Shown: in pieces, positions 1-64,000 of the stretch
Numbering within the stretch: position 1 is the stretch's first letter
How the letters are laid out: every line of letters starts with the position of its first letter
NCBI GenBank assembly: GCA_048213135.1
Contig: PS015389.1
Span: 15,753-79,752, forward strand
Reading direction: 5' to 3'
From: Reclinomonas americana ATCC 50394
Lineage: Eukaryota
Length of the DNA: 64,000 nucleotides
Notes under the pieces: generated by a model
Told to the model about the DNA's origin: nothing
Seen by the model: only the letters and a program-made list of their open reading frames with translations
Databases searched by the model: none
Position numbers and translations under genes: made by a program

Positions 1-76
1 GACCGTCGTACCTACACGTACGTACTCGTCGTACCGACGGACGGACGTACGTACGTACGTACGTACACGACGTACA

Positions 77-184
<108 letters not shown>

Positions 185-281
185 ACACAACGAAGGTTCG
201 TCCTACTTCTTCCTCCTCTCTCTTCTTTCCTTCCTCTCTCTCTCTCTCTCCCTCCCTTCTCCCTCCCTCCCTTCTCTGCAC

Positions 282-432
282 CTTTCGCCTCCTGCGACGT
301 CGCAGCTGCCAAAGCTGCCTCCTCCACCGACGGATACAAGTTCACAGTCGGGCTCTTCTTGGGCGCTTCAGTGGTGCTATTGCGCCAACTTCCGCCACTG
401 CCTTTGCCAAAGGAGTCGCCGTACAGAGACAT
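282..432 (-). CDS. First coding exon of a gene running off the left edge of the window (MSLYGDSFGKGSGGSW...); product uncertain
   Basis: ATG at 432, open frame to a GT donor at 281, followed by (AG)n/(TG)n intron-type sequence. The N-terminus is weakly reminiscent of SPF45/RBM17 (MSLYDD..W), too weak to name. Confidence 0.4.
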
Positions 433-749
433 TTCTCCTGCTCTCTCGGGGAAAAAGACGGGGTCGAAGTGTGGTCCTGCGTCCGGCGACATCATGTTCC
501 CGCAAAAAAAAACAACGAAGAAGGGATACCCTCCGTTCCCGCACTGACAGATTGTCAAGGAATGCAGCTTGGACTCAGTGGTGGTAGGCGGAACGCTACA
601 TGCGGAGCGTTGCAGTGTGCATGCTCTGTTGATCATGAGTGCGACCAAAAAATCGACGCTCTCAGCGGGTGCATGATCGGTCACCTCTGCTGAAACGCGG
701 GCTCCTCTTGCGCTAGATGCTACCCTCCTGGAGACTGCTGCTCCCGAGG

Positions 750-1125
750 CCGAGTTTGCGTGTAGCTATAGTGCGTTCGAATTGCGCATGCGAATTTGAG
801 TTCGAATTCGGTCGACATGCAACCTTCTCACTCGCCGCCTGTGCGCCTCGCCTCCACCACTGGAACACTATCACCAGCAGGCACTGCACTCCGGTAACCT
901 CACCCCTCTCGTCTGTCGAGTTTCTTTGCATTTGTTCGAATCTCGAATTTGAAGTCGACTTGCAACCGTCTCACTCGCTGTCTGTGCGGCTCGTCTTCAC
1001 CACTTACACACTACCACGCCGTGTAGCAGGCACTGCATGCCTCAGGCAACCTCGTCCCTCTCGTGTGCCGAGTTTCTTAGCATTTGTTCGGAACTCGAAT
1101 TTGAAGTCGACTTGCAACCTTCTCA
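750..1125. repeat. Degenerate ~150-bp tandem repeat (2 good copies plus 1 diverged) in a divergent intergenic region
   Basis: gagtttctt.gcatttgttcg.a.ctcgaatttgaagtcgacttgcaacc at ~918-968 and ~1070-1120; related cgaatttgag...gtcgacatgcaaccttctca at ~791-830. Confidence 0.8.
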
Positions 1126-1321
1126 AGCGCACTCACCGCCGGTACCTGTGCCTGTGCGACAAACTTGCCTTTGACAGAGCTCAGCATTCATCATTCTCCT
1201 CGCTGGAGCCCCACTCACAAAAACGAGTTTTTCCGCACTTCGATCGCGATCGATATCGTTGCACAACAAGCGCCACCACGACAGCTCACACAACCGCCCA
1301 CAGCACCCCCTTCTCCTCCCC

Positions 1322-1427
1322 TTTCCCGCCCTCACACCGCCACTTCCATGCTGCGGCAAACGCAAACCTCAGCATTTCTCCACCGCCGCAAATCGCGCGG
1401 GAGCGAGCAGTGACGTCACTTTCGCGC
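1322..1427 (+). promoter_or_regulatory. Putative promoter motifs: E2F-like TTTCCCGC (1322) and TTTCGCGC (1420), CRE palindrome TGACGTCA (1411)
   Basis: Motif matches 100-200 bp upstream of ATG 1523. Confidence 0.35.
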
Positions 1428-1522
1428 AACACCGCAGCAAACCCTCTTCTTTTTCTCTCTCTCGTGAGCCAAGACAACCACACACTCTTTCCCACACACA
1501 CGCACTTTCATCACCAACAACA

Positions 1523-2124
1523 ATGAGCGCCATTGACGTGATCAACAGCCAGGAGACAGTCGCGCAAGTGACTGCGGGAGAGGATGCCGCAGTGGGTGAG
1601 TGCTGTGTGTGCGTGCGTGCGTGAGCCCAATTGAAGTCACTTTGATGATAACACTTTGTGACACACACACACACAGAGTGCGACGTGCATGTGAAGCCTA
1701 TGGTGGAGGAGGAGAGCAAGGAGGCACCAGTGAACATGGCACGCAAGCGGTCGCGTGAGGAGGCGGTGGAGACTGATGACAAGGAGGCGAGCAAGGCAGA
1801 GGAGGAGGCAGTTGACGAGTCGCCTGTCAAGCGTCGCAAGGTTTGCCTTGACCACACACACAGAGAGTGCGAGCGCGCGTGTGTGTTGCTCACTCTGCGT
1901 GTGTGTGACAGTCGCCGCCCGCGGACAAGAAGAAAAAGACGCGCTCATCGCCGCGACTTGCCAAGAAGGAGGAGGATGAGCCTGAGGAGGGTGAGGTTGA
2001 CGAGGAGGAGGAGGAGATGCCTGCTGCGGAGGAGGAGGAGGAGGCGGAGGTGCCTGCGGTTGCTGCTGCTGAGGAGGAGGAGGAGGTGCCGGCGGCAGTG
2101 GAGGAGGAAGCCGAGGCGCAGTGA
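1523..2124 (+). CDS. Small acidic, probably disordered nuclear protein (3 exons: ~1523-1595, 1678-1840, ~1912-2124)
   Basis: GT-AG introns join MSAIDVINSQ..., ..RKRSRE..SPVKRRK, and SPPADKKKKTRSSPRLAKK plus an E-rich tail to TGA 2122-2124; basic NLS-like clusters. Confidence 0.7.
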
Positions 2125-3076
2125 GAGAAGACAGAGGGAGAGAGTGTGTGTGTGATGCAATGCGTCCACATGCCTGCTGCTGCTGTTCAATGAACGAATG
2201 ACTTCGTTTGTGCGAAAAGAACAAACACACACTGTGATGACCAAAGTGTGAGAGAGAGTGTGCGTCACAAGTTGTCTCTCACTCACGCACGCACTCTGCT
2301 CTCTCTCCTCTCTCTCTCTGTCCGAGGTTGGCGCTCAAACATGCGAGTGTGTGCGTTTGTGTGTGTGCGTGAGAGCGAGTGGGGGGCGCGCGATCTGTGC
2401 TCCGTGCATTTTGTGGTGGACATTTCGTGACGTCATGGTTGCGGGTTGCTCGCATTTACAGCGCGCGCTCGCTACACAACGTAGCATTCTGCAGCCTCGC
2501 AGATAAGCAGCTGAAGCTTTCCTGATGAACCGAGTAGGTGCGACTGTCTTCGATGAGCACCAGAAACGAAAACTGCGAGAGACAACCGAAAATTGATTCT
2601 CCGACAAGCAGACAAGGGCAGCAGCTGCGGTCAAAGCACACAGACACTGACGGCAATGCTGCAAGGAACCGCGTTACAGTGAGTGTTACAAAGGCCTCCG
2701 TTCTGCTTCAGTCGGTCGGACGACTGCTTGTGTATGTCAGCAGGGCATTTTCCTGCATGAAAAGAAGCAGGCGACCCAAACAACATTATCCCTTATCCCT
2801 TTCCTTTCTTGCAGAGCGTGTGGACTGAGCGATGAACGAGTTCTTTAGTATCGTCCTCCGTTTGCAGCCTCTGCGGTGTCCCAGTCCGCGCTGTTTGCAT
2901 TGGGTCTCTCTGGCGTGCCTATCCAGACCCGCATTGCTGGCCATCTGGTTTCCACCCCCGCCACAGCGCCTGACAGTCGAACTCACTGATTCAGAAGGCA
3001 CTCACCTTCGGCTCCTTGCTGCATCTCCCCTTCATATCACCAGGTACCGCACATCAAATTGCTCATTCATTCCCCA

Positions 3077-5651
3077 TCATCTGCGTCCACCACGGCCACC
3101 ACGCCCGCCACCACCGCGCCCACCACCACCACGTCCACCACCACCTCGCCCGCCACCACCACCACGACCGCCACCTCGCCCACCACCACGACCACCGCCT
3201 CGGCCGCCACCACCACCACCACCACCACGACTAGCACCCGCCGCCGAACGCATCTCCGACGAAAACATGCTTCGCGTCTCCTTCCCGCCACGGCCACCGC
3301 CACGCCCGCCACCTCGACCACCACCACCGCGCGCACCACCCCGAGCACCGCCAGACTCGCCACGCGACTTCTTCTCCGGTCGCCGACCAAGTGCACGATC
3401 ACGCGCCTCTCGTTTCGCCGACTTGGCGCTAACCTTGATTTCACGCAGAGCTGCAACAACGCCACACAATCAGCACGCACTCAATATCTCTCTCCTTCAT
3501 GGACCACACGCACCCGAGCCCGTCTGCTTCTCCAGTCGCTGGCGCCGCATGTGCTCTCGCCGAGCATCATCCGACATTTTCTTGGGGCGCTTCTCCGGTG
3601 GTGCGCCGCCTTCGCCGCGCATGTACCGATTGGCGCCCTTCTTCTTGCCGTCTCCGTCGTCGTCGTCGTCATCGTCGTCCTCGTCGCGCCCGCGCTTCTT
3701 GCCGCGCTTCTTCTTGTCGTCCTTTTTGCCGTCCTTCTTCTTGCCTTTTCCTTCATCAGCAGCCGGCTGCTCGCCATCACGCACTGCACACGAGAAGTGT
3801 GAGAACGGCAACAAGAGAGGGAAGGAAATAGAGAAAACGACTCACATTGCTTGGCCTGGCGCTTCTCGGTCTCACTCTGGAACCACTGTCGCTGCGGTCT
3901 GCGCAGGATCTCGCCCTCGTGTCGCATCAAGTTCTCCGCCTTGGCCATCTCCATCTCCGCCATGCGCAGCTGCTTCTCCTCGTACTCCTGGTGGAGAATG
4001 TCCGCCAGATCCTTCTCCATCGAGTCGATCTTGTGCTGCCAGCTGTCAACGTCCTCGCGAGGGGGGACTCGTTGTTGGAGCTGTGAAAGCAGAGAGGAAA
4101 TGGGTGGGCACAGCGAGGGACAAGGAGGAATACCACAGCAAACAGAGACACAGAACAAAAAGATGAATTGCTGGCAAAGAAGACAGAGCAGCGAACCAAG
4201 AGAGAGCCATCCTTCTCCTCAAACAAACCTGCGTCCTCGCATGCTTCACCACCTGCTTCAGCAGCGTGCGATCAGCCTCCGTCGCCAGCGCCACCGCACG
4301 ACCATCGCGCCCGGCACGCGCCGTACGACCAGAGCGATGAATGTAGTCCTTGACGGACTTGGGCATGTCAAAGTGAATGACCTGCACGCACAGCACATCG
4401 TCAGCACACACAACACCTTTCCCTACCATCCCCTTTCAACCCCTCACCGTGCGCACTCGCGGAATATCGAGACCACGCGCCGCCAGATCCGTGCACACCA
4501 TCACATCGGAGCCGCCCTTGGTGAATGACTCGAGCGCCTCCAATCGCTGCTGCTGCGTGAGATTGCCGTGCAGCTCAGATGCCCGCAAGCCCGCCAGTCC
4601 CATCAGCAAACGCAGTCGATGTGCGTCCTTTTTCCGATTGACAAACACCAGTGTGCGAGTGCGGAACGTGCGCTCGAGCAGCGACAGCAGCACGGCTTCG
4701 CGCGAGGACTCGCGGCCGGGACGGATGCGCACAATCTCCTGCGTCAGCGTACGCGGCGTGTCCATGCGATCGTCAATCGAGACGCGCAGCGGCTGCTTCA
4801 GCGACATTTTGGCCAGGCGCGCCACTTCGTCCGTCATGGTGGCCGAGAAGAGCATGGTTTGGCGCCCGGTCGGGCACTGCCGCACAATCTCCTCCACCTC
4901 GGCCGAGAAACCCATGTCGAGCAGACTGGCCACCGACGTGAGACAAAGAGGGAGAGGGGAGGGATAAAGGGATAAGTAGCTCACCGATCAGCCTCATCAA
5001 GAATCAAAATCTCCACATCATCGATGCCGAAACTCGGCGTGTTCTGCAAGTGGTCGATCAGGCGCCCGGGTGTGGCCACGATAATGTCGGGTCGCTGGCG
5101 CAGTTGCATCTCCTGCTTCTTCAGCGACAGACCGCCGACTGTCACGCAGTGCGAGATGTCAGTGAAGCGTGCCAGCGCCGCGAGCATTTCCGCGCATTGC
5201 ACGGCCAGCTCGCGGGTGGGGACGAGGACCTGGAGAGGGAAGGGAAAGTGAGAGAGGGGAAAGGGAAGAGGGAAGGGAGGGAGAAGAGAGGGAGAAGAGA
5301 GGGGAACGAAGGATTGGTATCTCAAAGGGATAGAAGAAAGGAGGACAAATGAGGAGGGAAAACTTTTGCAGTGAGTGGCAAGCCAGTTCAACAAAAGAGG
5401 GGAGGTGCAGCCTCACTCCAATCCCTCGTTCCCTCCCACGCTTTCTCTCCCACACTCTCTCGACTCTACACGATTGCATGCCGTCAATCATTTCTCTGCC
5501 TTGCCATTGCACATCCGAGACTCAGACACACTTCACACGAAGTGCAACATCCGAGACTCAGACACACTTCACACGAAGTGCAACCTCATATCTACCTCTG
5601 CTTTTCAACTCCCTCATGGCCCCAGCATTAGTCACGATTCTTCTGGCACCC

Positions 5652-5690
<39 letters not shown>

Positions 5691-7144
5691 GCCTTGTCCA
5701 CATTCTCTCTGTCTGTGATGCACATCTCCATAACTTCTCTTCCTCTCGCACCACCTCCTCCTCTTCCTCCTCTCGCTTTTTCCGTTTCCTGTCCTGGAAT
5801 CTCCTCCGTCTACTTTCTCCTCTTCCCTTTCTTCCTCTCGCACCACCTCCTCCTCTTCCTCCTCTGCCTTCTTCGGTTTCCTGTTCTGTCATCTCCTGTC
5901 TCCCTTGTTCTCCTTCCCTTTCTTCCTCTCGCACCACCTCCTCCTCTTCCTTCTCTCGCTTTTTCCGTTTCCTGTTCTGTCATCTCCCGTCTCCCTTGTT
6001 CCCCTTCCCTTCTCTTCCTCTCGCACCTCCTTCTCTTCCTTCTCTGCCTTCTTCCGTTTCCAGTTCTGCCATCTCCACTTCCTACTTTTCCCTCTTCCCT
6101 TCTCCTTCATTCCCTCCCTTCCCCCTTCTCCCTTCTCCTTCATCCCCCCACTCACCAACACCCTTGTCGCTGCCACCCTCCGCGACCGCAACAACAACCG
6201 CTCCAACGACGGCAACAGAAACGCCGCCGTCTTTCCCGAACCCGTCACCGCACTCCCGCAAATATCATGACCCGCCAGTGCCTTGGCAATCGTCTGCGCC
6301 TGAATCGGCGTCGGATGCTTGTAGCCCAACTCCGACACTGCGCGCACCAGCGGCCGCGACAGATTCAACTCCGTAAACGTCACCGTGGTGTCGACCTGCA
6401 ACGGAGCGCCATGATCATCGTCGTCCTCGACTGCCTCGTCCTCCTCCTCCTCCTGCTCGACCTTCTTCGTCTTGGTCGGCTTACGACCGGCCTTGGCCGA
6501 CAGCTTTGCCGCGATCTTGTCGCTCACCGACGGCACCTGTGGTGCGACACACCAATCAGGTGAGACGGAGAGTGAGATACAGGGAGGACACGCGCATGTG
6601 CCGGACCGCTTCGTGTTCGTAATCGGCCAATGCCGCCCCAAAGTTCCACTCGTTGCCGCCACTTGCACTGCTGCGATTGGCATACGTGCGTTCCACAGGC
6701 TGCTCCTCCTCCTCGTCACTGTCCTGCTCGATTTCGCCATCACTACTGTCCTCTTCATACTCTCCGTCCTCATCGTCATCATCAGCTGCAGCTGCAGCTG
6801 CAATTCGTCTGGTGGAGGTCGCGTACCCGAGAAGACTCGCGACGCCTGAATCCTGCAAAAAGTGGTGAGTAAGTGAGTGGGCATGTGTGCATGTGAATCA
6901 GCACATGGCCGAAAAAACGCACCAGCTGCATCTCTTCGTCTCGGTCGCTTACGTCACTGCCATTGTCACTGTCTCCCTCGGCGTCGTCTTCCTCCTCCTC
7001 GTCGTCGATCTCGTCGTCACTGTGAATGGTGCCAATCAAGTCGTGCTTTTTCTCTGTGTGTTTGTGAGAGAGAGATATGGGGGAGAGGGAGTGTGAGACT
7101 GCGGTCTGTGGGGTGCTTGACACAGACAAGAGCACGCAACTCAT
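3077..7144 (-). CDS. DDX27: DEAD-box RNA helicase DDX27/DRS1 (60S biogenesis), multi-exon, RGG-rich C-terminus
   Basis: Motifs: Q-motif (F..LNLSRPL..GY.HPTPIQ), [48 protein letters not shown]1-like N-terminal DLIGTI.SDDE and C-terminal KAENL..H..EI..RP.R.WFQ. First coding exon is ATG+A at 7144-7141. Confidence 0.92.
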
Positions 7145-7330
7145 GGCTGTGCGTGTCGTTGGTGAATGCAAAGATTGCGGGACAGGACATTTGGAGGGCG
7201 TCTTTTTCATGCTTCAATGACTTTGGCTCTCAAAAGCAAAGCAAAACCCCCTCTCCAGCAGTGCTTGAGGCAACGCCAAACAATGCAAGTTCGCCTTCTT
7301 TCACAGACTTCGCAGCACCCAAAATCACGT

Positions 7331-7420
7331 CTTCTTTCACCACATTCAATCCCTTGCTGATCATGACAGTGGCCGTGGCACACCATCTACACAGACACAA
7401 GTACTCTTCTCCAACAGCAA
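7331..7420 (-). repeat. Dispersed non-coding element, copy 1 (diverged), upstream of DDX27
   Basis: cttctttcaccacatt, aatcccttgctga, ggcacacca, actcttctccaacagc are colinear with the copy at 21028-21260. Confidence 0.6.
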
Positions 7421-7601
7421 AATCAATCAAGCGTTCTCTCCTGCTGCTAACAAGCTCAGTGTTGAAGACTGCGTGGTTCTCTGAGTTCCTCGTGCAAGAT
7501 CACGTTGTGCTGACACTTGAACTAGACTTGTCTCTGCCCGTCTCCTTTCTGCCACGCTGCACAATAGAGACCGGTGGTTGTGACAGTGTACATCTTGCTG
7601 T

Positions 7602-10286
7602 TCACTTCGCACGACGCTGCTGCATGCTCTTGTCGCTGTCCATCGCGTCGTGCAGCAGCTGGGTGGCGGTGGGGTCCACTTGCGCCAACTCCCAGAAGCC
7701 GGGTGTCTCCACAAAACAGATTTCGTAGCCGTCGACATCTGTGGCAAGGGGAATGAGCGAGGGAGGGAGAAACGGAATACCGACGGCGCAAACCAGCACA
7801 CCTGCAAGGATGACCACACGGACGGTGGCCTTGCCGGGCGTGTCGAGTGAGACCAGAGGTTTGATAACGGTGCAGCCGCTGCGCTCGTACAGTGACGCAT
7901 CTTGGCACGCAAAGGCGATTCGACCTGCGAGAAGAGGAAGGTGAGCGGTGAAACAGGGGCGAGGAGAAAACAACGAGGCGCACCGTATGCTTCGCCGTGG
8001 TCGATTGGAGTGCCAGCGGGGAGTGGAATGAGCCAGAGACGTGACTGCGTGGAGGAGGGAAGGGGTGTGAGATACATCACTTGACCCCCGTCAAGCAGAG
8101 TGCAGAAGAGATCACGACAGAAACAAAGAGAGGCCGTAGGCATCGTCGGACAGCGACAGCACGAGCCACCGACGTGGTCGGCATTGAAGGCAGACGAGGC
8201 CACAAGAACGGGAGTGACAATCCTCCCCAGCTTACGCAACGTGCTCTGCCGATCCACACCCCAACTGAAGCGCGCCACCGACATCGCAGGCAAGCCGAGC
8301 TCCTAGCCTGTCGCACCAGCACTGCACCGATGCCGCCGAGTCCGTCACATGCAACGCCACACCACACACGGGATCGCCGCCTGCCGCCATGCCCTCTGGT
8401 CGAGCCCGCGACCCCGCCACCAGCACCACGTACCCGTCGGGCGACAGCAGGTGCACGGCTGGTGCTCCCAGCCACGACACGTCGTCGGTCTTTACATCGC
8501 CGGACGAGGCCTCCACGCGTGCGAGCACGGCGTCGTCGCAGATCACCAGGGCGGCAAAGTCGTTGCCGAGGGTGTACGACGGGACTCCGTAGTTGTACTG
8601 CGTGGGAGGGGGGAGAAGAGAAGGAGAGAGAGGCGTGAGGAAAGGAAGAGAAGATAGACGCAAGGGGGGAGAGAAAGAGAGAAGAGAGAGAGAGATAGAC
8701 AGAGTGAAAGGGAGAGAGACAGAGAACAGAGACAGAGAGAGAGAGAGAGAGACAGAGTGAAAGGGAGAGAGACAGAGAGAGAGAAAGAGAGACAGCAAGA
8801 AAAGACTAGGCTGAACAAAAGAACATGACACGGAAGAAACCCGGAAGCAAAGATTGCAGTATTGGAGCGTAGAGTGGAGGGCGACGGATGGGGCAAGGGA
8901 AGAAGGAGAGGCCAAACACAGGGACACACCAAGGCGGAGGGTAGATCGCGATGTTGCTGACTCAAGAAGACAGGGTCTCTCTCTCTCTCTCTCTTTCGTA
9001 CTTTCTCGTTCTCTCTCTCCCTCCCTCCCTCTCTTCTCCCCGTGCCACAACGCAACTGTCAACTCGATCACATAGTGCGACTTCTCATCGCCGTATCCAA
9101 CCATCGTCTTGCTCCACATACCGTCGTACTGACCGTGCAAAGTAGCAGTGAGTCGACAGGCGAAGAGAGACACGCACAATCCATGCGTCACTCAACTCGT
9201 CCATTGCTGCAGAGAGTGGAGACGGGAAGGCGGTGTCAGTAATACATCCGACGAGAGGGAGAGAGGAAAGGGAGGGGAGAGAACTAGGCTCTGCCAAACT
9301 GGTTGCTTGCAAGTCGCAATGAGAGAGAGGGAGCAAGAAAGAGAGGAGTGACAGCAGAACAGTTTCCGACAAGAGGGAGAGAGGAGAGTGATGAGAGTAA
9401 GAGAGAATAGGCCGCATTGGTTGCTTGCAAGTCGCAGTGAGAGCGCGAGATAGGAGTGAGACGGACAGATAAAGAGGAAGGGAGGGAGGGAGGAGAGACG
9501 GAAAGAGAGAGAGGCGGAGAGAGAGAGAGAGGAGGGAGACGGGCAGAACAGTTTCCGACAAGAGGAAGAGAGGAAGAAGACAGAGAATAGGTTTGCGGCA
9601 CTGATTGCTTGCAATCCTCAACGAAAGAGTGAGACAGGAGTGGGGCAAACAGAACAAGAGAGAGGGAGGAAGAGACAGAGATACAGAGAGTACAGGTTTC
9701 TAAGGCACTGGTTGCAAGCAAGAGTGAGAGAAGAAGTCCTTGACTCTCTCACTGCGTTCTCTCCTTCTATCGCAGGGAGCACTGAATCGACAATGGCGAT
9801 GTCCCTCTCCTTCTCTGCCTCTGTCAGTGTTCTCACTGGTCAGTGCCTCAGTGGTACATGGACCTCTCTCTCTTTCTCTCTGTTTCTCACTCTCTCTCTC
9901 TCTCTCTGTTTCTCACTCTGTCTCAGTCAAAGAATCGTGCAAGGGCCACTCACTCAACCCTTCCTTCCCCCCTCACTCCCTCCCTTCTCTCTCCCTTCCC
10001 CCTCTTCTCTCTCTCACCAATACGCCTCACATCCTTCATGAAACTCCTCATGTCGCAACACTCGCATGCCCAGCACCTCTGTGAAGAAGTCGATGGAACG
10101 CCCTGCAGAATGCACTCTCAACAGTGAGATAGAGAAGAGAGAGAAAGAGAGACAACAGAGTGAGTGCGCGCAACGCCGATCGCCAATCTGTGCAATCAAG
10201 TGTGAGAGAGGGTGTGAGGTGCATACTTGTCAGAGACAGAGTGAGCAGTCTGTGTGCACCTTGAACACCCAGTGCAGTGGCTGCAT
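7602..10286 (-). CDS. GLOD4: Glyoxalase domain-containing protein 4 homolog, multi-exon with microexons
   Basis: Exons assemble to [62 protein letters not shown] ... GRIAFA ... [26 protein letters not shown], characteristic of GLOD4. Start codon uncertain. Confidence 0.92.
9295..9625. repeat. Intronic imperfect tandem repeat in GLOD4
   Basis: ttgcttgcaa(gtcgca) three times and cagaacagtttccgacaagagg twice. Confidence 0.7.
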
Positions 10287-10568
10287 TCTCCCTTTGAGTC
10301 CAATCGATGAATAAGGGACTGCAGGATACGACGTTTCTGTGCAAGTTGGTATGTGCTGCTGGTGTGTATAGTAGAGCAGAGAGTCCCCTGCACTTGCCCA
10401 CTTGCGGCAAATGAGGAGAGATGGACTCTTCGACTTCACTTCACACTTCGTTTCGAATTCATTCACCAACAAATAACAACAGCTGCCTTGATGATCAAGT
10501 CCAACCATATCCATCAATTGCAGCAGTCTTGAGGGCAGCGGCAGCTCGATGTGCACATGCACAACAAG

Positions 10569-10635
10569 ACACTTCATTTGCCACATTGCACAAATCCCTT
10601 GCCGACAATGACCTTGGCACACCAACAACACAGTT
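10569..10635 (-). repeat. Dispersed non-coding element, copy 2, upstream of GLOD4
   Basis: cacttcatt.gccacatt..cacaaatcccttgccgacaatgaccttggcacaccaacaa.acagt. Confidence 0.8.
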
Positions 10636-10686
10636 TCTCTCCTCCGATATGGTACCGCTTCATCTCTGTTCCTCGCTCCCTCCACT

Positions 10687-11801
10687 TCACAACCCCGGCG
10701 CCCGCCGCTCAATCACCTCTGCGTCCTCCAACACAAAACACCGCAGCACAACATCAACGAGAATCCAGTCACAGTCATCCTCCTCTTCCTCGTCGACAAG
10801 CAGCTCGTTGACGGCCAGCACGGCTAGCCGTGCGGCTGCGACCTCATACCCGGCCAGTCCACGCGGCGACGACCACACTCGCAAGGTCATGTCCATGCCA
10901 ATGACAATGTGATGACAGTCGGGAGTGACGGCGACAGCAAACACAGTCCTAGTATGCCCATCGAACCGTCGCACTTCTTCGCCACTCGCCAGCGACCACA
11001 CGCGCACTGTATCGTCATCACTCGCACTCACAATGTGCTGACCATCACGAGTGACAGCAACCGCGTTCACTCCTCCAGTGTGCCCTTCAAGCTCACGCAC
11101 CTCCTCGCCACTCGCCAACGACCACACGCACAGTGCTTCATCATCGCTCCCACTCACAATGTACTGACTGTCATGAGTGACAGCAACAGACCGCAAAGCT
11201 GCACCGTGTGCCATCCATTGGACTTCTTCTCCGCTCGCCAGCGACCACACGTGCATTGAGCAGTCACCACTTCCGCTCACGATGTACTGACCATCAGGGG
11301 CGACGGCAACACACGTGACAGCACCATCGTGACCGTCGAGCCGCCACACTCCGTCGCCACTCTCCAGTGACCACACTCGCACCGTCCTGTCGATGCTGCC
11401 ACTCACGACATGCTGACTGTCGGGAGTGGCAGCGACGCACAACACCCCTTGAGTATGTCCCTCCAACCGTCGCACAATCTTGCCAATCGCCAGTGACCAC
11501 ACTCGCACAGTGGTGTCTTGACTGCCACTCACGACGTGCAGACCGTCGGGAGTGACAGCGACCGAGCTCACTGATCCAGTGTGTCCTCTCAGGCGTTGCA
11601 CCTCTTTCCCACTGGCCAGTGACCACACTCGCACAGTCCGATCCCGACTCCCACTCACAACGTGCTGACTGTCGGGAGTGCAGGCCAAGCCGAACACCGT
11701 GTTCTCGTGCCCCCTTATGACCTGCGTCACGTGGTGAGTGAGATGCTGACAGTCGCACAGCACGGCACAAAGCAGACACGCGCACACACCTTTGATGCCA
11801 T
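10687..11801 (-). CDS. WD40 family gene W1 (exons 11801-11790 MASK; 11721-10687): 7 WD40 repeats plus conserved tail
   Basis: GH..V..VAVTPDG..VVSGS.D.TVRVW repeats; tail WILVDVVLRCFVLEDAEV; 68-nt GT-AG intron. Confidence 0.9.
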
Positions 11802-12113
11802 TCTGCGTCAGCGCGTGTGTTTGGAGACAAAATCGACGGCCGTGCGGAACTGTCCCACAATGTCGTGTCACTTCGTGGTCTTTGTGAAACGGAGTGCCAG
11901 CACGCATCGTTGCGTTGAAGAGGTGCATATCATAGTGTGCTGGAAGAGGTGCAGCGCTCCCGACATGACTTCACACAGCTCTGACGTTAGTGGCCGCGGC
12001 ACACAGGCATTCGGAGCTACAGATGCCTCCCAAGTTAAAGGGGATCAACGGAGAATGGCCCTTCGCTCCTGTTTTACATTGTCTCAACCAAGCCTCTCCC
12101 CTATTCCCCCCGC

Positions 12114-13246
12114 TCACCACCTCGTCGCCCCCCGCTCAATCACCTCTGCATCCTCCAACACAAAACACCGCAACACAACGTCAACGAGAATCCAGTCGCG
12201 GTCACCATCGTCCTCTTCAGCAAGTAGCTCGTTGACGGCCACGACAGCCAGTCGTGTGGCTGAGACTTCATGCCCGGCAAGTCCACGCGGCGAGGACCAC
12301 ACTCGTACGGTGTTATCACCGCCACCAGTCACAATGTGCTGTCCATCGAGAGTGACAGTGACAGAGAACACGACGTGCCCCTCCAACCGTCGCACTTCGG
12401 CGCCAGTCGCCAGCGACCACACTCGCACGGTCTTGTCCTCAGATCCGCTCACAACGTGCTGCCCATCGGCGGTGACAGCGACCGAGTTCACACATCTAGT
12501 GTGCCCCTCAAGTCGACGCACCTCCTCGCCGCTCGCCAGCGACCACACGCGCACAGTGCTGTCTCCACCCCCACTCACAATGAGCTTGCTGTCGGGAGTA
12601 ATGGCGACATACCGCACAGAGCTCGCATGCACCTCCTCAATCCGTCGCACTACTTCTCCTGTCGCCAGCGACCACACCAGAATTGTTTCGTCACCGCCCC
12701 CACTAACAATGTGCTGCCCGTCGGGAGTGACGGCAACACAAGTGACAGAACCAAGGTGCCCGTCCAGCTGTCGCACTTCCTCGCCACTCTCCAGTGACCA
12801 CACTCGCACTGTCTCATCGATGCTGCCACTCACGACATGCTGACCGTCGGGAGCGACGGCGACAGAGATCACCGCATCAGTATGGCCCTCCAATCGTCGC
12901 ACAGCCTTGCTACCTGCCAGTGACCACACGCGCACAGGGCAGTCATGGTTGCCACTCACAATGTGCTGACCGTTGGGAGTGACAGCTACAGCGCACACAA
13001 CATATGTGTTATCCTCCAAGCGTCTCACTCGTTGTCCACTCGCCAAGGACCACACTCGCACGGTCGCGTCCATGCTGCCACTCACAACGTACTGACCATC
13101 GGGAGTGACGGCCACGGTGAACACCAGCCCTAGGGACGGATGCTCCCTCAAAATCTGGGTTGTACAGATGCATGGTGAGACACACATACACACAAGCACA
13201 CACACACACACACTCACACACGAAAAATGACTACCGTTGATGCCAT
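12114..13246 (-). CDS. WD40 family gene W2 (exons 13246-13235 MAST; 13154-12114)
   Basis: 7 WD40 repeats, same tail; close paralog of W5. Confidence 0.9.
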
Positions 13247-13674
13247 TCTGCGCGCGTGAGTGTCTGCCTGCAGGAGAGTGAAGACAAATATCACCGGCGG
13301 TCCCACGTCGTACTACTTCGTCATGTTGTGAGACGGAGAGCCCGCAAGCACCGTTGTGTTGCAAGTCACAGCGTGCTACAAAGAGGAAGATATCTTGATG
13401 TTGATTTGTTTCTGGCGGGTCGCAGCACAGTGCTTCAGCACAACGCAGGTTTCCAACGAGAAAAGGTCGAAGGCGGCTGCTCGAAACCCACCATTCTACA
13501 CGTCAGTGAGAACCCTGCTCTGGAGGAAGGTGCTTGGTACTCCACACCCTGGCAGGCCAGCGATGCCGGAGTGAGGAAACAGCGGCACTGGTCTCGCATC
13601 TGATGCATCACAAAACCTCTCGACCAAACCTCTTCTCTAAACTTGTACTCTTCGCACTTCCCTATTCCCCCTGC

Positions 13675-14733
13675 TCACCACCCCGGCGCCCCCCGCTCCA
13701 TCACCTCTGCATCCTCCAACACAAAACACCGCAACACAACGTCAACGAGAATCCAGTCGCGATCGTCGTCGACAAGCAGCTCGTTGACAGCCAGCACGGC
13801 CAGTCGTGCGGCTGCGACCTCTCGCTCAGTCAGTCCACGCGGCGACGACCACACATGCAGAGTATCGTCTAAACCACCACTCACAACGTGCTGGCCATTG
13901 AGAGCGACGGCGACAGAAACCACCGCATTGGTGTGTCCCGTCAATATTTGCACCTGGTCCCCACTCGCCAGCGACCACACTCGCACGGTCATGTCAGAGC
14001 TCCCACTGAAAATGTGCTGACCATCAGGGGTGATGGCAACAGACCTCACCCACGCAGTGTGTCCCTCCAGCCGTCGAATTTTGTCGCCACTCGCCAGCGA
14101 CCACACCCGCACTGCGCAGTCCGCGCCCCCACTCACAACGTACTGACCATCGAGAGTGACGGCGACACACCGCACAGAGCCAGCATGCCCCTCCAACCGT
14201 CGCACTTGGTCGCCACTCGCCAGTGACCACACTTGCATTGTGCAGTCAACGCTCCCACTCACGACGTGCTGGCCATCGAGGGAGACAGCAACACACGTGA
14301 CAGCACCACTGTGTCCCTCCGACCGCCACACTTCGTCGCCACTCGCCAGTGACCACACACTCACTGCGGTGTCGTCACTGCCACATACAATGTGCTGACC
14401 GTCGGGAGTGACGGCGACAGAAGAGAGCCCCCGAGTGAATCCCGTCAACCGCCGCACCTCCTCGCCATTCGTCAGTGACCGCACTCGCACGGTCTTATCT
14501 CCGCCTCCACTCACCACATGTCGACCGTCGGGAGTGACGGCGACACATGACACCTTTGCAGTGTGTCTCTGGAACCGCCGCACTTCCTCGCCGCTCGCCA
14601 GTGACCACACACGCACTGTCTTGTCCCAACTGCCACTCACAATGTGCTGACTGTCGGGAGAGAAGGCCACGCAAGACACCGTGTCTGTGTGGCCCACCAA
14701 GATCTGTAGCGCACAAAAGGGTGTGGTGAGACA

Positions 14734-14788
<55 letters not shown>

Positions 14789-14832
14789 GCACGCACGCAC
14801 GCAAAAGAAAAAGACGACACCTTTGATGCCAT
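13675..14832 (-). CDS. WD40 family gene W3 (exons 14832-14821 MASK; 14703-13675)
   Basis: 7 WD40 repeats, same tail; (TG)n intron. Confidence 0.9.
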
Positions 14833-15226
14833 TCTGCGTGCGTGCGTGTGTATGCGTGCGACGAGTGACAAACCGGTGGGACGTCGTGTCACTTGGCCGC
14901 GTCACTTCGTTGTCGTTGTGCCCGCAAGCATAGTTGTGCTTTAGGCGTGCATATCAAAGTCTGCAAGCTGCTCAGAAGGAGCGGGAACATGCCCTACATG
15001 ACTTCACGGATCCGGATTGCAATTGCCCATTGCACCCTTTCCACTCATCATAAGACGACTTGAGTGAGCGCGATGCATCCTGCTTCGCCGCGCACCGGGA
15101 TAATGCATGTTTCTCAAGGCAGGGGATCAAAGAATGAAGAGAGATGGACGTTTTGCATCTTGTTTTCATCGCTATCATCTCCCAGTTGTACATATGTCTC
15201 GCTCCTCTCTGCTCTCCCTCCAAAAC

Positions 15227-16347
15227 TCACCACCCCGGCGCCCGCCGCTCCATCACCTCTGCATCCTCCAACACAAAACACCGCAGCACAACGTCGACGA
15301 GAATCCAGTCGAGGTCATCCTCCTCCTCCTCAGCAAGCAGCTCGTTGACGGCCAGCACAGCTAGTCGTGCGGCTGCGACTTCTCGCCCGGCCAGTCCACG
15401 CGGCGACGACCACACTCGCAAGGTCATGTCCATAGAGCCACTCACAATGTGATGACAGTCGGGAGTGACGGCCACAGCGAACACAGTCATAGTGTGCCCA
15501 TCAAACCGTCGCACTTCAGCGCCACTCGCCAGCGACCACACGCGCACTGTGTCGTCACTACTCGCACTCACAATGTGCTGACCATCACGAGTGACAGCGA
15601 CCGCGTTCACCCCTCCAGTGTGTCCCTCCAATCGACGCACCTCCTCGCCACTCGCCAGCGAACACACGCACAATGCCTCGTCGCTATCCCCATACACGAC
15701 GTGCTGACCGTCAGGAGTGATGACGAGACACCGCACTGAGTCATTGTGTGCCAACCATTGGACTTCATCTCCGCTCGCCAGCGACCACACTCGCATTGTG
15801 CAGTCAACACTTCCGCTCACGATGTACTGACCATCAGGTGTGACAGCAACACACGTGACAACGCCAACGTGACCGTCGAGCCGCCACACTCCGTCGCCAC
15901 TCTCCAGTGACCACACTCGCACCGTCCTGTCGATGCTGCCACTCACGACACGCTGACTGTCGGGAGTGACAGCGACAGAGATCACACCCTCAGTATGCCC
16001 CTCCAACCGTCGCACCTCCTGTCCACTCGCCAGTGACCACACTCGCACAGTGGCGTCTAGACTGCCACTCACAACGTGCAAACCGTCGGGAGTGACGGCG
16101 ACCGAGTTCACTGATCCAGTGTGTCCTTTCATGCGTCGCACCTCTTTCCCACTGGCCAGCGACCACACTCGCACAGTTCGATCCCGGCTGCCACTCACAA
16201 CGTGCTGACTGTCGACAGTGCAGGCCAAGCCGTACACCGAGTTCTCGTGTCCTCTTATGACCTGCGTCACGTGGTGAGAGAGACGCTGACAGTCAAGCAG
16301 CACAGCACACACCGCGCGCAAAGGCGACACCGTACCTTTGATGTCAT
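15227..16347 (-). CDS. WD40 family gene W4 (exons 16347-16336 MTSK; 16261-15227)
   Basis: 7 WD40 repeats; close paralog of W1. Confidence 0.9.
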
Positions 16348-16637
16348 TCCGCGCAGCGTGAGTGATAATGAGACAAATCAATGCGCTGGGACGGTTCCAC
16401 GTCGTGTCGTTTGGCAAAAGGCCTTTTTATTTGGCGGTATGTGTAAGATAGTGTGCTGGAAGAGGTACAGCACTCCCGACATGACTTCACACAGCTCTGA
16501 CGTTAGTGGCCGCGGCATACAGACATCCGGAGCTACGGATGCCTCCCAAGGCAAAGGGGATCAACGATTGACGGTAGAATGGCCCTTCGCTCCTGTTTTA
16601 CATTGTCTCAACCAAGCCTCTCCCCTATTCCCCCCGC

Positions 16638-17845
16638 TCACCACCTCGTCGCCCCCCGCTCAATCACCTCTGCATCCTCCAACACAAAACACCGCAACAC
16701 AACGTCAACGAGAATCCAGTCGCGGTCACCATCGTCCTCTTCAGCAAGTAGCTCGTTGACGGCCACGACAGCCAGTCGTGCAACAGCGACCTCATGCCCG
16801 GCAAGTCCACGTGGCGAGGACCACACTCGCACGGTGTTATCACCGCTGCCACTCACAATGTGCTGACCATCGAGCGTGACGGCGACAGAGAACACCACAC
16901 TGGTGTGCCCCTCCAACCGTCGCACTTCATCCCCATTCGCCAGCGACCACACTCGCACGGTCTTGTCCTCGGATCCGCTCACAACGTGCTGCCCATCAGC
17001 GGTGACGGCGACCGAGTTCACACATCTAGTGTGTCCCTCAAATCGACGCACCTCCTCGCCGCTCGCCAGTGACCACACGCGAACTGTGTTGTCTCCACCC
17101 CCACTCACAATGAGCTTGCTGTCGGGAGTAATGGCGACAGACCGCACAGTGTTACTATGCACCTTCTCCACCCATCGCACTGCTTCTCCAGTCGCCAGTG
17201 ACCACACCAGAATTGTTTCGTCACCGCCCCCACTAACAATGTGCTGACCGTCGGGAGTGACGGCAACACATAAAACAGAACCAAGGTGTCCATCCAGCTG
17301 TCGCACTTCCTCGCCACTCGCCAGTGACCACACTCGCACTGTCTCATCAATGCTGCCACTCACGACATGCTCTCCATTGGGGGACACAGCGACAGAGATC
17401 ACCCCGTCCGTATGTCCCTCCAATCGTCGCACAACGGCACCACTCGCCAATGACCACACTCGCATGGGGTGGTCATGGTTGCCACTCACAATGTGCTTAC
17501 CGTCGGGAGTGATGGCCACAGCGCACACAACATATGTGTTATCCTCCAACCGTCGCACTTGTTGTCCACTCACCAGTGACCACACTCGCACGGTCGCGTC
17601 CATGCTGCCACTCACAACGTACTGACCATCGGGAGTGACGGCCACGGTGAACACCAGGGACGAATGCCCCCTCAAGATCTGGGTTACACGCATATTTGGT
17701 GAGACACACACACGTGCACACACATGCACACATGCACACATACACAACGCACACACATGCGCGCGCACACACACACACACACACACTTACACACATACAC
17801 AGCACACACACACACATGCAAAAAAGACGACACCTTTGATGCCAT
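16638..17845 (-). CDS. WD40 family gene W5 (exons 17845-17834 MASK; 17678-16638)
   Basis: 7 WD40 repeats; close paralog of W2. Confidence 0.9.
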
Positions 17846-18106
17846 TCTGCGCTCGTGGAAAGAGTGACGCCTGGCGGAGACAAACCGGTGGGACGTCGAC
17901 GTCTTGGCACCTCGTCGTGTCACTTCGTCTTGTCTTGTTAGACAGAGCGCCCGCAAGCACCCGTTGTGTTGGAAGAGTGTACATCACAGTTGAGTACTCA
18001 TCATCTGACTTGACAGCCACGACGCCCGCCCACCACGAGTATTTACTGCACACCCGCTGCTCTTTCCCTCCTTCCCTCTTTTCTTCTCCTCCCTCTTCTC
18101 AGCATA

Positions 18107-19439
18107 TCACATACCACCAGCAGCAGCAGGCGCGGCATCATCACGCTGGTACTCCTTGAAGCGGCGATTCGACCACTGAATGTACTCGTGGTACGTCCAG
18201 TGATCCTCGGCGGTGACCGGCGGCGTGCGGAGGGGCGCCATCGGGCAGTCGTAGGCCGGCTCCACAAAGAACGGGATGGAGAAGCGTGCGCGCTTGACGT
18301 GGAGCACGCGGTGGTTGGTGGCCACAAACTCGTTGCCGGTCAGGCGCTGCATCGCCAGGCCAATGTTGACGACAAAGGCGTCGGGAATGCAGGGCACGTT
18401 GATCCAGCCGCCGTCGTGGTACGGGTCTTGCACTTGCAGGCCGCCGACGCTGAATAGGTAAGAGAGAAGGGGGAAGAGAGAGGGGAGAAGGGAGGGGAAG
18501 GGAAGAGAGGGAAAGGGAAGGTAAGGGGAAGGGAGAAGAGAGGGGAAGGGAAGGGAGGGGAAGGGAAAAGAGGGGAAGGGAGAGAGGGGAAGGGAAGAGA
18601 GGGGAAGGGGGAAAGGAGAAGAGAGGAAGGAGAAAAGTAAGACCAAGTCGCTACTTCTCTGTCTCTACTACCGCTACCAAAGTGTGAATGCGGATGGGAA
18701 AAGTGAGCATGACAACCACGCTCATTATACTCTGCGACTCACTCATTCACTGTTTCCCTCGACGCATACATTCTCCTGCACCGCGTAGCTCGTAAACGAT
18801 GTCATGCACTTTCTTGGCTCACATATCGTCGCTCACCAACAGCTCTCTTCTCCTTTCGCCACCCTCGCAGACACAGCCCGACTGAGTGACTCACTCATTC
18901 ACTGTTTCCCTCGACGCATACATTCTCCTGCACTTTGTACCTCGAAAACGATGCCATGCACTTTCTTGGCTCACGCCTTGTCGCTCACCAACAGCTCGAC
19001 TGCACTGACACAGTGACTGAGTGACTCACTCTCACTCTCTCCCTCTCCGTCGACGCATACATTCTCCTGCGCCTACAACCTCGCTGATGTCATGCACTTT
19101 CTTGCTATCGCTCATTCCCTTGCCTAACCAACAGCTCGCATGCATCCTTCTCACTCACGCGCTCCACCCTCACGAAAGTCTCTTTCCTTTCTCCCCCCAA
19201 TTGCAAATGCGACTCAACTTGTCCTGATACAGAATCGTCAAAACGCTGCCATCCGTGTGAGTCTCGCAGCTGAGCGGAGTCCCATCGTCGGGACTGAAGG
19301 TGACAGGGGGAACTGCGCATAAAGCACCCACATGGTGAGGCAAACCAAGCAAGGGGAGGATGTTTCTGTTCACCGCCTTCTCTCAATCTCTCTCTATCTC
19401 TCTCTCTCTCTCTCGCTCTCAGGCAACAAAATAAGAAGA

Positions 19440-19483
<44 letters not shown>

Positions 19484-20872
19484 AATGCAGTGTCCAGAGG
19501 CAACGGCAAGTATAAGGGAAGAGATACAACGCCGGAGGTGAACAACGAGCAGCTGGCGGACGCAAGCCGAAACATGCAACAGGAGAAGCACATGTTTCCA
19601 TTCACCTCTCTCGTTCCGTCATTCTCTCTCAAGCGACGACAGAGAGGAGGAAAACAACAGAGGGAGAGGCAAGAGAAGGAAAGCAAAGCCCGGATCTGCA
19701 AGGCGCATCCCTCTCCCCTTCTCTCTCAAGCGAAAAAAAGAAGAAAAAGCGAGAAAGCAAGAACAAATGAAAGCAAGAAACAGCACACAAGAGAGCGGTG
19801 ACATATCAAGAGAGATCCGGATACGTCCAAGACAAGCAGTGGAAATCACGGCAAAGAATTAAACAACAAAGGGAGAAGTGATTTAAGAAGAAGCAAAGGA
19901 AGAAGAATGCACATGTTTCCATTCTCCTTTCCCCCCTCCCCCTTTCCCCCTTTCCCCCCTTCCCGCTCACCCTCCACCCCCGCCGGCGGCTCCGGATAAT
20001 AATTCAACCGCAACGTCGTCATGGCCGCGCGCTTCTCCTGATCGAAATACGCATCAATGCGCTCCGCAATCACCGCCTCCTCCACGCCCAACCCGCGACA
20101 CATCAGCCGCAGCAGCCGCAACGCCAGTCGCGCCATTGCCACATAGTACTCCTCCATCACCGCGCGAAACGCCGGCAACGCCTGCGCATCGGGCCACGGC
20201 GTTGGCTCGCGCGCCAACGGCACCTCCTTCATGGCCTCCGCCACGTCGGGGCGGTCCAGCAGCGGTGACGTCATGTCCATGCCTTCCTTGCCGAATACCG
20301 ACGAGGGGAAGTAGCCGCGATAGGTGAACGAGTTGGCGGGGTTGAACTTGTGCGGTGCGCAGGCGAGCTTCACGTCGGTGGGCGCGGAGAAGAAGTCGCG
20401 GGAGGCGGAGACCGCGGAGTCGATGAGCTCCTGCACAGAGGGGGGAATGGGAGGGGGGTGAGGGAAGGAGAAATGGAGAAGGGAAAGGAGAAGGGAGGGA
20501 GAAGGGAAAGCAGAAGGGAAAGAGAAGGGTGAATGATTGAGAGAGTGAGTGAGTGAGTGAGTGAGTGAGTGAGTGAGTGAGTGAGTGAGTGAGTGAGTGA
20601 GTGAGTGAGTGAGAGAGAGTGTGTGTGTGAGTGAGCGAGTGACTGAGAACTGCATCCACAGACAAGGTGCGATTAGGTGTCTCATGGGTCGCCTAAGGCG
20701 ACGCTTTAAGTGCCGCATTGCTTCTTCTTCTTCTTCTCTCTCTCTCTCTTCTCACCTGCGCCACTCCATGATTGCGCACAGAGAGAAAGCCAATGTTGCG
20801 GCAGGCATCACACAGCTGCGCCGCGACTTCATCGTCGGGCAGACTCATGTCGATCACGGGAATCGCGCTCAT
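18107..20872 (-). CDS. 2-oxoglutarate/Fe(II) dioxygenase, IPNS/DIOX family (exons 20872-20756, 20430-19971, 19312-19219, 18449-18107)
   Basis: IPVID, AC..IGF....NHGV, YRGY, LRLNYYP, HTD..VLTILYQD.VGGLQV, VVNIG, HRV, RFS (HxD..H triad and RxS). Confidence 0.92.
18735..19135. repeat. Intronic ~150-bp imperfect tandem repeat (3 units)
   Basis: tcgacgcatacattctcctgc...catgcactttcttg...accaacagctc occurs three times. Confidence 0.75.
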
Positions 20873-21027
20873 GATTGATTGTGAGATTAGATATCGATGT
20901 CGGATGTCCCGAAGTTGTCGTGTATTGTGGCGAGTGAGAGGTAGCAGTAGAAGCAGCAGGAGGTGGGAAACACCTCTGTGCACTGCACGTGTGCACTGCA
21001 CACTGTTTAAGCGAGTGAATGGCAACA

Positions 21028-21260
21028 TAAACACTTCATTCACCACAATCCAATACTGCGACAAACGTCCACAAATCCCTTGCCGACGGCACACCAACAA
21101 TACAGTATACAAAAACACATAGATACTCTTCTCCAATAGCCATCTTCCCTTTCAGCAGGCAAAGCCCATCAAACACGTGTTGGCCTCAAGAGGATTTCGT
21201 GGTGCAAACGGTGCCAGCGGCCCAAGTAGACGGTGAACACGTTGAGGCCTTCACTCTGCA
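21028..21260 (-). repeat. Dispersed non-coding element, copy 3 (long), upstream of the dioxygenase
   Basis: Core ccacaaatcccttgccgac; ~200 bp colinear in reverse complement with 50380-50585. Confidence 0.85.
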
Positions 21261-21268
21261 GAGAGTGA

Positions 21269-22428
21269 CTACTCTTCGACGGCGAACAGTGGACTGCGGT
21301 ACAGTACGACTTCTGCATCCTCCACAATAAAACAGCGCAGCACCATCTCCGGGAGGCAGCGCGAATCCGGTAGCTCGTCCTCGGACAACACCTCGTCTTG
21401 CATCGCATGCACGGCCTGCATGGCCAGGCGGGCGGAATCGAGCTCCAACTGAGCGAGGCCGCGCGTCGTGGGCCACATCCGAACAGTCCAGTCCCCACTG
21501 CCACTCACAATGTGCTGGCCATCGGGTGTCACTGCCACTGCTTGCACCCAACTCGTGTGGCCTTCCAGTCGGCGCAACTCCTCGCCACTTGCCAGCGACC
21601 ACACCCGTACAGTCTTGTCCTCACTGCCACTCACAATGTGTTGGCCATCGGGTGTCACTGCCACCGCATTCACCTCTTTCGTGTGGTCTTTCAGTCGGTG
21701 CACCTCCTCACCGCTTGCCACCGACCACACCCGTACAGTCTTGTCCTCACTGCCGCTCACAATGTGTTGGCCATCGGGTGTCACCGCCACAGCACGCACC
21801 GCGCGCGTGTGGCCTTCCAGTCGACGCACCTCCTCGCCACTTGCCAGCGACCACACCCGTACAGTCTTGTCATCACTGCCACTCACAATGTGCTGCCCAT
21901 CGGGTGTCACCGCCACAGCACGCACCGCGCGCGTGTGGCCTTCCAGTCGACGCACCTCCTCGCCACTTGCCAGCGACCACACCCGTACAGTCTTGTCCCA
22001 AGTGCCACTCACAATGTGCTGGCCATCAGGTGTCACTGCCACTGCATGCACCAAACTCGGGTGACCTTCCAGTCGGCGCACCTCCTCGCCACTTGCCACC
22101 GACCGCACCCGCACAGTCTCGTCTTGACTGCCACTCACAATGCACTGGCCATCAGGAGTCACTGCCACTGCATACACCCAATGCGTGTGGCCTCCAACTC
22201 GGCGCACCTCTTCGCCACTTGCCACCGACCACACCCGCACAGTCTCGTCTTGACTGCCACTCACAATGTGCTGTCCATCGGGTGTCACTGCCACCGCATT
22301 CACCGCACTCGTGTGGCCTTGCAGAACGTTCTGCACCAACCTCCGTGGTTAAACAACGGGCGCACCGCAGCAAACAAACACACAAAACTCCAGACAAACG
22401 CGCGCACCATTGATCCAGAAGCGTCCAT
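21269..22428 (-). CDS. WD40 family gene W6 (exons 22428-22408 MDASGSM; 22330-21269) with near-identical 126-bp repeats
   Basis: 7 highly homogenised WD40 repeats; tail RCLPEMVLRCFIVEDAEV. Confidence 0.9.
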
Positions 22429-22550
22429 TCTCAACAGCTCGACGGGAGTGTGTGAGTGGCCGGAGTATAGTAGAGTGCGAGAAAATGGGACAGGATTTCG
22501 GACGCTCGACGTTCCGACGGTGACGACCGTCGACAACTCGCGCGCGCGAC

Positions 22551-23781
22551 ATGACAGCTAGAGTTCCGTTGTTTGTGACTTCCTCCCTCCTCTCCCCTCG
22601 CTTTCTCATCACTATGTCAGCTGATTCACGTTTTCCCTGTCTTCTTTCACTCCCTCCCTTCTCCTCCCACCCTCCTTCCCCCCCTTTCCTCGCAGATCCT
22701 CGCAGGCCACGACCACTGGATACTCTCCGTGGCCATCACCCCCGACGGCCTGCACGTGGTGAGCGGCAGTGCCGACCACACCATTCGCGTGTGGTCACTC
22801 TCCTCTGGGAACGTGGTGCGCCGACTGGAGGGGCACACGGACCGCGTGACGAGTGTGGCGGTCACTGCCGATGGCCTGCGCGTCGTGAGCGGCAGTTGGG
22901 ATACGACGCTGTGCGTGTGGTTGCTGGCGAGTGGGAAGGAGGTGCGACGGATCAAGGATTGCCAGCATCTGCAGGTTCGCTGCGTCGCCGTCACTCCCGA
23001 CGCGCAGCACATTGTGAGTGGCAGTGGCAAGGTGGTGAGTGTGTGGTCGGCGGTGAGTGGCGGCAAGGCGGTGCGGCAGTTGCTGGGCCATACGGACTGG
23101 GTGAATGCGGTGGCTGTCGCCCCCGACGGTGAGCACGTGGTGAGCGGGAGTCACGATTGGACGGTGCGAGTGTGGTCACTGGCGACGGGCGAGGAGGTGC
23201 GACTGCTGACTGGACACCATCATTGGGTGAGGGCGGTCGCTGTCACCCGCGATGGTCTGCGCGTGGTGAGTGGCAGCTTCGGCGGGACATTGCGTGTGTG
23301 GCCGCTCGTGGAGACGGGTGGGGAGGAGGGGCGACTGATGGAGGGACATAGCGAGGGGGTGGTTGCAGTGGCCGTCACTCCCGACAGCCAGCACGCGGTG
23401 AGCGGGAGTGACGACAAGAGTGTGCGAGTGTGGTCGCTGGCGAGTGGTGAGGAAGTGCGACGGTTGGAGGGGCACGTGGACGGAGTAACGTCGGTCGTCG
23501 TCTCTCTCGACGGCCAGCACATTGTGAGTGGCGGTCGCGACGCGATGGTGCGAGTGTGGTCCACGCCGCTGGGTCTCGCTAAGTGGGAGCTGGCTGTGGC
23601 GCGATCGGCCTTGCGAGGGGTGCACGAGATGCAGCAGGAGGAGGGTGGCGGAGAGGGAGAGGATCCGCGCTGCCTGCCGGAGATGGTGCTGCGCTGCTTC
23701 ATTGTCGAGGAGGCCGAGGTGGTGGTGCATCGGTGTGCCGCTGACGGAGGCTGGGGAGCGGACAAGAAGTGGCGGGTCTAG
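22551..23781 (+). CDS. WD40 family gene W7 (exons 22551-22562 MTAR; 22696-23781)
   Basis: 7 WD40 repeats; tail RCLPEMVLRCFIVEEAEV; head-to-head with W6. Confidence 0.88.
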
Positions 23782-23941
23782 TGATGGTCAAACGGTGCCT
23801 TTCTCTTGTATTCGTCGGCATGATGGCGTAGTAATGCAGCTGGAGCTTGTCATATCACTGCGCGAGTTCACTGCGATGTTGGCAGCCACTTCGTAAAAGA
23901 AGCTCGCCGTCCTCCGTCCTCCCGGAAAAATCACACTCTCA

Positions 23942-25055
23942 ATGACGACGACCAAGGTGTGTGCACACCTCGTGCCCATCCGCTCTCCACCCTTCTTACT
24001 TTCCTGTGCAGATCTTCGAGGGACACACCAATGGAGTGAACTCTGTCGCCTTCACTCCCGACGGCCTCCACATGGTGAGTGGTGGCTGGGACCTCACTGC
24101 GCGTGTGTGGTCACTGGCGAGTGGCGAACAAGTGCGACGCTTTGATGGGCACACGCACTGGGTGCAGGCTGTCGCCGTCACCCCCGACGGTGAGCACTGT
24201 GTGAGTGCGGGTCGTGATTGCAAGATACGAGTGTGGTCACTGGCGAGTGGCGAGGAGGTGCGGCGACTGGAGGGCCACACCAGTGCAGTGTGGTGTGTGG
24301 CTGTGACTCCCGATGGTCGGCACGTTGTGAGCGGAGGTAACGACCCGAGTGGCACCATCCGGGTGTGGTCACTGTCGACGGGTGAAGAGGTGCGACGATT
24401 AGAGGGACACTTGGGATGCGTGCACTCAGTTGTTGTCACACCCGACGGGCAGCACGTGGTGAGTGGCAGCGAGGACACCACTGCGCAAGTGTGGTCACTG
24501 GAGAGTGGCGAGGAGGTGTGCCTGTTGCTCGGACACACCGACTGGGTCAACTCGGTGGCCGTCACTCCCGACGGTCGACACGTGGTGAGTGCGAGTCACG
24601 ACACGACTGTGCGTGTGTGGTTGCTGGCGAGTGGAGAAGAAGTGCGGCGGTTGGAGGGGCACACTCGGTGGGTGTGGTCTGTCGCCGTCACTCCCGATGG
24701 AGAGCACGTGGTGAGTGGCAGCTATGATGGTACGGCGCGCGTGTGGTCACTGGAGAGTGGTGAAGAGGTGCGACGATTAGAGGGACATACGGATGGTTTG
24801 ATGTGCATTGCCGTCTCCCCCGACGGCGGGCACATTGCTGGTGGTGGTCGCGACAAGAGCGTGCGAGTGTGGTCTACACCGCGGGCGCTGGCCAGCCATG
24901 AGCTCAGGTGCGCGTGGTGCGCGATGCAGGCCGTGCAGGAGATGAAGGAGGAGGGCGCAGAGGGCGTCGATTCGCGTTGCTTGCCGGAGATGGTGCTGCG
25001 GTGCTTCATTGTCGAGGAGGCCGAGGTGATGGTCAACAGGCGGGGTGGGTGGTGA
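23942..25055 (+). CDS. WD40 family gene W8 (exons 23942-23956 MTTTK; 24012-25055)
   Basis: 7 WD40 repeats, conserved tail. Confidence 0.9.
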
Positions 25056-25477
25056 GAATTCGGAGAGAGAGCGTCCAGATATTGAAGTACAACAACGTTT
25101 CGTGTTGATGACCAAGTCTGACCATATCCAAAACCTCAACACAAACACCATGCTTGTACATGTGTCCAAACAAGTCGAGACTTGTCATTTGATCGCGATC
25201 GCGAGTGAACCAGTGTCCTCCGTGTATCACAAGGTCGTCGTTTGTTTGTTGAGAGTCAGATCCGTGCTTGCGATGAGCCGTGGTTTCTCTTGCAGAAACG
25301 CCAACTCGACCTTGTTACCTTTTCCGTGATTTCTCAGTTTCTTGCTCACTCAAGTCCGTGATCATCATGCAGCTGTGTTACTGTGGGGATTAGTAAGGTT
25401 GGCGTGCATATCAAGGCAAAAGCTTGGCGATGAGTCGTCTATCGGATTCGTTGGTGTGACGTCAACACTCCTCTTTA

Positions 25478-26606
25478 ATGGCCACGAGGGTGAGCACGCG
25501 TGTTCACTCCTTCGCATCCATCACCCTCTCACCGTGTGCGCGACACAGAACTACAAGTTGCACACCGGGCAAGTGTACTGTGTTGCCGTCTGCCCCGATG
25601 GTCAGTTGGCAGTGAGTGGAGGCGCGGACAAGACCGTGCGTGTGTGGTCACTTCTAAGTGGAGAGACAGCGCGAGTGCTGGAAGGTCACACAGACGAGGT
25701 GCACTCGGTTGCCGTCACTCCCGACGGTCGTCACGTGGTGAGCGGCAGCTATGACATGACGGTGCGAGTGTGGTCACTGGCGAGTGAGAGCAAGTGCGAC
25801 AGCTGGAGGGGCACGCAGGGAAAGTGCGCTCTGTCGCTGTCACTCCCGACGACCAGCACATTGTGAGCGGCGGTTACGACAACACTGTGCGCGTGTGGTC
25901 TCTTGCGAGTGGCGAGGAGGTGCGACGATTCAAGGGACACACTGGCTGGGTGTTCACTGTCGCTGTCGCTCCCGACGGGCGGCACGTGGTGAGTGGGAGC
26001 GAAGACGCCACTGTGCGCGTATGGTCGCTCGAGAGTGGCGAGGAGGTGCGACGGTTGGAGGGACGCGCTGGATGGGTTTTCACTGTCGCCGTCACTCCCG
26101 ATGGCGAGCACGTGGTCATCGGGAATGACTTCGGAGCCGTACGCGTGTGGTCACTCTCTTCCGGCAAAGTGGAGCGCCGGTTGGAGGGACACACCGGCTG
26201 GGTGGCGGCTGCCGCTGTCACCCGCGACGGTCAGCATATCGTCACTGGGAGCGAAGACGCAACTGTGCGCGTGTGGTCGGCGGCAAGCGGGCAAGAAGTG
26301 CGACAACGGTCGGAGGCTGGCATGGTAAAGGCGCTCGCCCTCACCCCCGACAACCAGCACATTGTGTGCGGGATCAACGACGGGATGGTATTTGTGTGGT
26401 CCACGCCACTTGGCATCGCCCACATTGAGGTCGCTGCGGCGCGCCTGGCCATGCAGGCCGTGCAGGAGATGCAGGAGGAGGGTGGAGAGGAGGAGGACGT
26501 AAGGTCGCACTGCCTGCCGGAGATCGTGTTGCGCTGCTTCATTGTCGAGGAGGCCGAGGTGGTGGCGTATCGGTGTCTCGACGACCCATCCTGCATGCTT
26601 TGGTGA
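25478..26606 (+). pseudogene. WD40 family gene W9 (exons 25478-25489 MATR; 25549-26606) with a 1-nt frameshift at ~25786; pseudogene or sequencing error
   Basis: GCG AGT G AG AG CAA where paralogs read GCG AGT GGN GAG; WD40 repeats continue in the shifted frame (ORF 25794-26606) to an intact tail. Confidence 0.75.
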
Positions 26607-26942
26607 TTTTGTCACAGTTGAACAGTGCAATCACGTGCAGGCGCCTGCATTCCTTGTGTACTTCTGCCGGGGTCAGTCCACCGCAGCGTCGACGCACGTT
26701 ACCTGGCGATCGCGAAGAAAGCGGCGGGATGGCAGAAGCGCTAGATGTACATTCTGTCTTGTGCCTTCTCGGTTTCTTGGCTTTGGGATCAGAATAGAAA
26801 GCGCAATCGCGAGTGAACTTGAGACCCCAATGCGCTGTTTGTTTTGAGACTGCAGTATCCCCGAGAGCTCGACGAGAAGAAAGATAAGAGTCCGTCATAT
26901 CATAGTCTATCGGATTGATTCACCGGTGTGACGAAACACACA

Positions 26943-28107
26943 ATGAGGGTGAGCACGTCTTCTTGCTCCTCTCCTTTACATTCTTCTCTCTCACACCGTG
27001 CACGTGACACAGATCTACAAGTGGCACGCCGGGCAGGTCTATTGTGTTGCCGTCACTCCCGATGGCCAGCTCGTTGTGAGCGGAGGTGCGAACAAGACTG
27101 TGCGCGCGTGGTCACTGGCGAGCGGAGGATTGGTGCGAGTAATGGAGGGACACACAGACGAGGTGTACTCTGTCGCCGTCACTCCCGACGGCGATCAAGT
27201 GGTGAGCGGAAGCAATGACAGGACGGTGCGGGTGTGGTCCCTCGCCAGGGGCGAGGAGGTGCGACGGCTGGAGGGACACGCAGGGAGAGTACGCTCCGTC
27301 GCTGTCACTCCCGACGGGCAGCACATTGTGAGCGGCAGTTACGACAACACAGTGCGCGTGTGGTCCCTCGCCAGTGGCGAGGAAGTGCGACGTCTGCAGG
27401 GGCACACTCGATGGGTGCGATCTGTCGCTGTCACTCCCGACGGGCGACATGTGGTGAGCGGGGGCGAAGACGCCACTGTGCGTGTGTGGTCGCTCGAGAA
27501 TGGCGAGGAGGTGCGACGGTTGGAGGGACGCACTGGATGGGTGATGTGTATCGCCGTCACTCCCGACGGTCAGCACGTTGTCGTCGGGAATGAGGACGCA
27601 TCCGTACAAGTGTGGTCGCTGTCTTCTGGCAAAGTGGTGCGACGGCTGGAGGGACACACCGCATGGGTGGCGTCAGTTGCTGTCACCCGCGACGGTCAGC
27701 ACATTGTCAGTGGGGGCAGTATATTTAGAGACAGGACCGTGCGAGTGTGGGCACTGTCGAGCGGCAAGCAGGTGCGGCAGTTGGAGGCTACCTTGGTGAA
27801 TTGTGTCGCCATCTCTCCCGACGGGCAGCGCATTGTCAGTGGCTGCGGCGGGCTCGGGGACAACCTCATGCGAGTGTGGTCCACACCGCTTGGTCTCGCT
27901 CAGTCGGAGCTCCAGTGCGCGCGCTCGGCCATGCAGGCCGTGCAGGAGATGCAGGAGGGGGAGGGAAAGGGGGAGGGAGTGGGGGAGGAGGAGGAGGAGC
28001 AAGATCCGCGATGTTTGTTGGAGATTGTGTTGCGCTGCTTCATGGTGGAGGAGGCCGAGGTGGTGGTACATCGGTGCTTCGACGACCCATCTAACCTACT
28101 TTGGTGA
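26943..28107 (+). CDS. WD40 family gene W10 (exons 26943-26948 MR; 27013-28107)
   Basis: 7 WD40 repeats; closest to W9 (YK.H.GQVYCVAV first repeat); tail RCLLEIVLRCFMVEEAEV. Confidence 0.88.
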
Positions 28108-28234
28108 GGGGCGGCATCGTTGCAGGACTCGTTCATTTGTCGCGTGCCTTTCTCGAGTGTTTTGTGGCCGTTCTTCTTTCCCGGTTCTCAATACTTCGCC
28201 TCTCAACTCTTTCCCTTGCGTGCGTGAACGGCGT

Positions 28235-28695
28235 GTGAGTGTATGTGATGGCAAGAGAGCCTGTTCTTGTTTCCCGGATGTATTCTTGGTTCTCATTGCC
28301 AACCTCTTTTCCTTTTTTTTTCTGTCGGCAGAACGAAGGCGTCCGTATATCACGAAGAAGCATGGTGCACTCGGGGCGAGAGAACCTGTTCTTGTTTCCC
28401 GTTTGTTGTCAACTTTTTGCCTGCCAAACCCTCTCTTGTTTGTTGTCGGCAGAATAGTGGCGTGTGAGTGTATGTGCTCAACTCTGTTGCTCGTGCACAT
28501 GGCAAGAGAGTCTGTTCTTGTTTCCCGGATGTATTCTTGGCTCTCAGTGCCAACCTCTTTCCCTTGTATTCTGTCGGCAGATCCGTATATCTTGAGCACT
28601 CGGGGCGAGAGAACCTGTTCTTGTTTACCGTTGGTTGTCAACTTTTTGCCTGCCAAACCCTCTCTTGTTTTGTCGGCAGAATAGTGGCGTGTGTA
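28235..28695. repeat. Intergenic tandem duplication (~2 x 230-250 bp, each made of two related subunits)
   Basis: atggcaagagag.ctgttcttgtttcccggatgtattcttgg twice; gcactcggggcgagagaacctgttcttgttt twice; tgtcggcaga four times. Confidence 0.85.
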
Positions 28696-29061
28696 TGCGT
28701 AAACCGCGTTGAAGTATGTTTGTGTGCAGTTCAGACAACGTACGTTAAATTAACAGTGCAACCACCGACATCGAATACCTCTTCATGATACCCAGCTGGT
28801 GTGCTTTTGTTGCCCTTTGCATGCCTTGTGGCGTCTGGCAGGATCAGCGTCGATGCACATAGCCTGGCGAAGAAAGCGGCACGGGTGGCGGAAGCTGTCA
28901 CTTGGCAGAAACCACTGTCAGTTTCGCCCACAAAATTCGTTCTCCTATTATCGTCTCATTGCCCAACGCGCGAGAGGATACACAAGATCGTGGTGTACTG
29001 CGCGGGAAAGAGGGCCGGCAAAATTCCGAAACTTACCGACTCTCTCTCTCACTCATTCACA

Positions 29062-30233
29062 ATGACGACCAAGGTGTGCTCGTCACTCGCCGCTTCCCAT
29101 GCCCCACACGCCCCTCTCATCCTCCCCCCTTGACCTCACAGATCTTCAAAGGACACACCAACGAGGTGAAGGCTGTCGCCATCACTCCCGACGGCCTCCA
29201 CCTGGTGAGTGGTGGCGCAGACCTCACTGTGCGCGTGTGGTCTCTGGCAAGTGGCAAACAAGTGCGACGATTCGAGGGACATACTACTGGCGTGCAGTCA
29301 GTGGCCGTCACCCCCGACAGTGCGCACGTGGTCAGTGGAGCGCGTGATGGATCAGTGCGCGTGTGGTCGCTGGCGAGTGACGCGGGCGAGGAAGAAGTGC
29401 GCCGGTTCGCCAACCTCTCCAACTTTGAGTTCTGCGTCGCTGTCACGCCCGACGGCCGACACATTGTCAGTGGAGGAGCGCATGGCTTCATTCACGTGCT
29501 GTCGCTCGACAGTGGCGAGGTGGTGCGACGGTTGGAGGGACACATGAATGTGGTGTACGCTGTCGGTGTCACTCCCGACAGTCAGCGCATTGTCAGTGGA
29601 GGTCGCGATACGACGGTGCGTGTGTGGTCGCTGGCGAGTGGAGAGCAACTACTTCGCATGGAGGGGCACGCGGATGCGGTGTTCTCTCTGGCGGTCACCG
29701 CCGACGGGCAGCACGTGGTGTCGGCGAGCAACGACGCCACGGTGCGAGTGTGGTCGCTGGCGAGTGGGACGGAGGTGCGACGGTTGCAGGGGCGCCACGG
29801 TGGTGTGTATGCGGTCGCCGTCACTCCCGACAGTCGGCACGTGGTGTTTGGTGGCGCCGACTGCACGGTGCGCGTGTATTCGCTGCTGGCGGAGGGTGGC
29901 GATGAGGTGAGGGAGGTGGGGCGACAAGAAGGGTTCGTGTCGTCACTCGCGGTAATGCCCGACGGCGAGCACGTGGTGAGCGGGAGTACCGATGCGGCGG
30001 TGCGGGTGTGGATCTCGCCGCATGGACTCGCGCGGCTGGAGCTCAGGTGTGCGCGTGCGGCGATGGAGGTGGTGCAGGGGATGCTGCGGGAGGGTGGTGA
30101 GAGAGAGGTAGAGGGAGACGGAGAGGGAGAGTTGCGGTGCCTGCCGGAGATGGTGCTGCGGTGTTTTATTGTGGAGGATGCGGAGGTGGTGGTGTATCGG
30201 TGGATGGAGGAGCCGGCGGGGATGTTTTGGTGA
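29062..30233 (+). CDS. WD40 family gene W11 (exons 29062-29073 MTTK; 29142-30233)
   Basis: 7 WD40 repeats, conserved tail. Confidence 0.9.
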
Positions 30234-30542
30234 GGGGTGTGACGAGGGTCTCTCTTTCTCTCTCGTACTCTGTCTGTTTGTCTGTCTGTCGTCGCCTCGT
30301 GTTTTGAACTGTCGTCCAACTGTGGGTTTACATCCCTTGTCGGCAACGCATTCCCCACCTTTGGTCTTCTGTCTTTTTTAGTCAACCACGTATTCCCCTT
30401 GCTTCTGCTGCATCGCGTGTTCTAAGGAGTAAGTAAATAGCCACGCACGTTTACGTTGCTTTCTTCCGTCCGCAATGGAGTCTGCAGGGAGGGGAATTCG
30501 CATCTCCTCCTTTACTCTCTCTCTCTCTCTCTCTCTCTCTCT

Positions 30543-31484
30543 NNNNNNNNNNNNNNNNNNNNNNNNNNNNNNNNNNNNNNNNNNNNNNNNNNNNNNNNNN
30601 NNNNNNNNNNNNNNNNNNNNNNNNNNNNNNNNNNNNNNNNNNNNNNNNNNNNNNNNNNNNNNNNNNNNNNNNNNNNNNNNNNNNNNNNNNNNNNNNNNNN
30701 NNNNNNNNNNNNNNNNNNNNNNNNNNNNNNNNNNNNNNNNNNNNNNNNNNNNNNNNNNNNNNNNNNNNNNNNNNNNNNNNNNNNNNNNNNNNNNNNNNNN
30801 NNNNNNNNNNNNNNNNNNNNNNNNNNNNNNNNNNNNNNNNNNNNNNNNNNNNNNNNNNNNNNNNNNNNNNNNNNNNNNNNNNNNNNNNNNNNNNNNNNNN
30901 NNNNNNNNNNNNNNNNNNNNNNNNNNNNNNNNNNNNNNNNNNNNNNNNNNNNNNNNNNNNNNNNNNNNNNNNNNNNNNNNNNNNNNNNNNNNNNNNNNNN
31001 NNNNNNNNNNNNNNNNNNNNNNNNNNNNNNNNNNNNNNNNNNNNNNNNNNNNNNNNNNNNNNNNNNNNNNNNNNNNNNNNNNNNNNNNNNNNNNNNNNNN
31101 NNNNNNNNNNNNNNNNNNNNNNNNNNNNNNNNNNNNNNNNNNNNNNNNNNNNNNNNNNNNNNNNNNNNNNNNNNNNNNNNNNNNNNNNNNNNNNNNNNNN
31201 NNNNNNNNNNNNNNNNNNNNNNNNNNNNNNNNNNNNNNNNNNNNNNNNNNNNNNNNNNNNNNNNNNNNNNNNNNNNNNNNNNNNNNNNNNNNNNNNNNNN
31301 NNNNNNNNNNNNNNNNNNNNNNNNNNNNNNNNNNNNNNNNNNNNNNNNNNNNNNNNNNNNNNNNNNNNNNNNNNNNNNNNNNNNNNNNNNNNNNNNNNNN
31401 NNNNNNNNNNNNNNNNNNNNNNNNNNNNNNNNNNNNNNNNNNNNNNNNNNNNNNNNNNNNNNNNNNNNNNNNNNNNNNNNNNNN
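30543..31484. other. Assembly gap (other gaps: 36286-36995, 46202-46781, 51301-51453, 54864-55394)
   Basis: N runs flanked by (CT)n/(AG)n microsatellites. Confidence 1.
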
Positions 31485-31611
31485 CTCTCTCTCTCCTGTC
31501 TCCCACCATTGTGCGCTTTGTGCCCAAACCTGTCCTGTCACACCCACCGCGTCTGGTTGGCAGATTTTCATTGGGTGTATTTTTGAACTTTTTTGACTGC
31601 GAGAACAAGCC

Positions 31612-33662
31612 ATGATCGGTTGCGTCTTCGTGATCGAGTGAGAGACTGTCATTCAGCTCACTTGTTCACGCGCGCAGGCTCAGTCGCTCACGGCGCTGCC
31701 AACGACGCCGCGCCCCCTGCCATTTCTTCACCACCATCGCCGATTCGCAAAGACAAGCCGCTATTGCTCCGGGAGGCCTCGCGTCATGCTCACCAGCGAG
31801 AGCAGCAGTCAACGACCTCGTCACTGGTGTGTCTGTGTGTGTCTTGAGTGTTTCTGTGCGTGTTCGTTCGTGGTGCTTCTTTGGGGGGAGTCTATTTTTT
31901 GCTCATGTGTCTCACAGGGGTCATCGGAAAATTCTTCGACATCGGTGGACCCCGTGCGCGACATGCAAGGTAAATGAAAACGCGTTGGTGAGGGATGAGA
32001 CCTCGGAGTGGGCTCAAACTCTGGCTGTGAAGGTCCAAGGCCTCGTGCTGTCGAGGTTCCTGCGAACGGGCTTGTCTCGTTGAATATCGACCCTCGTCCA
32101 TCGATGTATCCAGCTCGCCTACTCTCTGCTGAAGACAATGTGCTGGCACGTGACCCAGCCGTCCTCTTAAGCCACCCCAGCGCCTCCTCATTGCCGTCAG
32201 CCGGCACCTCATCTCCGCTACTCACGTCCACTACTCCAGCGGCTGATCCTACATTTCCGAGTCTCCCGTCTGTTCCATCAGCTTCGGTTGTGCGGCAACC
32301 GCGGGGGCACGAGGAACCAGAACAGGCAAGCACCCGTCTTGCGCACCTGACACTGCTTCGCTGGCGTGCTCACACGCATCTGCAGGATGGAGAGGTGGGC
32401 GCTATCACCGCGACAAGCATTCCGAGTCTCCGACCTGCGCCATCAGCAGCAGCTTCGGTCGTCCGGCTACCGCAAGATGATGATCCATATCGGGAGCATG
32501 AGGAACCAGAACAGGCAAGTACCCTGCATGCGCGCGTCTGATACAGCTTCGTTGGTGTGCTCACGAGTGGCTACAGGGAGACGAAGTGGGCGTTATCACC
32601 TCTGCGTGCATATTCAGCGGGCACACTAAGGAGGTGCTGTCAGTTGCCGTCACTCCCGACGGTCAACACATCGTGACTGGAAGCGATGATTGGACGATAC
32701 GAATATGGTCTCTGGCGACTGGAGCGGAATTGCGACGACTTTTAGGGCACATGCACACAGTGCAGTCGGTCACTCTCACTGCAGACGGGCAACTGGTGGT
32801 CAGTGGAAGCAATGATAAGACAGTGCGTGTCTGGACGTTGTCGAGTGGCGCCGAGGTGCGACGGTTCATGGGGCACTCTGGCATCGTTTTCTGTGTCGCG
32901 GTCACTCCTGGCGGTTGGTACATAGTGAGTGGGAGTGAGGATGGGACGATTCGAGTGTGGTCGCTTGCGAGTGGCCGACAAGTACGACGGCTCGAGGGAC
33001 ACATCGGTGCGGTGCATTCCATCGCCCTCACTGGCAACGGTCGATATGTTGTCAGTGGCGGCGCGGACAGCACAGTTCGGGGGTGGTCACTGGCCAATGG
33101 AGCGGAGGTGTTACTGTTGAAGGGGCATAGCAACAAGGTGTATTCAGTTGCCATCTCTCCCGACGGTCAGCACATTGTCAGCGGAAGCGCGGACTACACG
33201 GTGCGCTTGTGGTCACTGGCGAGTGGAGAGGAGGTGCGACGGTTTGAGGGACACTTTGAGGAGGTGATGTCTGTCGCCGTCACGCCAGATAGTCAATACG
33301 TTGTCAGCTGCAGTTATGATATGACGGTGCGAGTGTGGTCCCTGGCAAACGGACAGGAAGTGCGACGTTTGGAGGGACACACTGACGCAGTGATGACTGC
33401 CGTTGTAACACCCGACGGCGACAGCATCGTGAGTGGCAGCTGCGACAAGAAAGTTCGAGTGTGGCAAACGCCCCTTGACTTCGCACTCGAAGAGCACAGC
33501 AGCGCATATTCAGCCATGCAGGCTGTGCAGGAGATGCTGGAAGGCGGCGAAGAGCCGAGTGTGAGCTGCCTACCGGAGATTGTGTTGCGGTGCTTCATGG
33601 TTCCGGATGCGGATGCCGTTATCAATCAGCGTCTCGACGATCCGTATGAACTGTTTCGATAG
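31612..33662 (+). CDS. WD40 family gene W12 with a S/P-rich N-terminal extension (~6 exons; last exon 32577-33662)
   Basis: 7 WD40 repeats plus tail SCLPEIVLRCFMVPDADAV. Upstream exons join in frame from ATG 31612 through GT-AG introns and two GC-AG introns (32326-32385, 32515-32576). The 5' model is less certain. Confidence 0.8.
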
Positions 33663-34067
33663 GATGAGGGCGACTCATCAGCCTTGTCATTTCTTGTAGC
33701 AGTGTCTGTTGAAGAAACTCGTCGTGGGTCCGGCCACCCTCGCTAATTGCGTTCTTCCTGTTGTGTGTAGTTTATATTTGTGTCTCGCTATAGTTATTAG
33801 CTCGCTGCCTGTCATTCTCATCTGTGTTCACTCCAGCGTTAATGTTTTTCTAGATCTGTAAATTGCACGTGTCTGTGCTTGTACCCTAGTGTAACTAATG
33901 TACCATACCTGTACTTTCGTAACCAGAGGCCCTTGTTGTGAGAGACAGGTTCATTGCACTCACGACGTCGCAATCGGCACAAACACAGCGTCCGAACAGA
34001 GTCAATGGCGCAGTTGTGCCAACCAGGCAACAGAGCAGCATTCAGACACGGTATAATTATAAGCATC

Positions 34068-34150
34068 ATTGTTGGTGTGCCAATGGTCATCGTCGGCAAG
34101 GGATTTGTGGATATTTTCGCATTATTGGAATGTGGTGAATGAAGTGTTTT
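34068..34150 (+). repeat. Dispersed non-coding element, copy 4, upstream of the SMP-domain gene
   Basis: ttgttggtgtgccaa.ggtcat.gtcggcaagggatttgtgga...ttggaatgtggtgaatgaagtgtt. Confidence 0.85.
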
Positions 34151-34361
34151 GTTGTTTTGTTGTTTTCAAACAGCCGACAGCAATGGCTCGAGCGACGTCG
34201 ACGTCGCAAATCACAAATCACAGCCTCCTCTCTCTTTACACGTCCAATCCCCAAAGCCCGCCACCTCACACTCACACTTCCCCCCACACCCACATGAGAC
34301 AACAAACCCCATGCACACGCACAGGACACGCACGACGTTCCTCCATCTCACTCACTCCGCA

Positions 34362-37300
34362 ATGCGACGCGGCGAGTTGCTTGTGGCTCGCCTGCGCGCG
34401 GCCACCGAGTACTGGCTGCCCACAGTCTGGCGCTGGACCGCAGACCACCCCATGCCCTGGTTCTCATTGGGGTCATACATGCTCGGCACCTCGGTAAAGA
34501 CACTCACCCTCACACTCTCACACACACTCACTCTCTCACTCTCTCTCAGCACTTTAGCATCGCCTGGGTGTTCCTCTCTCTCGTGGCCCACTACACCCTC
34601 TCCAGTCGCATTCGCGCCTTCATTCTCTTGCTCTTTGACTCGGCATCGACATCGACCGCCTCGATCCATCATCGATCATCGCCGGCATCGTCCGCCTTCC
34701 CCGCCACCGGGTCGACATCGACCGTAGTCGCGCCACTCGTCAGCCTCGATGCGGTCAGTCGCCTTTACACAATCGCCAACAAGCAAACTATTGTCTGATC
34801 GTGCGATTGCGATCTTCAGTCGACTCGTGCGGGCGCGTTTCGTCGACCTCCGTTGCATCAACGTCGTCCATCGCCTGTGCTCAATGCTGCACCTCTTCCT
34901 CCGCCTCCGCCTCCTCCTCCTCCACCTGCGGCCCTGTATCGCTCATCGTTCTCGTCGTCGAGGAGGGGCGATGAGGACGATGACTCGTCGTCGGTCACCG
35001 GCACCAGTGTGCACAGTGTGGACTCGCGATCGTCGCGCTCGGGGCCTGTACGCGCACCACCGGCGTTGGATCGATTCGATGCCGTGTTTGGCGACGATTT
35101 GCACAGCGAGTGTGCGCTGCTCAACGCCATTCTCCTCGGCTACTTTATCCAGCTGAAGCGCAGCTCGATTCCGCAGTGGCTCAAGAGCAGTCTCAATCAG
35201 CATTTGTATGGGGTGTTTTATAATTTGCCGACCCTGGTGCGGTTGTTGGCGGGGCAGGTGAAGTAAGGGGAAGGGTGATACAAGGGGAAGGGAGGGAGGG
35301 AGGGGGAGAGGGAAGAGAAGAGGGAGGAGAGAGGGAGTAAGGAGGGAGGGATGGTGAAAGAGAGAGGAGTGGGGGTTGTGGATTTGTCTTGAGAAGAGAA
35401 GAAAGAGGGGTACGCAAGGTGAGAAGAACATGGTGGTGGACGAGTGAAGTGAGATTTGAGGGAGAGAAGGGACACTGTGCTGCAAAGATATTTCTTGAGA
35501 CTCGAGAGACTCGGAGAGGGGGGAGAGAGAGTGGAAGTCTGAAGTGGAATTGGGATGTATCTTTGTGAGACGAGGTGGTGATGAGAGAGAGACAGAGGAG
35601 TGTGTGATTTGCTCTGCGAGGTGTTGTGGATCGGCAAGAAAAGAGATGATGGATGACGAGAAGCACAGACAGTTGGAGAGTAACAGAGAGATAGGGGAAG
35701 AGGGAGCTTGGGTGAGAGAAATATGATGGGGAGAGAAAGATCGCAGCGCTTGAGAGAGAGTGTGTGTGTGTGTGTGAGGTTTGCGAGAAGGAGACACTCT
35801 TCTTATTGTAGTTGAGGAAGTTGTGTTGCAACCCTTGCTTTGTGAGACTCGAGTGTGAGTCAAGCATTGAGGATTATAAGAGAGGTCTTTCGTAGTTCAG
35901 TGTTCGACTCACTCACCTTCTTCGTTGCAGGAGGGCATGGTGATTGAGGAGGTCAACTTTGGTGACTCGCCGCCCGTGGTGCAAGAGGTTTCCGTGTTCT
36001 CCCAGACCGCCGCCTTGCTGGTTTCGTTTCTTGCCTCTGTTTCACTGTCTCGTGCACACGCAATCTCTTCTCACGATGGTGCAGGTCGTCGACTGCACGA
36101 TATTGTACTCGTTTGCCGGCTGCTCGCTCACCGCCTCGGTGCACGCCCTCAGCGAGTACCGCATCCCGATTAGAGTAGAGGGCCTGCAGTTTGCCGGCAA
36201 GGTGGGTTATCGTGCTGAAGGAGTAACGGGCGCAGTAGAGTCTCTCTCCTCTCCTCTCTCCCTCTCTCTCTCCCTCCCTCTCTCTNNNNNNNNNNNNNNN
36301 NNNNNNNNNNNNNNNNNNNNNNNNNNNNNNNNNNNNNNNNNNNNNNNNNNNNNNNNNNNNNNNNNNNNNNNNNNNNNNNNNNNNNNNNNNNNNNNNNNNN
36401 NNNNNNNNNNNNNNNNNNNNNNNNNNNNNNNNNNNNNNNNNNNNNNNNNNNNNNNNNNNNNNNNNNNNNNNNNNNNNNNNNNNNNNNNNNNNNNNNNNNN
36501 NNNNNNNNNNNNNNNNNNNNNNNNNNNNNNNNNNNNNNNNNNNNNNNNNNNNNNNNNNNNNNNNNNNNNNNNNNNNNNNNNNNNNNNNNNNNNNNNNNNN
36601 NNNNNNNNNNNNNNNNNNNNNNNNNNNNNNNNNNNNNNNNNNNNNNNNNNNNNNNNNNNNNNNNNNNNNNNNNNNNNNNNNNNNNNNNNNNNNNNNNNNN
36701 NNNNNNNNNNNNNNNNNNNNNNNNNNNNNNNNNNNNNNNNNNNNNNNNNNNNNNNNNNNNNNNNNNNNNNNNNNNNNNNNNNNNNNNNNNNNNNNNNNNN
36801 NNNNNNNNNNNNNNNNNNNNNNNNNNNNNNNNNNNNNNNNNNNNNNNNNNNNNNNNNNNNNNNNNNNNNNNNNNNNNNNNNNNNNNNNNNNNNNNNNNNN
36901 NNNNNNNNNNNNNNNNNNNNNNNNNNNNNNNNNNNNNNNNNNNNNNNNNNNNNNNNNNNNNNNNNNNNNNNNNNNNNNNNNNNNNNNNNNNNNNNCTCCT
37001 CCTCCTCCTCCTCCTCCGTCCGTCCGTCCGTCCGTCCGTCCGTCCGTCCGTCCGTCCGTCCTCCGTCTCCGTCTCCGTCCTCCTCTCCGTCTCCTCCTCC
37101 TCTCCTCCTCCTCCTCCTCCTCCTCCTCCTCCTCCTCCTCCACTCTCCCTCTCCCTCTCCCTCTCCCTCTCCCTCTCCCTCTCCCTCTTCCCTCTCCCTC
37201 TCCCTCTCCGTCCCCCTCTCACCCCCTTTCCCTCTCTGCAGGTCCGCTTCGAATTCCACTTCTGCGCCCGCACGCCGTTCATCCGCAAGCTCACGCTCAG

Positions 37301-39154
37301 TCTGCGCGAGTCACCCAACATGGACCTGCGCGTGCGCTTCGGCACCGACCTCGACCTCGAGGACTTCCCCTTTGGCGACGTGCTCCGTACAGAAATCCTG
37401 GAGGCCGTCAGTCGCGCCATCCACCCCAACCACGTGGTCATCTTTGAGGAGGAGAGCGTGGTGGCGCGCTACGCCGACACACTGCAGCAGCGACTCGACG
37501 AGCGCAGTGTCAGTGCCGATTTGGAGCCAACGTTCCAGCGGCTACATCGCGGCCTCTCCGATGTGCTGGCGCAGGAGATGCGCAGCAAGCGTTGCGTTTT
37601 GAAGGGGGAATCGGACTCTGTTGTGTGTGCTCGCCTCTCACCGCTTTGTGGCAGACGAGGTGGCGTACACGGTAATCAAGACTATTCTGCACGCACTGGA
37701 GTACCTGCTGCGGGTGGGCGCGCAGGAGAGCGACATGGATCTGTGTCAGCATGGGTTTGCCGTTATCTCCGAGCTGCTGTTCCCTGGTGAGTGGGGAGAG
37801 AGGGGGATGGGGGGAGGGTGAAGGGAGAGGAAGAAGGGGAGGGAGCAGAGAGAGAACAAGGGACTTGAGAAACACAGGGGATGAAAGGAAGCATGAGGAG
37901 TGTGCGAGAGAGAGAGAGAGAGAGCAGAAAGAGAAATAAAGGCTTGAGAAGCACAGGGGAAAATGGAGACCGAGTGTTGCGGAGAGAGAGAAGGTTGAGA
38001 GCTAGGATGAGAATCGCAGTTTGGGATGGAAAGCAACAAGAAGAGTGTGTGTGAGAGGAGGATAAAGACTGAAGTATAAGAGCGCAGTTAGGGATGAGCA
38101 GAAATGTAGGGGGTGTGTGTGTGAGAGAGAGAGAGAGAGAAAAGATGTAGACTGAAGGATGAGAAGCTCTGTCGGAGATGGCGAGGAAAGCAAGAGGATT
38201 GTGTGCGAGAGAGAGAGAGAGAAAAGGACAAAGACTGAGGATGAGCAGCTGGGGATGGACAGGAAACAAGAAGAGTATGTGCGCGAGAGAGAGAGAGGGA
38301 AAGAGAGAACTCGAGGCTTGTGAAGCACGGGGAATGAAGGGAGCGAGTGAGTGAGAAGGATAAGAGCGCAGTTGGGGAAAGAGAGGAGATGAGAGGAGTG
38401 TGTGTGAGAGAGAAAATTATAGACTGAAGGATGAGAAGCTCTGTCGGAGATGGCTGGGAATCAAGGAGAATGTGTGCGAGGGAGAGAAAGATGAAGACAG
38501 CAGGATGCGCAGCACCGTAGGGAATGGGGAGAAAAGCAAGGGAGTATGAGTGAGTGAGCAGGTTGAGAACTAAAGGGTGGCATGCGCAGTTGGCGAATGA
38601 AGGGTGAGAGAGAGAGAGAGAGAGAGAGGAAGCCGACCGCTTTGTTTGTTGGGTCGTCAAAGACTATGCAGCCTAATTGTTTGAGAACTTCATTCCTGAC
38701 TTTTCCTTGTCCTCCTCCACAGAGGACCCCGACCGATTCGACAGCAAGCTGGTGATGCGCACGATTCTCAAGCAGCGGCATTTCCTTTTCCTCAGCCAGG
38801 TGGCTGAGAGGTGAGCGCGCCATCACATCTTCGCCTTCAACCATCGTTCTCGTAATGGAGTGATTTTCTCGCGTCAGATGTCGCTGGGCGGACGACCTGT
38901 TCCAGGGCCTCCTCAGCCCACACCAGAATCCAGAAATTCGAGCGCGTGTCAACGAGCTGTGTCGGGTGTTGGAGTGCCAGGACGTGGTGTACGATGTGAT
39001 GGCGCGCTCGCAGCACCGCCGGCGACGATTCACACCGCCACTGTCGTCGGTGGGGGCGACGGGTGCGGTGGTGGGTGGCGGTGGAGGGGGTGTAGGTGGT
39101 GGGGGTGTTGGTGGTGGGCAGGGAGTGAGTGCCACACCGCCGCCGCCGAGGTGA
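34362..39154 (+). CDS. Membrane-anchored SMP (TULIP) domain protein, multi-exon; ends approximate
   Basis: N-terminal hydrophobic hairpin-like segment (SYMLGTSHFSIAWVFL); SMP-like motifs SECALLNAIL, IEEVNFGDSPPVV, IPIRVEGLQFAGKVRF, LSLRESPNMDL, FPF.DVLRTEI.EAV...IHPN. Confidence 0.7.
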
Positions 39155-40324
39155 GGGAGTGTGGAGTCATTGTTAAGGAGTGTATTTATTAGGAAAGGAA
39201 ATAGGGAAGGGGATGAAGGGAATGTGGGAGAGAAGGGAAGGGGAGTGGGCGTGTGCAGAAAGATAAAGGCAACGCAGAGAGAGGAAAGAAACCAGGATGG
39301 CAGAAGTAGACGGCAAGAGGAGTGACACTGGCATCGGCTGTCGACCCTTTCTCTATTTGATTCCGCCAGCGCTTCATTCAGGTGCCGCGGGAATGTGGGA
39401 TGAATAGTGAGGCGGGATGAACATGGAGAGAACTGAGTGTGCGAGGCAGCTAGCTGCGTTGCAGAAGGCTGACGACCTGGTTTGGACGCGCTCTGACGCG
39501 AGAAGGTAAAGGCAAAAGGAGTGCCGATTCTCGAGAAAGCGGGCAAATTGGGGCGACCAATATCAACCTGCTTCTCATCTCTTCCTCCTCTCGCTTGCCT
39601 CCTCCTCCCTTCGCAAGAATCAAATAGTTTGACTCTCTAGCAGCGAGCGCACTAGGAATCCCCGCTGCCTTCAAGAATGATGTTTGTGTTGATGTTAACG
39701 TTTGTTGGACTGGTCTTCTTCTCTTGCTGCCTCCTTCAGAACTCGCAAATTCGGGGCGAGTCCTCTCACTTCCTTCCTTTATCCATCTCTCTTTCCCCTA
39801 CTCCCTTCCCCCTTCTCCATTCTCCGCTGCTGTGTTTTGTATTGCAATTGATGTTTTCGATATGGTTGGACTTGACTTGTTTTGGTGAATAACCATCGTC
39901 GTGAGGGTCAACCTATTTCTCCTCTCTCTCTCTCTTCTGTTCCTGTCCCCTACACTCGCAGATCGGGGCAAGTAAGCCAATTCTCTTCTCCTTCTCCTCT
40001 CGCTGCCTTCCTCTCCTCTCGCTGCCTTCCCCTTCATCTCGCTGCCTTCCCCTCCTCTCGCTGCTTTCCCCTTCATCTCGCTGCCTTCCCCTCATCTCAC
40101 TGCCTCCTTCTCCTCTTGCATTCCCTTCTCCCTTCCCCTTCTCCTCTTGCATTCCCTTCCCTGCTCCCTCTCCCTCCGCCTTTCCCCCTCACCTCCCCTT
40201 CCCCCCCCCTCATAATCAATTGTTCCAAGTACACTCCACACACACACTTATTTTTCGTCGCAAAGTCATTAGTAATTTTCTATCCACCCTTTCCCCCCTT
40301 CTTCCCCCTTCTTCCCCCCCCTTA

Positions 40325-42064
40325 TCATGAGGGCAGTGCCGCGGCATCCGCGGCCGGCGCTAATGAGTCCTCGCCTATTAGTGGTGAGGCGCCGCTGGGC
40401 GCCGCCGTCGCGCGTGGCGTGTTACGATCATCGCCCGTGCCGACGGTGAAACTGCTGGCCAGCGCATCGGCCAGCTGATTGCGGGCACTGGCAGCGGCCG
40501 CCATTACGGCCGTGCCGGTGCCGTCGCCATCCATGTCGCCGGCGTCGCTGCCGCCGCCGGCATCCGATTGCACTGGGCTCTCGGTGAACGAGCGAATGGT
40601 GGCCCACTCGGCCGAGAACACCTCGGGCATTTGCACCAGTGAGAGCCAGTCGCGAATGCGGTCCTTTTGCACGTCGGTCAGCACGCCGTCTTGCAGTGGC
40701 GGGCCGACGGGGTCGGGCAAGTTCTGCGCCGACAGGATCGAATGCTGCGACATCATCATCTGATTGACGCCGCTGCTCAGCGGCGTGCCCGGCGACGCCG
40801 CAAACGGCGACTGGTGCGAGCCTATTCTCTGGTGCACCGGCACGCCCATCGAGTACGACGCTCCGCCCACCAGACCGCCGCCGACACTCGCCGCCGTCAT
40901 GCCGCCCGGCACAAAGTTCGGGTGGCACACGGGTGAGAGGGCGCCGGAGCTGTTGTTGTGGTGGCCGCTGCCGCCGAAATTTTGGTGCGTGCCCATGGCG
41001 GTGGGGGCGGTAGGGGCACCACCGCCGGCACCGCCGGCACCGGCCGGACCAATGCCACTACCGTCGGAATCGGACGGTAATATGACTTGCTCGCGCCATT
41101 GCATGATGCGCGAGGCCAGGAAGGGTTCCATGGAGGCGGGCGGGACGACGTGCATGCCGTAGTGCGGGTTTCGTAGTCGTTCGGCAAAGGAGCGGCGGTA
41201 GTTCGAGGTGCCGCCGGCCATGAGTGGGTCGTCGCGGAAGTTCTGAGAAGGGGAAAGGGGGAAAGGGGAAGAGGGAAGGGTGAGGAAAAGGGCGGAGTGA
41301 GGGGAAAGGGAGAGAGGATAAGGAAACCAAGAGCAAAAAAGAAGGAACAGCAAAGGACAAGTGAAAGAGTGGGATTTTGTGCAGAAGCGAATATTTAACG
41401 CAAGAAGAAGGGCAAAGCGAACGGCGAACGATGTACAATTCTAACGACCTGGAGAACTCGAGAGACTGCCACAAACAATCGAAAGAGAGCGAGAGATAAG
41501 AGGGAAAGAGAGCGAGGTATACACCCAAGTCGCTCTCATTTCTTTCTTCTCGCTTTGCCTTCGCCGGTCAAAGAGAAAGGAGAGAGAAAGTAAGCAAAAG
41601 AAGAGATACGGCGACTTGTGCAAGTGATCCAAAAAGTGACAAGGCTCATCGCTCTTCAAACCTCAAACTCCTTCAACAAATGTGCAATAGAACAACGTCT
41701 CGCTCGTCTCATCTCAACGTGAACAAAGCAGAAAAATAGTGGGCGAGTGTGTGAGTCCCTCTGCGCACATACAAACCACTAGCTCACAGTCTCACACATC
41801 TCTTTCACACACAGACACTCTCTCGCTTGTCTCACGTCGCACAACTCACAGAGTGAGCGATTGAGAAGAAGGGCATGCAGAAAAAAAAAAGAAAGGCACT
41901 CACAGAGAGAGAGAGAGACTCACTCATTCCCGACCGCACAAGATCCCTCTCTGTCGCAGGGAGGGCGAAAGAGGACAAGGAAAAGAGGGAGAGAGAGAGG
42001 AGGGAGAGAGAGAAGGAATGAAAGAGCAACTCATTTATCCATACACACATCCTCTTCCTTTGTT

Positions 42065-42096
<32 letters not shown>

Positions 42097-42772
42097 GCAC
42101 ACACACAGACAAACCGATACACACACACTCACTCATCCAACAATATCAAGCGTTCTCTCGCACTCTCTCATTCTTCTTCTCTCTCACACACATACACACA
42201 TACAGAGAGAGAGAAAGCAAAAGAAGCAGAAGGACTGAGAGACACTCCTCTTCACGACGCACAAGCTCTCTCTAACACACAAACAGAGAGAGAGAAGGAA
42301 GCAGGAGAGAATGAAACTCTTTTCGCCACACACACACACACACGCTCTCTCTCTCTCGCTCACATGCACACAAAGGGAGGGAGAGAGGGAGAGAGAGAAG
42401 AAGAAGAGAAGAGAAGAGAAGAGGAAGAAGAAGAAGAGGTGGAGCCCCTTCTCCGCTCTCTCTGTCTCTCTATCTCTCACATGCACACATACACAGAGAC
42501 AGAGACAAGCACATACACAGAGAGAAAGAGAATGTGTGTAAGAGAGAGAGAGCAGAGAATGAAACGCTCTCATCACACAATCACGCTCTCTAGCTCACAC
42601 ACTCTCTCACACACGCTCTCTCTCACGCTCACACACTCTCTCACGCTCACACACACACACACACAGTAAGCGAGAGACGGAGAGAGAGACAGAGAGAGAG
42701 AGAAGAAGAAGAAGAAGAGGAAGAAGAAGAGAATGAAACTCTCTCTTTGTCACACACACACTGTCTCATACA

Positions 42773-42833
<61 letters not shown>

Positions 42834-43169
42834 CCCATACTTCCTCTCGCCCACACTCTCTCTCCCACACACACACTAACCCCCACCCTCCACCCACTCC
42901 CTTCCACCCACTCCACACCCACTCACCTCATCATCCCACGCATTCTTCGTCTCCCCTCCCTGCGCCCCACCACCACCTCCCGCCGTCGACCCCGCCGCCA
43001 TCAACACCCCGACCTTATTCGCCGAAAACGACCCGCGCGGAAGCACCATCGACTGCTGTCGACCTCCCTCCACTGGCGTGCCTCCACCACCTCCGCCTTG
43101 TCCATTAATAGCTTGCACAGAGGACGAGGCAGAGCGGTGCAGCTTGCGCGACGAGGGAGAACACCCCAT
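40325..43169 (-). CDS. Hypothetical low-complexity protein with an MGC N-terminus (exons 43169-42927 and ~41243-40325; small internal exons possible)
   Basis: Coding-like GC-rich frames bounded by a GTGAGT donor and a polypyrimidine-CAG acceptor, both phase 0; MGCSPSS fits a myristoylation/palmitoylation pattern. Confidence 0.6.
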
Positions 43170-44051
43170 GGATGGACGGTGGTGCGACTAACCGCCGAAT
43201 CAAACACTCGCGCAAAATACGTTATGTGTGTGTGCTGCACGTGCGTGTGCGTGTGCGTGTGTGTGTGATAGAGAGCGAGCGCGCGTGTGTCAAAGCACGC
43301 GCAAAGAGAAAGAAGTGATGAAAGTGGTGAACTGTGTTCGTTCGCGTTGCACGCGTTTTGACTTTTCGTTGAGCTCGTGACGTGTCGGATTTGTCCAAGT
43401 CGGGTGATTAATCGATTTCGATATTTGTAATCGAAGCCTGCGTGGGTCGCGTGAGAGACACCGTGTACGCACCAAGCGAATACGCTTCTGTGTGTGAGTT
43501 TTTTTGACTTCATTCTTGTGCGCTGCGCGCATGATCACAGCGCAGCGTGCAATATTTTCGGAATTCGAAATTCCTGCAGTATTCGACAACTGCGTCGCAG
43601 TCTTCAAGATTGCATTGCAAGGACAGCAAAGATGAAAGGCTACGGCTTGCTTACAACGTTTTTCGTGTATTGCACGTGCGGCAGTCTGCGAATGCGGGAT
43701 CGGAGAATTTGAAGGGCTCTTGCTTTTCAAAACGCAACATGCACGATCGTAGTCGACAAGGCCAGCAAGTAGAGAGTACCGCCGAGTTCCGAGTTGCTCC
43801 AGAGGGTGAATGCAAGTCCACAAACCACAACCGAACAATTGCAAGCTTGTCGCGACGTCGACGTTGTTCTCTGCAGCGCTAGCTGCACTTCCAGTCATGG
43901 TCACTCGACATGCTCTCCTCACTGATCGCAGATATCACCACGTGTTGCTGCACTGCAACTGCCACTCAACAGCGACTCGCCCTTCTGGACAGACGTCATG
44001 CATGACGTCCTCCATCGCCTTTCACTCGTATCGCACAACACAGGAGGCGCG

Positions 44052-47000
44052 ATGCTCTCGCGTCTCTCTCTCCTCCTGCGCCACAGCGCCACCAAGCCCC
44101 GCGCACCAACACTCCACCTCCGTGCATTCTCCTCCCACAATGCACACGAAGGACAACAACATCAGCAACAAGAGCAACAACAACAGCAAGAGGAGAAGAA
44201 GACAGTGCCTCCAGAGGTGGTCATCGAGAGCGTGTTTGGAAACTCCTCCTCACGTGCGTCTTACACTCACTCACTCACTCACTCACTCACTCACTCACTC
44301 ACTCACTCACTCACTCCCTCCCTTCCCTTCCCTTCCCCCTTCCCTTCCCCCCTTCACTTCCCTTCCCTTGCCTTCCCTCCCCCCTTCCCCCTTCTCTGCA
44401 GTCTCCATCTTCAAGCTAACCTTGATCACCGCCGCTGTCGTCGGCGGCTCGGCCTACTTTGAGCGCAACGACGCCAGCGAGCGCGCCCAACACCACCTCA
44501 ACGTGCTGCACTCACACGCCACCTCCGTCGTCGACACCGAGGCCGACGGAGTGCGCATTGCTCGCTCCCTGCGCTATGTCGAGTGCGCGCTGTCACTGTG
44601 CGGAACAACCGTGGACAATGCCAAGCCGATGCCGAGTGCGGCGACTGTCGACGAGGCATCGTTGGGGAAGTATGGAGTTGGCGATACAGGTACCGCTGCG
44701 ATTGTACATCAACAACCAATGGTGCTTTGTAGTGATATTTGCGTGCCGGTGCAGTGACGGTGCACTCGGCGCCTCTGTTGGTCGACGCGACGAATGGACC
44801 GGTGCTGGTGGAGGCACTGAAGGGCCTCCTTCGTCAGTTCTCCACTGCGCCAGCGGAGGTGGAGATTGGAGATGCAGGTGGTGTGCAGGAGGAGGAGGGC
44901 GATGTGCAGTATGGAGTCGCGATGTTGGGTGCCGCAGTTCCTCTCACTGCGGAGACGCGGCGGGTGGTGCAGGAGGCGTTGCTGTTGGCCGTGTTGGTGC
45001 CACTGAATGGTTTGTCTGCTGGCGAGAGTGACTTGCAGCTTGTTACTCACTCACTCACTCTGTGTCACTCTTTCTCTTTCTTTCTCTTTCTCTTTCTGTG
45101 TCTCTCTTTCTTTCTCTCTCTTTCTCTCTCGCTTTCTGTGTCTCTTTCTGTATCTCTCTCGCTTTTTTCTTCTGTCTCTGTGTGTGTCTCTCTCTCTCCT
45201 TCACTTTCTCTGCTCTTCTCTTTCTCTCTCTCTATCTCTCTCTCTCTCTCTCCACGAGCAGACACCACCAGCAAGCTGAGCCAGGCGTATGCGGAGCATC
45301 TGTGTCGCGGTGACTTGCCGCGTGTGGCCCTCGAGTGCTCTGTAGAGTTGTACGCCATGCTCGTCAGTGCGCTCCGTCGTTTCCGTGCGTCCTTGTGGGA
45401 GTAGATGGGAGAAGCAGTGTTGTTGGTGCTCACTGGCTTGTCGCAGCTCAATGTGTTTCGTATGTGGACTCGCTCCCGGGGCCAATGGGTGAGGTATGTG
45501 AGTGGTTGTTGTAATCGGAAAGGAAGTTCCCCTTGAGCTCTCTTCTCTCTGTGCGATTGCCCCTTCGCTTCCTCCTTCCCCTCTGCCCTCCTCATTTCTA
45601 CACACTGAGATCACACTTCCACTCAAGCTATCTTCTGTTTCTCGCTCTTCTTTCACACCTCTGCAGTGTACTTCGCTCTCTTCTTCCCTTTCTCTCCCGC
45701 TTCTGCTCTCCTCCTCTTCCACTTGCCTCTTCGTCTCGATATCAGCCTCCCTCCCTTTCCTCACTCTGCCCTACCCCTCATTACTTTCCTTCCTTTTTCC
45801 TTTTCCACACATCCACTCTTTCACTGCTTCTCTGTCTCTCGCTTTTCTTCACACTTCTGCAATGTGCTCTCTCTCTTTCTCTCTCGCTTCTTCTCTTCTC
45901 TCCGAGCAGTTGCCTCTCCGTTTCAATTTCAGCCTACCACCCTTTCCTCACTCTGCCCTTCCTCTCGTTGCTTTCCTTCCTTTTCCTTTTCCACACATCC
46001 ACTCTTTCACTGCTTCTGTGTTTCTCGCTTTTCTTCACACCTCTGCAGTGTACTTATCTCTCTTCTTCCCTTTGTCTTTCTCTTGCTTCTTCGCTTCTCT
46101 GTGTCATTGCCTCTTCTTCTCGCTTTCCTTTCCTTCTCTCCCTTCTCTCGCTCACATCAAGATCACTATGTTTCCTTTGCCTTCCCTTTCCCACTCTCTC
46201 TNNNNNNNNNNNNNNNNNNNNNNNNNNNNNNNNNNNNNNNNNNNNNNNNNNNNNNNNNNNNNNNNNNNNNNNNNNNNNNNNNNNNNNNNNNNNNNNNNNN
46301 NNNNNNNNNNNNNNNNNNNNNNNNNNNNNNNNNNNNNNNNNNNNNNNNNNNNNNNNNNNNNNNNNNNNNNNNNNNNNNNNNNNNNNNNNNNNNNNNNNNN
46401 NNNNNNNNNNNNNNNNNNNNNNNNNNNNNNNNNNNNNNNNNNNNNNNNNNNNNNNNNNNNNNNNNNNNNNNNNNNNNNNNNNNNNNNNNNNNNNNNNNNN
46501 NNNNNNNNNNNNNNNNNNNNNNNNNNNNNNNNNNNNNNNNNNNNNNNNNNNNNNNNNNNNNNNNNNNNNNNNNNNNNNNNNNNNNNNNNNNNNNNNNNNN
46601 NNNNNNNNNNNNNNNNNNNNNNNNNNNNNNNNNNNNNNNNNNNNNNNNNNNNNNNNNNNNNNNNNNNNNNNNNNNNNNNNNNNNNNNNNNNNNNNNNNNN
46701 NNNNNNNNNNNNNNNNNNNNNNNNNNNNNNNNNNNNNNNNNNNNNNNNNNNNNNNNNNNNNNNNNNNNNNNNNNNNNNNNNCTCTCCCCCCCCCCCCTCC
46801 CAGGCCTTCCCGCTCCCCGCCACCCGCCAAGCCTCGTTCGACCGCGCCATCACCGCCTGGTCCTACCCGGTCGTCATCGGCGTCAACGCACTGGTGGCCG
46901 CGCTTGTCGCCGGCGCATGGCACCGCCTCCGACAGCGCCTGCACATGAATACCTACAGTACGCTGGAAGTGATTAGCGCGGCCGACTGGCCACGCTACCA

Positions 47001-47283
47001 GAGGCTGGCCGCCGTGAATTTTGCGCGCTCTCGCCGCTACACCATGCTGGCGCTGGCACTCATCGGCGCCATCAACGGCTGGGCATACAACGCGACGGCA
47101 GTTCGCGAGGTCGTCCGTCATGGCGGCTCCTCAGAGGAGGCCACCGTAACCTCGTCCGTGGTGGCGGCTGTGCGGACACTGATATTCCTCATTGTCGCCA
47201 ATCGCGGCCTGTATGGTGTCGTGCCGTGCATTGCTGAAATCTTTTTGCCACGCGTCACCACGCACTATTTGGCCCCGTCGTGA
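44052..47283 (+). CDS. Hypothetical membrane protein with a mitochondrial-type presequence, paralog A
   Basis: MLSRLSLLLRHSATKPR..RAFSS N-terminus; hydrophobic segments; exon-by-exon similarity to paralog B. Confidence 0.7.
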
Positions 47284-47583
47284 TGGACGACGAGCAGGGA
47301 GGCGCGCGAAGAATATGAATGGTGTTGTGGTCAAGGGAAGGGAGTTGGGAGTCCGCAGGATTTAATGTCCAAGGGTTGAAGTCATGGGGGAAAAAGTGAT
47401 GCCGGTGCTATCAAAGGGAACAATTGCCGCTCCAACCTGCACTGGAACAAGGGTAGCATGCACATAACCCACACGGCAGAGCAGTGAACAGGACGCTAGG
47501 AGGTCACAGAGACGATTGTCGGGTTGTTGTCCGTTCTGTCATAGAGCGAACTATTAGCTGTTGTCCAGCACTTGTTTTTTTCA

Positions 47584-47831
47584 ATGTTCCTTGTGCGCGG
47601 AAGTGGTGCACTGAGCCGCCTGTTCACGCGACGCCTCCATCGCGCACCATTCACCGACAGCGCGCCCACCAACAATGTCCCCCCGACTGCACTCACAGTG
47701 GACGAGGTAGTGGCGAAGCACTTTAGCTGGTCACGCCCAAGCTTCGTGACATCCTCGTGCTCCCTCCTCCTCCTCCTCCTCCTCTGCTTCCTGGTCGTCC
47801 TTCTCGCCCTCTCTTCCTGTCCTTCTATCTT

Positions 47832-47862
<31 letters not shown>

Positions 47863-49922
47863 CCTCCTCTTCTTCCTTCTCCTCTTCCTCCTTCTTCCTC
47901 TTGTTCTTCTTCTTCTCCTCCTCCTCCCCCTCCTCCTTCCTCTTCGCCTTCTCCTCCTTCTTCTCTCACTCACTCCCCGCACAGTCCTCGGCAAATTGGG
48001 TCTCCTCTGCGCTGCCTTCGCCTCTGCCGCCGGAGTCCTCGAGTGGTACGTGCGAGGAACACAATCTGCCGAGTGCGCAGCCATGCACCTGGCCAGCCTA
48101 CAACAGGAGCAACCGATCGCCGACGAGAGCAGTACTAGTGTGGTGAATGCGTTGACGTTTGTTGAGTGCGCCTTGTCACTGAGCGGATCGTCGGGGCGAG
48201 TGGACTCTGCCGTGGAAGAGTCGATGAGAGCGTTTGTTACTGGACCGGGTACGTCGTTCAGCTCACGGGATGGAAAGCTTCCAGTGGGCTCAATGGTGTG
48301 GTGCACTCAGTGGTCAACCACTCGGCGCCGTTGTTGGTCGACGAGACGAATGGACCGGTGTTGGTGGAGGCACTCAAGCGCATGCTGCGAGAGGAGAACA
48401 GTCGGATTCGTGAGGCGCTTCGGCGAGCGCTGTTGGTGCCGTTGCATGGTGTGCTTCATGTTTTTCCGAGGTTGTTGCTCGGCGCCACGGTCTCACTGGT
48501 CAACAGATGCGACCAGTGCTGTGGCTGGTGCGTATGCTGCACATTTGTGCCGTGGCGATCTGCCTCGTGTGGTGCATGAGTGTGATCCGGTGCTGTTTGC
48601 GACGCTGGTGGATGCGCTTCGCCGATTCCGTTGCGTGTACGGTTGAGTGGCGCAGGGGCGTCTTTGTCTGACAGTCTGTCGGGTGGGTCTCTGCGCAGCG
48701 CAATGTGCCGTGTACATGGAGTCGCTTCCGCCGCCGACCGAGGAGGTTTGTGACTTGTTGGGTCCACTTTGACATCATCTCGCTCTTCTCGGTGTCGCTG
48801 CATCGCTCCTCCTCCTCCCGCTGTCGCTGCATCGCTCCTCCTCTCGCCGTCGCTGCGTCGCTCCTCCTCTCGCTGTCGCTGCATCGCTCCTCCTCTCGCT
48901 TTCGCTGCGTCGCTCCTAGCCTCCGCTCGCCGTCGCTGCATCGCTCCTCCGCTCGCCGTCGCTGCATCGCTCCTCCTCTCGCTGTCGCTGCGTCGCTCCT
49001 CCTCTTGCTGTCGCTGCGTCGCTCCTCCGCTCGCCGTCGCTGCGTCGCTCCTCTTCTCACTGCCACTGCGTCGCTCCTCCTGCTGTCGCTGCATCGCTCC
49101 TCCTCTCGCTGTCGCTGCGTCGCTCCTCCTCTCACTGTCGTTGCGTCGCTCCTCCTCTCGCTGTCGCTGCGTCGCTCCTCTTGCCTGTCGCTGCGTCGCT
49201 CCTCCTCTCGCTGTCGCTGCATCGCTCCTCCTCTCGCTGTCGCTGCGTCGCTCCGCCTAGGCCTTCCGCTGCCAGTGCCTCGCTCCTCTTGCCGTCGCTG
49301 CGTCGCTCCTCCTCTCACGATCACTGTTGCTGCATCGCTCCTCTTCTCAATCTTCGTCTCCCTCCCTCCCACCAATTCTGTCTCGCTAATTGACTCTCCT
49401 CTCGGTCGCACACAGCCTCTCCGCCAAGGTACTCCTCGTGTCAGTCTGAGCTCGATCGCATTTGGCGACATGCAGCCCCTGGACCTGGCCGGTCACGCCG
49501 CACTCTACGTAATGTCGAGCGCAGCATTCACTGCTGGGTGGTACTACTTCCGACAGGCGTGGTTCACCAAAGCTGCATTCCTCGGCCCAGCCGCACTCTC
49601 CGAAGCCGACAGGCCACGCTTCCTCCAGCTGACAGGCAAAATGTTTCCCCGTGCACGACTGCGTGGCATGTTGCTGATCAGCCTCGTGTGCCTCGGCAAT
49701 GTGCTCCTCCTGGACGATCTGGCAGTTCGTTGGCTGCTTCACGGCGGTGCGTCGTGGCAGACGTCGACGGTGATGAACGGTGTGGTGTCCGCCGCACAGA
49801 CGCTGGCGGTGTTGATCGCTATCTTCAGGCAAACGTACCCGATTGTGCCGTACTTCGCGTCCGTGTTCTTTGCTGGATTCCTGTTAACGAATGCCCTGAC
49901 TGGATCTGGAGCGCGGCAGTGA
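47584..49922 (+). CDS. Hypothetical membrane protein with a mitochondrial-type presequence, paralog B
   Basis: Arg-rich N-terminus; shares VECALSL.G, APLLVD.TNGPVLVEALK, AYA.HLCRGDLPRV..EC and ALRRF with paralog A; hydrophobic last exon. Confidence 0.7.
48790..49340. repeat. Intronic minisatellite, ~23-26-bp unit (gtcgctgcrtcgctcctcctctcgct), about 20 copies
   Basis: Directly visible tandem units. Confidence 0.95.
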
Positions 49923-49986
49923 AGTGTGAGAGACAGACACTGATGGAGAAGTCGAAGGGACTTGTAAATGTGGCGAACGAATTGTT

Positions 49987-50268
49987 TTGATATTGTCGAA
50001 GTACGGCGCACAGGTCGAGCTCACCGTGGCGTACCGGAAGGACGAGGAGGCACCACAGGAGGCGTACGACCGCAAGGCGGCGAAGTATGCCGAGCTGATG
50101 GAGAAGATCCGAACGCACACTAGTACTGGAGCGGTGGTTACATTTGTTTTCACGCAAGTTGGAACGTGTGCACAGACCACCCGGGCGTCGTTGAAGAAGA
50201 TGGGCATTGAGTGGTGGACAGGTGCTGCGTGGAGATCCTCCGGGCGGACTATGCGATGTTCGCTTTAA
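49987..50268 (+). mobile_element. Fragment of the restriction-like endonuclease (RLE) region of a non-LTR retrotransposon
   Basis: VELTVAY......EAYDRKAAKYAEL....VVTFVFTQVG....TRASLKKMGI matches the E-x-T...KxxKY...G...L..LGI pattern at the end of R2/R4/NeSL/CRE-type ORFs; no reverse transcriptase nearby. Confidence 0.6.
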
Positions 50269-50379
50269 TTTAAATTTCCGCTCGCAAGCCGGCTCAAAAC
50301 CAGAACCAAGCAAACAATCTTCCACTCGCAGCAGCCTCAGAGCAACTAGAACCATCGCGTCGCTACTGCAGCACACCCA

Positions 50380-50585
50380 GCTTTAACGAGTTCAGCGTCT
50401 ACGCAGGCCGCTGACACTATTTGCGCCACGAAATCCTTTTGAGGCCAACATGCGTTTGATTGGCTTTGTCTCCTGAAAGGGAAGATGACTGTTGGAGAAG
50501 TAATTATGTGTGTTGTATGTTGCTGGTCTGCCAAGATCATTGTCGGCAAGGGATTTTGTGGACACTTGCAATTGTCGCATTATTC
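50380..50585 (+). repeat. Dispersed non-coding element, copy 5 (long), upstream of the TPR gene
   Basis: ggccgctg.cac..tttgc.ccacgaaatcct.ttgaggccaaca...gaaagggaagatg.ct.ttggagaag...gtcggcaagggattt; reverse-complement match to 21028-21260. Confidence 0.85.
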
Positions 50586-50775
50586 AACTGGCAGGACACG
50601 GAGCTCATCGTCTATTAAACAGCACCAATCAGCGGTCAGCTACAAAACAGGGAATTCGCAGTCGAGAGTATAGCGGGCACAGAGCGCAAAAAATGGAGCC
50701 TTGAAGAAAGGGTGGGTGTTGGACAAGCAATCCGCACACAGGACACGAAGTTGTTGGTCGTTTTTTCGCAACACA

Positions 50776-58641
<7,866 letters not shown>

Positions 58642-58991
58642 CATGGGGAAAGTACACGCCGTGTGTTGTTCGGTCGGTTTGTGTGCATGTATTCGTGTCT
58701 TGCACTTTTGCATGTCGTAGCGAGTGAGACTTGTGTGAGTACGCTGCACGAGTAGGAGTAGACCGCATGCGAGAAAACACGCCAACCCGCCGGGTACGCA
58801 TGAGTGAGCCGTCAAGAGGTGCCGGATTTGAAATCCGGCAATGTGACAAATAATCCACGCCACACGACAGAGTCTGGCGGACAGAAAAGATTTCTAGAAA
58901 ACCACACCAGTTGCTGCGCGAAGACAAGGCGGTCTGTGTGCAAGGAGCGGACAGTACGTGTAGCAATTAATTCAGTCTCGGTAACAAGACA

Positions 58992-61900
58992 ATGAGGTAC
59001 GCAGCGCTGCCGTTGCTTTGTTTTCTCCGATGCATGTTTTTTTGTTTGTTGTCAGACATTCTCACATTCCCATATTCTCTGTTTTGTCTGTTCACCGAAT
59101 AGTGCTCGTCGCCGGAAGCCGAGGGAGGTTGCATGGAAGACGGCGTCTCGTGGCGACGTGGAGGCACTTCGCGAGCTGGTGGCCAGTGAGGGCGCGGAGA
59201 CTCTCTTGCAAAGTGGCGAGATGCGAGAGGGTGGCTGGTCGGCATTTTACTATGCTGCCTTCGAAGGCCATCTGTCTGTGTTGGAGTACTTGTGGGGGGA
59301 GAGTGGCGTCGGCCTGCAACTCGCGCAACTGGTCACCGACGATGGGTACACCCCGCTGATGGTGGCTGCCTACAATGGGCAGCTGGGTGTTGTGGAGTGG
59401 CTGGTTGCTGATGAGCGACGATGCTCGCCGGAGATGGTGCGGGCGGTCACGAAAAGAGAGCAGTGCACTGCCCTACACTGTGCCGCCGAGGTCGGCCAGG
59501 AAGCCATTGTGCGACTCCTGGCCATCCGCTTTCCCGACCTCATTCCCCTGGTCAACGAGGCGGGCAAAACTGCGTCTCAAGTGGCTCGCGGGATCGGCAA
59601 GCGGGAGGTGGCCGAGTTGCTAGACCGCCTCGCTGCGCAGCCAGCTTCAGTAACCGAACAGCAGGCTCCTCCTCCCGCATCCGCTGCGAGGTTCGCTGCT
59701 TTGCGCCTTGTGCTGTGTCGATGGCGCCGACTTACACACGTGCGTTGTTGTTGTTGTTGTTGCTGCTGTTGTGGACAGCGGGCGACCTGTCCAGCAGCAG
59801 AGGAAGAGAGCATTCGAGATGGCCGCAGATGGCGAGGTGGACTCGCTGTGCGAATTGGTTGTACGCGAGGGCCCAGCTGGCACACTGCTCCGCATACTGA
59901 TGGAGGAAAGAGACAAGTACGGTGGCACGGCATTCTTCGTTGCCGCTGCCCATGGCCATCTCCACGTGGTAGAATACTTGTGGGAGGAGAGTGGCGCTGG
60001 GCCACAACTCGCAACTACCGTGAACAACTTTGGTTGGACGCCGCTGATTGTCGCATGCGCCTGTGGCCGTCGTCAAGTAGCGGATTGGCTGCTTGCCGAC
60101 GAGCGACGCTGTTCGTCTCAGATGGTGCTGGCAGTCGCCAGTGACCGCGACGACTTCCCGCACTCCACAGCTCTGCACTTTGCTGCTAAGAATGGCCACG
60201 AGGCCATCGTGCGACTCCTCGCCACTCGCCATCCCAACCTCGTTCCCATGGTCAACAGGTGGGGCAAGACAGCAGCTCAATGGGCTCGCGACGAGAGCAA
60301 GCAGCAAGTTGCTGATTGGTTGGACCGTTTTGCTGTGGAGCAACAGCAACGTCAACAGCAGCAGCAGCAACAGCTACCGCAACAGCGAACTACGCGACCT
60401 CGCGTTCCCGAAGGTGTGAACTCATTCTTTTCAAACAATGTTGCCTGTAATTCTTGCTCATGTACGTAATTGTGCTTCGCCATATTGAAGGAGGGCTCAT
60501 TCCCCGGGGCCCTGGAGTGGACTACCGACTGAACGGTGTCCTGTCGGAATCGTCGGGCTGCTCTCGATTGCACCAAGCCGTGCGCCAATCAGATACTGAG
60601 GACCAAGTTGAGTGTCTCTGCTATCGTGACATGTATGGAGTAGAATTGCACTGACACGAAGCTACAGAAAGTGGTTATCAAAGTATTTGGGCGACAACAC
60701 CGTGCGCTATTTGATCGCGAGTGCCGCGTGCTTTCAGCTCTGCGTGAGTCGATTCCACGTCATGTTGTACGCGTGGTTGACGTATGGGAGGACTACATAC
60801 CAGGCGAAGAGGACGCTTTGGTGTTGGAGCTCGGTAAGGTGTCGCTTGCTGAGCGCCTTGAGATCCGCACCGACAGGTTGGTGGAGAAGTCCTTGTCGAC
60901 CTGCAACTTGAGACTGATGCTGTCTCCGTGACGCACAGCGTCTCGCTCTCCGTACGACGAGCACAAATTACGCATATGTTCGAGTGCGTGCAGCAACTGC
61001 ATGGCACCGGATTCGTGTGGCTCGACTGCAAGCCGGCCAATGTTGCGTCTCGAGACGGGAAAGTATCACTGCACCGCTCCTCAGGGCGCCAAACCTTCGT
61101 CGTTGCGTGCATGCGTGCAGTTTGTCTTCTTCGACGACGACGATCCACGGAAGCCGGAGCGATTGTGCATGATCGATTTTGACAGCTCAGTCGAGCGTGG
61201 TACGTTTCCAGTTCCTTCAACTTTGACGTGCGCAGCACAGTTACTGATTCGAAGCGGCACAGGGAAGGCTGCTGCCGGTGTCTGGACTCCTGCATATGGT
61301 TTGCGCGACAGTGGGACCCAGACCCACCAGTCTAAAGATCTATATTATTCTCACCCGACTGTCCGCTCTCCTGCAGCACCCCCTGAACGATTCCTGGCGG
61401 AGCGCGACGGCACGCCATTTGTGGCGCAGCAAAGCTGCGACGTGTGGTCTCTCGGCATCTCGGCATTGGAGGTACTCTCCGACTCCATTTGGTTCCGCAC
61501 CAAGGGTATTGATGCCAGTGACCTCGGCACGGTGCTGACCGACCGCGCTCGCGTTGAGTCGGTGAGTGATCACTTTTGTTATGCGTCTCGTTTCTTGCTT
61601 GCCGTCTCACTTGGACACATAGATGTTCTCCAAGAATTCTCTGATGCAAGCATTCAACCTGCGACCCGAGTTTGCCAGTCTCATTTCCAAGATGCTTGTG
61701 TTTGATCCGCTGGCTCGTCCGTCTGTGAACGCTCTGCTGCGGGGCGACGCAGTGTTCACGGGTGCCTCGCACACTCAAAGCGTGATGGGAGCGTGCGTAT
61801 TCTTTACTATTGCTTGTGCCGTTGGGGTTGATGTCTAATCGCCCTTTGCTCGCAGGTTGGTGAATACGGCCAATGAACTTCGTCGGGGCCAGTCGGGTGA

Positions 61901-63732
61901 ATTTTGAGCGCTTTCATCGCTGCAACATTGTCGCTGCTCACCATTGTAGTGACCTGTGACCCCAGACATCTTGAATGCGGTGGCGCAGCAGGCGCTGAGT
62001 CGATGCCCGTCATTGTGCTTTGTGCTACCGGAAAGGATGGACTCGTGGTTCTCTCGTGCTGCGGCGCGAGTTAGCGTTCACGAGAAGTTGCGCCTCTCCT
62101 CCTCCCTATTGTGCTGATCTCGTGCGTCTCGTTTTTCACATTAGTATTGACATAGGTTCCGTCTGTTCGTATTTTGCGAGTTTCAAGTTGTGTTGCCGAC
62201 GGCGTTGTTCCCCTCCGCCAAAGGCTTCCCAGTGGTGCGCCCATGTGTTTCACTTCCGTTGTTCAACAAAAGGAATTCACTGCATGTCGGTCCGAACAAA
62301 CAGGGCGAGCAGCGCGTTCGCGTGACACCACTTTGGCACCCAACGGGGCACGATGGAGCGAAGCTGGTCCGCGAGAAAGATTGGTGGGTGAAGTTGTCCA
62401 AGATCGTGGTACCGGCTCTGAAGGTGGCTGGCTTCATGGCGCGTTGTGGGCAAGCAGTGCGTTTTTGATTTGTGTCGGTGCCATTTTTCAGTCGCGCCGC
62501 GACGCTTACATTGTCAAACGTGGCACAGTGTGGCTTCCCCGTTCCGGACCTGTCGGGCTTTGTGGAGATAGCGAAGGAGTCGTTCACGAGTTGCGCACTC
62601 TACCACTGGTCCGTCTGTGCAAGCACGTAGTGCTCACCATCGAGCTGTCCTCTCGCAGCTCTTGTCACGGAGTTGCGCTGCGAGCAAAAGATTGATGGTC
62701 TTGCCAATCTGCAAGCAAGGTTGGTCGCTGTTCTGTTTGCATTGCATGATTACAACCACTAACTCACTTGTGCGCAGCGACGAAGAGCCGTCGGATGCAG
62801 TGCTGCCGCGGCGGGTGACGGGGTGAGTGACATGCGACTCTTACCTAGAATCAAGCCGTTTTGTGTGCTTAAGTTGAATTCGCACAGCGAGGCTCTCGAG
62901 CAAGCGCGCGATGCGCTGGGTCTCACCAGTGCACAGCGCACTTCGGTGGCAGGCGTCACAGCCGTGATGGTGACACGCGGCGGTCCAGCGGGTCCGGTCG
63001 GCGACTTTTTGTGGGTGTGCGAAGATCATGCGCGGCTGATCGACGACTGGAACAAGTATCACATTCAAGACGAGATCACATTCCTCGATCGCGCTCTCCG
63101 TGTGTGCGAATGTGGTAGGCGCTACTTGGAGTTACGTCTGCTTCAGCTTTTCGCACTTGAGCTTCTGCGATGCAGGCGTGCTGATTTGCTGAAGTACAGT
63201 CCACGCGGGCCGCCGTTGACCGGTGCCAGTGGAGTACTTGTTTCAGAGGTAGATTCCTCGTCTCCGGCCGCTGGATCTGGAGCCAGCGGCAGTGGCAGCG
63301 GCAGTGGATCTGGCTCGGCATCCCCGTCGTCCCCATCGTCGCGGACGTGCTTGGTGAAGAAGTTGAGCAGATCCGCGTTATATGTCGGTATCGCTTGCTG
63401 CTGCTGACGACGAGTGTGTGTTCAGGAGATCCTCCTCGAGTATTGGACGGAGTTGGAACGATCGATTCCTGGTGTTGGATGCTGCTGCGCGTGTGCTTCG
63501 ACGCTTCAAGGACTCGACATGCAAAAAACTGATTGACGAAATGTCGCTCGACGGCAAGTCGTTTACGGCCAGTGACGTGCGCTGCGAGTTGGCCTTCTTC
63601 GACACTGGCAGCGACCCTGCCAAACCCGAATCGCTTGTGCACATGCGCTTCCCCTCTTTGCCGGAGCTGCAAGCGTGGAGCCACGATCTGGAGCTTCTTG
63701 GGGTGCCGCGTGTGAATGTGGATCTCAAGTGA
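58992..63732 (+). CDS. Multidomain protein: two ankyrin modules, atypical protein kinase domain, Roco/TRN1 C-terminal-like domain, PH domain
   Basis: Ankyrin motifs (GYTPLMVAA..G, TALH.AA..G); kinase motifs VVIK, alphaC Glu, WLDCKPAN, DFD, APPE, DVWSLG, KMLVFDP..RP; CPSLCFVLP/FCE/WH/LWVCEDH; C-terminal PH-like SWNDRFLVL...ELQAW. A single-gene model is inferred. Confidence 0.75.
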
Positions 63733-64000
63733 GTTTGGGGCACGTACACATTTGGAGTAAGCAACGCGTGCACATGCGTCTGTATATTGTGGAAGGTGAA
63801 TACATCAACAGCTGAATAAATCGGCGTCTCCTGCGTTCTGCATGCGCGTGCGTCGCCGGGTATTATTGCAATTACAACTTTGCATCACGTCTTTGCAAGA
63901 TCCAAGGCCGTTTTTTTGCAGCCATTTCTTGAATCTTCATCAAAGCTATCGATAGCTGCAAGTTTCCTCGCTATCTGTGCCCAAACCCGCGACTTCCATC

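What the first reader, a model, noticed from the sequence alone, without database searches (positions are those of the whole stretch)
10687..33662. Array of 12 stand-alone WD40-propeller genes with a shared tail: candidate diversified receptor/E3-adaptor system
Seen: 12 paralogs in 23 kb, each with 7 highly similar 42-aa WD40 repeats and the same ~60-aa C-terminal module. The array shows segmental duplication, two orientations, small indels and one frameshifted copy. Known: WD40 repeats with high internal conservation are the variable sensor domains of fungal HNWD/NWD NLRs (HET-E/HET-D), where they are fused to NACHT. Here there is no NACHT or NB-ARC domain. Inference: a birth-and-death family of ligand-binding propellers coupled to one constant effector tail, like an innate-immune or substrate-targeting repertoire in a protist.
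Basis: partly seen in the sequence, partly recalled or inferred. Interest (0 to 1): 0.9.

Follow-up and report, generated by a model that had tools for sequence, protein, structure and literature searches.

The report
Twelve tandem WD40 propeller genes, novel tail
A protist genome carries a cluster of twelve small genes, each encoding a ring-shaped binding protein with a variable binding face and the same short, previously undescribed helical tail; what they bind is unknown.

Summary
Window 10687-33662 holds 12 paralogous genes, 6 on each strand, transcribed away from a head-to-head point near 22.49 kb. Each has a tiny first exon (2-7 codons), a 55-155 nt GT..AG intron, seven 42-aa WD40 repeats and a 59-77 aa C-terminal tail. 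Copies are 64-87% identical in DNA, so this is not an assembly artefact. One copy has a 1-nt deletion. Propeller scaffold and tail show purifying selection (dN/dS 0.1-0.5).

The repeats are unusually alike (51-76% within a protein). Variation sits at the known top-face hotspot positions, which change about 2.5 times faster than the rest but without consistent dN/dS above 1.

The tail has no Pfam, PDB or fold match beyond a generic alpha-hairpin. A profile of it found only 4 proteins among 1.84 billion representatives. One is a Reclinomonas americana EST, and none carries a NACHT domain.

My reading is a lineage-specific, birth-and-death family of stand-alone binding propellers of the highly/moderately repetitive WD40 kind. 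They share a new docking or oligomerisation tail. An immune or E3-adaptor role is possible but no test supports it.

The parts
10687..11801 (-). Copy 1: exon 1 11801-11790 (MASK), 68-nt intron, exon 2 11721-10687; type-A tail 10878-10687
12114..13246 (-). Copy 2: exon 1 13246-13235 (MAST), 80-nt intron, exon 2 13154-12114; type-A tail 12302-12114
13675..14832 (-). Copy 3: exon 1 14832-14821 (MASK), 117-nt intron holding a (GT)n microsatellite, exon 2 14703-13675; type-A tail 13854-13675
15227..16347 (-). Copy 4: exon 1 16347-16336 (MTSK), 74-nt intron, exon 2 16261-15227; type-A tail 15415-15227; segmental duplicate of copy 1
16638..17845 (-). Copy 5: exon 1 17845-17834 (MASK), 155-nt intron, exon 2 17678-16638; type-A tail 16826-16638; segmental duplicate of copy 2
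21269..22428 (-). Copy 6: exon 1 22428-22408 (MDASGSM), 77-nt intron, exon 2 22330-21269; type-B tail 21475-21269; the most repetitive copy (repeats 75.5% alike; 126-bp DNA period at 87% matches)
22429..22550 (.). 122-bp spacer between the start codons of the head-to-head copies 6 and 7; inferred bidirectional promoter
   Evidence: coordinates; the promoter role is inference only
22551..23781 (+). Copy 7: exon 1 22551-22562 (MTAR), 133-nt intron, exon 2 22696-23781; type-B tail 23554-23781
23942..25055 (+). Copy 8: exon 1 23942-23956 (MTTTK), 55-nt intron, exon 2 24012-25055; type-B tail 24867-25055; this is the copy that was modelled
25478..26606 (+). Copy 9: exon 1 25478-25489 (MATR), 59-nt intron, exon 2 25549-26606 with a 1-nt deletion near 25787 that shifts the frame after repeat 2; type-B tail 26394-26606
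26943..28107 (+). Copy 10: exon 1 26943-26948 (MR), 64-nt intron, exon 2 27013-28107; type-B tail 27874-28107
29062..30233 (+). Copy 11: exon 1 29062-29073 (MTTK), 68-nt intron, exon 2 29142-30233; type-B tail 30006-30233
32498..33662 (+). Copy 12: exon 1 32498-32518 (MRNQNRQ), 58-nt intron, exon 2 32577-33662; type-B tail 33459-33662; this exon 1 is the least certain of the twelve

Best explanation
This is a lineage-specific, tandemly duplicated family of small soluble proteins of about 345-370 aa. Each is a single seven-bladed WD40 propeller of the 'moderately to highly repetitive' kind.

The top face differs from paralog to paralog. The variable residues are repeat positions 3, 4, 5, 7, 23 and 25, which include the canonical R1-2, R1 and D-1 contact residues. 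The C-terminus is a constant alpha-helical hairpin built around an invariant VLRCF core.

Shown here: the genes, their two-exon architecture, the fold, the pattern of variability, purifying selection on scaffold and tail, and the rarity of the tail.

Inferred: each paralog binds a different ligand on its top face, and the common tail docks all of them onto one shared partner or joins them into oligomers. That would make a set of interchangeable recognition subunits.

The array grows and decays by unequal crossing-over and gene conversion. This is birth-and-death evolution, with some repeat turnover inside genes, most visible in copy 6.
For: Copies and gene structure:
- 12 of 12 copies were found.
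- 12 of 12 have an ATG, 1-6 further codons, a GT donor and a phase-0 AG acceptor directly before the first blade. In 11 of 12 the intron has a stop in the exon-1 frame or a length that is not a multiple of three, so splicing is needed to stay in frame.

Fold:
- Pfam WD40 scores E = 4e-71 with 7 stretches.
- The AlphaFold2 model of copy 8 gives a 7-blade propeller at pLDDT 94-98, then helices 290-313, 321-332 and 334-342 at pLDDT 62-81.
- The tail modelled alone is a two-helix hairpin at mean pLDDT 82.5.

Pattern of variability:
- Column entropy over 83 repeats exceeds 3.1 bits at positions 4, 5, 7, 23 and 25, is 2.4 bits at position 3, and is below 2 bits at most scaffold positions.
- Scaffold identity is 63.5% against 13.2% at the six variable positions.
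- Positions 5, 7 and 23 are the R1-2, R1 and D-1 contact positions defined in PMC3419727 (passages read).

Selection:
- dN/dS is 0.10-0.38 for the scaffold and 0.21-0.50 for the tail in 8 pairs. A-priori hotspot codons pooled give 0.78 against 0.31 for the rest.
- 11 of 12 reading frames are intact.
- Copy 9 differs from copy 10 with scaffold dN/dS 0.25, so its frameshift is recent or a sequencing error.

Not an artefact:
- DNA identity between copies is 64-87%.

The tail as a separate module:
- A profile of the tail hits 4 proteins among 1,835,955,588.
- Two of the four are full-length, much more diverged propellers, 23-30% identical to the window's copies. So the tail is conserved independently of the repeat sequence.
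- One hit is an EST of Reclinomonas americana, so a family member is transcribed somewhere.
Against: - There is no expression evidence for this locus itself, and the exon-1 and intron models rest on sequence pattern alone.
- No partner or ligand is known.
- Omega at the hotspot codons is above 1 in only 1 of 3 recent pairs (1.56, 0.40, 0.60). Relaxed constraint explains the variability as well as adaptive diversification does.
- High variability at top-face positions is a general property of WD40 repeats, so on its own it does not show a repertoire function.
- The structure models rest on shallow alignments of 14 and 16 rows, mostly paralogs. The second half of the tail is modelled differently in the two runs: two short helices, one long helix.
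- The whole genome is not held. I could not count family members or look for the tail on other domains in this organism.
Confidence: 0.55

Rival explanations
1. The proteins are substrate receptors of a cullin-RING ubiquitin ligase. The propeller would select the substrate. The helical tail would be a divergent adaptor-binding box, in the manner of an F-box, a SOCS/BC box or the DDB1-binding helix-loop-helix of DCAFs (that last motif is recalled, not from a call).
For: The overall logic fits: one variable propeller plus one short constant helical module, expanded into many paralogs. The tail is predicted to be helix-loop-helix. The type-B core reads LPE[MI]VLRCF, which by eye recalls the start of an F-box. 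That resemblance is recalled, not tested by a call.
Against: - 5 of the 6 tails scanned matched no Pfam family even at E <= 10. The sixth had only two sub-threshold hits to unrelated families. There was no F-box or SOCS-box hit.
- A profile search of PDB sequences found nothing relevant (best E = 0.45, a designed repeat protein).
- Foldseek and VIA-align returned only generic alpha-hairpins, with flat lists (E > 1; Z <= 8).
- In known F-box/WD40 proteins the box lies N-terminal to the propeller (textbook knowledge). Here only 2-7 residues precede it.
- No Skp1, elongin, cullin or DDB1 gene was seen among the 10 neighbouring ORFs scanned.
Confidence: 0.15
2. The proteins are an innate-immune or non-self sensor repertoire that works without a fused NTPase. 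The hypervariable propellers would detect foreign molecules, and the tail would recruit a separately encoded signalling or death-executing protein. That would be a 'split' analogue of the fungal HNWD NLRs.
For: - The repeats are recognisable as DNA-level tandem repeats of 126 bp at 67-87% matches.
- Internal identity is far above the under-40% figure that PMC5587647 gives for most eukaryotic WD40 proteins.
- The variable positions have exactly the spacing (n, n+1, n+2, n+4, n+20, n+22) of six of the seven high-dN/dS positions (10, 11, 12, 14, 30, 32, 39) used for het-d/het-e in PMC12222747.
- There is clustered birth-and-death evolution with likely gene conversion.
- Omega is 1.56 at hotspots in the copy 1 / copy 4 pair.
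Against: - No NACHT, NB-ARC, TIR, HET or other signalling domain is present in the copies, in the 10 neighbouring ORFs scanned, or in any of the 4 tail-bearing proteins elsewhere.
- Omega is below 1 in 2 of 3 recent pairs and when pooled.
- Internal identity is 51-59% in 11 of 12 copies, against over 80% in HNWD genes.
- Every copy has exactly seven repeats. There is none of the repeat-number variation that marks HNWD alleles.
- There are no population or challenge data.
Confidence: 0.12
3. It is an ordinary expanded family with a constitutive cellular role, for example cytoskeletal, flagellar or trafficking scaffolds. The paralogs would be sub-functionalised, and the tail would be merely a structural cap or a folding aid for the propeller.
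For: - Selection is purifying throughout.
- A family member appears in a general EST library of a free-living flagellate.
- The neighbours are unrelated housekeeping-type genes: a DEAD-box helicase, a 2OG oxygenase, and TPR and ankyrin proteins.
- This region holds other tandem duplicates too, such as the ankyrin pair at 58996-60466.
Against: - The family is missing from nearly all sequenced life. There are 4 tail hits among 1.84 billion representatives, and a metagenome scan confirmed none of 241 pattern matches. That is unlike a conserved cellular scaffold.
- The closest propeller relatives are bacterial and fungal repetitive WD40 domains at 40-56% identity, not housekeeping eukaryotic orthologs.
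Confidence: 0.15
4. It is an artefact or dead DNA: collapsed or expanded haplotypes, bacterial contamination, or an array of pseudogenes.
For: The scaffold has 5 N gaps, one of them inside the array. One copy is frameshifted. The propeller resembles bacterial WD40 domains most closely.
Against: - Copies differ by 13-36% in DNA, far more than haplotypes or assembly duplicates would.
- 11 of 12 frames are open and dN/dS is 0.1-0.5.
- All 12 copies have GT..AG introns.
- An intron-bearing 2OG oxygenase gene lies inside the array, which rules out bacterial contamination.
Confidence: 0.03

Closest known systems
Highly-Repetitive / Moderately-Repetitive WD40 proteins of bacteria, fungi and protists (Hu et al. 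2017, PMC5587647). Solved examples are the Thermomonospora curvata PkwA WD40 domain (5yzv) and the Nostoc repetitive propeller (2ymu).
   Same: - The repeat is 42 aa with a conserved Asp-His-Ser/Thr-Trp tetrad.
- Internal identity is above the 0.4 cut-off in all 12 copies and above 0.7 in copy 6.
- Variation is confined to the hotspot positions.
- The best structural matches are 5yzv (E = 1.9e-33, 40% identity, TM 0.95 on the target) and 2ymu.
- The best sequence relatives are 40-56% identical and cover about 82% of the query, that is the propeller only.
   Different: - Those proteins are usually multi-domain (kinase, STAND NTPase, TIR, caspase-like) or carry more than seven repeats. These are single seven-blade propellers with almost no N-terminus.
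- These carry a C-terminal alpha-hairpin tail that none of the 120 listed relatives covers.
- These sit in a 12-gene tandem array in a eukaryote and have spliceosomal-type introns.
Fungal HNWD/NWD NOD-like receptors (HET-E, HET-D, HET-R of Podospora anserina)
   Same: WD40 repeats with high internal conservation, and hypervariable codons with the same spacing inside the repeat. Paralogous gene family with signs of recombination.
   Different: - There is no HET domain and no NACHT domain.
- There are seven repeats, not about eleven forming two propellers.
- Repeat identity is 51-76%, not 80-100%.
- Diversifying selection is not demonstrated.
- A C-terminal tail is present.
WD40 substrate receptors of E3 ligases (FBXW7/beta-TrCP with an F-box, WSB1 with a C-terminal SOCS box, DCAFs, Cdc20/Cdh1 with a C-terminal IR tail). 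These names and features are recalled from general knowledge.
   Same: One propeller that selects the target, plus one short constant motif that plugs it into a shared machine. WSB1 and Cdc20 show that such a motif can sit C-terminal to the propeller.
   Different: No sequence or fold match of the tail to any of these boxes was found. No ligase component lies nearby. The repeats are far more alike than in those proteins.
Unnamed tail-bearing proteins P0001-P0004. P0001 is Reclinomonas americana EST EC795383 in EukProt. P0002-P0004 come from unnamed assembled contigs.
   Same: They share the tail with the invariant L..VL.CF core. P0002 carries the type-A tail. P0001 and P0003 carry the type-B tail, and the split has 99/100 support. 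P0001 is 66% identical to copy 6 over 107 aa.
   Different: P0002 and P0003 have much more diverged propellers, 23-30% identical to the window's copies. P0004 is 87 aa with no propeller. Their genomic context could not be read.

Membership tests
WD40 repeat / beta-propeller (Pfam PF00400) | Tandem repeats of about 40 aa matching the WD40 profile above its curated cut-off | tested here: met
   232.9 bits (cut-off 27), E = 4e-71, 7 stretches for copy 3. 219 and 202.6 bits for N-terminally truncated ORFs of copies 8 and 12. Only 3 of the 12 copies were scanned whole.
WD40 repeat / beta-propeller (Pfam PF00400) | Closed seven-bladed propeller fold | tested here: met
   The AlphaFold2 model of copy 8 has 28 strands in seven 4-strand sheets at pLDDT 94-98. 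Foldseek gave at least 500 PDB matches at E <= 0.001, and the listed ones are WD40 or other beta-propeller structures. This is a prediction, not a solved structure.
Highly-/Moderately-Repetitive WD40 (Hu et al. 2017) | Internal repeat identity >= 0.7 (HR) or >= 0.4 (MR) | tested here: met
   Mean pairwise repeat identity is 0.755 for copy 6 (HR) and 0.506-0.593 for the other 11 (MR). The cut-offs come from passages of PMC5587647. I used my own MAFFT alignment of 83 repeats, not the authors' WDSP pipeline.
Highly-/Moderately-Repetitive WD40 (Hu et al. 2017) | Conserved scaffold with diversity at the predicted top-face hotspot sites | tested here: met
   Entropy is 3.49, 3.68 and 3.83 bits at R1-2, R1 and D-1 (positions 5, 7, 23), and below 2 bits at most scaffold positions.
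Fungal HNWD/NWD NLR (HET-E/HET-D type) | Central NACHT NTPase domain N-terminal to the WD40 repeats | tested here: not met
   Only 2-7 codons precede the first blade. Spacers between same-strand genes are 160-428 bp in 7 of 9 junctions, by arithmetic. No NACHT appears in the Pfam rows shown for 3 copies (the best 25 of 49-55 families are listed) or in 10 neighbouring ORFs.
Fungal HNWD/NWD NLR (HET-E/HET-D type) | Repeat identity of 80-100% within a gene | tested here: not met
   Identity is 0.51-0.59 in 11 copies and 0.755 in copy 6, with a best single pair of 0.905. The criterion comes from PMC12222747 passages.
Fungal HNWD/NWD NLR (HET-E/HET-D type) | Hypervariable codons at repeat positions 10, 11, 12, 14, 30, 32, 39 | tested here: inconclusive
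   Six variable positions (3, 4, 5, 7, 23, 25 counted from GH) have the same spacing as 10, 11, 12, 14, 30, 32. The seventh (39, which would be my 32) is conserved here at 1.07 bits. I did not verify that paper's repeat register.
Fungal HNWD/NWD NLR (HET-E/HET-D type) | Diversifying selection (dN/dS > 1) at those codons | tested here: inconclusive
   At a-priori hotspot codons omega is 1.56, 0.40 and 0.60 in three recent pairs, and 0.78 pooled (63 codons). No site-model test and no population data.
F-box/WD40 proteins (FBXW) | F-box domain (Pfam PF00646; accession recalled) N-terminal to the propeller | tested here: not met
   There is no room at the N-terminus. None of the 6 of 12 tails scanned matched an F-box at E <= 10.
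WD40 + SOCS box proteins (WSB) | C-terminal SOCS box recognisable by profile | tested here: not met
   There was no SOCS-box hit in the 6 of 12 tails scanned at E <= 10 and none in the PDB profile search. At fold level the result is inconclusive: only generic hairpins were listed.
Gcp1-Gcp3, the Pex7-like WD40 proteins that co-occur with the mitochondrial T2SS in jakobids, heteroloboseans and malawimonads (PMC8134430) | Closest relationship to Pex7 within the WD40 superfamily | not tested
   The sequences are in that paper's supplementary data, which I could not open. Indirectly, the window's propellers are closest to bacterial and fungal repetitive WD40 domains, and no Pex7 appears among the rows listed.

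The most novel reading that the evidence does not exclude
The array is a germline-encoded recognition repertoire of a deep-branching protist that works without any fused NTPase. The stand-alone hypervariable propellers would capture foreign or variable ligands. A previously unknown alpha-hairpin domain, in two ancient sub-types A and B that might pair with each other, would then assemble them onto a separately encoded signalling or degradation machine. That would be a new architecture for WD40-based non-self or substrate sensing, and a new adaptor domain.
Probability: 0.15. Interest if true: 0.8.

Novelty: new variant of a known kind. Interest (0 to 1): 0.45.

Why it matters
Repetitive WD40 propellers with variable top faces are known as sensor domains of multi-domain proteins: fungal NLRs, and bacterial STAND NTPases and kinases. 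Here the same kind of propeller has been released from any such partner, fused to a tiny domain nobody has described, and amplified twelve-fold in one locus of a poorly studied eukaryote.

If the tail proves to be a docking or oligomerisation module, it defines a new way of plugging interchangeable propellers into a common machine. It also gives a handle, the tail profile, for finding that machine.

Even on the ordinary reading the work gives three things. It supplies curated two-exon gene models. It defines a new family found in only a handful of sequences worldwide. And it offers a compact natural set of stable seven-blade propellers with different binding faces.

Tried and rejected
- RNA evidence. 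The look-up of sequencing runs on window 10600-20500 listed no RNA holder. This says nothing about expression.
- Own genome. It is not held, so there was no genome-wide count of the family or the tail.
- Word-based protein search with the type-A tail. 322 candidates, none at E <= 0.01.
- JGI metagenome scan with the tail alignment. 241 pattern matches, none confirmed by tblastn.
- ESM Atlas with the tail. No usable hit.
- Earlier findings of this scan. Nothing by place or by sequence.
- Homodimer prediction of the tail (complex prediction, 2 copies). The verdict was 'no answer', with score 0.02 against a mark of 0.32, controls not run and my alignment not used. It counts neither for nor against binding.
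- Fold searches with the tail model. Foldseek's best hit was E = 1.4 (the AcrA/MexA hairpin). The VIA-align wide search had a top Z of 8.0 in a flat list of unrelated helical hairpins. No F-box or SOCS-box chain appeared among the rows shown, which does not exclude them.
- PDB sequence profile search. Two chance-level hits.
- Organism identification through the neighbouring DDX27-like helicase. The best hits were 54-61% identical and spread over plants, oomycetes, haptophytes and unnamed protists. So there is no close annotated relative. The only taxonomic lead is the jakobid EST, and it does not show that the window is from a jakobid.
- A link to the Gcp1-3 WD40 proteins of jakobids (PMC8134430). 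Considered and set aside. Those are described as Pex7-like, and their sequences are in supplements I could not read.
- A conserved upstream motif, GAAGTGACACGAC. It gave 5 matches in the window against 3.1 expected, and 25 of 100 shuffles reached 5. It is therefore not significant as a count, although 4 of the 5 lie 51-81 nt upstream of the start codons of copies 1, 3 and 5.
- dN/dS at six variable positions chosen from the same data. This is circular, so I replaced it with the three a-priori hotspot positions.
- Literature. Searches for 'jakobid + nuclear genome + WD40' (5 papers) and 'Reclinomonas + WD40' (6 papers) turned up no description of this family. I judged this from titles and abstracts, plus passages of PMC8134430 only.

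Full report
**What is there**

The window is eukaryotic DNA at about 56-60% G+C, with many microsatellites and five N gaps.

tblastn with one tail, and a six-frame motif scan, each find exactly 12 copies of a WD40-plus-tail gene between 10687 and 33662. Copies 1-6 lie on the minus strand and copies 7-12 on the plus strand. Copies 6 and 7 are head to head, with 122 bp between their start codons.

An intron-bearing 2OG-Fe(II) oxygenase gene at about 18.1-21.1 kb on the minus strand separates copies 5 and 6. A 942-N gap separates copies 11 and 12. No other WD40 stretch lies outside these 12 genes in the 64 kb.

**Gene models**

In all 12 copies an ATG followed by 1-6 codons (MASK, MAST, MTSK, MTTK, MTTTK, MTAR, MATR, MR, MDASGSM, MRNQNRQ) ends at a GT. 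Then 55-155 nt downstream an AG acceptor sits in phase 0 directly before the first blade. In 11 of 12 the intervening stretch has a stop in the exon-1 frame or a length that is not a multiple of three.

For copy 12 I moved the exon-2 start from 32574 to 32577 after seeing that CAG belongs to the intron.

Spacers between the stop of one gene and the ATG of the next same-strand gene are 160, 290, 312, 336, 394, 422 and 428 bp. The other two junctions are 954 bp and 2264 bp, and the last includes the gap (arithmetic).

These models are inferred from sequence only. No RNA run could be listed. The proteins are therefore essentially a bare propeller plus tail. There is no room for a NACHT or any other N-terminal domain.

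**Not an artefact, not dead**

A 2.5-kb segment holding copies 1 and 2 is duplicated as copies 4 and 5 at 86.7% identity. All other copy pairs are 64-77% identical in DNA. That is far too diverged for haplotype or assembly duplication.

Eleven reading frames are intact. Copy 9 has a single-base deletion near 25787.

Nei-Gojobori estimates on 8 pairs give dN/dS of 0.10-0.38 for the propeller scaffold and 0.21-0.50 for the tail. This includes copy 9 against copy 10 (0.25), so the frameshift in copy 9 is recent or a sequencing error.

**The propeller**

- Pfam WD40 scores E = 4e-71 with seven stretches.
- AlphaFold2 on an alignment of 11 copies plus three outside relatives gives a seven-blade propeller at pLDDT 94-98.
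- Its best PDB matches are the WD40 domain of Thermomonospora curvata PkwA (5yzv, 40% identity), designed symmetric propellers, and the Nostoc 'highly repetitive propeller' 2ymu.
- Its best sequence relatives are 40-56% identical and cover about 82% of the query, that is the propeller only. The named ones are cyanobacterial, other bacterial, one archaeal and fungal proteins, and most of the rest are unnamed metagenome proteins.

The repeats are unusually alike. Mean pairwise identity within a protein is 0.51-0.59 in 11 copies and 0.755 in copy 6. Tandem Repeats Finder detects the 126-bp period in the DNA at 67-78% matches, and at 87% in copy 6.

By the cut-offs quoted in PMC5587647 (passages read), this makes 11 'moderately repetitive' and one 'highly repetitive' WD40 protein. 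That paper reports this class for bacteria, fungi and about 2% of protist WD40 proteins.

**Where the copies differ**

Over the 83 repeats analysed, column entropy is 3.2-3.8 bits at positions 4, 5, 7, 23 and 25 of the unit that starts at GH. It is 2.4 bits at position 3. It is mostly below 2 bits elsewhere.

Identity is 13% at these six positions and 63.5% at the rest.

Positions 5, 7 and 23 are the R1-2, R1 and D-1 top-face contact residues defined by Wu et al. (PMC3419727, passages).

The six positions also have the same spacing as six of the seven high-dN/dS positions (10, 11, 12, 14, 30, 32, 39) used for het-d/het-e (PMC12222747, passages). I did not check that paper's register, and the seventh position is conserved here.

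My first dN/dS test used sites chosen from the same data, which is circular. I repeated it on the three a-priori positions. Omega is 1.56, 0.40 and 0.60 in the three recent pairs, and 0.78 pooled, against 0.31 for the rest of the propeller. The binding face therefore evolves about 2.5 times faster, but adaptive diversification is not shown.

**The tail**

After the last blade comes a 59-77 aa tail. Its invariant residues in the 12 copies are W2, E12, A19, V23, L41 and V45-L46-R47-C48-F49. Nine of the 12 copies end in Trp.

Two sub-types exist:
- Type A (copies 1-5): ...DWILVDVVLRCFVLEDAEV...
- Type B (copies 6-12): ...RCLPE[MI]VLRCF[IM]V[EP][ED]A[ED][VA]...

Modelled alone, the tail is a two-helix hairpin at mean pLDDT 82.5. 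In the full-length model it forms three helices at pLDDT 62-81.

Nothing known matches it:
- No Pfam family for 5 of the 6 tails scanned, and two sub-threshold hits for the sixth.
- Nothing in PDB sequences.
- Only generic hairpins by Foldseek and VIA-align.
- Nothing in the ESM Atlas.

A profile of the 12 tails, scored against 1,835,955,588 cluster representatives, found four proteins. Each is alone in its cluster:
- P0001 is a 116-aa fragment from a Reclinomonas americana EST. It is 66% identical to copy 6.
- P0002 (394 aa) and P0003 (381 aa) have far more diverged propellers, 23-30% identical to the window's copies.
- P0004 is an 87-aa protein without a propeller.

None of the four has any other domain, and none is longer than 394 aa. 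In that library the tail is therefore never fused to an NTPase.

On a tree of the C-terminal 115 residues, types A and B split with 99/100 support. P0002 falls with type A, and P0001 and P0003 fall with type B. The two tail types are therefore older than the array's own duplications.

Copy 3 groups with copies 1 and 4 on the full length, but with copies 2 and 5 on the C-terminal part. Tail dS is also lower than scaffold dS in several type-A pairs. Both observations suggest gene conversion. Support for the discordant nodes is moderate (86/92 and 88/86).

**Interpretation**

The shown facts fit a birth-and-death family of stand-alone recognition propellers with a constant C-terminal module.

I infer that the variable top faces bind different ligands, and that the tail docks the proteins to a common partner or oligomerises them. 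Its second helix has 7 hydrophobic residues in 8 (MVLRCFIV), which is hard to bury in a lone hairpin.

I rate this at 0.55. Whether the common partner is a ubiquitin ligase (0.15), a defence signalling protein (0.12) or a constitutive structure (0.15) is open. No test here discriminates between them, and the one complex prediction returned no verdict.

**Context**

The neighbouring genes are a DDX27-like DEAD-box helicase, TPR proteins and ankyrin proteins. The helicase is at most 61% identical to any protein in the 5.8-billion set. The organism therefore has no close annotated relative. The jakobid EST is the only taxonomic lead.

The Pex7-like WD40 proteins Gcp1-3, reported for jakobids and allies (PMC8134430, passages), appear to be a different family. 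Their sequences are in supplements I could not read.

**Verdict**

This is a new variant of a known kind: repetitive WD40 propellers in a new stand-alone architecture with a new tail domain, amplified in tandem. Interest is moderate.

Noticed in passing
window 18107-21151 (-): A multi-exon 2OG-Fe(II) oxygenase gene sits inside the WD40 array between copies 5 and 6. Pfam 2OG-FeII_Oxy scores E = 1.1e-14 on the last exon, and there is a weak DIOX_N hit on an upstream exon.
   Followed up: partly
window 28242-28670: Four direct repeats of about 75 nt at 103-126 bp spacing lie in the unusually long (954 bp) spacer between copies 10 and 11. They form two sub-types that alternate. The two copies of one sub-type are 97% identical, and the other two copies are each 63% identical to that reference.
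   Followed up: partly
window 32302-32344 and 32491-32533: The predicted exon 1 and donor site of copy 12 is duplicated 189 bp upstream at 86% identity. There, the ATG is replaced by ACG. It looks like a relic of a tandem duplication of the 5' end.
   Followed up: no
window 11862-11874, 14883-14908, 17914-17926 (-): The motif GAAGTGACACGAC, or a near match, lies 51-81 nt upstream of the start codons of copies 1, 3 and 5. As a count in the window it is not significant. It may be a shared promoter element or just shared ancestry.
   Followed up: partly
window 58996-60466 (+): Two adjacent, overlapping-frame ORFs encode similar ankyrin-repeat proteins (Ank_2 at E = 6e-30 and 1.5e-20). This is another tandem duplicate in the region.
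   Followed up: partly
window about 44400-47300 and 48300-49900 (+): Two neighbouring stretches encode similar sequences, seen only in translation. Both have a '...CRGDLPRV...LRRFR...' segment followed by a hydrophobic, membrane-protein-like region. This may be a further tandem gene pair.
   Followed up: no
window 4436-6953 (-): These are exons of a DDX27/RH28-like DEAD-box helicase. The best database identity is only 54-61%, spread over plants, oomycetes, haptophytes and unnamed protists. This indicates an organism without close annotated relatives.
   Followed up: partly
window 53237-58546 (+): This is a TPR-repeat protein gene broken by long (TC)n/(GA)n microsatellites and an N gap (54864-55395). 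TPR_1 scores E = 8.5e-35 on one exon.
   Followed up: no
copies 1-5, C-terminal 115 aa versus full length: There is tree discordance. Copy 3 groups with copies 1 and 4 on the whole protein, but with copies 2 and 5 on the tail region. Tail dS is also lower than scaffold dS in the 2-5 and 3-1 pairs. Together these suggest gene conversion of tails among type-A copies.
   Followed up: partly
C-termini of the 12 copies and of P0003: Nine of the 12 copies, and P0003, end in a tryptophan (...GW, ...RW, ...LW, ...FW, ...WW). A conserved C-terminal aromatic residue could be a docking determinant. This was not tested.
   Followed up: no
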